Assembly: GCF_020536995.1 (NCBI RefSeq) | Contig: NC_068355.1 | Span: 63,355,738 to 63,419,737, forward strand | Direction: 5' to 3' | Length of the DNA: 64,000 bases | DNA from: Dreissena polymorpha | Taxonomy: Eukaryota | Part shown: positions 1-64,000 of the stretch, one piece after another | How the letters are laid out: the number at the start of each line of letters is the position of its first letter | Numbering within the stretch: position 1 is the first letter of the stretch | Notes under the pieces: model-generated | What the model was told of the DNA's origin: nothing | Seen by the model: the letters and a program-made list of their open reading frames with translations, nothing else | Databases searched by the model: none | Made by a program: the position numbers and the translations under genes

Positions 1-141
1 AGTAGTAGTAGTAGTGTAGTAGTTTAGTAGAAGACAGTAGTAGTGGTAGTAGTAGTAGTAGTCGTAGTAGTAGTAGTAGTAGTAGTAGTAGAAGTAGCAG
101 TAGTAGTAAAAGTAGTATTAGTAGTAGTAGTAGTAGTAGTC

Positions 142-205
<64 letters not shown>

Positions 206-344
206 GAGTAGTAGTAGTAGAAGTAGTAGTAGTAGTACAATAGTGATAGTGGTAGTAGTAGTAGTAGTAGAAGTAGTAGTAGTAGTAGTTGTAATAGTAG
301 TAGTAGTAGTAGTAGTAGAAGTAGTAGTAGTAGTATTAGTAGTG

Positions 345-414
<70 letters not shown>

Positions 415-518
415 AAGAAGTAGTAGTAGTGTTAGTAGTGGTAGTGGTAGTAGTAGTAGTAGTAGTAGTTGTAGTAGTAGTAGTAGTAGTAGTAGAAGTA
501 GTAGTAGTAGTAGTAGTC

Positions 519-557
<39 letters not shown>

Positions 558-592
558 ATAGAAGTAGTAGTAGTAGTAGAATAGTGATAGTG

Positions 593-668
<76 letters not shown>

Positions 669-739
669 GAGAAGTAGTAGTATTAATAGTAGTAGTAGTA
701 GTAGTTGAAGTAGTAGTAGTAGTTTTAGTAGTGGTAGTG

Positions 740-796
<57 letters not shown>

Positions 797-847
797 CTTA
801 TAGTTGTAGTAGTAGAAGAAGTAGTAGTAGTATTAGTAGTGGTAGTG

Positions 848-912
<65 letters not shown>

Positions 913-982
913 TGTAGTAATATTAGTAGTAGTAGTGGTAGTAGTAGTAGTAGTGGTTTTAGTAGTAGTAGTAGTAGTTTAG
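1..982. repeat. Imperfect (GTA)n/(AGT)n trinucleotide microsatellite, ~980 bp
   Basis: Direct reading shows agtagtagta repeated with scattered point interruptions (gtg, gaa, gtt, gtc). The poly-Val ORFs in the track are just its translation. Confidence 0.97.
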
Positions 983-2610
983 ATAAATCCTGCTGTTCAA
1001 ATTTAGTGCAAATTCGGTTTATCTGACCATATCCGAAGGTGTTGATGTTTTAAATTGAAAGTTTTTGATATCTCGACTTCTTTTGCAGTTTTGATGTTCA
1101 ATGACAACAATGAGTGTCCATCAGAGTACATATTGGCCAAGTTCTACAATTTCAAAGCTAAAATGTAAGTATTTTAGTGTATTTACTGAGCAAAGAGTGT
1201 AATCTATAACAGCATTCTCTTTGAATGTTGAACAGCATTTATTTTTGTCCCAACTGCATCTTCCATGTAAGATGAGAAGTGTTGTTATTTGTACAAACAT
1301 TTATGATGGTTTTGCCTTTTGCGTTTATTTAATGGTCGCATGAGCTTCTCGTTATTTTGAAAGTATGTTCATTATATTCAAATGTTTGTTATATTGAACA
1401 TGTAAGCGTCGAAAACAAGAATTCGGAAAAGAAATCGTCAAGCTCAAGGAAGTCGGGTAATTGGGCTGTATGACCGTTTGTGTCGCATGTTTCTATGACG
1501 TAATTATATTTGTTGTCATATTAGTGACCACTAATTCGAAATATGTGAGTTCATCGTAGTTAAAGAATCTTGATGACTCAGGTGGTATGTACACTAGCCC
1601 AGGTAGGATTCGTGATCGATTGTGATGTAACCTTTCTTTTTAATTTTGCCCGTAGGATAAAGTTGGTATCAGTATTTATAATTTCTACATCAGTATTTAT
1701 AATTTCTACATATTTGAATAATGTTCGAGAATGCGCAAACAAACGATTGTCTATGGAATTTCATTTTTCTTGGTTGGTCTATATTTTCAAATTCAAATTC
1801 ATCAATACTAACTACATCATGCTTGTCTATTTTGCACTCTGTGCTGCAAATTATATCAAACTGATGTAAACAAATCCATGTAAATGCACATTATTTTAGT
1901 CAACATATATATAACGTTCCAATTCTTATATTTGCCAACAAAATTGACGGGTTCAATTTTGATACCGTATTTTCCTTATGTTCTTAGGAACGGACGCATA
2001 TAATGAAGTGGTGTTACAAATATATTATCAGAGGAGCTATAATTGGGGAGGGCACAGTGTGCGTCATTGCAACCAGTTTCAGGCAGTATGAAGGCAGAAG
2101 ATGCATGGCTGTGAAACCTTGAATCAGGATTGTGTCGTCGCGCACATTTGGATTGGTGGATTTAAGAAGCATTCGGCTCAACTGATCGTCATGTGTGAGC
2201 TGTAACGATGGTGTATTAGGGCAGTGGTGTGTTTTGCAAGAAGGTATAGTTTAAACATGAATAACATATGCCTGTGGTGTTTCGGGCGCAAGAGTGTATA
2301 ATTAAATGTGTATCTTTAAAACAGTCTTCAAAAACTATTGGAGGACTGGATGACATTATCCGAAATGGAATTTCGAACAGAGTTTAATTTGAAATTATTA
2401 TTATTGGCATGTTTATATCTTGCGTGCATGTACTTGCGTTAAACAATACATGATCAGAAATGGTTTCAGAAATGTAATTTGAATATGTGTTATTTGCAAC
2501 AAATTGTTTGGTAATAACAAATATAGTATAGTTGACGAGAGAGTATTGACTACACTATATACACTGTCTTTTCCATATTTGGATATACGATATACTGTCC
2601 TCGTGGTTTC

Positions 2611-3111
2611 CTAGCACATTCTACTGTTAACTGGTTCGCAGTGTGATGGGTCGTGAGGGTTCGCTTTATTTTCTAACTCTTCGCCATTATAGTTAGGTAA
2701 ATGAACAAAGTGTGACTGCAAGTTATTGGATTTGAGTGGCCCCTTTTCGCGTGGCGAGGTTGGTGCAAATCTTAATTTTGATGGAGCTGTAGGATTCTGT
2801 TTGAATGTTACGACCACTGGTTTTTGTCTGGTAGTTTCGTCTGTGAGGTTTTGGGGTATTTTGTTGGCTTCAGGCGTGGGAATATTTGGAGTGGACCCAG
2901 GTGGTTGTGGGGTGGTGTATTTCACTGACTGGCGGAGTATTGCTTCGTTGGGCGCTACCAATTTATGGATGCATTCATGGATATTTGTAATGCTCGAAAC
3001 ATTAATGATTAAGTAACACTCTGGGAACAAGCCCTCGACAATTCTTTCTATAACTCGCAGTACTGCTGGTATGCACCTGAACGTTTCGGAGTGTGTGCCT
3101 TTACCTAGCAT
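2611..3111 (-). CDS. Hypothetical Pro/Thr-rich ORF (166 aa), possible exon of a minus-strand gene; no recognisable domain
   Basis: Open frame with ATG at 3111-3109. Upstream on the minus strand (3250-3109) a second short ORF reads MSDPSKVDAFMNSALRLAGSNFSLLRYNPNEISDARKQIGPKFKDA and ends at a GTAAAG donor-like site. Neither piece resembles a known family. Confidence 0.15.
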   Translation of the reverse strand: MLGKGTHSETFRCIPAVLRVIERIVEGLFPECYLIINVSSITNIHECIHKLVAPNEAILRQSVKYTTPQPPGSTPNIPTPEANKIPQNLTDETTRQKPVVVTFKQNPTAPSKLRFAPTSPREKGPLKSNNLQSHFVHLPNYNGEELENKANPHDPSHCEPVNSRMC

Positions 3112-4635
3112 CTTTGAATTTGGGTCCTATCTGCTTCCTGGCGTCGCTTATCTCATTAGGATTATATCTCAAGAGGCTGAAGTTGGATCCAGCAAGTCGT
3201 AGGGCGCTGTTCATGAAGGCGTCAACTTTACTTGGGTCGCTCATCGTGACTCCAATCAGTATGAACTTTTACCTCTGACGGGCCTCAATTTTCAATGATT
3301 TATATTCAAGCAGTAGAGCACTCTCGTGCATTATGTTTGTTCAGCACAGTTGCAGTACTAACTTGATTCGATATTGTCAAAGCGGCATTTAAATTAACTG
3401 AGATGTTTCATACCATCTAATAAAGTATCAATTTTGTTTTCTAAATGTGGCAAGTTTTCCGAGGAGAACACTTGCTATATTGGGGAGATGTCCGGAGAAG
3501 ATGAGTGTCATAAGGTCGATGCCAAACCAGCTGACTCCAGACGTTAACGTTTATCATTTTTTGACTTGGCTCTTTGTTTCTGTACATAATCGCCATTTAG
3601 CGGTGTTGAATGTGATCCTGCGCTAAAATCATTAGCATAACCTGTTTTACGTCTCTTGATGTTGATAAAATGTGTAATTTAAAGAAATTTCCTTTTGTTT
3701 ACATTTTTCAATGCCACGTCACACGACCGGAACCGGAAATAATACTATATATATAACATGTATCTTCTTAAGCGTTTAATGTTAGTATCGTCTTGTGCTG
3801 CTGAAGCGATTTTATGTCTATTTTATATCATAAGACGAGTTAAGATTGAGAAGAATAAATGTGGCGGTCTCGTTCCCGTTTACACCATGGATGCTTCGTA
3901 CCGGATGTAGCTGTGTTACACAACCTGCTTGGTAGTACAAAGTGACGTTCTCGTACTATACTTTTGCCCTGAGAACTACATTCATACTCCATTATGATTT
4001 AAAGATCAATTTAATAAACTTGCTTATTATAAACAAATGACATAACAAATCAATGTAAACAACAAGTGTAATTAACGTACAAATGTCTTCTTACATTTGA
4101 TGTAAGATTTTTTCAGGCTCTACATTGTTTTGATGTTGCGACATACACCGAGGACAAGCAGTAGTGCATGTTAAAGATAAAATATTGCTGATTTGGTACG
4201 TGTGTACATATTATAACACAATCTATACACCTAGTCATTTTAAAGGAATTTTGAAGTTTGCAAGTTTGTTTAAACTTTAAAAAGGAGGTGGGTTGGCTAA
4301 AATTAAAAATCTTGTTATAGGTCAACAAACACAAATGAATAAATGGCTTTTTCATAAGAATGTGTATGATTTGAAAATATTTACTGTATTTATAAGTGTG
4401 TTTTTCAAGGAACAACATGCTTTTTATGGGGAACATTTGGTGATAGATATTAGAACCGATGATCGTTTCACGAAGTTACGTTTAATGATCAATTATATGT
4501 GCAGGGTTTAAGAATTTTACAATATTCAATATGTAATTTTAAATATAAAACTAAAAAGCGCTATGCTGAATATAAACCATCTTTGCAAAATTAGAATTTT
4601 AAACGATTTAATATGTAATTATAAGTTAAGAAAGT

Positions 4636-4850
4636 TTTTTCGGCGTATCTGTCTAAGCCAGCTTTTCACCTTACGTGACCTTTATTAGCGTCCAATAGAA
4701 TTCAAATAAAACTTCCCGCGGCTAAATACAAATGAATAGATCTACACTTCATTGACTGCATTGGCTGATTTGAGCATTTTACACAGAACATTGGCAACAC
4801 AACCGCGTTCTTGTATTAAAGCATGTAACACTGTTCATTGAATGTGATGT
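4636..4850 (+). repeat. Dispersed ~220-bp repeat (copy 1 of 3; others at 20455-20660 and 35150-35340), SINE/MITE-like
   Basis: Shared blocks ttcggcgta.ctgt...cagcttttcacctta..tgaccttt...ccaatagaattcaaataaaa..tcccgcggcta and ...ggctgatttgagcat...gaacattgg.aaca....cgcgt occur in the same orientation at all three loci. Confidence 0.6.
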
Positions 4851-6837
4851 GGACTTCTAATTGCAGAGAACAATTTGGAAGTTATGCCATGTTTTTCCTT
4901 AGTTCACGAAGCATTATAGCATTAATCACACGTATTTAAAATTAAAAGAAGCTGATGTTTACATGCCGTAACGGGGCGTTCACTAAAACGCATACGTAAA
5001 AAGGCAGACGATCAAATAAGGTTGGAGGTTACATTACGCTAATTCCGATCTGGGTCGAAAGCTCTTTCCGAGCCACGTTTTCAACAAAACATCAATAGTA
5101 ATGAATCAATTATCTATTTGCAACATCAAACATTAAAATTCAATCGACGAAACAATAATAAACACCATAATAACGCACACCAATCACCGTCTGCATGTTC
5201 CTTCTTTGTTCATATCGTATGCATTTTTCAATGTTACCAATTGTTATGATGTAAATTGTCTGCGTTTCCCGTTTGCGTTTTAGAGAGACCCCGAAACTTT
5301 GCAGTGTTAAGTGAGACCCACTAAATTTGTAAACAGCGTAGTAATACTCGTCAACGTCTTAAGTAAAAAAATGTAATAACTTATACTAGTGTTTGTCTAT
5401 TGCAATTTTTATGTTACTGATATGTTAATTAAACGTGTAATTACTATTAATCGCTACAAGTGGCATCATAATGAACTATATTTCTTCACATTAATTTATG
5501 CCGCTGTACTGCGGTTGTGTATTCAAACCCAAGAAAGAATCGACGATTGCTGTAGAATTTTTCATTTCAAGATGGTAAAAATAAGTAATTGAAGATTTCA
5601 CCAAGCGCATATTATATCTAGTTCTTCGTGTTTTCAATGTACAGCAATAGCTCTAGATTCTGGCTACCATTATGTTTATCGGTTGCAATTTAAATCAAAC
5701 ACCCGATTGATTGACGATGTTGACCTAATTCTTGATTATTTGCTATATTCCAGTTGGTTTACGGAGGTTTCGTATCATTGAATTTACTGTAGAAAACGGG
5801 TAGAGGATTCGTCACAATGGTGATATATATGTGTGAATAATACCGGGAAACTTAAGCGCCTTTGATTGACACCTTTCTTCCATGTTAAAACAACAGTTTT
5901 TTTTGTGCAATTCTGTTCATGAATTAAATACATTTAAACTCAATAAACAGTATAATAATATTATACTCATATATTTATATTTTACAACACATTCATTTAT
6001 TTGCAAACAATATTACACCAAACATAAATAGTGACATATAAAACATAAATACACAATCAAATACAACTGGGCTAGCCTCATTTATAAGACGCGCAAATAA
6101 TTTAGAGACACTTTTTATATGGGCTAAATTCTTTAAAATATTACCAATATAAAAAGTAGCTTGATATTTGAGAGCGTCAACAAGTTGGACTACAACTGGG
6201 CTAGAGTGCACTTTACTGGTACACAGTTGGTACACAGTTGTTTACCACTATCGACAAAGCGGTGGTTTGGGGGCGGTAGCCCCCGATACTAAGAAAATAT
6301 ATAGGATAAAAAGGATTATTAGGTGTTGCGTGAGGTATTTAATATATAATTAGGTGTTGCGTACCGGTAAAGTACAATTGCCCCTACAACTCTACTCAAT
6401 AACACTTCATACACAGAAATAATTTCATATATTATGTACACAACAAACAGTACAGTCAGACTTCTGTCTGTTATATGTCTATGTTCCTTTTCAGATGTCT
6501 CCGTTGTGGATTGGGTCGTGTGTTGAATGGGGCCAAAACCCTGTGATGTGTTTGCATCTCCTCAGTAGTTATGTGGTGAGGATTTCATCGTCCTCATATT
6601 TGTCCCAGGTGTCGAATATGTTTCACTGGATATTCTTGATTTTCCTTCTGTGCCCACGGGCAAGCGCGTGCTCAGACACTAGTTGAATCCTCAAGTCCAC
6701 TGTCACCGCCTTACCTCGTAGAAAGGGGATGAGCATGTAGAAGCCTAGTTTGGCACGCCCTGCTTGCGTATTGATTCTTCGATGCCACCCTGAAATCTTT
6801 TTTGTCTGTTTTCTCATTGCGTATCTATCATAAATTA

Positions 6838-7150
6838 ATTCTATAATAAAACAAGAGGTGTGTTTTTCAGAAACACAATGCCCCCTAATGCGCCGCTTTT
6901 TATTAACTTTTGACCTTGAAGGATGACCTTGACCGTTCACCACTCAAAATGTGCAGCTCCATGAGATACACATGCATCCCAAATATCAAGTTGCTATGTT
7001 CAATATTTCAAAAGTTATTGCAAAACTTTACTGTAAGGTAAAAGTTTTGGGACAGAATGACAGACAGAAAGAAAGAAAGAAAGAAAGAAAGACAGACAGC
7101 CAGGCCAAAACCAATATACCCCCGATCTATCGATCCGGGGGCATAAAAAA
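6838..7150 (+). mobile_element. Tetranucleotide-core interspersed element: gene-like body + (GACA/GAAA)n core + hairpin tail ccccgatctatcgatccgggggcataaaaaa
   Basis: Body tgaccttgaaggatgaccttgacc...atcccaaatatcaagttgctatgttcaatatttcaaaagttattgcaaaac...gttttgggacagaatgacagacag(aaag)n matches copies at 59745-59965 and 61180-61400. The tail contains the palindrome CCCCGAT..ATCGGGGG. Confidence 0.7.
7056..7097. repeat. (GACA)n/(GAAA)n microsatellite core inside the element
   Basis: gacagacagaaagaaagaaagaaagaaagaaagacagacag. Confidence 0.9.
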
Positions 7151-7289
7151 CTTACCATTTTCATATCTGCCATGTTTGTCAAAATTTTTTGAACATTCAG
7201 TATTTACATAACTCCCATGTTCATGTAAATTGTTGACATATTTGACATATGCCATGATTCATTTGACAGTCCATGTGTTCCTTAATATT

Positions 7290-7640
7290 ACATTTTTTAT
7301 GCCCACAGTAGGGTGGCATATAGCAGTTGAATTGTCCATCAGTCAGTCCGTCCGTCCGTCTGTCCGAAACCTTTAACTAAGCTATAAGTTTTGCAATATT
7401 GAAGATAGCAACTTGATATTTTGGCATGCACGTGTATTTAATGAAGCTGCACATTTGAGTGGTGAAAGGTCAAGGTCATCTTTCAAGGTCAAAATTTAAA
7501 AAAATACAATCCAAGGGAAGTAATAAGCTTTAAAAGGGAGATAATTTCTAAACCTGCCAAATGATGTATTAACATTTTATTTCAAAGCGACGCAATAGGG
7601 GGCATTGTTTTTCTGACAAACACATCTCTTGTTTTTTTAT
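7290..7640 (-). mobile_element. Second copy of the same element in inverted orientation; with 6838-7150 it forms a tail-to-tail inverted pair
   Basis: The reverse complement of 7600-7640 (ataaaaaaacaagagatgtgtttgtcagaaaaacaatgcc) matches 6845-6885, and the reverse complement of gacgcaatagggggcattg matches caatgccccctaatgcgc. This copy carries (GGAC)n ccgtccgtccgtctgtcc in place of the (GAAA)n of the partner. Confidence 0.7.
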
Positions 7641-7976
7641 ATGCTTGCAATGCTTATTTTGATTTTGCATGTGTTTTTCATTTAAACATCGCAAAGGTGT
7701 TGTCCTACTCATTTCCACCATGACTTACTTGTATTTCATCTATTAATAATTTGTTATTAGTGTCGAGTAGTTTTAGGTAGCTCTGATATAAAACCTAGAC
7801 TGTAGTCTTAGTTGTTTTATAGCTAACATATAGTTTAATCTAACCTATTCTGAACACGTGCATGTAACAACCAATCATTCACTTTCCCTCCGATATTCAG
7901 TTGCCTGTTGAAAGTTGTTTGAGACAGCCATTGCATTTATTGAATTGCAATATTATATTATTTGTGTGGGATATTT

Positions 7977-8322
7977 TGGATTCCTGCAGGTAACTACTCT
8001 AAATCTTTTATTTATGTTCTCTGTCAATTGTTTGTATTATTATTTAGGACATCTGACGGTTACGGTTGTGTTTATTAGTTATTTATTGAAATAACTTATT
8101 GCGAGTCATATTCACGCCGCCATGCAACGCTAGTCATTATTAATGTGTATTCCACTTGAATGCATACATATATTATCTTGATTATATATCTAATGGCATG
8201 TATTAATTGTTCCTATTTCAGATACCTTTATCGATCTATTAAAACTTTGAAAACATCGATTGATTCGATAGTTTGTCGTCGAACCCCAAGTACGCAAATT
8301 GCGCGTAGCTAGGCCGGCAACA
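7977..8322 (+). repeat. 5' LTR (TG...CA)
   Basis: Matches 12998-13343 over its whole length. Confidence 0.85.
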
Positions 8323-8323
8323 A

Positions 8324-8341
8324 TGGCGCCCAACGTTCAGT
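8324..8341 (+). other. Primer-binding site TGGCGCCCAACGTTCAGT, complementary to a tRNA 3' end (...GGGCGCCA)
   Basis: The TGGCGCCC core sits 1 nt after the 5' LTR terminal CA, the canonical position for an LTR-element PBS. Confidence 0.7.
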
Positions 8342-9059
8342 GAGATCGATCAAATGATATAATTTGGACAATTCGTGTACACAATCCTTGTTCAAGGATC
8401 TACACTTGATGGCCACAAAAGACGTCGTTTAATACCCGGGTTAACGTTAACGCATGCTAAGGGCCCTCTTCAAGACCGTTACGTCACACCATAAGGACCA
8501 AGGACCATTCGTCGCTGGAAGTGTAAAAACTGTGTGTGACTTTGTGAATGAACACTGACATTTGTGATTCTTGCTCATGACGCATGGCGGTGTGGTTAGA
8601 TGTACATTTTATTATTGACCATTTAGTATATTATTTTCAGAAATTGTTTAGTTTGTATCATATTTGTTTTTTTCTTAATGTAAATATCAATTATTTTTGT
8701 CCAATCTAGGTTAAAGATTTTTTTTTTTAAATCAATGCACTAACCATAGGTTGTCCCGTCTAACATACGCCCCTGCATTTGTGTAAACTGTGTTTTCACT
8801 GTCACTAATCCGTTTCCAATAACAATAGAAGTACATAAAGTAGTACAACACAGACAGGTTGACCCGTAGATAGCTCAGGTGATAGTTTAAAGGTCATAAT
8901 TTGGGATCTGTACAATCAATAGATTTACTGCCCACTGTCTTATAAAAAGTTTCAGCCAATGTAAAATCAAATTTGTCTTTAGTTGTTTCAAACTTTCAAC
9001 ATTTGAAACAACGCTCAGTCATTGTAATTTTTAACCAGGTTTTCCGAAGGAAAAAACTG

Positions 9060-9420
9060 GTTATTAGATTGGCGAATGCGGGCGGGCTGGCTGGCTGGCG
9101 GGCTGGCGGGCTGGCGGAACAAGCTTGTCCGGGCCATAACTATGTCGTTCATTGTCATCTTTTAAAATCATTTGGCACATTTGTTCACCATCATTGGACG
9201 GTGTGTCGCGCGAAATAATTACGTCGATATCTCCGAGGTCAAGGTCACACTTTGAGTTCAAAGGTCAAAAATGGCCTTAAATGAGCTTGTCCTGGCCATA
9301 ACTATGTCATTCATTGTGAGATTTTAAAATCATTTGGCACATTTGTTCACCATCATGGTACGGTGTGTCGCACGAAAGAATCACGTCAATATCTCCAATG
9401 TCAAGGTCGCCACGACTAAA
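9060..9420 (-). mobile_element. Nested copy of the tetranucleotide-core family in the LTR-element leader: (CTGG/GGCG)n core at 9085-9118 plus a ~185-bp body duplicated twice (9120-9300, 9290-9420)
   Basis: gggcgggctggctggctggcgggctggcgggctggcgg is followed by two tandem units sharing gcttgtcc.ggccataactatgtc.ttcattgt.a..ttttaaaatcatttggcacatttgttcaccatcat.g.acggtgtgtcgc.cgaaa.aat.acgtc.atatctcc...gtcaaggtc. Confidence 0.55.
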
Positions 9421-10836
9421 AATAGATTATTTTTTTTTAAACAAACTTACAAAGGGGGTTAATTTTGTTTGTTCATTTCAAAAGTTCATTTTGAGTTTTA
9501 TCCCTTTATCAGATTTTTTTTTCACAATGAAAACCTGGTTTTGTGACAATTTTGTCCCTTGTATAAATAGGAAATCGTGGAAACCGAGTTATTCCTTACT
9601 GAAATTAGACTGATCATCTAATTTCATTGAGAAATACTGTTTTGCGTTTAATCCTTGCAAGGTAAAATAATCGCGTCGCTTTAGCGTATTCGAACGGGAC
9701 GAAGAAAAATAAATCGAGGTATTTATTTAAAAGCGAATACATTCGGTTTGTGTTCAGCGCTTTTAAATAATCGATTTATTTGATAACGGAAAAAGGAAAT
9801 TGCGCAATAATTGATTGCGTATAGTTGTACATACGTTGTAGTAATAATTTGTGCGGGTTACACTTGACACTACTTGTGACCAGTGTATTTTTTGGACCGG
9901 AAATAGCGGTATCGATTCTGTACTTGTATGGTTGTACGTGTGTGAGAGTGTGAGAGTGTATTAGTAAATAGTTTAATCGAATTATATTGTTAAATTGTTT
10001 TATAAATGCATATTTATAGTTGTTATTATTATAATTAAATCATATTAGTTCATCAATTTAATTAAATTTATCATTAACATTTATTTAGATTTTTTTTTAA
10101 TTTCTAGTTTGATAAAACTTTAACAATAAGATTGTGATTTAAGTGTAATCTATACGCTGCAGTAATTGTTTATTAAATAAGAGATCATTAATTAAAAAGG
10201 TTTATAAATTAATTAATTAAAAATTACAACTAGATTTATATTAAATAATTGCATGAATGTGTTCAATTATTTGTTGTTATGTTGTATTAGATAACATGTC
10301 AGTTATATTATTATGCATTAGTGGTACAAAGTGAATTCGGTTTATTGATCACTATTGAAATTAGTGATTTAGTGTGTTATTATATTGAATAATTTTGAGT
10401 TGACTAGAAAGGAAACTATTGTAAAACGGAAATACTGGAATGATGATCTGAATGTTGATGAAATTGGAGTGTGTATTATACAAAGTGCTGTGAAACATAA
10501 TTAACACTTAAAAGTGCATACTTATGAAGTGAAATAGACAATTGGTGAACAGTGTTGAGTTTAATTGTGAATTATTGAATTGGAAGTGATATTAACGTCC
10601 AGTGAACAATATTACTGATTGACATAATGAAAATGTATCTAGAGTTATTGGATGTGAACAAATACTAGATACATAATAGTGTTGAATGAATTGTTTTGTG
10701 TTGTAAAGTGCATAAAATATTGTGAAGAGAGGTGAATTTAAGATTAGACTTTGATTTCTGCATATGGTTGGGATCAGTTTCGTAACTGAGTGCATAGTGT
10801 GAAATTCAGTGTGGGTGTGAACGTAATTATTTGAAC

Positions 10837-12579
10837 ATGGATACGGAGAGAGAACTAAGGAGACAAAGAAGGGAGACAAAGAATAAACAACAAACATTAA
10901 AGGAAAAAGAATTGAAAAATCAGAAGGACATTGAAATACTGAATAAAATAAAGGAACGAGACTCAAAGATTCGTGAAATTCAGCGACAAAGAGATGAATT
11001 AATAAAAATGAGATCAGAAAACAACACAGCCCAACATAGAGATGTGAATGATGTAAATGATGTAAAACATAAACAATAAAGAAGGGAAACAGTTGGAGAA
11101 AGATTACAGCACAGCTGTAAAGAGATGGAACATGAAATGAGGACTGAACTTGACTATGATGATGTTGTTGAGGGTGCGGTAGGATTTAAGAATGATGATT
11201 ATCATACCAACAGTTATGAAAGTGACATGGATTCAATAGATGAAGAACTAAGTTGGTTGACTAAGAAGATGGAGGAGACATTCCAGATACATGCCGATTC
11301 TGGGGACAGAATATTTAAAGAGGAGGTGCGATGCAGTACCAAAATACTTGAACCATCTGAGGTTCACGACAGTGAATATGAACACAATAGTGACATTGAT
11401 GAAATTATAAGTGATGATGATATTGCTGAAAAAGCCCTTGAAGCTGAGATAAAGGCAATGAAGTTACAGCAAATGAACTTAAAAGAGGAACTTCATCGGA
11501 AAGAAAAAGCAAAACGATTGAAGGAACAAGAATTATTGCGAGAAACACGTAGGAAACAGAAAGAAGAAAGAATACGGAAACTGAAACGAACAAAACAAGA
11601 ATTGGAACAAGATATAATGGAAACACAGAGCACAATTACGTCATTAGACGAGGAATTGGAACCTGTAGAAACATATGACCGACACAAATATCTAAGAAAT
11701 GCGGAACGGAGAGTGTCACATAATCCACCATTAATGTTGAAACCGAGTGTTCCTAAATTTTCGGACCCAGCTCAATTTACAGAATGGAAAATAGAAATCG
11801 AAAGTATGATTCGGTCAAAAATTTACCAGAAAGACATACTGAAACAGTGCGTTAGAAATGCGATATCTGGAAAACCAAGGAAGGTTTTAGCAACATTGAA
11901 AGCCTAAGCAACTTTAGAAAACATTTTGTCAACGATGGAAAGCAATTTCGGTGATGTAAAAAGCGGACAAAGCATAATGGAAGAATTTTATCAAGCCAGA
12001 CAAAATAAAGACGAAGACATAACGTCATGGGGTATTCGAATTGAAGAAATGATCCAAAGAGCTTTAGAAAAGGGTGAAATACAAGAAAACAAGAAGGAAG
12101 AAATACTGAGAACAAAGTATTGGAAATACTTGAGAAATTCAGAGTTGAAGAATGCTACCAGAGTATTCTATGAAAACTGTCTTACATTTGAAGAGTTACG
12201 GAAACGAGTGAGAAGAGAAGAACAGGAATTGAAAGTTTCACAGGACAGACAAGAACAACCCAAACAGATAAATACAATGCAAATAGATCAACAATTGAGC
12301 ATATTGAATGATCTTACAGAGAAATTACAAAGTATGCAAAAACAACTAGACTTACTAACAAAGGAGAAAGAAGCATCAAAAGACAATAGAAGTGAGAGTG
12401 TGACCAGAGAATACCGGAGAAACGATGCCAGACCACAAACCGGATATAGGAGAACATTTTCACAAGGAAGAGGTTACTCCGGAAACAGAGGTCCATATAG
12501 AGGCAGACGACCGTACGGACAAGATGCTTATCATAGAGACAGCAACTCTCAACAACATTTAAACGGGAACCAGCTCTAA
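10837..12579 (+). pseudogene. Retrotransposon gag-like ORF (frame 1) interrupted by two in-frame TAA stops (11077-11079 and 11905-11907)
   Basis: Track ORFs 10831-11079, 11125-11907 and 11926-12579 all lie in the same frame and are separated only by TAA codons. The protein is coiled-coil and charge-rich, contains VPKFSDPAQFTEWKIEIESMI (retrotransposon gag-like F-W motif) and an Arg/Gly-rich C-terminus, and has no CCHC knuckle. Confidence 0.6.
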
Positions 12580-12653
12580 TTGATGGGGTCAATGAGGGCT
12601 GTGAGGATACCACTATCCCCAAACAGAAACCAGCTGAAAACATTTTTAGTAGA

Positions 12654-12995
12654 ATGGTGGGTAATGCTAATCTATCTACTATTACTATCAACGGCAAAGA
12701 GACAACCGCGCTTATTGACAGCGGGTCGCAGGTCAGTATTGTAACTGAAAAGTTTTACAACGAAATGACACCAAAACCAGAACTGATGTCATTGAATGAA
12801 TTTAATCTTGAATTAAAAGCAGCTAATGGCACCCACATTCCATATTCTGGATATATTCAGACAACAATTGAAAGCAAAATTTTGGACATGAAAGTAGAGA
12901 CCATTCTTCTTGTTGCGCCGGTTGACGAGAGTCATGGTAGTGCTCATGTCATAATTGGCACAAATATAATCAGATATATAAAAGACTTGTACAGT
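12654..12995 (+). CDS. Retroviral-type aspartic protease domain (pro), in the -1 frame relative to gag
   Basis: Has TTALIDSGSQVSIV (D-S/T-G active-site motif) and a downstream HVIIGTNII (the GRD/N-like flap motif). The ORF runs straight into the 3' LTR at 12998, so no pol follows. Confidence 0.75.
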
Positions 12996-12997
12996 GA

Positions 12998-13343
12998 TGG
13001 ATTCCTGCAGGTAACTACTCTAAATCTTTTATTTATGTTCTCTGTCAATTGTTTGTATTATTATTTAGGACATCTGACGGTTACGGTTGTGTTTATTAGT
13101 TATTTATTGAAATAACTTATTGCGAGTCATATTCACGCCGCCATGCAACGCTAGTCATTATTAATGTGTATTCCACTTGAATGCATACATATATTATCTT
13201 GATTATATATCTAATGGCATGTATTAATTGTTCCTATTTCAGATACCTTTATCGATCTATTAAAACTTTGAAAACATCGATTGATTCGATAGTTTGTCGT
13301 CGAACCCCAAGTACGCAAATTGCGCGTAGCTAGGCCGGCAACA
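12998..13343 (+). repeat. 3' LTR
   Basis: Matches 7977-8322. Confidence 0.85.
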
Positions 13344-16300
13344 TTCAGTAAATACTTAAGTTTAATGTAACAGTACAGTTTCTTTACACTGTTTTGTTAC
13401 TATTTCATTTACATCAGTTTCGTGTTGCATACTTTCTAAAAAGCTGATTACACCATCACTTTACATGTACATGTTTATTGTTCCTTTTCCCTCTAATGCA
13501 ATAAACACCACATTGATGTCTTTTGCAACATCCATAATCCTTACATAACATAATGTTTATTTTAATTTAATATCCTTTTGTACTTCTCTCAAACTATTAT
13601 ATAGAACATATTTACTTCCTTAATGCTAACTAGGATTACTAGCTTATTTAAAGTCCTGCATTATAAATCTCTGGATTGCACTTTCGATTCCATGTCCAGC
13701 CAAAAAAATGTGTGAATATGTACAGGAATATTCATGTATTTTCATTCATGTTACATTTGGCAACATTGATGTTCGAATTGCACAATTTTTCACTTGTTGC
13801 TATCCTAATCTGTCTTTGATTTATTCTTATTCATATTTGCGTTTATTGGTGTAAATATGTTTCTTTGTACTTTGTTTTGTTCATTTTGTTATATTGTTCT
13901 GTGTTTCTGCAAAAAAAAATCATATCACTATGATGCTTGCAATATTGAGTCGTTTATGTTTACATTCTACTGACATCTTAATACATTATCTTTTATTTCA
14001 TTCCAACATTACGTTCATAGTATTTCCCATTATCTCCTCCATAGACACCAAGTACTGGTTCTTCCTAGGAAACGGACTCAACAGTATCCATATCTGCCTA
14101 TAATAGGCCATCCTGTAATAGTCAGCAATTGACTGAAGGAACTACGAAGTAGAAGTATTTCAGTGGCAAAATATGTTTTCTTTTCCTTTTGAAAGTATGT
14201 ATTATGTATGTATTATTCATTCAATTATGAAATCTAGTTATAACAATACTAATTGACAATAAAACATACAATTAATTTCACCTCTTCTTGTTTTTCATTT
14301 CTTATTTGTAAATACAGAAAAATATATTATCTTATTATCACTTACAGCATTCATTAAAATACATGGTCGTTTCATTACATCTCCTTTCACTGGCGGCAAT
14401 CATAACAACATCAGCGCCGTATATCTTTTTAAAGATATTTCTTGTTTCAAGATGTCCACCAAGATGGCCGCCAAAACGTCTGTATTATCATAACATTGTG
14501 CCTATACCCATGTTTCGGGTGTTAAAGAATACAACTCAATGACAGCTTGAAAAGATCGATACATCGCTCTTAAAGCATCCTAAAACAAAAATTGCAAATT
14601 TGTAAAATTCAGATCACCAGACATAGTGTAGGTTTATTATGTTACACAGAAACTTTACATGGCGTCTAAAAATAGGCTCCGCCACAATAAGAAGGACCAC
14701 AAATCCATAACGTTGACTCAAATGTGATGATTTTGTATGTCAAACGCCATAGTTTTGGAGACAATGAACACTTTGATTATATTGATGATATAATTAAGCA
14801 GTTGAATTATCAAGAAATATAATTTGTGACATTCCGTTATCCACTATGACCTGACACACAATAACCTGTGTCCATAAAATTTGTCTCAGAGCATTATATT
14901 GTCCGTGTCGTCCTCCTCGTCTTCAGTGCAGAATTGTTTGGATTGTCACAGTTCTTAGTTTTGGCAAGGGCTACATACAGAATTGCAGCGGAGTTAATAG
15001 CGCCTGCAGCTACATCAAGAAGATTTGCGTCCTACAGAACAGTTACAATGTATGATTTTCAATAGTTCGTCAGGTGCAGCATTGCTTTAGGTCATGATTG
15101 GACTTGATTGGTCGTTTACCTGTTTCCATCCCCATTAAGAGGGTTTAATAGTATTTGCCATCCCCATCCACACCATGGTTTGATACTATACGCGCTGGTT
15201 TTGACATGCTGTTGCATGTGATATGTGGGGAAGTCGCTAAGGAGTAACGAGTGCTTCGGAAGTAGCCACTTTCTTTGTGAAAATATTATGACGCAGTTAT
15301 ATTAAGGAATCATTTTACTTTCAACCAAAAAGTTCCACCATCAAGCATTTGTCAAGATTTGATATTTCCTCTTGAGACTTGTTTGGAAGGAGGAATGAAC
15401 TAGCGCATAACTTCATAATGGGAACAGGTTTTATTAATTTCCGAAAGATTGAGTTTTTACCAATGCCGAAAATCCTTGAAGTTCAATCACTGCCTGTGTA
15501 CACATGAACGAAGAGGAACTCATTGCACACTTCGTGTCCAAAGCGTTCTTTCAAAATATTTATATTATACGTTATATGTTCCTTTGACAGTTTGTTTATA
15601 TCGGAGCTGACGAAGACTGTACTTTTAGAAGTCATGCAGGGGCAAGGTCAGCAAATCTGTATCCTCGCCGTTTAACGGGTTGTTGCTATGACGGGAACGT
15701 TCCACTGTTGCTTATCAATATCAACGTCTGCATTCCCTGGTGATAAAATGACATAACGTCCTTTTATAGCCAGAGCTGTGCTGATCAGAGCAATCATGCG
15801 TGCCATGTTTTGTTCTTATCATCGAACACCACTGTCGCTTGTCTGTTATGCCTTACAGTGAAATCTGCATAAGACTCGGCATTTATATATGTCGCATTTG
15901 TTCTATGGTAAACGATAAAGTAAAAAGCCACCATCAAGCACGTAGCGATCTGTTTCAGGAATACAGTTAATCATATCCTCACTTGATGCGTTCTCAGCAT
16001 GATCTTTAATTGCCTGAATGATCTGAGGCTTGTGTGCTTTACGAAGTATGTTTTTGGCTTTAAAAAGGGCAGAAGGATTGGGCTTAGTTCGTACGATAAT
16101 CCGTCTTCAAGGGAAAGATCACCAGTTTTTTGACTCCACAAGGAAACGCTGGTACATAAGGGCAGAATCAATAGTGCGATCTTTAGCAATTTTAACAGCG
16201 GAACAATTCCCACGAGTTTTTAGCTCTGTCTTTTCTCATACATTTATAAGCAAAGGCCGATTTTCCTTTAATATCTGTTAAATCTTGTTCCCAACCTTCT

Positions 16301-17862
16301 GAAATGCATGAACATTCACATCTTACCACGCCACTATCCAATTGACAATGTTTCTCAGAGTAGCATCAGCTGCCTAGGGTGAGCAGGTTTTAATCTTTGT
16401 ATGCAATTTCTCGAGATCAGAAGCATCTCTTTTGATGCCTGCCTCCGTTGACTTTTTGTGTCGTGGCATTGTACATGTAGTTAAGGCCAGGTCTGTGAAA
16501 TCCTGCATCGCACTATTGTACTCAGATGTTTCAAGTGCAGATAGGGTTCAAAGGTCTTTCATCGTTAGTCCCACTGCCGCGAGTGAGACCGCCTGTGCTC
16601 TTAAGAGACATCATCAGTGTTTGCTCAATGACAAGACCACTGCTTAGCCCAGCCCAGCACTAATTGCGCCTACGAACAACGTAAAAACCATTAAAATTTT
16701 CTATAACCGCCTGGGTCCTTATCCTCTTAGCTGCTCATTTGCTGAAGAAAGTAATAAGCAAATAAGCAGATCGCATATAATTGAAGTGCCCAGATTCAGC
16801 AAAGACGGATAGACAATCGGGTACTGCCTGCAAATGCATCAGCCAACATCCAGTACGATCCGCCTTGATCAACATCCTTGTAATGCTTATCACAAGCCGA
16901 TAATTCAGCCGTGGTTTGCTTGTCTTAGAGGTTTGGTAAGTTAATGTTTCTGCTTCTCTGTAGGCGTCTTTAGTTTAATTAAAATTGCAGAAACTGTAGC
17001 ATCTGCGAGCGTCGTCTCGCACCTTAGAAAGGAAAAGTAATATTCCTCGTCCCGATCCAGAAGTATCTGAATCTCGTAATTTTTCTTGGTCTTTTCAGAT
17101 ATTAGCTGACTGTGAAGGCACTTGTCGACAAGAAAATGGCACAGCAAAGCCTTCCCTGTCATAATGTTTACAATTGCATTTTCCCTATAGACAGTCTCAA
17201 GTATGTTTTTTAGACCGGTACCTTCTAATAGGGGTCTTATAGCCCCTTCCCCCCTTTCCGAACAAGTTCACGAGTGCACGAAAACACTTCAACATCATAA
17301 CAGTGTTTTTAGGCAACTTCTCTGTGGCGCATCAATGGTTATTTCGGGAGCCATCCAAAACAAGGGTTGGTCAAACTTTACACTGGTGGAAAGGTTGTGT
17401 TTCATTACAAGGTTGCAAAAAAAGTCTAATGTTTACAGAATGCACGATTTGTCGCCAGAGTATACATTGATCATAGATTTGACGTACAACTGCCTAGGGT
17501 GCTGGCTCCCCTGATGAAAAATATGCATCCTTCCATTCCAATTCGGCGTTGCCTGCATGACGCTGAAGAAGACTTCCCACAAAAGATCGACCCTCTTGTC
17601 ATAATCCAGAAATCGCGGCTTGTCCTCGAATACTACCTCATGACAAGCATGCTTTAGTTATCGGTACTCCAAGATAGGAATATTTGTCTTATTTCTTGTG
17701 TTAAGCTCTGATGTCTGTTTTCGCGGAATCAGAAAGTTCGTCCGTGGTTTAGGGCAGAAAGATGCAATGATACCCATCCCACGAAAAGTACAGTCGTCGT
17801 CAAGGTTGACAATGTTGTAGTCACATTATCGGCGGAAAGGAAACAATACATCTCCAACGAAT

Positions 17863-18560
17863 CTATAGAACTACCCATAAAATCCGGTTCCGTAAATTCC
17901 GCTGCATTTTTTTAACCCTCATAACGTCTGTATATGAACAACCAAATCCGATTGCATGAAGAGTATCGACAATGTACTTTAACCGATATAGATGATTGAT
18001 TTGTCCAGCAAGTCCCACTTGTTGTGGTGCAATGACAGCTTGTGGACGAACTGCTAGAATAATAGCATGACAAATTGCTGCAACCTGCTCTATTGTGTCT
18101 TTTCCATAGAATAATGCCTCTAGTAGTGTCCGCAGACTAGTCGGAAGGAATGATAGAGCTGACTCAAGCTTTAAATCCTCACTACTCAGATACCGATTCG
18201 GCAAGGTAACAACTTCAGACTTAATATCACTTTTGATTAATCTAGAAGCAGTTTCAATGATAGCACGTTTCTGGGACTCTTCATCTAATTCCCCACACTT
18301 TTGCTTGTAATATATGATCTCATTATTTGCGATGTTTGTTCTCTCATCATAACAATATCGTCGAAACCTTCTCCTTTCGGAAAAATGAATAGTGTCATTG
18401 AAGCGTGTTGTAAGATGCTTTTTCAAACTGTAATTGTCATATTGTTCCGACTCAAGATTGCAAAGATACCCTCGCATTATTTCTCTCGAAGACGTTATAG
18501 TTAGTGATTCCTCACTAGTACGACCAGATTTTTTGCGTTTGATATCGGGGGCATTCTGAA
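17863..18560 (-). CDS. Unassigned ORF (204 aa from its ATG, open further upstream to ~18560); possibly an exon of a degraded transposon protein or an uncharacterised host gene
   Basis: Long minus-strand open frame ...FQNAPDIKRKKSGRTSEESLTITSSREIMRGYLCNLESEQYDNY...LPTSLRTLLEALFYGKDTIEQVAAICHAIILAVRPQ.... A further minus-strand ORF at ~18955-18812 reads MSANTSRQDLCPICNEEIEISKNNWVAIQWKRIIEDSVKQN (CxxC), and short open frames continue below 17860. No family recognised by eye. Confidence 0.25.
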
Positions 18561-20454
18561 ACTGTAACGGAACAGATTTAAAGGACCAAACATTTCCACT
18601 ACATGAATGATGATAAAGGCCGTCTGCTACATGTAAATCTTGTAAAACGTATTAAATCCGGCCCTTTGAAGTTGGTCTTCACTCATCTGAACAGGAATCA
18701 TAGACCTATGAAATATTCTCCACAAAATTGTCATTACGCACCCAGCAAAAATGCGTTTTGTTCAACATAACTTTTAATCTTTTTATCATGTGTGTACGTA
18801 CTGCTGACGACATTTTTATGTACTCAATAACAAGATCAGGTTCTGCTTTACACTATCTTCAATTATTCGTTTCCACTGAATAGCAACCCAGTTATTCTTG
18901 GAAATCTCAATCTCCTCATTGCATATTGGACACAAATCTTGTCTGGATGTGTTTGCACTCATTATTATTCATTTATAGAAAAAAGAGACAATACTTATTT
19001 GTTTAAAGCTCTGATTTAAAATGCTGAAATGTTCACATAATGGCTCCAATGAATTGGCATCGGTGACACAATCTTTAAAAAACAAAACAAGTATGAAGCA
19101 GTGTTAAGCATACACAGTGGACCGATACTCCGCTTATATTCTTACAGTCTGTGCCAGAAAAAAAGATAGCAGTAGGTCACTTGTAACAGTACTTCACAGA
19201 AACAAAGAAGACGAGCCATTGGAAGACACAAACTTTATAAGACTAAATACTATTTTATATAAGCATAATGCATTCGAAAATGTATTTTATTATATAGTAC
19301 ATAGTTCTTTGAACACGACAATGCATGCAATATATTTACAGTGTGTTACGGTATTGTACATGCAGATTGAGTCCTTGAACATCAGCGGCTAGTATCAAAG
19401 GCTTTTTCTTAACGTTTTGGGAATATGACTTTGTAATTGGAAATCAAGTACTTTCCTTCAGTTAATACATTTGAAATTATTAATGATAGCACATATATGC
19501 TACTGGCCCAGTAAAGTAGTGTATACATTGTCCGTAACAATTGGCTAATGAACTTTAGAGAATTGTTTTATTTAAATTGATTAAGTTCATATCGGTTGTT
19601 GATTGCTCTTGGTAAAGCAGCATTATCATTTTGGTAATGGCGATTCAAGCTCTTCGGGCGTCTGTGCTTATTTTTCTCGTGAGTTGGAAAGCTGAAATTA
19701 TTTGTCCCCCTTTAAAGAAATCTATAAATCAGAAATGTCACGTACCCATTAGACTTTAAATAAACACGCTATAGATTATTACAAAACGCAGTTTTGAAAT
19801 GTTGAGGGAAACTTTAAAGCTTAGTAAGTTGATAACAATGGAAGTCGTTATGTGTCACGCTCGGATGGGTTACGACTACGTCATCCGAAAAAATGGGGGG
19901 GGGGGTGGGGGGCGAAAATCGCCGAAAGGAATTGCAGATCATCGCAATAATCGTGTTTAGCAATACGTCATTTATTTTAATATTTATGTTTTCGTTTCAA
20001 TGTTATTATATTATATTCCATTATAAAATAATATTTGTCCAGCCTCAACTGTTGTTTGACCTTTTAATATTAATTAAACCGATCTATTTTATCTTTTCAG
20101 TTTGAATTTCGATGGTATGAATTTTAGTTTTAAATAAATGAAATGTGTGAGTAGTCCTGAGTCAGATGTTAGATTTGGAGCTACCCCCTATATAGAACAT
20201 GTTGTTTCTCACTTATTATCAATTGGTTTCTTGCCATAAATATAGGTATAAATTCGAAAATAAGGTTTCTTGCCTGCTATTGCACGTGAGCTTTTTAATT
20301 TGCTAACATTAATTTACACAGAGAGTTTGATCCTAGCTCTCTGAATGTGCAAGTCTAGTCGATGTAATTTGATCTAATATATGCTTTCGTTGAAAATTGA
20401 CTTACTAACCCATGCCAATCAAATTTGTTTTCACACAATTTCGTCGATGGTGTT

Positions 20455-20660
20455 TTTTCGGCGTAGCTGTATACGCCAGCTTTTCACCTTACCTGACCTT
20501 TGTAACTGTCCAAAAAAATTCAAATCAAATAAAATGTCCCGCGGCTAGGTCAGAATGAATACACTTCATTTATCCCATAGGCTGATTTGAGCATACGACC
20601 AGAACATTGGAAACATTTCCGCGTCTTTGTAACAGTGTTTTACTTCGTGTTCAGCATGAA
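20455..20660 (+). repeat. Dispersed ~220-bp repeat, copy 2
   Basis: See copy 1 at 4636-4850. The start cggcgtagctgtatacgccag carries the inverted repeat GGCGTA/TACGCC. Confidence 0.6.
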
Positions 20661-22434
20661 CAATTTTATCTCTAATGAAAAATCTTAATTTATAGACCAG
20701 TTTTACACTCAATCTCGACATCAATACAGTTTGTGCGTGCACCCTTTATTTTCAGAGAATTTTCAGCGCGAGAACATTTGTACTTAAAGGCTATGTTCTC
20801 AAATTTATACTGACTTCCATATTCCTGTCAACATATTAACATGTAAAAGTATAGAGAGCAGTAGAAGCGAGGCCTCACTTTAATGAATTGCATTTCAATA
20901 CTCGAGGTATCGGGTCTATTCGCGGCCAGTGTGTGTGAATGTCAGAGTTTATATACAGGTCATCGCTGCGTCTTCACGACTACCTTATGTGCTGACCGGA
21001 GTTCGCGGCCAGTAAAATAATCGTTATATAATAAAGACGCTATATCGTGAACTAGCTGAACTGGAATTTTCTTTAAACCAGAAAGATGTTAAATGAAGAT
21101 ATCCAGCGATATAATTATGGTATGTCAATAATAGATTCTTAATGTGTTTTCAACAATACCATGATAAATATTATTTTTAATTAATTTAACAAGAATTATT
21201 CCACCATATTGACCAATGTATTAAGCATGAGCGCGATGATGCCATTATTCATTAATGTAGTAAGGTTCCTTAAATGATTGTCCTTATTGATTAAGTTTGA
21301 ATTACGGGCGGTTTTCTCACCGCGATCATGTGGCGACAACTTTTTTTGGGCCAGTGAAACCCCTGAAAAGCGTTTTATTATGCTATTTGTATTTGTCTGC
21401 GGTATTGATTTTTACTGGACAATAAACTATAAATGTTTCTTTTAAACATCAATAGCTTATTGGTTGTTTGTGGAGATAAAGTATTTTTAATGCAACATAT
21501 GGATTCCTTGTGAAAAAAAAACATCAAAAAATCATCAAAAAGTTTATTATAGACAAGTGAAAAGATTGCATAACTTTTGAACTTATATATATATAGTTAA
21601 AAAAAATAAAATTCAAACTAATTTAAAAACTGCACATCAAGACCTACAGTCTGATTATGATCATTTTGCACATCAACATGTTTAAAAAAACACTGTGCTT
21701 GCTTAGTAAAAAGAACTTCATACCATAACATTTTTAAAATGAGTGCACCCGACACTTTTAGAAAAAAAATCCGAAAATCATTTTAATAAAAAATGTTGGC
21801 CTTACCTTCCATAAACTCCAACTGCAATCAACGCCGTATATCTTTTTTAAAAGATATTTCTTGTTTGCAATACAATAAATCGTTATAATATTGTATTAAT
21901 TGTGTTTTTCTTTTATTGACACGAACTAAGCTAATGATGCCAATAAACACGAACAATGCATGTATAATTGACATACATATGTGAACATAATTATTATCTG
22001 GTGTTTTGCGAATATTTGTTTAAGAATAGATTAAACGTTGCATATGAGCAAGACTAATTCTACTCGACTATTGACCGTAAAGCGTATATTAGCGGCACTG
22101 TATTACTGTATGATTTGTATATTATCAATACGCGTACTAAATCAGTTGTTTTATACATGATGAGTGTGGAAAGTTAGTTCGGCGAGAATTCTATGTTTAA
22201 GGTTGATAACATTAAAACGTGAACGTATGGAAACATAACTGTTTCATCCGTATCAATATAAAATAATAACTGTGTAAAAGCCTATTTAAAATATCGATTT
22301 ATATTGGGAAATTGTGACAGATATTGATAAATATACAGCTATCTCGACCAAAACTTGGATAAAATAACATATTATTCACGACGTTTCTGATACCAGTAAG
22401 TTTTTTTTTCAATTATAATAACTATAATTATAAT

Positions 22435-22575
<141 letters not shown>

Positions 22576-24793
22576 AATCTCTATGTGGCTTTTTTTTATT
22601 TTAAACTGTTTATACTTATATTTATGCATTTAATGAATTGTATACAAAAGTGACTTCAACAATAAATGTCAAAATAAAATATGAATAATAGTGCTGCTAG
22701 CATCAACAAAGGCAAGTAAATATGTTAACAGTATAGCACTTTATTGATACAAAATAAAGAAAAACAGCCAATATTGTAGTATCATTTGCCGAGAGTGACT
22801 TACCGGTAGATGAATTACCTGTAGTGTATGGTTACTAATTGGGATTGTTCAATTCAGTTTATATGCAAATATGTGTAATCAAAAGAATTTCACACCATTC
22901 GTCTTTGAAATGAAGCAACGTGATATCTCATATATGGCTATTGTCATTTGTGGCACTACAGTAGTAACAATGCAGCTTAGGCTACAACAAATTGATGATT
23001 TGTTCTATGGATTTTTGCGTCCCAAAAATGGAGCGAGCGAGCGAAATAAAAATAAATTTATTTTTATTATATTTTTTGTTTAATCACAGGCGAGCGAAAA
23101 GCGAAAAATAAAAAAAATTTACATATTGTCTATGTCAATTGATATATTTTGCCAATTAAATGCATGATATCTGCAAAATACCAGTACAAGATCATTTAGA
23201 AGTAATAATTGAGTTTAAGCCCTTATCAAATGTTTGTAAAAAGAAATAAAAATGTCTCTAATAGCTGTTCTGCTTTCTCACACCAGGTAGTGATTACTTA
23301 AATTTAACATGTTACATGTAGTTTTCATTATCAAAGTTATATAGGAAGCTCAGTTTTCCGTCAATGATGGTTTAATAACATGACACAATAAATAATACAA
23401 CAAATATAAAGCATAAGCAGTGATTTTTCTTCGCGTCATATTTTACAGCCTGTGCCTTTTTGATTGAGGATCGTGTGATAAACCATGAAATTGGGAATAT
23501 TCATTATTATTATGATTATAGATATTAACAGTATACCAATTGTTAATAAGTGCATGTTTAACTGCTTTCTAAAATATATATTATAAAGTGCTAGGAAATT
23601 AAACTGCTGTATGATAAACTCAATAAATTTATTAAAAACAATTGACTTATTTTTTGGAAATTTTGGCGAGACTTTTAAAAGGAAAAAAGTTACTTTTTGG
23701 GAAACAGCTTTTTTACAATTTTCAATTTGAACATAACCTATAAGAGTATGTAATTTTGGGCAAAAACACTGACACAAATATATCTCGAATTTGTATTAGT
23801 TCTATATAGCATAGGTTATACTCGATGCATTACGTTTTTTATATTTTAGCACTGTTAAAATTAGAAATGAGAAGCTTAAGGTTTGTAAAGTGAAAAAAAA
23901 CAACATAACTTCCTAATGAAAGAAAAATAAGAAATTGGCAGTTAAAGTATGTTTTTAATATAAAAAAAGTCAATCAAATGCCAGTAAAGTTGTTTAGGTC
24001 CAAAAAGTTTCTTCACTTTCTTACTTATGTTAAATTCATGTTTTAGGGGCATTATATATAATGTACACCTTGCACTTAGCCATCAGCAGTTTGAACTAGT
24101 AGATAGGTGGTTCGTACAATTTATATTTCATTCGACATTTTTTGTCCAGTTCAACTGCGACACTCCTTTGCATGTTTTTTTAAAACATTTTAACTTAATC
24201 AATACCAACAAGTTTATTGCTTTACCAATCAAACGCATACCGGCGACATTTCACATTCTGATGTAGATTCGGTTAAAATTATGAAATAACTCAAATCATC
24301 TGTGATGCAATCACTAATTGCCCCGGTGAAAATTAACATGCCATTTGTGTCTTTTGCAGACATAACAAGACATACGAACGCTGCCATTTGTGTTTACCAT
24401 AAACCAATCTAATAGCACAAAGCGTTATAACACTCTATGTTGTAAAATACGTAGACAAAATAAAACTAAATTATTTAATAAATAGGTGCGCAGTAATTTT
24501 GTTTGCTGCGGGCGCAAAATAAAAATAAAAATATTTTTATTTAGTTTTAAGATTTTTAGGTGCGGCGAATCCATCGAACATTTAATCACTTTGTTGTGGC
24601 CTTAACATAAGTAGACTTATTTTCAGCGCTTTTACTATCCGTTACGACGATTCGTGATGTAAACGTACAGATATTATTCAATTTGCAAATTTTTATATTA
24701 TGTTATATTTATGCTTCAGCCTAAACAAATAGAATAGCTTTGTGTATGCTGTTCAAATATCAACCTTTCCACATCGTGAGCAAAACTAAAGAA

Positions 24794-25894
24794 ATGAAGT
24801 TAGAAGACAACACCACAGCCAACACGAATGGCACTCGCAACACTTCTCTCCTAACAGAAGAGTTCTTTCTGGAAGAACACTGCATTTTCGTTAAATGTGT
24901 ATCGGTCATTATCGGTCTGATTTCACTGGCATCCAGCATATTAGCATTAACAGTCTTAAGCAGAACACGAAAGATGCCCAAATCTAACACATACCTTGTA
25001 ACGGCTCTTCTCGTATTCGACTGTATGTTTGTGACATTTTCGACGGTACGAAAATTCATACAGGAACCTTTTCTTAACACCAGCATCGCCGTTTTGATGA
25101 TGTCCGCTCTGCAACTTGCATATACGACTGTTGGAATGATGTCGCTCGAAAGATGTATTTTATTCTACAAGCCAATGGTTTACATGCGCCTCTATTCTAC
25201 GAAATTCATAATGATGGTCACAGCAGCTGTTTGGATTTCAGAATTGGGCATATTCCTTTGTATCCGTTATGCAATTTGTTATTTGCGATTTAAAACCATA
25301 GCTGTGTTTTCGCAAGCACAATTGTGTAACAATTTAGTCACTATATACTACAGTATATTAGTTACGTTTGTACTAGTATCGTCTATGGTTTGCTACTGGA
25401 TTATATTCGTCATTGTTCAACAAAAAAACATTCGTACGAATGAGGGAGTAATGTCCTTTAGATCAGCCGCCCATTTTATAAAGACAGAATACAAGAACAC
25501 CGCACTAGTTCTTGTTTTTTGGGTTCTGATCCTGGTGTCCTCTCTGACATATGGTATAATTATAGTTTTAACACGTTATATGGATCTAAGCGCCTACATG
25601 GTGCGGCTTTCTTTGGACGTGGTCTCGACGTTAAACTGTCTATTGGACCCATTTCTGTACGTGCTGTGGTTCAAAGAATGCAAACTCGAGTTGCTCAAAA
25701 TATTCTCCTGTTTGGGCCAGGTAATAAAGGACAAAGCTGCATCACTACACTATGAGGTGTTCGACATAGTGCCTTATGAGCGTACCTCAGTGATCAGATC
25801 TATGCCACGTAAATTTGAAGAGAAACGTGAAGTGGACATGAACAATACAAGTAGACATATTAATCTTGCATTTTACGACGAGACAACGCTTTAG
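24794..25894 (+). CDS. Intronless class-A (rhodopsin-like) G-protein-coupled receptor, orphan or lineage-specific
   Basis: Single 1.1-kb ORF. N-terminal N-glycosylation sequons (NTT, NGT, NTS) precede seven hydrophobic segments. TM2 has LVFDCMF, the end of TM3 has LERC (DRY variant), TM7 has NCLLDPFLY (NPxxY variant), and a helix-8-like FKECKLELLKIFSC is followed by a Ser/Thr-containing tail. The track start 24740 is a TTG; real ATGs are at 24746 and 24794. Confidence 0.8.
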   Translation: MKLEDNTTANTNGTRNTSLLTEEFFLEEHCIFVKCVSVIIGLISLASSILALTVLSRTRKMPKSNTYLVTALLVFDCMFVTFSTVRKFIQEPFLNTSIAVLMMSALQLAYTTVGMMSLERCILFYKPMVYMRLYSTKFIMMVTAAVWISELGIFLCIRYAICYLRFKTIAVFSQAQLCNNLVTIYYSILVTFVLVSSMVCYWIIFVIVQQKNIRTNEGVMSFRSAAHFIKTEYKNTALVLVFWVLILVSSLTYGIIIVLTRYMDLSAYMVRLSLDVVSTLNCLLDPFLYVLWFKECKLELLKIFSCLGQVIKDKAASLHYEVFDIVPYERTSVIRSMPRKFEEKREVDMNNTSRHINLAFYDETTL

Positions 25895-26467
25895 AGCCAT
25901 GAATATAATCGATAATGAAATACATGTATATTAACTAAACTTATAAACATTGTAAATATGTTTATAAATGTTATGTAGGAAAAAAGAACGTTGTTGTGCA
26001 ATTATGTATTGCATATTTATTTATATTTATATCTTGTTTGATACAGTTTGATACAGTTTTCGGATACCCTCTTTTGCAGTCAAACTATTTATTTGTGTGA
26101 TTTCAATTTTTAAATAGTTAACTAAATCCAAATACTTGTTTGAAACAGGTTCAACTATTCTTTGAGAAATCTGGTCATGAGACTGTTTTTATCAGCTACT
26201 AACGTACTTCATGAACTTACTGGGTCATTTATGAAAGATTCTGCTCGGTATTAAAATATGTAAAAGTAATTCATTGGTCTACACATGTATTATTTATATT
26301 TGAATAAATTGATAATATCGTGTGAACAAACGCATTTTATAAATATCCGGAAACAGAAAATATGCGATGAAGTCTAAGAATAACGTAATACTAAGCAGTT
26401 TAATGAAATAGAGCCCTATTACCTTAACCGCTAACAAACTTTTCAGAGCATGTCAGAAACTGATTCT

Positions 26468-26826
26468 TACCGAACAAAATACGAAATTAATTATTGGAAT
26501 GGGTCAAATTATAGATGTTAGTTATAAATAATCTCACAATTTCTATCAACACGATAGCGTGTGCTGCGACCTAAGTAAATAGGATATACCGAACAAATAC
26601 GAAATGAAGGATTGGAATCGGTCAAATTATACATGGAAGTTATAATTATTTTCACAGTTTCTATCAACACGATAGCGTGTGGTGCGACCTATGAAAATAT
26701 GATATACCGAACAAAATACGAAATGAAGGATTGGAATCGGTCAAATTATACATGGAAGTTATAATTATTTTCACAGTTCCTATCAACACGATAGCGTGTG
26801 GTGCGACCTATGTAAATATGCCTATC
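26468..26826. repeat. ~120-bp tandem repeat x3
   Basis: accgaacaaa(a)tacgaaatgaaggattggaatcggtcaaattatacatggaagttataattattttcacagtt.ctatcaacacgatagcgtgtggtgcgacctatg.aaatatg repeats three times, the first copy more diverged. Confidence 0.85.
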
Positions 26827-26869
26827 ATACGCTAAACCCGCATTCGAACATAAACATAATACGATGATT

Positions 26870-27245
26870 TTCTCAGCAACAACATTTTGCTTCTTAATCG
26901 CGAGCATCGCCATGATTACTATAATCATCATTATAAGTATTGTCATTATTATTATCATTAGCATTATCGTTGATATTGTTGTTGCTACTATTATTAGAAG
27001 TATTTTTTTCTTAATAATGTTGAAGTTGCTGATCATTAATCCTTCTTGTGTAAATGGAGCGCATCCACATACAATCACATAACTATTAATTAATAGTTAA
27101 CTATTAATTGTTGTTGTTGTTGTTACAATTAAAAGAAGTATATTTACAATTATAATTAGAAGTATTATTATAATGTTGTTGTTGTTAATCATAAATCCTA
27201 CCTTTGTTATTGGAGCGTGTTCACATATGTGCTTAACTATTTATT
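26870..27245. repeat. AT-rich tandem duplication (~150 bp x2) with (ATT/GTT)n tracts
   Basis: ...attagaagtatt.tt..t.ataatgttg.....a.tcat.aatcct.c.t.tg.a.tggagcg..t.cacata...c..aactatt.attaatt is seen twice. Confidence 0.6.
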
Positions 27246-28120
27246 AATTAATTAATTATTTAACACATACTGGTTCGAAACCTAAATTTTCCTTTCTTTG
27301 TAGACAATACATTGTTTAAATAACCATTATGTTACTGACCCTCTACTGGCGAATCTTCACATAACAACCACTTTACCACTAGATCTGCTATACTTTATCG
27401 TATGCACTACTGTTTGTTTTATATTTGTGTAATTCTCTTAGAGATATGCTGACGTGTTACCACAAAATGTCATTGTTTTGTAATCTGTGAATACGAATAA
27501 AATGCTGTTCTGTTAAGTTCTGTTCTGATACAAGTAATTTTACCTCATAAGAACTGATTGTATTTAGCATGAATTTAACGTTTTTCGGTGAATATGGGCT
27601 TAGTTGTGTTAGTCCATGATAAATATATTATACTTAAATGGAAATTAAAAAATAACGCAACTTGAAATATTGATTCGGTTATCATTATTGTATTCTGACA
27701 CGTGACATGACTGTATTTATGATTGTGCGCATTTAAGATGATGTACATATGTATACGTTTTTATAAACTGTCAGTTCTGTTTTAGTCTGTGAATGTTGAA
27801 ACAAAAACACACTAATATTGATGTCCTTAATTGTATTTCATTATCAAACGTTACATGTGTTCAGATAAAGATATATTTGAAGGTTATATGAGTTGTTTTA
27901 TTAATATGGGTGTTCGTACGACCTGTAGGGGAGGGAACTCTTGTTTATGCATGCAATATTAACAATATGTCTTTTTACTGGTAGAGTTTGCTAATTAAGT
28001 ATTTCAAGTTAAGACTCCACACGTAGTCAGTAAGCAAGCATTATGGTGACGTGCTCAGCCTAGAACATGTAAGCAGCTTAAACGAGAAAGAAATAATACG
28101 TAACAAGCAAATTCGTTGAA

Positions 28121-28590
28121 TTGATATCCCCCGCGAATATGCTTCTGGACACAAAAGTGTTATATTTGACACTCAAAAATGCATTTTTCCAAGATACAAA
28201 GGGCCATAACTCCTTTATTATAAATGGTGTACAATGCCATTTGGCGTGCATCATCCTCTTATTCATATATATATACACATACCAAGTTTCAATGAAATCC
28301 ACCAAAAAACTTCCAAGATATGGCTCCGGACACAAAAAAGGATTTTTCCAAGATACAAAGGGCCATTACTCTGTTATTAACAGATGGTGTACAATACCAT
28401 TAGGTTTGCATCATCCTCTTATCCATATATATACTCAAATTAAGTTTCATTGAAATCCGCCAAAGCACTTCCAAGATATGGCTCCGGACACAAAAGTGCC
28501 TAACGGACGGACGGAAAGACGGACGGACGGACGGACAACGTCAAAACATATTGTGTTATAATATATAATGATATTCCCTACGCCAATGGC
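28121..28590 (+). mobile_element. Tetranucleotide-core family copy: ~185-bp body duplicated in tandem (28121-28300, 28300-28495) + (GACG)n core + tail ttccctacgccaatggcggggaa
   Basis: Two units share ttccaagatacaaagggccat.actc..ttatta..a.atggtgtacaat.ccatt.gg..tgcatcatcctcttat.catatatata.....a..aagtttca.tgaaatcc.ccaaa..acttccaagatatggctccggacacaaaa. They are followed by ggacggacggaaagacggacggacggacgg. Confidence 0.65.
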
Positions 28591-28762
28591 GGGGAATAAT
28601 CAGAACATGAACACTTTAAATTAGATTAACAGGAGTCAAATATCCCATAAAATTAGCGTTGAACTTCTGAGAACTTCTACTTTTAATAGATAAGTATTTA
28701 AAGAACAAAATATGGCTTCTGATGATTAAATGTTGTTTTATAACCCTGATATTCCCGTCAGA

Positions 28763-28960
28763 GTAGAGTATACAACCTCACCAAGTGGTTCAACCCATGG
28801 CAGATCTCCAACCACGCGGTGCTCGTGGTGGGGTACAGCAAGGAGCAGTGCGTCCCCTATTGGATCGCAAATTACCCGTGGAGGACTAGCGTTCTTAGGA
28901 GGTTTAATGGAATGCATAGTAAATTGAACGGCGTATTTCGCATACGAGGAGTAAGAAATA
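28763..28960 (+). pseudogene. Relic or diverged terminal exon of a papain-family (C1A, cathepsin-L-like) cysteine protease
   Basis: The frame after the acceptor-like cccgtcag| reads ...QISNHAVLVVGYSKEQCVPYWIANYPWRTSVLRRFNGMHSKLNGVFRIRGVRNIGCV. This aligns to the conserved C-terminal block NHGVLVVGYG...YWLVKNSWG...YIRMARNKGNHCGIA (active-site His/Asn region). The NSWG motif has degenerated to NYPW and the ORF overruns the normal stop, so it is probably a pseudo-exon. No upstream exons were found. Confidence 0.5.
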
Positions 28961-29428
28961 TTGGATGTGTGTTCTTAAACGTGCATCTCTATATGTTTTT
29001 ATCAAAAGAAAATAATTTAGGAACAAACATAATGATATATTACCGGATTAGAAAAAAAACACAATAACTCTTCGGCGGTGCATATAACCATCAAATGAAT
29101 CTACTGTATTTTAGCTAGTTATTATACCCTTCGCAAAAGAAGTTTGCGAGGGATTTATCGTCGGTCTGTAGGTCCTCATAACATGTTATAATCTTTTATT
29201 TTAAGGATTACATTTAAACTTCAAATACAAATCATGCCATCACTGTAAAGCATATTTGTGCTAGAACGAGTTTTATTCCATGTAATCTACTCGTTTCCGA
29301 GTTCCTTGCGCTTGAACATAATTAAAAAAGCGGAAATGGGGCATCAGTTTCGTTTGCGACAAAGCTTAAATTGACGTTTAACATGTTGAGTCACACAATG
29401 TGAGCCTTGCTCTAGGAAAACTGGGCGT

Positions 29429-29706
29429 AATGCTTATACGTAAAGTGTAATCCCAGAGTGGCACAGACCACATGGTTAACAACGCTTAATGCATATACGT
29501 AAAGTGCAATCCCAGATTGGCACAGACCACATGCTTAACAACGCTAAATGAATATACCTAAAGTGTATTCCCAGATTGGCATAGACCACATGCTTTACAA
29601 CGCTTAATGAATATACGTAAAGTGTAATCCCAGATTGGCACTGACCACATGCTTAACAACGCTTAATGCATATACCTAAAGTGTAATCCCAGATTGGCAC
29701 AGACCA
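29429..29706. repeat. ~60-bp tandem repeat x4.5
   Basis: aatgcatatacgtaaagtg.aatcccaga.tggcacagaccacatg.ttaacaacgctt repeats with a few substitutions. Confidence 0.85.
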
Positions 29707-30229
29707 CATGCTTAACAAGCACGACATATCCCGCTGTTTTGGATTTTTTCTTGTAACGGAAGTTTCTTCTAAACAAAAATCCAGGGTATGCGGAAAGCAT
29801 CCTTTTATTTATAAGCCTGTGTGCACTGCAAGGGCTTATCTCGAACGACGTTTTACGCACATGCATCAAGCTCAGTCTTCTCGGAGCAAGGCTGATCATT
29901 GCGGTGTGAATACTTCCAATGATCTTGTTCCTATATATTGTTCCTAGAAAATCCGATTTAAGTTAAGTAGTATGTACTTTGTATTATGTACTTTGTATAT
30001 GTTGGCACACTTTGGACATCAATTTAGGGGGCATCAAATTGTTTTTGAATGATGAACAATTCAAAATTCTCAAACTACTTTAAATATTTTGCTGAACGAT
30101 GCAAAAAGATTAGAATTAAACGAGAATGTTGAAAGGCATAAGTGTAAGTTCACATAAAAATAGCCTTCTTCTTCATCTTCTGCAAGTCCCTTATATTGTA
30201 AACGATTGGGTATGGAGCACTAATCTATG

Positions 30230-30345
30230 TGCTAAAGGCCATTCGAATGGTTGTGCAATCGCTAAAGGCCATTCGAATGGTTGTGCATCGCTAAAGGCCA
30301 TTCGAATGGTTGTGCATCGCTAAAGGCCATTCGAATGGTTGTTAC
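30230..30345. repeat. 26-bp tandem repeat x4.5, each unit carrying the 12-bp perfect palindrome CCATTCGAATGG
   Basis: gctaaaggccattcgaatggttgtgcatc repeats near-perfectly. Confidence 0.9.
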
Positions 30346-31199
30346 CATCAAGTACAAAGCCCATAGACAATTGCTAGGATTAACTTCGCTTACAGACCGG
30401 TTGTAATATAAATGCACGCACCTTTTGTATATTTTCATGGTCGAATTTCATATTATAAATACGCATTCAATGATAGTTACATAATACGACCTAATATTTA
30501 CATAACCACACCATCTGCATGTATCACACCTTGAATTTCCGCCTGCCCAGGGGATACAACTCAAACACGATACGAATGTGTTATCTAGTTACCATTCCTC
30601 TATCACCACATAGTACTCTCCCCCCCCCCCCTCTCAGACGATGATATCCTATCCCTCCCAGGTTGGTCCCTAGTTTCATTTTGTGTAGGGATATATATAT
30701 ATATTGTAAATGTTATTCCTTGTGTGCATTTGCCATTCCGTAACACAATCTGCAAAAACTCAACAAGTACTGGCACGTCAGCCAGGATGATAAAACTCGG
30801 TATTTTGATCGAGCACTTTATGTGGAAATTGCTCGTTATTTCATTTGTGTGCGTCCAACAATATACGTAGTTGCTTATTACTACAGAAATAATCGAAAAC
30901 TAACATCTGGATCCTGCACTACCCCAAAATGTTTTAAGGCAAGGTTGATGACACGTGCTGTGTGCGTAAAGGACCAACAGGAATATGCACGTTATGTGAG
31001 GGTTCTGTTTTTTCAAGACCAAACGTTTTGTTGGTATTGTTACAGAAATAAAATCAAAACTATGTTTTGGATTCTGCCATAACTTAAATTGACTTATGTA
31101 TTATTAATGAAACTTTGTTGAATCTATTTAAAAGTTCTTGTTTTTAAAGAGTTATTTGCCTATTGTTTACAATAACGTACATACGTTCCTCTGCTCAAC

Positions 31200-31440
31200 T
31201 CATTGATTGGCACGCTTTATTATCCCCACGCTTTTTTAAAAGCGTGGGGATAATGTGGTTATCTCCGCCGTCCGTCTGTCTGTCTGTGTGTCTGTCTGTA
31301 TGTCTGTCCGTTCTGGCCACTATCTCCTCCTACACTACTAGCACTACAACCTTGAAACTTACACACATGGTAGCTATGAGCATATGTGCGACCCTGCACT
31401 ATATGGAATTTTGATCTGACCCCTGGGTCAGATGTTATGG
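31200..31440. other. Hairpin atccccacgctttttt/aaaagcgtggggat + (GTCT)n tract + GC-rich ggggttggggtggggcc block; possibly a reverse-orientation tail or core of the tetranucleotide-core family
   Basis: The perfect 14-bp inverted repeat around 31214-31250 and ccgtccgtctgtctgtctgtgtgtctgtctgtatgtctgtcc at 31270-31312 are read directly. Confidence 0.5.
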
Positions 31441-32385
31441 GGGTTGGGGTGGGGCCGGATCAGAGATTTTCACTCATTTGTTAGTTTTTTTTTACATTAA
31501 CTTCTTTATTTCTACACCAATTCACTTCAAATTGATACTGAACCTCTCTTATGACAATACGGTAAATCTCAACTATGCATGGCCCCATTTCCAACCCTAG
31601 GGCGCCCCGCCTACATAGACCACACCCACCCAAAATTGCCTTTTACTATAATTTCTTCATTTCTACACCGATTCACTTAAAAAAATTGATACTGAACCTC
31701 TCTTATGACAATACAGTCAATTTCAACTATGCATGGCCCCGTTACCAACCCTGGGTCGCCCCGCCCACATAGACCACACCCACCCAAAATTGCCTTTAAC
31801 TATAATTTCTTCATTTCTACACCGATGCACTTCAAAATGATACTGAACCTCTCTAATGACAATACGGTCAATCTCAACCATGCATGGCCCCATAACCAAT
31901 CCTGGGGCGCCCCGCCCACATGACCACACACATCCAAAATTGCCTTTTACTATAATTTCTTCATTTCTATACTGATTCACTTTAAATTGAAACTGAACTT
32001 CTTTTTTGACAATACGGCCAATCTCAACTATGCATGGTCCCATTACCAACCCTGGAGCGCCCTGACCACATAGGCCACACCCACCCAAAATTGCCTTTTA
32101 CTATATTTTTTTCATTTCTACACCAATTCACTTCTAATTGATACTGAACTTCTCTTATGACAATATGGTCAATCTCATCTATGCATGGCCCAATTACCAA
32201 CCCTGGATTGCCTCATCCACATAGGCCACACCCACCCAAAGTTGTCTTTTACTATTACTTTTTCATTTTCACACCGATTCACTTGTGATTGATACTGAAC
32301 TTCTCTTATGACAATACGGTAAATCTCAACTATGCATGGCCCCATTACCAATCCTGGGGCGCCCCTGGATCAAACATGCGGCGTG
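31440..32385. repeat. ~150-bp tandem repeat x6
   Basis: The recurring block ctgaac.tctcttatgacaatacggt.aatctcaactatgcatggccccat.accaaccctgg..cgccccgcc.acatagaccacacccacccaaaattgcctttt.actataatttcttcatttctacaccgattcactt occurs at a 145-162-bp period; the marker atgcatgg is at 31575, 31729, 31880, 32035, 32180 and 32342. Confidence 0.85.
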
Positions 32386-35149
32386 GGGATACGCGTCGGC
32401 CTTTGCTGCGCCATTTCTAGTTTTGTATTTGATTTCAATTAAATATTTAAACAATAAAAATCACCATGCTCCTTTCATAGGACAAAATGCCAGGGCCTTG
32501 AGATTGCAGGTTTCCATCTTTTTTTTATAAATTAAAAATGCAAATCGCACTGTACCCTTTTGACAACATTGACTCCGTCACGGGAGATATACTGTCATCA
32601 ATAAGCATATATATTTTTATATTATTATTATATATTTTTATTTCATGATATTCTGATATTCACTTTCTGTAATTTCTAATTTTATTATTTGATGCTGTTG
32701 CTGTTTGTTTGTTTTTTCTCACTTACACTTAAAATTTAACACTTTCTCACTTAAAATTAAACACAGTTTTGCAGCTGGTTGTATAATTTTGTTTTCCCCT
32801 ATATTTAATTTTCCTTCTATAACGGCTCTGTGATATGCATTGATGAGTCACTCAGCAATATGTGCGTTTTGTTATCATAACATATATGTATGTACCTTGT
32901 GCACATTTAAGTCATTTAATCTATGTGTTTGCTTGTTAATTCTTCAAAACATAGTCATGTATGCTTTTTTATCATTGCCAGTAGCAAATACAAGTCAAAT
33001 ACAAAGAATCTATGCCTACACATGTGGTATCTGAAAGCTGGTTAAATTAAGGTCTTGAATGTAAGTGAAATAAGGTATTAAATTAATAATTTCATTTACA
33101 ATCACATACACTTATTTTTAACGAAATCCTTCAAGAAGTTACAGTCGAACAAAGAGGGATTGTATAAACTTTTCGTACTATAATTAGATAATGTTAACAT
33201 ATAATAATAGAAAAAAAGGCAACTCTTTATTATCTTCGAATACGGGTAGCAGCAAACAATTCTACCTTTACAATCATTTCCACACTATGCTCATTAAGCT
33301 GCGAATTCAATTGCGAAAATCCACCTTGCGATTCCAGAGGATAACGTACATTTATTTTTAAACGTAGGTACGTATGCCGGACGGACTACTATAACAATGT
33401 AATGTCCAATGGGAACCGAGCCATGCCGAAATATATGATAAGATAACGATCGCACTGGTATTGCAGAATGTTATCATTTTAATTTCTCAATATTGATACA
33501 TTTATATTAATATAAATTGTATTCTTCTTTTATCTTCACTTTGGTGTGGGGATGGGTTAGCCAGTTTATAAACGATTGAAGGGACATTTTTTTCACAGAA
33601 TTTGGCATGTATTGAAGTTTGTCATTACATGCTTTATATTGTAAACATTGAATCTAAAAAGCTCCGGTATAAAACAAGAATAAAATTAACGAAAGAAAAA
33701 ACAAGTAACCCTCAAATCGGCTCGAACCACTGACACCTGAAGAAAAAGTCTAACGCGTAGACCTATTTGCCATCCATGCTCATACAATGAGTGATGTATT
33801 TTATACTTTATATAAGTAATCCTCGTAGTGTCACACACAACGACAGAACTCTCCAAATTATTCAATCGTTTTGCATTGCAACGCTTTATAATTTTCAGGT
33901 TTGTAAATCGTTCAAAGATGCCTATAATGGATATTTTAGAGCATGGTAAATGTTCAGTATTACTGTTTCCTCCCAAATATCATAACTACAACGAGACTTT
34001 GCTTATCTGATTTTTTTAAAAATTTTGTCGCTGTACCAGAGCGCAAACATGTCTCTTAAATACAAAAAGGTCAGCAATTTATTTTAAGCTTATTTTGCAA
34101 GCTGACTTGTTTGCCATTCATCGATGTCCCCATCAACAGGTGTTATTTTAATTTAGCAATTTACATTTGGGTATTCATTCATATTTACCATAGCTCTTTA
34201 TATACACGATCACCATGACCTTTATGAACGACGTAGTTTCCTGATCTAAACTTGAAAAATTTACACTTTTCATTTTCCGCCACCGCAATCACCGTATAAG
34301 CACCTTTTTCATGTAAGTAGCATAGTAATTGTATCTATAACTCTTTCCGTGTGAAAACTCTATCAATTTAAAGGCATGCTTTATATCCCCAGCAGATTTG
34401 AAAGTAAGTTTTTCAAGCATTTTTAAATTACAGAAAGTGCTCATATAGTATAGAATTTAGAATCATTGCAAATACGTTAATTAAATAAAGTTAATCTTGA
34501 ACAAATTAGATGTGTGACATTAATATGTTAGACTCATTTATTTAGTCGGTATTCTTAGGTTTAATATATGTATAAGATTTGTATTTGATATATTATTTGT
34601 AAAAATGCAAAATGTGTGTTATATGTTTCTTTTAATTGCAAGATAAATTTACGATTATATTGACTCATAGGACACAATTATTAAAGGTGAAATTATGAAA
34701 CAAAAATGTTTCTTCAAATTTCATGTTTTCTGAAACGGCTGTTAAAGTGTGTTTTTATTGTCACCGAATATTGCAAACACGAGTGGGTGAGGACGGTGTT
34801 TTGATGTTAACATCATCTTATCATGCGAGAAAGCATAACTGATTATTATTGATATTATTCCTTTCACTAATAGATTCTTTAAGTAATATTTTTCCCCCAA
34901 ATCGTTTTATGTTGTTAACGAACTATGTAAACTACCATGATATACTGTAACAGTTCATGTTAAAAATTCACTTTAACACTAATTACAGCATACAAGGATA
35001 GGCGCATTGATACTTGTGTTTTTCTTGCTTTTCATTAAATAGTTTTATTGATAAAAGTTAAAGACAACTAAAAGCATTTCCAAGCTATGTAGACGGCCAA
35101 TTCAAACCTTGATTTATGGCTGCTTCATAAAATGCATGACGATGATCTT

Positions 35150-35340
35150 GACTTGTTCGGCGAAGCTGTCTGACCCAGGTTTTAACCTAATTCCATTACA
35201 AATAGAATATTGAATAAATTTACCACCAGTGGAGACTATTAAATTATACCCAACATTTAATTGGCTGATTTGAGATGAATCCCTAAAAAAACATTGGGTA
35301 AAGCAGCATGTACACTGTTCATCGAAGGGAATTTCTCACT
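35150..35340 (+). repeat. Dispersed ~220-bp repeat, copy 3 (more diverged)
   Basis: ttcggcgaagctgtctgacccagg...caaatagaatattgaataaatttacc...ttaattggctgatttgag aligns with copies 1 and 2. Confidence 0.45.
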
Positions 35341-36231
35341 ATTCTGGTTATATATTCATTAGCCACAGAGACTCAAACTTTAATCAATTTACAAATACAA
35401 GTACATTTGTAAATGTGTCGTTATCTGCGTTGTGCTTAGAATAAAAATATCATGTAATTTTTATTTCGTTAATGTCTTTGATACCCTACTGTGATAAGCA
35501 AAATAAGTTAATTTTCCCGTACTACATGTAAAGATTCAAATATGCACATATGCTATCAAAACAAAATAAATTGGACTGAAATATTCTGCGAAATGTGCGC
35601 ATTACCGTTCAACGCAGTACATATCATATTGCAGCAGTTCAGAGTATGTTCCCGGTCACTCTGTTCTTCCTGTAAATAGTCGAAAGGATGGTAGAATTGG
35701 CTATAAATACCTTATTGGCGTCGCTATGGAGAGCGGCGACTAGTATGTAATGCATTTTTTTTCGCTTATGGGAGGAAAAGTTATTTTACGGATCAATGTA
35801 TATATTTTTGTTTTAAGAATATCTTGCATAGTAGTGATTTTTTGTGTAAATTAGTGTAAATAAGTACTGCATTTGTGCCTTTTACATTTATTACAACATT
35901 TATTGCCAATAATGCAAAGCTAATTGTTTTAATTAATAACTGATCCACAACTGATCACAGGCGAAAGATCACAGGGACTGGGCAAATTCGCGAAACTTTC
36001 TGGTTTTGTATAAAAACAAAACATAATCAAAATATATTTATTTTGTGGTTGTTCTAATTTGCTTATTTAGTGGAGAATCAATGTAGTATGATATTTGACG
36101 ACCTATCGCGCAAGCAAGTTTATTGGAAGGCGTAGTGGTACGAAAACGTACAATGTATTAGTTTATTAATAGACATATAATAACGATCGCTACACACAAT
36201 TTTACCAAATAGCAGTAAATAAATGATGGCA

Positions 36232-36321
36232 GCCGGAATAGCTCAGTTGGGAGAGCGTTAGACTGATGTTGTTTACGCAGCAATCATCTAAAGACCCCCG
36301 GTTCAATCCCGGGTTCCAGCG
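36232..36321 (+). tRNA. tRNA-Phe-like gene with a 17-nt intron-like insertion in the anticodon loop. A canonical 37/38 intron implies anticodon GAU, atypical for a nuclear gene, so this is possibly a pseudogene.
   Basis: GCCGGAATAGCTCAGTTGGGAGAGCGTTAGACTGATG[ttgtttacgcagcaatc]ATCTAAAGACCCCCGGTTCAATCCCGGGTTCCAGCG. Outside the loop it matches metazoan tRNA-Phe(GAA) almost base for base. The D, anticodon and T stems pair perfectly; the acceptor stem has one C3-A70 mismatch. There are no recognisable box-A/box-B deviations. Confidence 0.6.
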
Positions 36322-36839
36322 AGAACGGAACAGTTCGGCGGCTGACAATTTTTTTAGTCAGGTTAATAAATATAATAAAGCTTTTTTTATGTAGACATTT
36401 TAAAATCCATTTTACTACAATTGGACATTTTTATTAAAATTAATGGAAGCCGCGTGGTGACAACGTTAATTAAAATTTCTTACATCACTTAAATATCTTA
36501 TAAAAAATACACATGTTTTTATATTAACAAATAAATGCAAAGAACACATCTATTATCCATGTATTTTTATGGTTGTCTATCATAGGCCCTAAGTACTATC
36601 CCTACAACGAATAGAGCGCGAAGCGCGACACGTATTATTGATTGTAACAATGAGTTGCGATAAAGGAAGCAGCCGCTTATCAAGTAGGCGCTGTGTCCCA
36701 GCAACCCATTTCCCTAGAATCAAGCACTCCTCGGAGTTTTTTTAAGAATCACATTTAGAGCGCGAAGCGCGACACGTATTACTATCCAGGTGGTATGGGC
36801 CCTTTAGCATTATCCGACCATTACGTCCATTGTTATCTT

Positions 36840-37500
36840 CCTTAGAATTTGAGAAATTTTGAAATCGTTGTTCGAAGTCCAAAATTTTCATCCGATTGTT
36901 GCCAAACTTGCACAGGTTTTTATCAAAGAGGACCCAACCCAAACTCAATATGAGCAATATCGGACCATAAGTCCAGAATAATGTCTCTTTGAATTTAAAA
37001 ATAAAAGTGAAAAACTGCTTGGTTAGGTGATTATGTCAACATTTTTCATCAGATTCTTTCCAAATTTACAGTGTCTTTATACTAATGAGCATTTTTACCT
37101 CATTTAAAATGAGAAACATCGGGACAATAAGTCCAGATTTTTTCTATTAAATTTGATAAAATAAACAATTTCCACTTGTTTAAAAGATTTCACAACTTTC
37201 GTCTGAATCTTTCCAAACTTGTTAAGTGTTTTTGTATCAGTATCGAACCCTATTGAAAAGGATGAATATCGGAGCAATAAATCTATTATGATCTTTTACT
37301 GAATTTCAAAATATTGTGAAATGCAGCTTCTTTATGCAATTTACAGTTTTCATTAAAAAAAAATTCAAACTTTTAAGTGTTTTCATATCAATGAGTACTC
37401 AACCCCTATCGTAAATGAGCAACGTAATAATAAGTTCAGAATCATCTCCTCTTGAAGTTGAGAAAAAATATGAAATTATGCTTACAAGATGAAGCATTTT
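36840..37500. repeat. ~130-bp tandem array x5 (diverged units); the last unit is continuous with the duplicated 470-bp block
   Basis: Every unit has the pattern ttccaaa.tt...agtgtttt..atca.tga....a.ccc.at.g.aaa.ga..a..tcgg..caataag.ccaga.t.. Confidence 0.6.
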
Positions 37501-38375
37501 TTTTAAACCTACACAGTTCTGTTGCATTAATGAAAACTGCACACGGATGCCAGTAAAAAAGGAAACCAATGTTAATAAAATGAACTATGACATATTTGGG
37601 GGTTACAACACAAAATCATAGATAATGGTTATTTGGGGGTTATAACACAACATCATAAATAATGGTTATTTAGGAGTTATAACTCAAAATTATAGATAAT
37701 TGTAATACCAGTATCTTTTTCTGTTTTGTTTAAAAAAACGACCAACATATTTATATTTACAGTAGAAAAAAACTCGTTCCATGTAACTTCATTGAGTGCC
37801 TTTTACACTTAAATTCCCGACGCCCTTTGATGCTTTGCATCAATACTCATCTTGTGTATCTTTTAAAATTAATGCAATAAATATATACTGCTCTTCCGGT
37901 AAATGTCATACATTTACACTACCGACGTAAAGTGCGGCGACTAGAATGTAATACGTTTTTGTACGCCTATGGGAGAAGAAGTTATTTTTCGGTTTCTGAT
38001 TTTGATTTAAAAACAAAACTTCTCTGTTCCGCTTTCATAGCAACCACTTAGTAACTAATATAGGCGCTATAGAGCGCGAAGCGCGACATGTATTATTAAT
38101 TGTAATAATGAGCCTTGATAAAGGAAGCAGCCGCTTATAAATGAGAAGCACCATCACAGCACCCAAGTCTCATTACTATCAAGTCCTCCTACAGGTTTTT
38201 TGTAAGAACCACATATAGAAGGCCGCAGGCCTGACCCGTATCTTGCCAGTGGTATGGACCCTTTGGTATGGACCTTCAACCACGCTCACTATCCAGCGTT
38301 TAAACCTTCGGGTTAACATTTAAACCGACTATTAATAGCTAATTAATATGTTAGTTAGAAGGTGATTTTTCAAGC

Positions 38376-38447
38376 GGCTCCGTATTGTAGTGGTTACACG
38401 CTCTCTTCACATGTGAGAGGCCCAATGTTCGAGCCCCAGTAGAATCA
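38376..38447 (+). pseudogene. Degenerate tRNA-Val(CAC)-like sequence (pseudogene or SINE head)
   Basis: GGCTCCGTATTGTAGTGGTTACACGCTCTCTTCACATGTGAGAGGCCCAATGTTCGAGCCCC has a box-A-like TAGTGGTTA, an anticodon arm CTCTC-TTCACAT-GTGAG and a box-B-like GTTCGAGCC, but no pairing acceptor or T stem. Confidence 0.4.
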
Positions 38448-41354
38448 AAATATTTAGTTTGTGTTCAATGTTATTTTTTTTGTTTTGATGTAGACATTTT
38501 AGTTTAAAAAATATGCTGTTTTATTGTTACCATTTTTTTGTTTTTATTATGCCCATGAAATATATGTGTGAGAGGGTGGGGGGGGGGGGTTCGTAAACAC
38601 ATTAAAACTCTTACAGTGTTTTCATATCAATGAGTACTCAACCCCTATCGTAAATGAGCAACGTAAGAATAAGTTCAGAATCATCTCCCCTTGAAGTTGA
38701 GAAAAATATGAAATAACGCTTACAAGATGAAGCAGATTTTTTAAAACCTACACAGTTCTGTTCCATTAATGAAAACTGCACACGGATGCCAGTAACAAAA
38801 AGAATCCAATGTAAATAAAATGAGCTATGAAATATTTGGGAGTTACAACACAAAATCATAGATAATGGTTATTTGGGGGTTATAACACAAAATCATAGAT
38901 AATGGTTATACCAGTATCTTATTTTATTTTGTTTAAAAAAATCGGCCAATTTATAAATATTTACAGTAGAAAAAAAATCGTTCCATGTAACTTCATTGAG
39001 TGCCTTTTACACTGAAATTCCCGACGCCTTTTGATGATTTGCATCAATACTTATCTTGTTACAAAATAATACAAGTTTTCACTACATACATGTACTCATG
39101 TCTCTGGGGGTAAAAACGTACAATCGCTAGAGTTGCTTGATTCCTATTTATTTTTATTATGGCAAATTTAATATTATTTTTTCTGAAGCCGCATTTCTGT
39201 CATGGATTGGGTCATATCGTCGACGAGTAGTTCACGCAAATTGTGTCTCGTATTATTTTTTTTTAATTTGACCAATTATTTGTAAAAAATAATGGAAATT
39301 CATTTCTGATTTTTTCCGAGTTCGTGGAAATTGCTGATGAAAAAGTTGCTGTTCAAAGTGATGCACCCTATTTTCGGGTCATTTCGAGATGGATACCTTG
39401 TTATATACAGTCGAAACTGACCTAACGGCCACCTGAATTTACCGGTCACCTGCAGACAACGGTCAGTCTGGAATCCCCCCGACGAAAAACACTCTACATT
39501 ACACATGAATTTAACGGCCACCTGACCATAACGGCCAACGGCCACTATATTCAACTCCAAAGTTCATGTTTGACCTGAAATCAACGGTCACGCGTCATTG
39601 GTCTCGAGTCGCGAAAATTAAAAACACAGCGAATTATTTGTCCGTCTATTTTGCGTTTAAAGCGTCTGAATGCGGTAATTGTCTATGATATTATAAAAGC
39701 GGCCCGAGTAAACTAATTATAAGGTGTTGAGAAGGTTTCTTTTCCGGGGATAATTGTGGGGGTATCTTCAAAAGAAAATATGTCAGAGTTATTGACTTGT
39801 TTTAAGTAATTATCGCTAAATTAAATGACCGCCATTTCTTTGAATTAGAACGGTACAATTTGACCGTACTATCGATTTACGACACCGAATCCGCTTTTTA
39901 GACTTTTACGGACGTGACGTCAACGGAACGTGACGAGCTTTATTTACTGAATGAATGAGATGCATGAGTAAACAATTAAACCAGCGTTGATAGAGTCATT
40001 GCTTTAATTTAACAATATGAAATTTAATCAATCTAAAAGATATTATTCTCTATTATTCAATGTACACGCGTAAGTTAACGCTGTTATTATGCTTTGTTAA
40101 TGCAATGAGCATTTGTTTTACACTGTATGCAAACGACTGGGTGGGGTAACGACGTAGTAATACTACCAACTGACCAACCTACTTAAAAATTGTGATCAGA
40201 ATTCAACGGTCACCTGTGGACAACGGTCACTTTGATCATTTCCCTTGACTGACCGCTGAATTCAGGTTTGACAATTACAGTTGTTTATACACAGTTCATT
40301 TCCATACAGTCTATAAAGTCCAAGATAAATCAATACAATAATACACATACAGTGGAACTTAGGCTGCACCAGCAGGACTATCATATTTTATTTTTTATAA
40401 AATGCATGCCTTTATTTGTAGCAAGGAATTTCATCACGCGAATCTGCGCAATTGAGACGCACGCATATTGACAAGCGCACTGACTAGTACCGATTATGAT
40501 TTATTACTCATGTATTTAAGTTTTATATGTTACGCTGTTTACTCTCACTTTTGTATTTCTTATGTCATATGGACGCATTGCCGAGAGTAGATTCCAGAGC
40601 CATTGTCCATCATGCCAAGTTTGAGTCAGAGCAAGCCTAAGTGACCTTCGACCCTGGAACAACGGATCTACGTGAGACAAACTTGGTTTGGGACTTTATA
40701 ATGCGAATAAAATAAACCTTATTCACAAGAAGCTTATATTGGTTTGAGTTTCAACGTTTGATCATATTTTATCATTCTACACACATTTTCATGTTTGATA
40801 TTTTGAGGTCAAAAAGTCATGAAGTGCTTGTTGTCCTTAAAACTGATTGTTTCTCAAACAAACAATCCTATAAGGCTTCAGTATGAAACTTAAAAAGGGA
40901 TACTTGAATTCAAGAAGAAAGCATTGTGTAAATTTATTACAGTTCGAGGTACAGTGATTCCCGATATAACTCAGATTGCTGTCTTGGATTTGAAAAAGGG
41001 TTCGAAGTTTTCGACAAATGTAAAGCCATCAGTGCCCAATTCTGCTGAAGCCCAGAACGTAGCTGGGATCTATGTTGATGCTTATTGCAACATGTCTGTA
41101 AATGGTGGCTATATGAATTGTGTCTCCATTAAAACATATTTAGACATAAATGAATAAGAGAAGCATATATTTTATTTAATTTTTGCATAATATACTTTAT
41201 ATTTCTCATGAGCGTCTTTTCCAACCGTCTTAAACTCACATTATACCGTTTCGAATGTGTTGCTATATTGTTTATGAAAAATATGCTTTTTTGCAATTAT
41301 TAATATTAAAATAAATATTTATATTACTTATTATGATAATAATAATTAAAAAAA

Positions 41355-41368
41355 AATAATAATAATAA

Positions 41369-41402
<34 letters not shown>
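41355..41402. repeat. (AAT)n microsatellite
   Basis: aataataataataataataataataataataa. Confidence 0.95.
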
Positions 41403-41403
<1 letters not shown>

Positions 41404-42428
41404 GTGTAAGAAGACTCAGCGATTACCAGAACGTCGACGAACGGTATGAAATCGAAACATTGTATAATCATTAACTAATTTGCCATCACTAGCATATAAG
41501 TAATATTTAATTGTGATTAATAATGTAATACATTAAATGCTTAACATAATAAATGCTATATCTATGTTAAACGTTTCGTTTCAGTAACCTTCCAGAGCCA
41601 GCTGTATCGGACAGAGTGCTAATTGATCCAGCAACAGTAGAGTACATAGTTGTAGAGGCAGGATCAAAAAGAGGATAACCGAAGCTTGTATCCTCAATCC
41701 TCATATGGATATTCGTTCAATAAGGTAGTATCATTTATAAGTAATTTCACGGAGACTTAAGCATGCTCGTAAAACACCATAAATATTATTTATTATCAAA
41801 AATACTGTTTTCAATATTATTTCATAGTCATTTTCGTTTACAGAAGCAGACCTAGAAACCCGCTTTGTGGAGGTGCAGCGTTCGACTGAAAGGGTTAACG
41901 TGTAACGCGACAGTCAGGCAAGGCGGTGACATGGTTCACACTTCAGGGACCCTGCTGACCCATTGATGAGGAAGCGAGTAGAGTTGAAGCGTAATGTAAG
42001 TTCATTGTTTATTAAAATAAATAGTTATTTAATCTAAGAGTGGTCAGTGTAGTCCGGCAGACTGTTCCCACCAACAATGACCCATAAGGCCTGTAAGAAT
42101 GTACAGGAAAGATTCGTGAATATTGTACTCTAATGAACGAACGTTTTATTTTTCCCTTTTTGTAAGTAATTTCATTTTCATTTTGTTATTAAAGCGATTA
42201 CATTTAATTTATGTCTGTTAATTGTTTTTTAAGGGTGGCACCGTCGGTTGACAATGAGGGTAGCCGACCACAAATGCTCGTTTTATGTTTTGATCCCTCT
42301 CCTGCAGCGCGAGGCCGAGTACATGTACTTCCAAGGGCAGGCCCAGAATGTACAAGAGAACCGGGCGGGTCTGACGCCATACGTATGTTCAACCTGGATC
42401 AGCAGCTCGGCGAGCTTTGTGATTTTTA

Positions 42429-42454
42429 GCATAGGTGCGTTTACGCACCTATGC
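42429..42454. other. Perfect 11-bp-stem hairpin gcataggtgcg-ttta-cgcacctatgc at the edge of a GC-rich island (42230-42420)
   Basis: Read directly; cacctatgc recurs at 43150. Confidence 0.8.
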
Positions 42455-43432
42455 TTATGGTATATACCACATTTCGAAAATCCACATCGATCGGTTGCCC
42501 TTTTTGAAGCCTTACCTGATCAAAAATCAGACGAAATATCTATTTAATTTAGTATATGGTCATTCTTACAATTTTTTTTTGAAACGTTTTTCTAACGTTT
42601 TCTTCCAAGAATATTGCTGACACCGTTTTAAGTGAATTTTTCTAAGACCGTTTTATGTCAAAAAATCTTCTTATAACCTAAAACAAATTTCGTTCGTAAA
42701 ACGATTCTATCTGCACTATAAATCTCAATCTCCTACGCAGTGGCCTCCCTTATATTAGAAGTTACTGACCGGGCGAAGCAAGGGAAGTAACTGCTGTGAG
42801 GAGTTTCTATAAAAATCTGCATTCAGAAATCTGTATTCAGAACTCAATCTGTTGTGCACGTCTGCATCTAACGCTTACCACAAGTTTTACGACAAATTCT
42901 TGACGCAGACGAATAGGGTAGCGTCTATTTTCATTTGTGAAAACAATAGTTCGATACAGATCTGTTCCGTGCTTAAATTTTGAAAGGCTTGGGTAATTAT
43001 TTTTCATAAGCGTTTCAAACACTGATGTAAATGGAAAGGTTATCTATTTAAATAGTCGGTTATTGTTTGAAATTATTGATTTGTGAAATTCGCGGATGGC
43101 GATATCGAACTACATTATACCACGTGACGCCATTCTTCCCTGTATCTTGCACCTATGCTTTTAACGCCATCGGCGCTCTCGTTATTATTAGCGACAGGAT
43201 CGGGAGGCTTTGAAGAGCTAAACCGCCTCTTGGAATCCCAAAGAGTTACCACGTTTCAACTACATGATTGTTTATTTATTTATATTTGTGTAATGTGTTC
43301 GTTTGTTTTCTGTTGTTTTAAGCCCTTTATTTATGCGAAATACTAGTGGATACGCAATTTTAATTATTAATTTGAAAAAAATAAAAAAATGTAGACTTGT
43401 TTTAAACTATTTCTCTATGCAAAAAACCCACC

Positions 43433-43640
<208 letters not shown>

Positions 43641-43759
43641 TCACTTTAGGTCATTGGTTTAAAAAAAGTCACACGATCAAATATTAGAATCAAAGTACTG
43701 ACAGTACTGGTGTGACGATGCTTTTGAAGAGGATGGATATAAAAGCATCAATTTAAGTT

Positions 43760-44937
43760 GATCTACATCATCACAATTAAGTTTGTGAGTACGAAAAAAA
43801 ATTGATACGAAAATTTTGGGAACGAAAGAATTATGCAAAAAATTATTTGGGTATGATTTTTTTTGTAGAAAACAAAAATTGGATACAAAAAAAAACATTG
43901 GGTACGAACATTTTTTGGTACGGAAAAAAATTGGGGGTACGGGGACGTAGTAGTACCCCTGGTGAACTTGACCCACAGTCGCACATTCTTGGCCCTTTCC
44001 GTCAAACATCGGATAAGTACCTTGAAGGCAATAGTACGAAAACACATATATGACGTACCATTTGGGTAGAAAGTCAACTAGACTTAGACAAGTAGGTAAA
44101 AAGAGAAATGTACTTTGACGTACAATATGTACATTTTTTGTACTTCGACGTACAAAATTGTAATTCGACGGTCAGTCTTTACTGACCCTTGAGTGTAAGC
44201 CAATCAGAAGACGCCTTACATCTGTTGCTATTTTAGACATATTTGACATTGAACAATATTATTATCATTATTTATACCAAATTATGCGACTATCGACCGC
44301 TAACTCATAGATAGTGTGCGTATTTATTGACCTGGCGTGGCGGAATTAACCTCTGACTTATGCAAATAATGGTTAACACAAAATACAACCAAACCAGGGA
44401 GGTTATTATACATTTTTAATCCCGTAATCGTTTGGTAACTGTTTGGTTACCGCTGGGAATTTCCTACACAATAATGCGCTGGACCGTGATATATCACCCC
44501 GCATGGTCAAAAAATACTCACAATATGCTTGATAATTTTAATTTAAAAAAAAGTAACCTTGAATCTTCTTCAAATGGGTATTTAATCTATTTCAATGCAT
44601 TAAATACTCGAAACTTCTTTGTTAAATGTTTTTTTTTCTTTCCAATTTTGATATTTTTATTTATTTTGTCCTCAATTAAAAAAAGAGATTTTAAACATTT
44701 ATAATGAATAAATCTAAAGGAAAAGCGGCTCTTGAGACAAGTGTTTTGATCGGCTGTTGAGAAAATGTGTACGTCAAATAACAAACATGTACGTCGAAGT
44801 ACAAATCGTACTTCGACGTACAAATATATACTTCGAAGTGTATTTAATTTTGTACGTGAAATACATATTGTACGTCAAAGTCCATTTCTCTTGTCACCAA
44901 GTAGGTCTAGTTGACTTTTGATACAAATGGTACGCCA
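43760..44937. mobile_element. Foldback/MITE-like element: ~130-bp terminal inverted repeats (44041-44170 and 44790-44937) built from GTACG-containing subrepeats, preceded by an irregular ttgggtacgaa-motif array (43760-44040)
   Basis: Left gacgtaccatttgggtagaaagtcaactagacttagacaagtaggtaaaaagagaaatgtactttgacgtacaatatgtac...gtacttcgacgtacaaa matches the reverse complement of 44790-44937 (...tttgtacgtcgaagtac...gtcaaagtccatttctcttgtcaccaagtaggtctagttgacttttgatacaaatggtacgcc). There is no convincing coding capacity inside. Confidence 0.6.
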
Positions 44938-45756
44938 TACACATCTCGTAAGCGGTAATGCGGTCCTAATATGCATGTCAAAATGTAAGCGAAATATGTA
45001 AACAAAACGGTAGCCTGTCAGGAATGTTTGAATTAATGAAGAAAATAATGTATTGATGTAAGTTTATTTAAGAAATGTACAGAAAATATGTTAAATAAGC
45101 AATGGCGATATTTTTCTCAGCCACATGATTGTTGATAGTTTGATATCACAAAATGAAAGTGAAAGTAGAACTGTCAAAAATGACAATCTGTCAATGTGTG
45201 TTTTTTTGCTGGCACGAGAGGGCGATTACACTCAATGTGTTCACATTTTTTACCATAGGCTTTGCCAATGACCTTTATAGTATTGGTGGCTTTGTTATTT
45301 TTTATTGCTATCATGTAACTGCATGATTGTGTATATGTTTACACTACACAAAGCATAAATAATGATATAAATATACTGATTGAGCTTATAATAATCTGAT
45401 AACTATAGCCAGGTCAATTAAGTACATAAAATACAATTGTTTGTCCTGATTTCATGAAGACTGAAGATATTTATGCACATAGAGTATCAAGATATAGGTT
45501 GATCCACAAATGAAAAGTATTATTGATCTGTGTTCGGTGCAGGCTCTATTTCCATGACTGTGAAGGTTAAATTTTCATGTAAAAAGGATGTAAATTTTTT
45601 GCTTAAGTATTTCATTCAACCATTGAATATAATGAATTGTTCTGCATATAATTTGCCATATTGATAGGTGTTTGTTTGGTGATCAACAGGAGATGACCAG
45701 GGTGCCAGAGAAAAGGGATAAACACTTGAGATCTGGTCAGAGCTTACGTGTGTGAA

Positions 45757-48700
45757 GTTAGCCTATTTAGCCTATTTAGCCTATTTAGCCTATTTAGTAC
45801 ATAGGTTGAAACAAACATCCTATTTAGCCTATTTAGCCTATTTAACAGCCTCTTCAGCCTTTTTAGCCTATTTTAGCCTATTTAGCCTATTTAGTAAATA
45901 GGTTGAAACATACATCCTATTTAGCATATTTAGCCTATTTAACAGCATTTTCAGCCTATTTAGCCTATTTAGTATATAGGTTGAAACATACATCCTATTT
46001 AGCCTATTTAGCCTATTTAACAGCCTTTTCTGCCTATTTAGCCTATTTAGTACATAGGTTTAAACATACATCCTATTTAGCCTATTTAGCCTATTTAGTA
46101 CATAGGTTGAAACAAACATCCTATTTAGCCTATTTAGCCAATTTAACAGCCTCTTCAGCCTTTTTAGCCTATTTTAGCCTATTTAGCCTATTTAGTAAAT
46201 AGGTTGAAACATACATCCTATTTAGACTATTTAGCCTATTTAACAGCATTTTCAGCCTATTTAGCCTATTGAGTATATAGGTTGAAACATACATCCTATT
46301 TAGCCTATTTAACAGCCTTTTCAGCCTATTTAGCCTATTTAGTGCATAGGTTTAAACATACATCATATTTAGCCTATTTTGCCTATTTAGTACATAGGTT
46401 GAAACAAACATCCTATTTAGCCTATTTAGCCAATTTAACAGCCTCTTCAGCCTTTTTAGCCTATTTAGCCTATGTAGCCTATTTAGTAAATAGGTTGAAA
46501 CATACATCCTATTTAGCCTATTTAGCCTATTTAACAGCCTCTTCAGCCTTTTTAGCCTATTTTAGCCTATTTAGCCTATTTAGTAAATAGGTTGAAACAT
46601 ACATCCTATTTAGCCTATTTAGCCTATTTAACAGCATTTTCAGCCTATTTAGCCTATTTAGTATATACGTTGAAACATACATCCTATTTAGCCTATTTAG
46701 CCTATTTAACAGCCTTTTCAGCCTATTTAGCCTATTTAGTACATAGGTTTAAACATACATCCTATTTAGCCTATTTAGCCTATTTAGCCTATTTAGTACA
46801 TAGGTTGAAACAAACATCCTATCTAGCCAATTTAACAGCCTCTTCAGCCTTTTTAGCCTATTTTAGCCTATTTAGTAAATAGGTTGAAACATGCATCCTA
46901 TTTAGCCTATTAAGCCTATTTAACAGCATTTTCAGCCTATTGAGTATATAGGTTGAAACATTCATCCTATTTAGCCTATTTAGCCTATTTAACAGCCTTT
47001 TCAGCCTATTTAGCCTATTTAGTACATAGGTTTAAACATACATCATATTTAGCCTATTTAGCCTATTTAGTACATAGGTTGAAACAAACATCCTATTTAG
47101 CCTATTTAGCCAATTTAACAGCCTCTTCAGCCCTTTTAGCCTATTTTAGCCTATGTAGCCTATTTAGTAAATAGGTTGAAACATACATCCTATTTAGCCT
47201 ATTTAGCCTATTTAACAGCATTTTCAGCCTATTTAGCCTATTTAGTACATAGGTATAAACATACATCCTATTTAGCCTATTTAGCCTATTTAGTACATAG
47301 GTTAAAACAAACATCCTATTTAGCCTTTTTAGCCAATTTAACAGCCTCTTCAGCCTTTTTTAGCCTATTTTAGCCTATTTAGCCTATTTAGTAAATAGTT
47401 TGAAACAATCATTCTATTTAGCCTATTTAACAGCATTTTCAGCCTATTTACTATATAGGTTGAAACAGACATCGTATTTAGCCTATTTAGCATATTTAAC
47501 AGCCAATTTAGAAAGTTAAGTACATAGGTTGAAATATACATTGTATTTAGCCTATTTAGCCTATATAACAGCCTTTTCAGCCTATTTAGCACATGCCTTT
47601 TTAGCCTATTTAACCTCCTTTTCAACCTATTTAGCCTATTTAGTAAATAGGTTGAAACAAACAACATCTTATTTAGCCTATTTAAGAGCCTTTTCAGCCT
47701 ATTTAGCTTATTTAGTACATAGGTTGAAAAATACATCATATTTAGCCTATTAAACAGCATTGTAGCATATTAAGCCTATTTAGTACATAGGTTGAAACAT
47801 ACATCCTATTTAGCCTATCTAGCCAATTTAACAGCCTCTTCAGCCTTTTTAGCGTATTTTAGCCTATTAAGCCTATTTAGTAAATAGGTTGAAACATACA
47901 TCCTTTTAGCATATTTAGCCTATTTAACAGCCTTTTCAGCCTATTTAGCCGATTTTAGTACATAAGTTGAAACAAACATCCTATTTAGCCTATTTAACAG
48001 CCTTTTCAGTCTATTTAGCTTATTTAGTACATAGGTTGAAAAATACATCCTATTTAGCATATTTAACAGCATGTTCTGTATATTTAGCCTATTTAGTACA
48101 CAGGTTGAAACATACATCCTATTTAGCTCATTTTAGCCAATTTAACAGCATTTTCAGCCTATTTAGGCCCTTTAGCCTATTTAACAGCCTTTTCTGCCTA
48201 TTTGAGTACATAGGTTGTATCAAACACCCTATTTAGCCTATTTAGTCTATTTAACAGCATTTTCAGCCTATTTAGCCTATTTAGTACACAGGTTGAAAAA
48301 TACGTTCTATTGAGCCTATTTAACAGTCTTTTCAGCCTATTTAGTACATAGGTTGAAATATACACCCTATTTAGCCTATTTAACAGCCTTTTCAGCCTAT
48401 TTAGCCTATTAAGTACATAGGTTGAAACATACATTCTATTTAGTCTATTTAGCCTATTTAACAGCATTTTTAGCCTATTTAGCCTATTTAGTACATAGGT
48501 TGAAACATACATTCTATTTAGTCTATTTAGCCTATTTAACAGCATTTTCAGCCTATTTCGCATGTTAAGTACATAGGTCGAAAAATACATCCTATTAATC
48601 CTATTTAACAGCCTTTTCAGCCTATTTAGCCTATTTAGTAAATAGATTGAAACAATCAACATCCTATTTAACCTTGTTTACAGCCTTTTCAGCCTATTTA

Positions 48701-51700
48701 GCTTATTTAGTACATAGGTTGAAAAATCACATCCTATTTAGCCTTTTTACAGAATTGTCAACATATAAGCCTATTTAGCCTATGCAGTACATAGGTCTTA
48801 ATATACAACCTATTTAGCCTTTTTAACAGCCTTTTCAGCCTATTTAGCCTTAGTACATAGGTTCAAACATACATCATATTTAGCCTATTTGGCTTATTTC
48901 ACAGCTTTTTTAGCCTAATTAGCCAATGTAGAAAGTTTAGAACGAAGGTTAAAAATTACATTCTATTTCGCATATTAAACAGCCTATTTAGCCTATTTGG
49001 CAAGTTTAGTTCATAGGTGGAAATATACATTCTGTTTAGCCTATTTAGCTCATAGGTTGAAACATACATCCTATTTAGCATATTTAAAAGCCTTTTCAGC
49101 CTATTTAGTACATATGTTGAACATAATATCCTATTTAGCCTATTGAACAGCCTTTTGAAGCCTATTTAGTACATAGGTTGAAACATACATCCTGTTTAGC
49201 CTATTCAACCGCCTTTTCAGCTTTTAAGCCTATTTAGCCTTTTTAGTACAAAGGTTGAAACATACATCCTATTAAGCCTATTAAACAGCCTTTTCAGCAA
49301 ATTTAGCCTATTTAGTACAAAGGTTCAAACATACATCCTAGTTAGCCTATTTAGCTTATTTAACAGCCTTTTCATCCAATTTATAAAGTTTAGTACAAAG
49401 GTTTCAAAAATACATCCTATTTAGCCTAGTCTATTTAGCCTATTTACAAGTTTAGTACATCATGTTTAGCCTATTAAACATCCTATTTAGCCTATTTTGT
49501 CTATTTAACAGCCTTTTCAGCCTATTTAGAAAGTTTAGAACAAAGATTAAAAATACATCCTATTTAGCCTATTTAACAGCCTGTCAGCCTTTTTAGAAAG
49601 TTAAGTACAAAGGTCAAAAAAATACATCTTATTAATTATTTAACAGCTTATTTAGCCTATTTAGCCTATTTAGCTAGTTAAGTACACACGTACACATAAA
49701 CATCCTTTTTAGCCTATTTAGCTAGCCTATTCAACATCCTATTTAGCCTTTTTAATAGCCTTTTCAGCCTATTTAGAAAGTTTAGTACAAGGGTTAAAAC
49801 ATACATCCTATTTAGCCTATTTAATAGCCTTTTCAGTCTATTTAGCCTATCTAGAAAGTTAGTACCAAGGTTAACAAATACATTTTATTTAGCCTTTTTT
49901 AGCAATTTTAGTAAATACGTAGACACAAACATTCTATTTAACAGCCTATTTAGCAAGTTTAGTACATACGTAGACACAAACATCCTATGTAGCCTATTTA
50001 ACAGCCTATTTAGCAATTTTAGTAAATACGTAGACACATACATCCTTTTTAACAGCCTTTTCAGCAAGATAAGTACATACGTAGACACATACATCGTATA
50101 AAGCCAATCTAGCCTTTTAAGAGCATGTTTAGCAAGTAAAGTACATACGTAGACACATTCATCCTATTTTGCCTATTTAACAGCCTTTTCAGCCTATTTA
50201 GAAAGTTGAGTACAAAGGTTAAAAATACATCCTTTTTAGCCTATTTAACAGTCTATTTTGCAAGTTAAGTACATACGTAGATATACATCCTTTTTAACCT
50301 ATTTATCCTATTTAACATCATATTTAAGCCCATTTAGACTATTTAACAGCCTTTTCAGCCCATTTAGAAAGTTTAGTACAAAGGTTAAAACATACATCCT
50401 ATTTAGCCTATTTAACAGCCTATTTAGCAAGTTAAGTACATAAGTAGACATAAACATCCTATTAAGCCAATTTTACAGCCTATTTAGAAAATATGTAGAC
50501 ACATAAATCCTAATTAACTCATACATCCTACTTAGCATATTCAGCCTATTTAACAGCCAATTCAGAAAGCTTAGTACATATGTAGACACATACATCCAAT
50601 TTAGCCCATTTAACAGGTTATTGAGCCTATTTAGCAAGTTTAGTACATACGTAGACATATTTATCTTTTTTAGCCTATTTAACAGCCTATTTAGCCTTTT
50701 CAGCAAGTAAAGTACATACGTAGACACATGCATCCTTTTTAGCCTATTTAACAGCCTTTTTATCATATTTAGCAAAGTTAGTACATAAGTAGACACATAA
50801 ATCCTATTAAGCCTATTTAGCAAGTTTAGAACATACATGAATGTAGACTCATACATCCTAATTAGAATATTTAGCCTATTTAACAGCCAATTTAGCAAGC
50901 TTAGTACATACGTAGACGCACACATCCTGTTTAGCCCATTTAACAGGCTATTTAGCGTATTAAGCAAGTTTAATACATACGTAGACATAGACATCCTATT
51001 TAATAGCGTATTTAGCTTATTTAGCATGTGTTGTACATAAATAGACACATTCATCATATTTAGCATATTTTGCCTATTGAACAGCCTATTTAGCTTCTTA
51101 AGCAAGTTAAGTACATATGTTAAAACATATATCATATTGAGCCTATTTAGCTTTTTTAACAGCCTTCTCAGGCTTATTATCCTTTTTATTAAGTTAAGGT
51201 ACATAGTTTCATACATGCATCCCATTTAGGCTATGTATTAGCCTTTTTTAGCCGTTTAGCCTACTACTATTTAGCAAGTTAAGTACAATGGTTAATGCAG
51301 GCATCATATTAAGTATATTTAATGACCTTTTCAAGCTTTTTAGACTATAGCAAGTTTAGTACAAAGGTTTTCTCATACAGCATTAGTAGCCTATATATTA
51401 ATCGTTATTGAGCATATTTAGTAAGTTCAGTAAATAGATTCAAACATACATCGCATCTGGCTTATTTTACATCCATTTCAGCCTATTTACCACGCGTAGT
51501 ACATAGGTTGAAACATACAACCTATTTAGCCTATTAAACAGTCTTTTAGCTTATTTATCATGTTTAGTATATAGGTTCAAACATACATCCTAGTTAGCCT
51601 ATTGAAATGCTTATTTATAAATCTTTTCTGCTTATTTAGAAAGTTTAGTGCATATGTTGAAAAATACATCATAAAAAGTCTATTTAGCCTATATTAAAGC

Positions 51701-51795
51701 CTTTTCAGCCTATTTAGCAAGTGTAGTACATAAGTGCCAACATACAACTTCTTAAGCCTATTTACACAGCTTTTAAACCTATTTAGCAAGTTTAA
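45757..51795. repeat. ~6-kb satellite array with 9-bp submotif CCTATTTAG, ~47-98-bp subunits and ~300-310-bp higher-order periodicity; homogeneous on the left (45757-~48900), progressively diverged on the right
   Basis: Subunits have the form (cctatttag)2-3 + tacataggttgaaacatacatcctatttag... + aacagcc(t/a)tttcagcctatttagcc. The marker ggttgaaac is spaced 97, 78, 79 and 47 bp and this pattern then repeats (ORF-track periodicity 299-310 bp). Right-hand variants include aagtttagtacaaaggttaaaaatacatcc and agtacatacgtagacacatacatcc. All MKHTSYLAYL and NRLNRLK ORFs here are artefacts. Confidence 0.95.
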
Positions 51796-53102
51796 AGTAT
51801 GGTTATTACATACTGGGCACGTGTTTTTCCCAGTGTACACCAGTCCCCTACACACACCATTCACGCCACAAACGGATGGAGACTAAATCAAAATTAAATG
51901 TAATCTTTGTAAAAATTTAAATATCTTCAATTAAAACTTAAGTACATAGGAATTGACACTGTATTACTACATTTGTCCAAACATTAACAATCTAGTAAGT
52001 TTATTATTAAGGAGTACATGGACACAATATTTGTACTTACACTATGCGACTACAGATGGGGAAAGTCTTTGAACACGCGCATGTGAATGAAACGAAGTCA
52101 ATACAAAGAGTTAAGTTTTGTAGTAACACTTGTGCTTTTTTAATGTATTATTGATTGTTATTCACGTAAAATAATATGGTAGTTGCAGCTAGAATATCAG
52201 CAGAAGTTGAAGCAATAAATGCGATCATGGTGATAGTGTAATATTATAGTTGATTGTGGTGTTCTTGGTGCTCATGCTGTTAAAAGAGTTTTTTATTTAA
52301 ATGTTTGTTATTGCATTTCGTGTGTTTGGGTATATGATACATTTGTTGATGTTGTTGTATTTAAAAACAACATCAAAACCATTTGATGAAAACAATTAAA
52401 ATATGTACGGGAAGGATACACAAAAAAACAAATTCCATATGCTTGACAATTGTATACACCTTTTAATTGAACTTCATTTAACTTAGATACTAATTTTTTT
52501 TTATTTTTTTTTTATTCAATATAATACATACAATGTATACATGTATATATACAACATAGTGATTGTACAAAGCAATAAAGTTCAGACATGTTATACAAGA
52601 TATGCTAATATGTATTTTTTTTAAAGAGAAAAGAAAAGAATAACAGAAGAATAGTTATGAAAAATGATGAGTTGTATAAATCCGGAAGAAAGCATACTGG
52701 ACTTGTGTGTTTTGTTGTATATTCACAATGATCTTATAAGATTGAAAAAAAAATATACAAAAATATTTTAGAAAGATAAACTAATATTAGAGTGAAATGT
52801 ATATAAGTGGACAAACATCATGAGAATTTAATCCGATTCCATTTTTGTTCAAAGATTTGTAATGTGTTATTACTGAGGGCTATTTCTTTCTCAATCTGGA
52901 CTTTAAGTTTAAGACTATGGATAAAACAATTAAAATTTGGTACTTGTTTTTTGTATTTCATGTTAAAGATAAACAATTTCATCATTATAAGAATAAAATT
53001 CACAATATTATTACAGTCTTTTGATTTCAATGAGTAGATTCCGAAACTTACATTTAAAAAAGATAGTTTAACGTTTATTTGCTGTTGTTCAAGGAAAGAT
53101 GT

Positions 53103-53944
53103 TTATTGATTCCAAATAGGCTGGATGTGTTTGCACTCCCAAAAAAGGTGTTCTATAGTTTCGATGTTTTCACTGCAGAAGTCACACAGATTTGAGTTAG
53201 ATAATTTGCATTTAAAGAGATATTTATTTGTAGCTATAATTCTATGGATGTATTTATATTGAAAACTTCTCAGAGTGCTTTCAATAGTTGCTTTATATGG
53301 CATGGTAAATTGTGTTTCCAATAAAGTTCATGTACTCCGAAAAGGACTTGCCATTTATTTTGGGTTTTTGAGTTTTCTGTAGGGTTTTTAATTTGTAGTT
53401 TGTAAAATATTTTATTTGTTTTGTTTTTTCTTCCAAGTATATTTTCTACGAATGTTGTTTGAGTACATGGTGTAATATTTGTATTGATTTCAGATTTAAT
53501 ATGTATGTGTATGCTTTTGATTAATGTGTAGTACTTCAGAAAATTATTTGAAGGTATTCCGTATATGTAGCATATATCATTAAAAGAGTAGAAATCCCTA
53601 ATTCTGTAGTCATATTATTGGTCGACATATTTAATGCTTCGTTCAAACCAATCTTTATAGAAAAACGTCTTATTGTTTGAAGTTATGTCTTTATTGTTCC
53701 ATAGAATAGTTTTACTGCTTGTTTGGGTTTCTAGGTTATGAGTGACATCAGTCCATGCTGATAGAACATCAGACAGAAATATGTTTTCGTTTGCAATTTC
53801 ATGTAAGATAGTATTGCTGATGTTACATTCAAAGCGTAAGGAGTCACCATATTTTTTTAGGATTTTCTGATAAAATAATTTCCATTTACTCGTATTGGTA
53901 TTATCTAGGTATCTTTTAACCCAGCTGCATTTGATTGCATTCAA
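53103..53944 (-). CDS. LINE ORF2 C-terminal region with CX2CX8HX4C zinc knuckle
   Basis: ILWNNKDITSNNKTFFYKDWFERSI is followed by CDFCSENIETIEHLFWEC. Confidence 0.7.
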
Positions 53945-54031
53945 GAATGAGTCAATGTTCGTTAATTGGATACCTCCATTTTCTACAGATTGAATTAACT
54001 GAGTTCGTTTTATTTTATCAGGCTAACCGCC

Positions 54032-55179
54032 CTATATAAAATTAAATATTGCTGATTTTATATCGTTAATAATATCATTTGGTGGATTTGGGAGGACTGT
54101 TAATACATAAATTAATTTAGGAAGTGCAAACGTTTTCAATACTGTGTTTTTTCCGAATAGTGTAAGTTTACGGTGATGCCACGATTTTAAGCAGTTTTTA
54201 AAATTCTGTAATTTAGGTAGTATGTTTTTAAGAACTGTATCCTTTTCATTATTTGTGAAAGTAATTCCCAACGTTGTGGCTTCATCGGATGTCCAAATAA
54301 ATTTCATTTCTTTTTTATATTGAACATTACTTTGTTTTAATTTACCTACTCGTAGCATAGTACATTTACTTTTGTTTAGTTTCAGACCCGATGTCATTCC
54401 GTAAAGCGTAAGCGATTCTATTAGGTTATAGAAAGAATCGTAATTGTCGTTTAAAAAATAAGTTGCATCGTCAGCAAATAGGGACTGTTTGATTTCTTCG
54501 TCAGGTTCTAGTGATATGCCTTTTATGTGTTTATTTGATTGGATGTGATGTGATAGATACTCGATGCAGATAATAAATAGCGATGAAGAGAGTGGACATC
54601 CTTGTCGAACCCCTCGTTCGATGTTAAAACTGTTTGAAAAGAAGCCATTGTTAATGATTAAACTGTTAATATCGGTATAGAATAGTTTGACCCATTGAAT
54701 GAGACTTTCACCAAAGTTCATATTTTCTAAGCAAGATAACATAAATGAATGATCAAGCGAATCGAATGCCTTTTCGAAGTCTGCAAAGAATATTAGACCA
54801 GGATTATTTGAATTGTTGAAATAGTTTATGCATTCTTGGATAAGACGAACGTTTTCACCAATGTAACGTCCTTTTATGAAACCAGATTGAGATTTTGAAA
54901 TGATTGCTGGTAATATATTTTTAATTCTGTTTGCTATACTTTTAGTTGCAATTTTATAATCATTGTTTAGTAAACTTATTGGGCGCCAGTTCGATAAGGA
55001 TTCTTTTTTTCTGGTTTTGGAATGAGTGATATTATACCTTGTTTTTGAAGCATAGTTAGGTTTTTATTGTTATATGAATAGTTTAGTGATTTAATTAGAT
55101 GTGTCTTGATATCATTCCTAAATATTTTATAAAACTCAATGGTGATGCCATCAGATCCTGGACTTTTGTTATTTTGCAT
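54032..55179 (-). CDS. LINE reverse transcriptase domain (two ORF fragments)
   Basis: KSPGSDGITIEFYK...GIISLIPK (motifs 0-1) is followed by RGVRQGCPLSSSLF, FADD and SGLKLNKSKC (motifs B, C, D). Confidence 0.85.
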
Positions 55180-56183
55180 TTCTTTTAGTGCTAATCCACA
55201 TTCATATTCATTTAGTAATCCGTCACATAATAGTTTTTCTTCTTCATTTAAAGCGTGATGTGTATTTTTAAAAAGGGTGTTATTTTCAACATTTTTTTCG
55301 TTTATAGAGGGATTCGAAAAATAAACGTTGTTCTTCTAGTATTTGAGTTCTGTTTGTTATATCTTTGCCATTGACTACTAATTTGTGTACAGTTTTTTGT
55401 TCACTTCTACGTTTTTCAATGTTTGCTAAGTATTTTGTATTTTTTTCATTGTGTTCAACATGCTGTGCACGCGCTCTTAGTATTATTCCATTGAGATGTG
55501 TATGATAGATTCCGTCTAATATTTGTTTGTTTAATGTTATTTCATTTTCAATGTCGGTGGTATCATTTGTGTTTTTTGATGCAATTGTTTTTCAAGGGTT
55601 TCAATGGTTTTGATGGTTTCAGTTTCAAGTTTGTGTGTTTCTTTTTGTTTAAATGATGTGTATCTAATTGTTGTGTTACGTATATTTCCTTAAATTACTT
55701 CCCATAAGGTGTTTGGGTTTGCATCTTTATTATTTTGAACTGTTTTTAATATTTCCTGTTTTATTTGTGTTTGATATTCTGTATCTAATAAGATGCTGTT
55801 GTTAATTTTAAAGTATCCTGGGCCTCTTTCAGGTTGTATATTGTGCAGTTTAAGTTCAACTAGAGAGTGGTCAGTCATAAATCCTGGTTTTATGTTGCAT
55901 GTGCAATAATGTTACAAAGAGACTCAGACATTAAAAAATAGTCTAATCTACAAAATATTGTTGGTTTTGTGTTTGAGTGCCAGGTGAATTTGCTTTCGTT
56001 TGGATATATTGTACGCCATATGTCTATCATATTGTAGTTTTCAATTATGTTATTTAAAATGTTTCTATTTTTAGGATGAGTATAAAGGTTTCCCTTCTTT
56101 TTATCTAATAATGGGTTAAGAATAGTATTGAAATCACCACCGACTATAATGTTTTTATCTTGGTTATTATTTATAAAGGATTG

Positions 56184-56553
56184 TTATGTTTCGTAAAAAG
56201 TGGAATCATCTATGTAAGGGCCGTAAACGTTGATTAATGTGAATTGTGTTTCGTGTATTTTAATATCTATACTTGCTTGTCTACCAGTTATTATTTCGTT
56301 AAAGTTTTCAACTGTGATCCCTATATTTTTTTTTATCAGAAAGGCAATGCCTTGTTTATTAGTATGTTGTCCACTGAGATAGATGTCTCCATCCCATTCA
56401 TCTTTTATGGTTTGTGCTAAAGTATGTGTTAAATGACATTCTTGTAAAAGGCATATGCTATATTTTTTTTTCACCTAACCATTTGAAGATTTTTATGCGC
56501 TTGTCTTTATTGTTAAGCCCTTTTACATTCAAAGTACAAATTTTAATACTCAT
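56184..56553 (-). CDS. LINE apurinic/apyrimidinic-like endonuclease domain (N-terminal part; frameshift in a T10 run)
   Basis: MSIKICTLNVKGLNNKDKRIKIFKWL is encoded at 56553-56476 and ...YSICLLQECHL...INVYGP at 56474-56184, matching the LNVNGL...ICLQETHL pattern of L1/CR1 endonucleases. Confidence 0.75.
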
Positions 56554-56984
56554 TTAATAAGATGGTGGAGTACATGATAATTTTTAGAGTGTCTGTCCAG
56601 TTGTTTTTTATTATAAGACATAGGTCAATGAAAGTATTATATGTTTTGGTGTTTTGTGTAAAGGTGATGTGTATGTACAAATATAGTAAACATTTCATCT
56701 TGACATATACAATGGAATATCGGGAAAGAAAAAAAAACATCAGAAAAAAAGAACAAATAACACAAAAACAACAAACAATTAAAACGAAGAGAATTCTTTG
56801 TGTGCTTGTCCAGTTGCTTTCTATCACAAGACATAGATAATAGGTTTTCATGTTATATTTAGAGCCAGAGGGAGGTATGGGCAAGAATAAAAATTTATTT
56901 ATGTAACTTATCAAGACTGGGTTTGTGTGTGTAGTCATGTGTTTTTACGTGTGTTGCTGCGTGTGTTGTGTGCATGTAATGAAA

Positions 56985-57600
56985 AAAATATAATAAAAAA
57001 ATGTAAAAAAAAGTGAGTGGGTCAATATTTGAAGGTTAGTGAAGTATGCGTGTGTGTTTTGTGAGTATTTGAAGTAAAATATTTTCTTTTACATGTTTGT
57101 ACAATGCTTGCTAAAGCGATCTAATGAAAACAAAACTGACATATACTATACATGCTAGTATACTATACATGACATATTAAAGACAAACGACAACAAATAC
57201 AATCGTATCGTGTGGTTAACAAGTTGTTTACAGTGTAATACTATCAAATAAAAGATAATAATGTTGACAGGATGTTAACATAAAACAAAATATAATAAAA
57301 GGTAAAGAAAACAGTGAGTGAGTCATTGTTTGAAAGTTAATGAAGTATGCATGTGTGATTGTATTTGAAGTAAACATATATTCGTTTACATGTTTGTACA
57401 ACGCTTGTTTAAGCGATCAATGAAAAAACAAATTTGACTTATACTATATATACCCGTATACTACACTATACATGACATAGAATAGACAAACGACAATAAA
57501 CAAAACTTAACGTGTGTACTAACAAGTCGTTTACATTGCAATACTATCAAATAGAAGACAATAATGTTGACAGGGTGTTAACATCAAAATCAAATGTATC
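56985..57600. repeat. ~310-bp tandem duplication x2 immediately upstream of the LINE 5' end
   Basis: ...gtgagtg.gtca.t.tttgaa.gtta.tgaagtatgc.tgtgtg....gta.tttgaagtaaa.ata.t..t.tttacatgtttgtacaa.gcttg.taaagcgatc.aatgaaaa.caaa..tgac.tatactata...ctatacatgacata..a.agacaaacgacaa.aa....a...gt.tg..aacaagt.gtttaca.tg.aatactatcaaata.aaga.aataatgttgacagg.tgttaacat is seen twice. Confidence 0.8.
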
Positions 57601-58009
57601 CATTTCTATAAGTAATCCATTTAGTATGAGAGTTGTTTGCAGGTTAGGTAACTTTACTTATTTTGAAATTTCAGCACGCATCAAAAGAGAGCAATGCTAT
57701 ATATGTATATGACAAAAACAGAGTATCAATTAAGTTGCATAATTTCATCTGCAGGAAAGAAAACAACTTCAACAAAAATCTTCTAAGGAAAAAGACATGA
57801 CATGTGCATTGTTGGTATATGCATTGATTGTCATATAAAGATACAACATTATCTAATACATAAATCCCCTAGATTAGAGATAAGTTTAGATCTACTTTAT
57901 AACAACAGTCTTACACGGGGTAAGAAAACATCTTATTATTATTATTTAGTAAAATATCCGTGAATGTGTTACTTTCAAGTATATAAAACATAATTGTAGG
58001 GCGTATTTA

Positions 58010-58190
58010 ATTGTTTGTGGCATTTTCACAAAAATAGGTCAATAAACACTAATGTAGCTGCATTTGCAAAAAGTCTATTGTTATTTACAAGCATTTATTT
58101 AGTTTAAGACTTTTACACAGTACTAGGTCAATATACCTACTGTAACTGCATTTGCAAAATGCCTTGTTATTTACAAGTAAACACATTCAA
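58010..58190. repeat. ~85-bp tandem duplication x2
   Basis: aggtcaata.ac..a.tgta.ctgcatttgcaaaa.g.ct.ttgttatttacaagca/ta appears twice. Confidence 0.7.
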
Positions 58191-58564
58191 TTAATAAAGC
58201 ATCTAACGCAATAACAATTTATATGTTCACCGAACAATCGAGAGCGAATATTCGTTTTGCAGGTTCACGGAAAAAAGGACAGCAAAGAAGACAACGTCAA
58301 TACCCAATAAGGGTGTATATTTGTTTTGGGCGAGCTCACGTACACAAACAAGCAGCAAGAAGACAGAGAAACAACGTTTATATCAACAAATGTATCTTCA
58401 GATATTCTTTGAAGAGAATTTAAGCATAAAAACTATATTTTTATGAGCAGAACAGAGGAAAAAGTATACGTTTATTATTTAAATTTTAAATATTTATTGT
58501 TTTGTTGGTAAAAAACTAAGTAAATGTGAGCAAATGCTAAAAAATGTACTAGTTAAACAACTCG

Positions 58565-58750
58565 ATGAGAAATGTATGTATACACACACATAAACACACA
58601 CACATGTATATGTATACACATATACATACATCCATACATATATACTCATATACAAATACATGCGTATATGCATATATATACATAAACACATACTTACACA
58701 CACGTGTATATACATATATACACACATACATACATATGCATACATATAAC
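58565..58750. repeat. Imperfect (CA)/(TA)/(TACA)n low-complexity tract
   Basis: acacacacataaacacacacacatgtatatgtatacacatatacatacatccatacatatatac... Confidence 0.9.
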
Positions 58751-59169
58751 AAGTTTTCATGTGCTGTTTTTTTTCAAAGCATTCCCCTTATATCGAATGA
58801 GCTAACTCCAAGCTAGGTTTATCTAAGGGGTTGCACGTTTAAAGTGTTCCATTTCCAATCATTCTAGGGTCGAACAACGAAAATACCTAGATATTTTGTT
58901 CCGGTATTTATATTAAGAAATATATTGATATAGAACAGCTCCGTATAACCATCTTTGTACGACAGGAAAAAAATTAGCGTGTATTATTTATTTATGTTGC
59001 AAAGTTCATTGGTAACAATATTAATTGAGTTTCATTCATTGTCTTAGAGTTTAAAGTATTGTTGACGATCTTTGAAGTTTAACTATCTAACAATATAATA
59101 AAATCTATGTATTTCACTCAACTATACTTTGATTTATTAGTTCAACAAATTATTGTATACCAATTTATT

Positions 59170-59700
59170 TCGTTTTTATAAAAAATCGATACAACTGTAC
59201 ATAATAGATACTTATTGTCATCATTATACATTTTTACTTTCACAACATCACATATATATATATATATTTAACAAAATAGCACATATGTATTACGCGACAT
59301 CAAAGATCAATTTAAACGTAAACACTGACTAGATTTGTAAGGCTTTTCAATAATTATCTACCTGAGTAATATATGCACTTATTTGTTAAGTACCAAACAT
59401 TATTTTTGAGCAGAAGGATACACAAAAAACAAATGCCATATGCTTGACGATTGTATACACCTTTTAATTGAACTTAATTTAATTAGATACTAATTAATAG
59501 TCATCATTATACATTTCACGTTCACAGCATCACATATATATATATTTAACAAATCAACTGATATGTATTACACAACATCAAATATTTATTTAAACGTAAA
59601 ACTGACAAGATTTGTACGGCTTTTCAATAATTATCTATCTGAGTAATGCACTTATTTTTTAAGTACCTAACATTGTTTTGGAGCAGAAATTATTTTAAAA
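59170..59700. repeat. ~270-bp tandem duplication x2, with dispersed relatives at 52405-52495 (85-bp segment) and 62440-62600
   Basis: Both units share catcattatacattt...cacatatatatatatttaacaaa...atatgtattac.c.acatcaaa.at..atttaaacgtaaa.actgac.agatttgta.ggcttttcaataattatcta.ctgagtaat...gcacttattt. The segment ggatacacaaaaaacaaatgccatatgcttgacgattgtatacaccttttaattgaacttaatttaattagatactaatt matches 52405-52495. Confidence 0.75.
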
Positions 59701-59744
59701 ATTCATTCAAATAGTAAACAAGAGCTGTGTTTGTGATACACAAT

Positions 59745-59965
59745 GCCTCCTACTGCGCCCGTTTGAAGCCATATATCTGACCCCTGACCTTGAAGAATGA
59801 CCTCGATCTTTCACCACTCAAAATGCCAAATATTAAGTTGCTCTCTTCAATACTACAAAAGTTATGACCAAGGTTAAAGTTTTGGGACAGACACACACAT
59901 ACAAAAACAGACAGACAGACAGGCAAAAAACCAACATTCCCCCGATCATTTGATCCAGGTGCATA
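59745..59965 (+). mobile_element. Tetranucleotide-core family copy (5'-truncated body + (GACA)n + tail)
   Basis: ctgaccttgaagaatgacctcgatctttcaccactcaaaatgccaaatattaagttgct.tcttcaatact.caaaagttatgaccaaggttaaagttttgggacagacacacacatacaaaaacagacagacagacaggcaaaaaaccaacattcccccgatcatttgatccaggtgcataaaaat aligns base for base with 6905-7150. Confidence 0.75.
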
Positions 59966-60469
59966 AAAATTATCCCTGTTGCCAACAATGTTTTTCAATG
60001 ACTACCAAATAATAAAGGTCTCACAACAGAAGGTTGCATCACATGTCACTAGATGTTGTGGCATGCATAGTCTTTCTTATCCGTATTTGATGTCGGTCTT
60101 GTTTTTTTCATATTAATGTCACACTTGATTTAATGTTAAATACTAGATTAATGAAAACTATTATACACACACCTGGTTGTAATGTTAATAAATGTATATC
60201 AGAACAAACAGAACTCAAAATAATTATAATTTAATAAAAACGACACAAATATTAATAATCACAATGTTGAGCAAAAATTGCACATGCATTTAGATATAAC
60301 AATAAACATAAAACAAGTGTTGTCCATAGGCAAAATTCGTTAACAACACTCTCGCTTTGATAGTATAATGTACAGTTTCTCTCATTCAACTACACTATCA
60401 ACTGCAAAGACAAATTTGTTAATTTAATAAATAAACAAGAAGGCCATGATGGCCCTGAATCGCTCACCT

Positions 60470-61110
60470 GACTAACCTTGCTTCATGAACTTAAATTTTA
60501 TTAGACCCATATACAATCCCAAGCCAAATTTCATTTATTAATACATTCTGACAAAATTTCATTAAGATGTGATGACAACTGTGACCTCTTTCATCTACAC
60601 AAGGTTTGACTAGAATTGGCCCGGTGACCTAATTTTTGACCCCAGATGACCCATATACGATCCAAAATCAGATATTATCAAGATAAACATTCTGACCATA
60701 TTTCATTAAGATCATATGAAAACTATGACCTCTATTGTCTTCAATTTTTTTTTATGAATTGACCTAGTGACCTAGTTTTTGACCCAAGATGACCCTAATA
60801 AAATCCCAACCCATATTTCATCAAGATTAATATTCTGGCCAAATTTCATAAAGATTGCATGAAAACTGTGACCTCTATTGTCTACACAAGGTTTTTCTAT
60901 TCTTTGACCTAGTGACCTAGTTTTTGACCCCAGATGACCCAAATACAATCCCAACCCAGATTTCATCAAGATAAACATTCTGACTAAATTTCATAAAGAT
61001 TGGATGAAAACTGTGACTTCTACTGTCTACACACACAAAATGTTGACGGACACACGCAAGCACATACGGACGCCAGACATCAGACGGTCACATAAGCTCA
61101 CCATGTTACT
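60470..61110 (+). mobile_element. Tetranucleotide-core family copy whose ~155-bp body is amplified to 4 tandem units, then a (GACG/GACA)-like core and unique tail
   Basis: Units at ~60478, 60632, 60790 and 60940 share gacc..atgaccc.aata.aatcc.a.cc..atttcat.aagat.aa.attctg.c.aaatttcat.aagat....tgaaaactgtgacctct..tgtctacacaaggttt...gacctagtgacctagtttttgacc. The last unit runs into gacggacacacgcaagcacatacggacgccagacatcagacggtcac. Confidence 0.75.
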
Positions 61111-61179
61111 TCGTGACATGTGAGCTAAAAACAAGACTATTGCCGGCAATATATGTCCCCTACCAGCTCCACCATTGTC

Positions 61180-61400
61180 AGATTTTATTTATATATATAT
61201 TTGTTGCCGTAGCAACCCAATTTTTTGACGTAGGAACAAAATGAAATGTCCGTATTGCCATCTATCCATGTTGTAAGTTTCATGAAAAAGTATGAAGAAC
61301 AAGTTATTGCAGGATCCAGAAAACTGTGACCGACAGACAGACAGACGCATAGAGCGCAAACCATAATTTCCCTCGAGTGAAACCGGTAGGGGACAATAAT
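61180..61400 (+). mobile_element. Tetranucleotide-core family copy with (GACA)3 core and tail ttccctcgagtgaaaccggtagggga (imperfect hairpin)
   Basis: gtaagtttcatgaaaaagtatgaagaacaagttattgcaggatccagaaaactgtgaccgacagacagacagacgcatagagcgcaaaccataatttccctcgagtgaaaccggtaggggacaata. Confidence 0.7.
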
Positions 61401-61699
61401 TCTATGATACTGTAAATACAAACTCCAAATAGTCTTTTTTTGTCTGTAAAGTGATGCATTTTGTTTTTGTAATAAATGATAACCCGAGATTTAATTGAAA
61501 AGTAACTAGACTTTGTCAGATATAATATGTTTTGTAAGATGCGCAAAGAACTGATATTTTGCAAGCTAATGAATATTTATAATTTAAATTATTTTTCACA
61601 AGGCTTTTTTTTTTATAAAACAAGTCACATTAAATTATAACATTTACAGATAAAATGCAGCACGTGATTTTTTATTTCTTATAACAATACCATATTTAT

Positions 61700-62260
61700 A
61701 GGCTACTGATAGCGCCTTATTAAAGACTTCCTATTTAAAACAAAAAAGTATAAAGGCAAAAACTATAAAATTATATACAACACAGAAATTAATATAAACC
61801 ATTCAAAATATAGTTTATTAACCCATTGTTTCAAACTATCTATCCAAAACCAAAAAATAGACGGCCTTTAGGCTTACATTATAAAAAGTCATTTATTTGT
61901 ACTACTGTAAACGCCTTACTAAAAATACTTTCTTTTGCAACAAAAGAAAGTATTAAGGCAAACACTACACAATTATATACAAAACCAAAAGTAATAGAAA
62001 CCATGCAAAATATAAATTATAAGGGCCTTGTTCCAAACTATCTATCCGAAATAAAACAATAGACAGTCATTAGGCTTAACCTTTTACAATAAAATATCTA
62101 TTTACTCTCTCTCCTGTTAACGCCTTATTAAATACTTCCTTTTTGGAATAAAATAAGAAATAATGCGGACACTGTGTAATTATATATAACATTTAAAAAG
62201 TTAATTTAGCCACTTGTTCTGAACAATCTGTTGGAAACAATACAATCGATTTTTATCGAT
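61700..62260. repeat. ~185-bp AT-rich tandem repeat x3
   Basis: The recurring block tg.taa(a)cgccttattaaa.acttcct.ttt..aa.aaaa.a.gtat.aaggcaaa.actat/caaattatatacaa.ac..aaa.taata.aaaccat.caaaatata..ttat.a..c..ttgtt.caaactatctatccaaaa.caaaa.atagac.g.c.ttaggctta repeats. Confidence 0.75.
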
Positions 62261-63059
62261 TGATTCGGTCATCATGCAACAATTTGGAAAGTATAAGCTA
62301 TTATACTTTAACAATAGAAATATACATGTATGTTCCTCATTTGTTAAACCAGCATTGAGTCTCTGTTTAAATACACCATTATTTCAAGAGCAATCAAATA
62401 TGTTTTTGGTAATCTAAAAAAAACATTCAAAGCAATTTATTGATTCAAAACTAATTATTTGATTATCTTTATCATTGAAACATCATCAGGTGTATAGAAC
62501 ACATCACATACATATTAAACAAATAAAACATCTATATTAAAGCAAAGCTGACTAGACATTTATGTACTTGCACCAATAATCTGTGCTAATAATATATGCA
62601 CTTATTTAAAAAAAATAAAAATTAACTCTGCTGGTATTTCTTAAGCTTCTCCCGTCAGTTATCACAATGGTGTAAGTGTGTACCCAATTATTATAATATA
62701 TGCCTCCAAATAAGATTGGAATATTACATGCAATCAGAGAAGAGCATACTCCTACCATGCTCTGTCTTTTATATCTGTGTTTAAGCCAGTCTTGGTATTT
62801 TAAATGTGACCCAAATTAAAATATTAGAAATACCATTCATATTATAAACAGATAAAGTTCTTATGAAAATAGAAATGAAATAGAACTAACATATTTACAT
62901 AGGAAATTACGTAGATTAGTCCAACAAAATTATTAACAATCATGCACATATATTTAAAAAGAAACAAGAAAAACAATACTGTCAAAACACTCATCATCAA
63001 TCATGTTAAATAAGTTAATATATGTTAAAATCCTTTATACATTATCATATTAAAGTGAC

Positions 63060-63580
63060 GACAATCCCAACAGTTGGACCTTGACTCATTGACTTTGATG
63101 GAAGCCATGGGGTACTTTCACACAACACACTCATGAGTGAGATTATGTGTAAAGCTATACAAACATCTTAAAATGTTACATTTCTACCCAAGTTAAGTTT
63201 AACACAGACAGAATGACTAGACATAGTAAGTCCTATATAACTTCCCCATCCACCAACTTAAAGGAGGCTAGTCTGTCAGATAATGAGTAATGCCAGACAA
63301 AAACAAGAGGGCCTGAAAGTCGTTTTATGTGAAGCCCAATAAGAGCAAGATATTATAAAAAATGTTTTAAACAAGTTTCATGAAGAATGACCAACAAATG
63401 GCCCCCTGGATATTAGGCCTGAATAATTTTTTTGACTCGCAATAGAAATCATTGGTACAAAAATTGACAAAGTTTCATGAAGATCCGACAATGAATGTGG
63501 CTTCTACAGTGCTGAAAAGGCAAATATTCATGACACACAAGGGAAGACAGACAATTGAAAAAATGTCATCACAAAAGTTC
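63060..63580 (+). mobile_element. Probable additional tetranucleotide-core family copy (body with two aagtttcatgaaga... units; minimal gacagaca core at ~63548)
   Basis: acaatcccaacagttggaccttgactcattgac...; aacaagtttcatgaagaatgaccaacaaatg... and aaagtttcatgaagatccgacaatgaatgtggcttctacagtgctgaaaaggcaaatattcatgacacacaagggaagacagacaattg resemble the bodies at 60470-61110 and 28121-28500. Confidence 0.45.
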
Positions 63581-64000
63581 ACCATAAGCAATAAATTGTA
63601 TGCTCATAAGATTGTCACCATGTTTGAAGAGGATATTATTCAAACTAATAGAGTAAACAAAATGAAGATATTATAACAACATTTGTACAGAGCAAGTGTC
63701 ATTCAGATTAAACTTACAATGTGACTAAAAGTTTTCACAATGTTTCACAATAAGAAACTGAAGACATAAAAAAACTACCACCCCCCTGAGAGCCTTGTTT
63801 TTTAACAAACATGAACTATTTTCAGACTCACCTTGCAATTATATTTCCAATTAAAAAATCAATAAATCCATTTTAAAACAAATTTTTTTATAATCACACA
63901 AACAAATTCAGACCTAATCAATAAACTGTGTGCCTCAAAAATTATATCTTCTCTTATCTATGGTGCCACACATCAAAGGAATAGCACAACAAGGTATCAA

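Follow-up and report, generated by a model that had tools for sequence, protein, structure and literature searches.

What are the repeats, each with a tetranucleotide microsatellite adjoining a potential hairpin, that recur over a 64-kb stretch of DNA (hereafter the window) from a dreissenid-like mussel? The original prediction saw in them one dominant family with a common body and likened it to microsatellite-bearing MITE-like elements of bivalves. Every locus that it listed is indeed such a repeat element, and together with one further copy the loci very probably are non-autonomous Helentron-type rolling-circle transposons (HINEs), ten copies in all that fall into at least seven sequence families (Table 1).

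Sequence families and extent of the copies

Self-BLAST and shuffle-controlled alignments restrict family A to three loci (6848-7150, 7293-7638 and 59716-59969), the only ones linked by blastn, with mutual matches limited to 6832-7149, 7381-7641 and 59699-59969. By self-BLAST, A1 is 88-90% identical to A2 and 66% to the decayed A3, the latter across 327 aligned bp. The 5' ends of A1 and A2 lie 142 bp apart, and the two copies have body and right flank in common (6842-6899 vs. 7641-7584, 90%; 6898-7021 vs. 7504-7381, 88%), whereas A2 has another variant of the left flank (ATGCCCAC agta GGGTGGCAT). A second family is made of E and G, the latter picked up by nhmmer with a profile built on the E units (63448-63510, minus strand, E = 3.5e-4) and showing 73% column identity to E in its 5' part, ATGGTGAnCTTnTGTGA included. 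The elements B, C, D, F and I form separate families. In shuffle-controlled local alignments, C and D matched no other element, B had only a GGTCAAGGTCA-type motif in common with family A, and F only the 12-mer GTCACAGTTTTC, located in the E units, in common with E. The single dominant family thus gives way to at least seven, no body is common to all copies, and the ending aaaactgtgacc, thought to be general, is limited to E and F.

The loci are real, but their limits had to be redrawn. The segment 31200-31330 covers no more than D's left module, 63060-63580 is replaced by approximately 63299-63610, and the remaining copies reach 20-150 bp further than described because the whole 3' module (3' subterminal inverted repeat or subTIR, palindrome and CTTGTT) had gone unseen. 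The tenth element, I, was absent from the initial list. The tandem amplification of the body was confirmed in B (9122-9408, 2 x 162 bp), C and E.

Table 1. Coordinates of the ten elements (probable HINEs; I, HINE-like) and of their modules in the window
Feature	Position	Strand	Details
A1, family A	6848-7150	-	303 bp
A1 T-run	7145-7150
A1 5' subTIR	7132-7144		ATGCCCCCGGATC
A1 IR	7116-7127		hairpin z -3.9
A1 microsatellite	7054-7101		(TGTC)2(TTTC)6(TGTC)2
A1 3' subTIR	6878-6886		AGGGGGCAT
A1 palindrome	6860-6876		GTGTTTctgaaAAACAC
A1 end	6848-6857		CTCTTGTTTT
A2, family A	7293-7638	+	346 bp, inverted vs. A1
A2 microsatellite	~7338-7365		(GTCA)2(GTCC)3GTCTGTCC
A2 3' subTIR	7597-7605
A2 end	7626-7638		CTCTTGTTTTTTT
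A3, family A	59716-59969	-	254 bp, decayed
A3 (GTCT)n	59885-59924	-
A3 end	59716-59724		CTCTTGTTT
B	9028-9562	+	535 bp, 2 tandem units of 162 bp
B 5' subTIR			AACCAGGTTTTC
B 5' hairpin	9033-9062		z -4.3
B microsatellite	9078-9117		(GGCGGGCT)n
B tandem repeats	9122-9246, 9284-9408		89.6% identity
B 3' subTIR			GAAAACCTGGTT, null p ~0.0007
B palindrome	9541-9549		TTGTgACAA
B end	9556-9562		CCCTTGT
C	28102-28599	-	498 bp, 2 tandem units of 158 bp
C 5' hairpin			ATTCCCCGCC attg GCGTAGGGAAT, z -3.9
C (GTCC)n	28503-28536	-
C tandem repeats	28174-28495		158 bp x 2.0
C 3' subTIR	28126-28134		GCGGGGGAT, complements 5' arm over 10 nt, 1 mismatch
C palindrome	28110-28122		AATTCaacGAATT
C end	28102-28108		GCTTGTT
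D	31220-32424	+	1205 bp, 151-bp x 5.8 array
D 5' subTIR	31221-31231		TATCCCCACGC
D IR	31242-31252		perfect hairpin with 5' subTIR, z -9.8
D (GTCT)n	31270-31313
D spacer	31314-31489
D tandem repeats	31490-32365
D 3' subTIR	32381-32391		GCGTGGGGATA, p ~0.002
D end	32416-32424		TCTAGTTTT
E	60433-61131	-	699 bp, 145-bp x 3.7 array
E 5' hairpin	61095-61126		TTTTT AGCTCACATGT..ACATGGTGAGCT, z -3.2
E degenerate GTCY tract	~61040-61090
E tandem repeats	60504-61033
E 3' subTIR	60461-60470		CAGGTGAGCG
E palindrome	60442-60454		GGCCATcATGGCC
E end	60433-60441		TTCTTGTTT
F	61127-61396	-	270 bp, head-to-tail with E
F 5' subTIR	61385-61395		TGTCCCCTACC
F (GTCT)3	61331-61346	-
F 3' subTIR	61154-61164		GGTAGGGGACA, p ~0.002
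F palindrome	61140-61149		TTGCCGGCAA
F end	61127-61137		GTCTTGTTTTT
G	63299-63610	-	degenerate relative of E, approximate boundaries
G 3' end	63299-63309		GGCCCTCTTGTTTTT
I	42423-43183	+	761 bp, without microsatellite or tandem repeats
I 5' end	42428-42439, 42444-42455		TTTTT, then AGCATAGGTGCG and CGCACCTATGCT; 12-bp hairpin
I 3' subTIR	43149-43159		GCACCTATGCT
I palindrome	43165-43175		CGCCatcGGCG
I end	43176-43183		CTCTCGTT

A common order of modules

Whatever their family, all elements present their modules in the same order. Read on its own strand, an element starts with 2-6 T, followed by a 5' subTIR of 10-13 nt, the arm of which consistently begins 4-6 nt in from the end. Its complement (IR) lies 3-10 nt downstream, forming a hairpin that is usually followed by a (GTCY)n microsatellite. 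Inside come tandem units of 145-162 bp (1-6 of them), a unique spacer, or both. The 3' subTIR, which again is complementary to the 5' subTIR, ends 22-35 nt from the element end, and the 3' terminus consists of a palindrome with a 4-7-bp stem and of CTTGTT(T)n. The elements had initially been read backwards, so that the "hairpin tail" described after the microsatellite is in fact the 5' end (5' subTIR plus IR).

This modular architecture recurs far beyond chance. The motif (GTCY)3, with at most one mismatch, occurs 28 times in the window compared to 0.34 expected; 27 of these matches fall within six of the elements, and they are always found on the strand predicted from the element termini. The core motif had been said to differ between copies, yet one GTCY-type motif, seen on opposite strands, underlies (GACA)n, (GACG)n and (GTCT)n, and in A1 the (GAAA)n run is flanked on either side by a TGTC pair. 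An outright different, non-GTCY microsatellite is confined to B, and I has none.

Complementarity between the two subTIRs is complete in B (12/12), D (11/11) and F (11/11), scores that at most 0.2% of segment pairs drawn from random places in the window attain. Element I also harbors an 11-nt pair, and the pair is decayed in A2, A3 (ATGCACC / GGAGGCAT) and G. Out of eight 5' hairpins, the five of A1, B, C, D and E surpass shuffled sequences in folding (z -3.2 to -9.8). The hairpin is weak and decayed in A2 (z -1.2), not significant in A3, decayed in G, and in F, where a hairpin had been placed at 61360-61385, the inverted repeat does not exceed shuffles (z +0.56). The 3' palindromes are short and none individually beats shuffles (z 0 to -2.1). 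Among eight E-type 5' ends, RNAalifold identified invariant pairs only and no compensatory changes. Scans for the structure were noisy, with 60 matches vs. ~41 in shuffles for a relaxed model and 8 vs. 2.7 for CTTGTT plus palindrome.

Boundaries, target sites and mode of transposition

The 3' terminal ~38 nt of E were found again at 78 metagenome loci (contigs) and in the sequence L001, and the similarity of these copies to E stops exactly at CTTGTT, i.e., at window position 60433. The module common to the 78 loci, CAGGTGAGCGATnCAGGGCCATCATGGCCCTCTTGTT, has an information content of 1-2 bits per position over the last ~40 nt and of ~0.1 bit directly downstream. Upstream of it, the loci split into several unrelated subfamilies. 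Dispersed copies have sharp boundaries and unrelated flanks, and their terminal modules are conserved while the interiors differ. Six full-length metagenome copies of 259-2124 bp start with TTTTTA-GCTCACCTGAGC, followed by the hairpin and by (GTCY)n. L001 encompasses an E-type element at 1276-2870 (5' AGCTCCACTGG, 3' CCAGTGGAGCG, a (GTCC)n tract and ~160-bp repeats) as well as an A-type element at 17790-18075, and a copy of the family E repeats, 95% identical, is present at a different locus in L067.

No coding capacity was detected: none of the window elements encodes a Pfam-recognisable protein, no Helitron Rep was identified within the 64-kb window, and Rfam revealed no tRNA or SINE-type RNA family inside the elements. 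Rfam matched the window at one place only, a tRNA at 36232-36321 that lies in none of the elements.

Both ends of the window copies and of the six full-length metagenome copies exhibit T-runs. The flanks of eight window copies and of these six metagenome copies show no target-site duplication (TSD), and the 3' flank begins with A in seven of the eight window copies examined. Judged from the flanks alone, this is consistent with insertion into TT without duplication.

Rolling-circle logic, which would account for the absence of TSD, the 3' palindrome and the head-to-tail arrangement of E and F (these have the T-run 61127-61131 in common), would also fit non-autonomous Helitrons of another lineage, canonical Helitron or Helitron2, mobilised by a Rep-helicase without endonuclease domain. 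Indeed, Repbase places equivalent oyster elements under "Helitron-N", and Helitron2 has asymmetric terminal inverted repeats with palindromes at both ends (PMC4067079). Such an affiliation is nevertheless improbable. The 5' TC, the 3' CTRR and the A/T insertion of canonical Helitrons are all missing, the ends being T(n) and CTTGTT(T)n, and the A at the start of most 3' flanks also argues against them. Moreover, a 5' subTIR with adjacent IR and microsatellite is the DINE-1/HINE layout, which is linked to Helentrons (PMC4067079). Helitron2 and Helentron are separable only through an autonomous partner, and it is the structure that points to a Helentron rather than a Helitron2-type enzyme as mobiliser.

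Less probable still, and largely refuted, is the model of the original prediction, i.e., a single family of classical MITEs, cut-and-paste deletion derivatives with TIRs and TSDs in which the microsatellite is incidental. It would suit short, dispersed elements that do not code for protein and bear inverted repeats near both ends, and the older literature called their relatives "MITE-like" with "AA" as putative TSD (PMC3879986). However, the inverted repeats lie subterminally and are placed asymmetrically, as given by the positions of the two arms, the flanks are not duplicated, "AA" is the element's own T-run seen on the other strand, and the copies do not belong to one sequence family. The least credible reading, SINE-like retroposons in which a body is followed by a tetranucleotide repeat and an A-run as microsatellite or A-rich tail, would suit the A-run that finishes most copies in the reversed orientation (e.g., gggggcataaaaaa) and the simple repeat before it, but is contradicted by the lack of TSDs and of a tRNA, 5S or 7SL-related head in the elements, and by an opposite end that is equally sharp and conserved (subTIR, palindrome, CTTGTT), which is not predicted for a retroposon.

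For the favored Helentron-type elements, the steps of transposition can be proposed from published Helentron work. A Rep-helicase(-endonuclease) protein encoded elsewhere would recognise the terminal modules, nick, peel off one strand and insert it at T-rich (TT) sites. Slippage or unequal exchange may then lengthen or shorten the microsatellite and the internal repeats, a process that would spread microsatellites and short satellite-like arrays across the genome. Neither an autonomous Helentron with the same termini nor an empty site was found, so that mobilisation of the window elements is inferred.

Relation to known elements

Pearl, DTC84, MgE and Cg_HINE are bivalve names for non-autonomous Helentron rolling-circle elements (HINEs), and pearl, DTC84 and MgE, first labelled "MITE-like", are very probably the same kind of element as the window copies. 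HINE-type elements (HINE, "pearl", DTC84-like) are already well known from bivalves; the finding is therefore an ordinary one, and what is new here is further members of a known transposon type, not a new type.

DINE-1/HINE elements of Drosophila, mites and mosquitoes have in common with the window copies subTIRs (13 bp), an IR that lies 3-22 bp away from the one at the 5' end, a microsatellite, central repeats as an optional part and a short stem-loop on the 3' side; they insert preferentially at TT and vary in how many T they end with (Thomas et al., 2014, PMC4067079). Their hosts are arthropods and common sequence is not expected. They have known autonomous Helentron partners with >95% identical ends (PMC4067079), whereas the window elements are known from non-autonomous copies alone.

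Closer in host, the 11 non-autonomous Helentrons of Crassostrea gigas, Cg_HINE, are matched module by module (Vojvoda Zeljko et al., 2020, PMC7492417). They exhibit the same order on the 5' side (subTIR of 11-12 nt, then its complement, the IR, at a distance of 1-12 nt), a microsatellite that is in most cases tetranucleotide (GTCY, GTCC, GTCK), an interior with a 10-500-bp variable spacer and with 140-180-bp tandem repeats in short arrays, for the most part of no more than 5 units, and on the right a ~60-bp flank with 3' subTIR and palindrome. T-rich insertion sites without TSD are also alike, as is the presence of several families per genome, some with common flanks but not repeats (PMC7492417). 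The host here differs, the likeness being one of structural layout, and A1-A3, F and I lack a tandem array and I lacks a microsatellite.

The resemblance to MITE-like bivalve elements noted at the outset was well founded. The pearl family comprises CvA, CvE and CvG from Crassostrea virginica; DTC84 comes from Donax trunculus and MgE from Mytilus galloprovincialis. The pearl/DTC84 group has since been re-classed as non-autonomous Helentrons/HINEs (PMC7492417, PMC4067079). Its published layout, a left flank, (core repeat)1-5, a (ACGG/ACGA)n microsatellite and a right flank, with AA ends and an inverted motif of ~11 bp located subterminally in one of the flanks and at the very end of the other (PMC3879986), is that of the window elements in the reversed orientation, again a likeness of layout. 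These elements were originally read as MITEs with an AA TSD, whereas the T/A-runs of the window copies behave as part of the element. Element C carries the ACGG motif of pearl/DTC84, and MgE, similarly to element I, is devoid of a microsatellite.

HINE families of the window

The window holds ten copies of HINEs, non-autonomous Helentron rolling-circle transposons also known in bivalves as pearl, DTC84, MgE or Cg_HINE. They fall into at least seven families, new members of a well-known kind in a dreissenid-like genome, and together cover about 5.2 kb, or some 8% of the 64-kb window. Their anatomy matches the published HINE definition, which lists subterminal inverted repeats (subTIRs) of 11-15 nt with an inverted repeat beside the 5' one, then a microsatellite and, in some elements, central tandem repeats, as well as a short palindrome near the 3' end, variable terminal Ts and insertion at T-rich or TT sites with no target site duplication (TSD) (PMC4067079); in the window the palindrome and the target site are putative. 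Eleven oyster Cg_HINE families carry GTCY/GTCC microsatellites and 140-180-bp repeats, some of them combining common flanks with different repeats (PMC7492417), and pearl/DTC84 is laid out as an L flank, 1-6 core repeats of ~160 bp, (ACGG)n and an R flank, with inverted motifs and AA ends (PMC3879986). Read on the opposite strand, the window elements match this pearl/DTC84 layout, a likeness of layout that extends to the arrays beside the microsatellite in B, C, D and E and to the A/T-runs at the ends. A literal-string search for the window motifs found none in the supplementary text of PMC7492417, and a literature search with the terminus strings yielded no relevant paper.

Positions of HINE copies, coding remnants and other listed features in the window
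Feature	Position	Strand	Remark
HINE A1	6848-7150	-	family A
HINE A2	7293-7638	+	family A
HINE A3	59716-59969	-	family A
HINE B	9028-9562	+
HINE C	28102-28599	-
HINE D	31220-32424	+
HINE E	60433-61131	-
HINE F	61127-61396	-
HINE G	~63299-63610	-
HINE I	42423-43183	+	tenth element
GPCR ORF, rhodopsin-type	24791-25894	+	intronless; best named relative a D. polymorpha protein, 68%
gag-like ORF	11125-11907	+	no Pfam hit; named relatives only D. polymorpha proteins, 64-88%
PNMA-like ORF	11926-12579	+	below Pfam's cut-off
Aspartyl-protease ORF	12654-13115	+	part of gag-protease-like unit 11125-13115, a retroelement remnant
Non-LTR reverse-transcriptase fragment	54032-54742	-	RVT_1, E = 3e-15
Repeat family H, first copy	36611-37855	+	copies 76% identical in 5' part, 85% in 3' part
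Repeat family H, second copy	38069-39059	+
Palindrome-CTTGTT hit	30767	-
Palindrome-CTTGTT hit	34106
Palindrome-CTTGTT hit	39055		repeat family H
Palindrome-CTTGTT hit	58163

The original prediction had described nine or more loci as one family, reminiscent of MITE-like elements of bivalves and made of a body, a tetranucleotide core and a hairpin tail. As an observation it is partly confirmed, the architecture being real but the single family not. A non-coding body, a tetranucleotide repeat and a potential hairpin were present at all nine listed loci, and the tandem amplification of bodies proved genuine (158 bp x 2.0 at 28174-28495; 145 bp x 3.7 at 60504-61033; and, in B, 9122-9246 against 9284-9408 at 89.6% identity). 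The common body did not withstand self-BLAST of the satellite-masked window, in which mutual matches were limited to 6832-7149, 7381-7641 and 59699-59969, nor local alignments scored against shuffles. In the latter, A1, A2 and A3 were clearly related (z 21-75), the overlap of B with family A was limited to a short GGTCAAGGTCA-type motif (z 5-8), and the bodies of C and D matched no other element. Links among E, F and G are weak: the 12-mer GTCACAGTTTTC recurs in the E units and occurs once in F, and G is matched by an E-unit profile (E = 3.5e-4), its 5' part aligning with that of E at 73%. The body ending 'aaaactgtgacc', once taken as family-wide, is thus a trait confined to E and F.

The hairpin also stands in several copies, but it is no tail: when the GTCY strand is read, it lies at the 5' end of the element. 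The interpretation given at the time is partly supported: the likeness drawn to microsatellite-bearing MITE-like elements of bivalves was right, and such elements are now classed as Helentron derivatives instead of MITEs.

Terminal modules, interiors and insertion sites

On the GTCY strand, the 5' module runs from 2-6 T through a motif of 10-13 nt and its complement, 3-10 nt further on, to the microsatellite. Folded as DNA, the resulting hairpin was better than shuffles in A1, B, C, D and E (z -3.2 to -9.8) and forms a perfect 12-bp stem in I, with no significant gain over shuffles in A2, A3 and F. A covariation test on eight copies of the E-type hairpin found the outer pairs invariant and detected no covariation.

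The microsatellite is of GTCY type in A1, A2, A3, C, D and F, degenerate in E and G, represented by GGCGGGCT in B, and lacking in I. With at most one mismatch, GTCYGTCYGTCY is found 28 times where chance predicts 0.34, with 27 hits inside six loci. The lone outlying (GTCY)3 hit, at 16803-16814, is a single-mismatch chance match that showed no element anatomy upon inspection; apart from it, the elements hold all (GTCY)n microsatellites of the window. They also contain four satellite-like arrays of 145-162-bp units, those of B, C, D and E (2-5.8 units each), which adjoin the microsatellite.

At the other end stands a 3' module that the first reading had overlooked: a second complement of the 5' motif ending 22-35 nt from the terminus, a palindrome, and CTTGT(T)n, from which D (CTAGTTTT) and I (CTCGTT) deviate. 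The ends of family A have the form ATGCCCCC ... GGGGGCAT ... CTCTTGTT. Perfect 5'/3' subTIR pairs were found in B (12/12), D (11/11), F (11/11) and I (11 nt); the scores of B, D and F were reached by at most 0.2% of randomly placed segment pairs from the window (p <=0.002 each). Pairs were weaker in A1 (8 nt), C (10 nt with one mismatch) and E (6 nt contiguous), the E-type pair being perfect over 10 nt in the consensus of metagenome copies, and were decayed in A2, A3 and G. A2, A3, F and G are older copies whose signals have decayed. A HINE is expected to carry a short palindrome 8-35 nt before its 3' terminus; one with a 4-7-bp stem separates the 3' subTIR from CTTGTT in the nine elements examined (A1-A3, B-F and I), with folding energies no better than those of shuffles (z 0 to -2.1).

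T-runs of variable length border both ends, the last base of the 5' flank and the first of the 3' flank being other than T. Comparison of flanks revealed no TSD in eight window copies or in six metagenome copies; no empty site was recovered, and the TT target is therefore putative. On the minus strand, F is followed head to tail by E, and the T-run 61127-61131 belongs to both.

None of the three other transposon classes tested fits the elements. A canonical Helitron would begin with TC, end with CTRR, carry a hairpin about 11 nt from its 3' end and insert between A and T. The 5' ends found here are T(n)A/G... and the 3' ends CTTGTT(T)n, with CTAG followed by TTTT in D alone, and the 3' flank begins with A in seven of eight copies. 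A classical MITE, the class to which the elements had been likened, has flush terminal inverted repeats (TIRs) and a TSD of fixed length; inspection of the copy ends for these gave inverted repeats that are subterminal and asymmetric, and no TSD. A SINE, with its tRNA, 5S or 7SL pol III-type head and TSDs, does not fit either, as neither Rfam nor ARAGORN reported anything in the elements and TSDs are absent.

The elements encode no recognisable protein. No ORF of at least 120 aa lies inside them except one of 121 aa generated by the repeats of the D tandem array, which fell outside the protein set scanned against Pfam. Neither a Helitron Rep or helicase domain nor the Rep-helicase-AP endonuclease ORF of an autonomous Helentron was found anywhere in the 64-kb window, and no tRNA or other RNA family was detected in the elements by an Rfam scan at gathering thresholds or by ARAGORN.

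The generic structural scans of the window were noisy. An unbiased scan for any exact 8-mer followed by a nearby and a distant complement gave multi-k-mer hits only in D and in I, a newly recovered element with ends as in the others; it gave 32 clusters in all (shuffles: 12.5 +/- 3.8), mostly AT-rich noise, and serves as a lead only. Scanning for a palindrome followed by CTTGTT gave eight hits (2.7 +/- 2.1 expected from shuffles) and recovered A1, A3, E and F; among the further hits, the one at 30767 was rejected as a HINE upon inspection, which found no 5' module. A relaxed scan for a 9-mer subTIR with CTTGT was too noisy for a claim (60 hits vs 41 +/- 6.5).

Related elements in other contigs and a proposed mechanism

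Two related elements lie in a 21-kb stretch (L001) of an unrelated 1.87-Mb contig that was reached through a GPCR homologue. The first (1276-2870) has an E-type 5' end, TTTTTT-AGCTCCACTGGCC-gta-GGCCAGCGAGCT followed by (GTCC)n, an interior of about seven units of ~160 bp, and the 3' end CCAGTGGAGCG-ataca-GGGCCATCATGGCCCTCTTGTTT. The second (17790-18075) is of A type, with a 5' part ATTCCCCCGCATC..GATGGGGGGCAT followed by (GTCT)n, a body containing GGTCAAGGTCAA and a 3' end GGGGGCAT..CTTGTTTTTT. Upstream of the full element the 3' end is duplicated: two extra solo E-type 3' modules (736-775 and 850-889) form a tandem of ~114-bp period.

When metagenome contigs were searched for exact matches to the last 22 nt of E, 78 loci were retrieved. 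Because the palindrome was part of the search pattern, these are no independent test of its conservation; the 16 nt located 5' of the pattern (CAGGTGAGCGATnCA) are also conserved. Across these 78 contigs, drawn from several metagenome projects and in some cases bearing a marine label, family E keeps an almost unchanged 3' module of ~38 nt, CAGGTGAGCGATnCAGGGCCATCATGGCC(C/T)TCTTGTT, which is joined to at least four unrelated upstream sequences; the module is present again in the window and in the 1.87-Mb contig of L001. Similarity among the loci ends at CTTGTT plus 0-4 T, the base after CTTGTT being T in 51 of 72 loci, and information content falls from 1-2 bits per position in the last ~40 nt to ~0.1 bit downstream. 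BLAST of the window against the 78 loci likewise never passes the 3' end of E, bar a few low-complexity bases of A/T-runs. Six loci are full-length copies of 259-2124 bp without TSD, which show T(n)-GCTCACCTGAGC, the hairpin and (GTCY)n; their 5' arm is a perfect complement of CAGGTGAGC. At another locus (L067), the family E repeats recur at 95% identity with the same 3' end, and several metagenome contigs also hold A-type ends. Taken together, the findings in other contigs show that conservation and function reside in the terminal modules, with the interior as exchangeable cargo.

The structure and conservation are observed here; the mechanism proposed for them is drawn from the account that the cited papers give of Helitrons and Helentrons. 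An autonomous element elsewhere would encode a Rep-helicase(-endonuclease) able to recognise the terminal modules; one strand would then be transferred to a T-rich target without duplication, dispersing whatever sits between the ends. Slippage and unequal exchange would subsequently let the numbers of microsatellite and tandem units drift. T-runs at element ends may themselves be preferred targets, and the abutting F-E pair may have arisen for this reason or because a 3' end was read through.

The sole mildly unusual aspect of these elements is that varied cargo bears a nearly constant 3' module of ~38 nt, which may point to a Helentron lineage that is long-lived or moves horizontally. We regard as rather improbable the more specific scenario of one lineage with an unusually strict terminal site that persisted or moved horizontally among distant bivalve hosts, recruiting cargo and exchanging modules through read-through intermediates similar to F-E. 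Otherwise, the window adds another bivalve lineage that exemplifies the known association of HINEs with dispersed satellite-like repeats, and opens no new question. In dreissenid annotation, such elements should be masked as Helitron/Helentron-N families and not handled as a single repeat or as unconnected micro- and minisatellites. Microsatellites inside them have common flanks and, when developed as markers, amplify from multiple loci.

Other repeats and coding remnants

The window is AT-rich (~33% GC) and crowded with repeats. The D. polymorpha relatives of its GPCR and gag-like ORFs point to a dreissenid mussel or near kin as host; exact-sequence look-ups of the GPCR ORF and of the Dreissena homologue gave no genomic record. 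A metagenome scaffold (L002) carries a homologue of the GPCR gene with 78% nucleotide identity. About 410 bp further downstream, the scaffold matches window positions 33590-33645 over 57 bp; in the window these positions lie 7.7 kb downstream of the gene. The extra interval of the window includes HINEs C and D as well as minisatellites of 119, 59 and 29 bp.

Two direct segments of 346 bp (7977-8322 and 12998-13343), 5 kb apart and 100% identical, enclose HINE B. The aspartyl-protease ORF ends at a splice-donor-like junction, CAG|GTAAC, where the second segment starts. The pair may stem from a very recent duplication, represent an LTR-like structure or result from faulty assembly.

Repeat family H contains degenerate ~145-bp internal repeats and 37-bp tandem repeats. 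Its 5' end is TAGAGCGCGAAGCGCGAC and its 3' end, TTGATGnTTTGCATCAA..CTTGT, resembles those of HINEs; a 5'/3' subTIR pair and a microsatellite were not found. At 36232-36321 on the plus strand, Rfam reports a tRNA (54.9 bits) with an intron-like insert, for which ARAGORN reports nothing, and a second tRNA-like stretch (~38377-38450) lies within the second H copy.

A satellite of ~6 kb (45758-51785), whose basic unit is the 9-mer TTAGCCTAT and whose higher-order periods are 39, 48, 69, 78 and ~292 bp, displays a strong negative GC skew, and no HINE ends were found at its flanks. An (AGT)n microsatellite of ~327 units (1-978) runs off the window start. The inverted-repeat element at 44116-44877, with 16-nt terminal repeats (TGACGTACAATATGTA) and internal tandem repeats of 19-20 bp, has the appearance of a foldback or TIR-type transposon without relation to HINEs. 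Unclassified repeats at 56982-57598, 61693-62189, 59205-59688 and 52411-52495/59413-59495 include a ~300-bp tandem duplication (80%), a ~200-bp tandem (75%), a ~210-bp pair (84%) and an 85-bp pair (94%).

Follow-up and report, generated by a model that had tools for sequence, protein, structure and literature searches.

A Ty3/gypsy-type retrotransposon copy with a PNMA-type gag, probably dead and internally deleted, in a Dreissena-like mussel genome

Introduction

The PNMA-type capsid is derived from Ty3/gypsy elements, and Ty3/gypsy retrotransposons (Metaviridae) with a gag of this kind occur in bivalves. Two full-length examples from ENA assemblies, L002 and L003, encode a PNMA gag followed by PR-RT-RH-IN, L002 being flanked by LTRs, and the protein P0058 has the domain order PR-RVT_1-RT_RNaseH-Integrase_H2C2-rve. 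The element described here shares much with these relatives and with the protein P0112: LTRs of the form TG..CA, a tRNA primer-binding site (PBS), a capsid of the PNMA family, one subfamily of D(S/T)G protease, and an in-frame UUUAAAC with a predicted hairpin after it. It differs from them in having no RT, RNase H, integrase or 3' UTR, in apparently having only part of its 3' LTR, and in carrying two stops in gag. The proteases are only 33–37% identical, and the element therefore belongs to a separate family within the clade.

Gag and protease without the rest of pol are also found in host genes. PEG10 is a domesticated Ty3/gypsy gag-pro gene of mammals that uses a -1 frameshift; like the PNMA genes it is single-copy, has intact ORFs, and possesses neither LTRs nor a PBS. 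PEG10 and PNMA resemble our element in their PNMA/Ty3-type gag, in a protease reached by -1 frameshifting (putative here), and in lacking RT and integrase. Our element, however, is multi-copy and has LTRs, a PBS, in-frame stops and a deletion junction, and so is not a domesticated gene. LARD and TRIM elements are similar in outline—LTRs and a PBS, but no RT or integrase—yet their internal regions are non-coding, and their structure is common to all members of the family. The copy described here holds a recognizable gag-pro with longer paralogs, instead, and its LTRs are apparently unequal.

Steamer-like elements, Ty3/gypsy retrotransposons of the Mag C clade, are known from Dreissena polymorpha as young elements with near-identical LTRs, accompanied by numerous degenerate copies that lack parts of Gag-Pol or the LTRs (PMC9210306). 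Host genus, young age and near-identical LTRs are common to those elements and to this copy; compared by description only, Steamer-like elements carry Gag and Pol in a single unbroken ORF (PMC9210306), and this copy has gag and pro in two different frames. The copy lies in a stretch of 64 kb, the window.

Terminal repeats and their extent

The element is bounded by two direct repeats of 346 bp, 7977–8322 and 12998–13343. An initial annotation, made by eye, had called them nearly identical LTRs; pairwise comparison finds 0 mismatches between them (100% identity). No further copies of the repeat occur in the window. Each begins with TG and ends with CA, and the bases immediately outside differ between the two, so that they have the form of Ty3/gypsy LTRs: co-terminal direct repeats with TG...CA ends. 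Gene conversion, which had been suggested as one source of their likeness, may have contributed but is not needed to account for it.

The exact termini are another matter, and here the doubts expressed in the initial annotation were well placed. At the ends given above there is no target-site duplication (TATTT before, TTCAG after), as it had observed, and the string TTCAGT that it saw after both repeats is present, at 8337 and at 13344. The TTCAGT after the right repeat recurs 75 bp upstream of the left one, where TG comes next. The string TTCAGTTG has a single occurrence in the window, on the + strand, with none on the - strand, and it turned up in 0.36% of 100-bp shuffles of the upstream DNA (p 0.0036) and in 1.2% of 500-bp shuffles (p 0.012). 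The best model, in our view, is that TTCAGT is a perfect 6-bp target-site duplication, with proposed copies at 7896..7901 and, matching it, 13344..13349 (+ strand), if the 5' LTR begins at 7902. The left LTR would then probably be 421 bp long (7902..8322, + strand, TG...CA), comprising an extension, 7902–7976, inferred from the target-site duplication, and the stretch 7977–8322 that is repeated at the 3' end. The right repeat (12998..13343, + strand) would be an LTR remnant, apparently truncated at its 5' end and missing its first ~75 bp. The 4–6 bp duplication typical of Ty3/gypsy insertions is thus present only if the LTR starts at 7902, and absent at 7977; the support for the 75-bp extension is one coincidence test.

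Two smaller observations belong here. Under the 421-bp model, the TG with which the repeat starts at 7977 is either chance (about 1 in 16) or microhomology used by a deletion. The third TTCAGT, at 8337, follows the PBS and is probably a coincidence; the odds of such a coincidence 13 nt past the 5' LTR are themselves roughly 1%, which counts against the 421-bp model.

Primer-binding site and leader

One base past the terminal CA of the left repeat, at 8324..8336 (+ strand), is the sequence TGGCGCCCAACGT, which the initial annotation had taken for a PBS. It matches the published tRNA-Lys1,2 PBS, TGGCGCCCAACGTGGGGC (PMC1084362), at 13/13 positions from that site's first nucleotide, the foamy-virus PBS serving as a further reference, and is assigned on this match to the tRNA-Lys type (CUU type, Lys1,2), as befits a Ty3/gypsy retrotransposon. 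The leader, or 5' UTR, that follows (8323..10836, + strand) had been described as unusually long, and it is: 2.5 kb, with no ORF over 82 aa. The distance from LTR to gag in L002 is about 0.9 kb, compared with which the leader of this copy is about 1.6 kb longer. Its composition is uneven, 45% GC at 8323–8600 and 18% GC at 9961–10340.

Within the leader, and on the - strand, lies a composite repeat (9033..9540). A foreign repeat had been noticed here, as a copy of the tetranucleotide-core element and with a claimed extent of 9060–9420; the repeat is real, but larger than that, and although its architecture is the same it is not a copy, the motif it has in common with the tetranucleotide-core elements at 6842–7641 being only ~35 nt long and 75–77% identical. 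It has arms at 9033–9056 and 9517–9540, which form a 24-nt inverted repeat (79%), a microsatellite tract of (GGCGGGCT)n, that is (GGCG/GGCT)n, at 9081–9116/9117, and two core repeats, 9122–9246 and 9284–9408, 90% alike over 125 aligned nt and 162 bp from start to start. In pearl/DTC84, core repeats of ~160 bp, from one to five in number, form an array that ends on one side in a tetranucleotide-based microsatellite and lies between flanks with short inverted repeats (PMC3879986). The module order of this MITE-like bivalve element is matched by the nested repeat, reversed on the + strand, but the microsatellite of the nested repeat is GGCG/GGCT rather than ACGG; the two are likened by architecture alone (PMC3879986). 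On the + strand the nested repeat is flanked by TT on both sides, which fits an AA target duplication, yet AT-rich DNA would show as much by chance.

Gag, protease and a putative frameshift signal

A gag pseudogene of 580 codons occupies 10837..12579 (+ strand). As initially annotated, it is a single frame broken by exactly two internal TAA codons, at 11077–11079 and 11905–11907. The N-terminal half of the product would be coiled-coil-like, with a PNMA-type capsid after it and a tail rich in Arg and Gly. The profile search that the initial annotation had suggested matches it to Pfam PNMA, above the cut-off (31.5 bits versus 25); matches to PNMA2 in the PDB are weak, and the gag portion of P0074, a gag-PR protein, is 28% identical (E 3e-31). 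Its capsid is of the retroelement kind found in Ty3/gypsy gag. End to end it is colinear with, and 81% identical to, the intact 583-aa D. polymorpha protein DPMN_180210, in which L and T stand in place of the two stops.

The retropepsin frame (12558..12997, + strand) is -1 relative to gag and is truncated after ...IIGTNIIRYIKDLYSD. Its D(S/T)G motif, DSG, lies at 12717–12725, and LIDSGS is invariant in protease alignment A1. The profile search suggested for this ORF, too, gave a match above the cut-off, to Pfam gag-asp_proteas (30.6 bits versus 28.2), and the protease shares 37% identity with the N-terminus of P0058, a PR-RT-RH-IN protein (E 4e-22). That a DSG protease in the -1 frame adjoins the 3' LTR had been pointed out; the ORF does enter the right repeat, with no spacer.

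How the -1 frame might be reached is suggested by a slippery heptamer, T TTA AAC, at 12558..12564 (+ strand). It has the X XXY YYZ form, is in the gag (upstream) frame within the overlap, and lies 13 nt before the gag stop. A predicted hairpin, a putative stimulator of frameshifting, starts 6 nt past it (12571..12601, + strand); its helices, 7 bp and then 6 bp, are separated by a bulged A. The same heptamer, again in frame, is present at the gag/pol overlap of the full-length relatives L002 and L003 and of the paralog L001. Predicted hairpins would supply the stable RNA structure expected 5–9 nt downstream: they begin 6–7 nt past the heptamer in the window, L001, L002 and L003, although only that of L001, a perfect 14-bp stem (z -3.45, equalled by 0/200 shuffles), clearly beats shuffled sequences. 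We regard UUUAAAC plus hairpin as a putative frameshift signal, positionally conserved across three independent elements.

Probable loss of pol

Nothing of RT, RNase H or integrase was detected anywhere in the 64-kb window by tblastn with three complete Ty3/gypsy pol proteins, whose matches are confined to 12654–12983; the initial annotation had likewise seen none in the element. RT, RNase H and integrase are missing here, but present in that order in P0058, P0112, L002 and L003, and the copy is therefore a deleted derivative rather than an intact member.

The junction tells the same story. At 12997..12998 (+ strand) protease passes directly into U3, as DLYSD|TGGATTCC, with a possible 2-nt microhomology, TG. 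The nearest Dreissena paralog of the protease, P0012, is 86% identical and goes on past this point with ECPDDKWKAAFLA; P0012 and P0013 both have E/DCPDD there, and a conserved D.W..AF motif. In P0015, P0018, P0058 and P0034 a further domain of ~100 aa stands ahead of RT, and in full-length relatives the post-protease domain precedes RT-RNaseH-integrase. Because the paralog protease continues into a domain that leads to RT in relatives, pol was lost by deletion, and of the two origins proposed initially—internal deletion of pol, or mobilization in trans of a non-autonomous family of LARD/TRIM type—the protease ORF, cut short relative to P0012, supports the former. The sequence ahead of the 3' LTR is protease coding, ...AAAAGACTTGTACAGTGA, and no polypurine tract of the Ty3/gypsy kind adjoins that LTR. 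L002, too, has no obvious long purine tract, so the absence is weak evidence by itself; nor has L002 a clean target-site duplication.

Our reading, to which we give a probability of roughly 0.7, is that the region is one dead, internally deleted member of a multi-copy family of Ty3/gypsy-type LTR retrotransposons, in the genome of a Dreissena-like mussel, and that its RT and integrase genes were most likely lost in one deletion that also clipped the right-hand LTR. In an intact element the 5' LTR would drive transcription, and tRNA-Lys bound to the PBS would prime reverse transcription. Translation would produce Gag and, when ribosomes shifted into the -1 frame at U UUA AAC ahead of the hairpin, Gag-Pol (protease, RT, RNase H, integrase). 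The parts are detected here or in relatives, and their functioning is inferred from established retroelement biology. This copy would have integrated at TTCAGT, duplicating those 6 bp, and afterwards have suffered one deletion, at the DNA level, that began just past the protease core and ended inside the 3' LTR of the same copy. Some 3–3.7 kb of pol and 3' UTR, including any polypurine tract, would have gone, as estimated from a full-length relative (in L002 the equivalent point is about 3.7 kb from the 3' LTR), together with about 75 bp of U3. Such a deletion would explain why a 421-bp LTR shows up as a repeat of 346 bp, why protease adjoins the LTR, and why no target-site duplication is found at the termini first called.

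Alternative origins

One competing idea is that 346 bp is the whole LTR, and that the junction goes back to a second copy, inserted in the protease region, and to later recombination, either LTR-LTR or inter-element. The repeat does start exactly with TG and end with CA, integrase joins LTR ends precisely to their target and so would produce an exact junction, and the missing target-site duplication would be explained as well. The price is at least two or three separate events, with TTCAGT|TG at 7896–7903 left to pure chance. Nested insertion plus recombination within the element would, moreover, leave the outer target-site duplication in place, and none is present at the called termini; downstream of the right LTR there is neither a continuation of the protease ORF nor a remnant of pol. 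We consider this origin unlikely. An artefact of assembly, in which collapse or a misjoin at the repeated LTR created both the protease|LTR junction and the identity of the LTRs, is the least probable origin of all: complete LTR identity and an abrupt junction are what a misjoin in a young multi-copy family might look like, but misjoins normally fall within shared sequence and protease and U3 share only 2 nt, and the flanking sequence is what one insertion with a perfect 6-bp duplication would leave.

Might the element belong, instead, to a non-autonomous family that transposes as it is, gag and pro only, with RT and integrase supplied in trans? Its LTRs are identical and its PBS is intact; the annotated Dreissena homologs of its gag and protease are all short, none of them joined to RT; and gag stops beside undiverged LTRs suggest that the template RNA, at least, was defective and was copied in trans. 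The lack of RT-joined paralogs could stem from repeat masking and fragmented gene models. Members of such a family would share the junction, but the nearest protease paralogs, P0012 and P0013, read through it. They would also have equal LTRs, and here a target-site duplication appears only if the left LTR is 421 bp and the right one 346 bp, an asymmetry that cannot result from reverse transcription. No purine tract lies next to the 3' LTR, and a six-frame protein search of 7860–8345, including the frame in which protease runs into the LTR, gave no database match. On this evidence mobilization in trans is very improbable, if not quite so improbable as faulty assembly. A LARD or TRIM in the strict sense was rejected on other grounds, since the interior is not non-coding: it includes the 580 codons of gag and a protease domain, both matched significantly by Pfam models.

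The copy and its family

Unless we misjudge the left boundary, the order of events in the internally deleted copy can be read from its LTRs. Reverse transcription regenerates two equal LTRs; those of this copy would be unequal, the deletion would therefore postdate integration, and the copy could not have transposed in its present form. Since LTR divergence is zero, several later mutations of this copy are unlikely. The two TAA codons were probably inherited from a template RNA that was already defective, and the pearl/DTC84-type repeat in the leader was perhaps inherited in the same way.

In Dreissena polymorpha many chromosomes carry members of the family, with at least 28 gag gene models falling into one 90% cluster; among annotated Dreissena proteins, no close paralog with RT attached was found. 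The paralog L001, 97% identical, shows 15 synonymous and 9 non-synonymous codon differences, and has a deletion of its own, 402 bp between ACAAAAYAA repeats; internal deletions do, therefore, happen within the family. The family is multi-copy and has been active recently.

Identity of the element

The DNA between the direct repeats at 7977–8322 and 12998–13343 is, with a probability of about 0.9, a deleted and dead Ty3/gypsy element. The repeats, judged nearly identical by eye in the initial annotation, are 346 bp each, and when aligned show 0 differences. Both begin with TG and end with CA, the bases just outside differ between the two copies, and the 64-kb window contains no further copy. 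One base past the left repeat lies a primer-binding site (PBS; 8324–8336, TGGCGCCCAACGT) that matches the published tRNA-Lys1,2 PBS, TGGCGCCCAACGTGGGGC, over its first 13 nt (PMC1084362); foamy viruses employ this PBS too (PMC3386198). A tRNA-Lys gene was sought in the window as a direct control for this assignment, and no tRNA gene is present. Exact-pattern scans of metagenome contigs matched neither the LTR end plus PBS nor the start of the repeat; a 50-aa ORF inside the LTR has no exact protein match on record; and a composite query built from six-frame ORF fragments (22 aa or longer) of 7860–8345, which covers the left LTR with flanking sequence, found no database protein at E ≤ 10.

Between the repeats, a gag-like frame of 580 codons (10837–12579) is interrupted, as had been claimed, by exactly two in-frame TAA codons, at 11077 and 11905. 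It scores 31.5 bits against Pfam PNMA (curated cut-off 25)—the capsid domain common to Ty3/gypsy Gag and PNMA genes—and its matches among PDB sequences are no more than weak ones to PNMA2. The protease frame, –1 relative to gag, runs from 12558 without a break into the right repeat, carries the motif LIDSGS with DSG at 12717–12725, and scores 30.6 bits against Pfam gag-asp_proteas (cut-off 28.2). Profile searches thus bear out the original assignment of these ORFs as gag and as a DSG protease abutting the 3′ LTR. The gag C-terminus (12380–12579), like that of its relatives, is without a CCHC zinc knuckle, and has instead an Arg/Gly/Tyr-rich tail (RGYSGNRGPYRGRRPYG) that is presumably the nucleic-acid-binding part.

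Database homologs of gag and protease are nearly all hypothetical proteins of Dreissena polymorpha, and at least 28 gag gene models fall into a single 90% cluster spread over many chromosomes, which makes the element part of a dispersed, multi-copy family. Exact-protein look-ups of two NCBI Dreissena gene models, P0002 and P0010, for other genomic copies returned nothing on record. One D. polymorpha protein, DPMN_180210, is an uninterrupted 583-aa gag, 81% identical to that of the window and colinear with it from first Met to last residue, with Leu and Thr at the positions of the two TAA codons. Judged by sequence, the window gag derives from a genuine ORF that has here become a pseudogene, with start and stop correctly called. 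A 941-bp contig (L001; Logan SRR31514802) is 97% identical to the element across 861 bp of gag-pro, and differs from it at 15 synonymous and 9 non-synonymous codons; this synonymous excess is the pattern that descent from functional elements leaves. The contig, which corresponds to window 11503–12860, has a 402-bp gag deletion of its own, between two ACAAAAYAA direct repeats. Being multi-copy with near-identical paralogs, the family has probably been active recently.

Placement in Ty3/gypsy comes from more complete relatives. A full HMMER scan with P0015, a longer Dreissena protease paralog, found 552 relatives. In two of these, P0058 and the gypsy pol P0112, the Pfam domains follow the order protease, RVT_1, RT_RNaseH, Integrase_H2C2, rve, and in P0074 a PNMA gag is joined to a protease of the element's type. 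With P0058 the window protease shares 37% identity (E 4e-22), and the window gag shares 28% with P0074 (E 3e-31). In L002, a distant full-length relative on an ENA contig, LTRs of 620–640 bp (94% alike) surround a PNMA gag and, immediately behind it, a 1349-aa PR-RT-RH-IN ORF, and a second such relative, L003, also on an ENA contig, has the same gene order; gag then PR-RT-RH-IN between LTRs is Ty3/gypsy architecture. The family seems undescribed, yet its type is that of a standard Ty3/gypsy element. The idea of a domesticated host gene resembling PEG10 or PNMA was rejected, given LTRs, a PBS, in-frame stops and a family of many copies. A Mytilus galloprovincialis protein of 1589 aa (P0039, VDI03178.1) has a protease of this type at its N-terminus, then a STAND NTPase and a long run of ankyrin repeats; its gene model is probably a chimera annotated across a piece of a transposon.

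The putative frameshift site

Read in the gag frame, the sequence CA T TTA AAC GGG holds the heptamer U UUA AAC (12558–12564) in X XXY YYZ register, 13 nt upstream of the gag stop. A –1 slip there yields FKREPALIDG..., that is, the protease frame. The heptamer also occurs in L001, and in the same register just before the gag stop in L002 (8054–8060) and, twice, in L003 (1077–1083 and 9926–9932), with pol again in the –1 frame. These last two are distant relatives, with proteases 33–37% identical, and retain the heptamer at the gag/pol overlap; the post-slip reading is FKRE in L003, as in the window, and FKLK in L002. Downstream of the heptamer a hairpin is predicted, at a distance of 6 nt both in the window (12571–12601) and in L002, and of 7 nt in L003; it would, we infer, stimulate frameshifting. 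In L001 a single A-to-C change turns the gag stop TAA into TCA and also makes the bulged hairpin perfect: a 14-bp stem with a z of –3.45, matched by none of 200 shuffles.

Loss of pol and the ends of the element

The element was described as having no RT, RNase H or integrase, and this holds for the whole window: tblastn with three complete pols found no remnant of them in the leader, the flanks or elsewhere, its only match being to 12654–12983. The sole RT-like ORF in the window, 236 aa at 54032–54742 (–), aligns with the C-terminal half of the Pfam RVT_1 profile (E 3e-15). It is 40 kb off and matches P0112 at chance level (E 0.3); it is unrelated to the element, and may be a piece of some other retroelement, possibly a non-LTR one.

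That pol was lost by internal deletion—the second of two explanations offered initially—is what the protease paralogs indicate. In alignment A1 the window protease ends ...IIGTNIIRYIKDLYSD; past that point the closest paralog, P0012 (86% identical), continues with ECPDDKWKAAFLA and P0013 with DCPDD, while P0015, P0018, P0020, P0058 and P0034 all have a conserved D.W..AF motif and a further domain of ~100 residues leading into RT. Since the paralogs extend beyond it, the protease ORF is cut at the repeat junction, and the element is, on these alignments, a deletion derivative rather than the family's native design. The junction reads GACTTGTACAGTGATGGATTCCTGCAGG. At its bases AGTGA|TG|GATTCC the paralogs have Asp, then Glu or Asp (GAT GAN), and the TG may be a 2-nt microhomology between protease and U3. 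In L002 about 3.7 kb separate the equivalent protease position from the 3′ LTR; extrapolated from this relative, an intact element would be roughly 9 kb long.

A deletion that ran into the 3′ LTR would leave only part of the LTR detectable as a repeat, and would place the true start of the 5′ LTR further to the left. The called termini indeed lack a clean target-site duplication (flanks TATTT and TTCAG), and the earlier suspicion that the true ends differ slightly may be correct. TTCAGT follows the right repeat, and the same hexamer occurs at 7896–7901, followed at 7902 by TG; when the upstream sequence is shuffled, such a hexamer match with TG arises at a frequency of 0.36% (100 bp) to 1.2% (500 bp), and TTCAGTTG occurs once in the window, both strands considered. 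We think it rather likely, then, that the 5′ LTR is 421 bp (7902–8322), that the target-site duplication is TTCAGT, and that the 3′ LTR has lost its first 75 bp. One deletion, from protease into the 3′ LTR, would account for the missing pol and truncated protease, for the lack of a spacer or purine tract before the right repeat, and for the unequal LTRs and apparent absence of a target-site duplication. The empty site before insertion would have read CCCTCCGATATTCAGTAAATACTTAAG.

Against this model, the 346-bp repeat as first called already begins with TG, and TTCAGT also occurs 13 nt past the 5′ LTR, an unlikely coincidence that no simple model predicts. The LTR terminal inverted repeats do not discriminate between starts at 7902 and 7977. 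Purine tract and target-site duplication are soft criteria in this clade, because L002 shows neither a long tract nor a clean duplication. Two other arrangements were rejected: one has the right repeat as the 5′ LTR of a downstream tandem element, minus its PBS, but nothing past the six bases TTCAGT is shared; the other has the element inserted into a duplicate of its leader, but the flanks bear no similarity to the leader.

The leader and other repeats

The leader, noted as unusually long, does measure 2.5 kb, against about 0.9 kb in L002. A foreign repeat within it is real, and occupies 9033–9540, with an imperfect inverted repeat of 24 nt at its two ends. Inside are a (GGCG/GGCT)n tract (9081–9116) and a pair of core repeats, which start 162 bp apart, align over 125 nt and are 90% alike. 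The pearl/DTC84 elements of bivalves comprise a flank, core repeats of ~160 bp, a tetranucleotide microsatellite, and a flank with inverted repeats (PMC3879986); the nested repeat matches this modular architecture, in reversed order on the + strand. It is not, as had been supposed, a copy of the elements at 6842–7641, which have (GAAA/GACA)n and (GTCC)n cores and with which it has only a ~35-nt motif in common. An AT-rich, low-complexity leader block (9961–10340, 18% GC) could be an expansion or another insertion.

The 6842–7641 structure consists of two pearl/DTC84-like repeats head to head, with outer arms (6842–6906/7577–7641) 86–90% complementary, inner blocks (6898–7021/7381–7504) 88%, and tetranucleotide tracts at 7058–7105, (GAAA/GACA)n, and 7340–7366, (GTCC)n. 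It ends 255 bp upstream of the retrotransposon insertion site, and has a diverged relative at 59699–59969. Tandem arrays lie at 1–1000, 22399–22604, 26477–26820, 29366–29718, 31529–32373, 43379–43662, 45600–51600 and 60455–61031. One is a ~6-kb satellite whose 69–78-bp units are made of TTTAGCCTA-like 9-mers; another, where the window begins, is a 9-bp array from which a spurious poly-Val ORF arises. An (AAT)n/(ATT)n palindrome is also among them, and further arrays repeat every 59, 118, 144 and 151 bp. An intronless 384-aa ORF at 24740–25894 (+), with a weak match to the rhodopsin-family 7TM profile (21.7 bits, below the Pfam cut-off of 30.5), may be a GPCR gene.

History of the copy

Reverse transcription rebuilds both LTRs at full length. 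Unequal LTRs therefore imply that the deletion took place in chromosomal DNA, after integration, and a copy so deleted cannot have moved in its present form, which counts against the other initial explanation, a non-autonomous gag-pro family mobilised in trans. Trans-mobilisation may perhaps have applied to the parent, however. Over 346 bp the LTRs have accumulated zero substitutions, despite the pair of nonsense codons in gag and the foreign repeat in the leader. Stops and repeat were, on the most economical reading, already in the template RNA, and were copied by proteins from other elements, although LTR identity could also be produced by gene conversion between the LTRs, or by assembly polishing. 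We consider it very improbable that gag-pro-only is the master form of a young, non-autonomous Dreissena subfamily that borrows RT and integrase and primes its plus strand without a canonical polypurine tract; if it were, the absence of annotated Dreissena protease-RT paralogs would be real rather than an annotation gap.

The element is, as a degenerate copy of an LTR retrotransposon, quite ordinary. For another gypsy family, numerous degenerate copies with parts of Gag-Pol or LTRs missing are reported in the D. polymorpha genome paper (PMC9210306).

Significance

The value of these results is mainly one of annotation, with no bearing on an open biological question. When a deletion clips the 3′ LTR, a dead retrotransposon of an ordinary kind can pass for one that has odd termini, lacks a target-site duplication and encodes fewer genes. 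The family itself, with its PNMA-type gag, tRNA-Lys PBS and conserved UUUAAAC, is of modest use for repeat libraries and for insertion-polymorphism markers in this invasive mussel.
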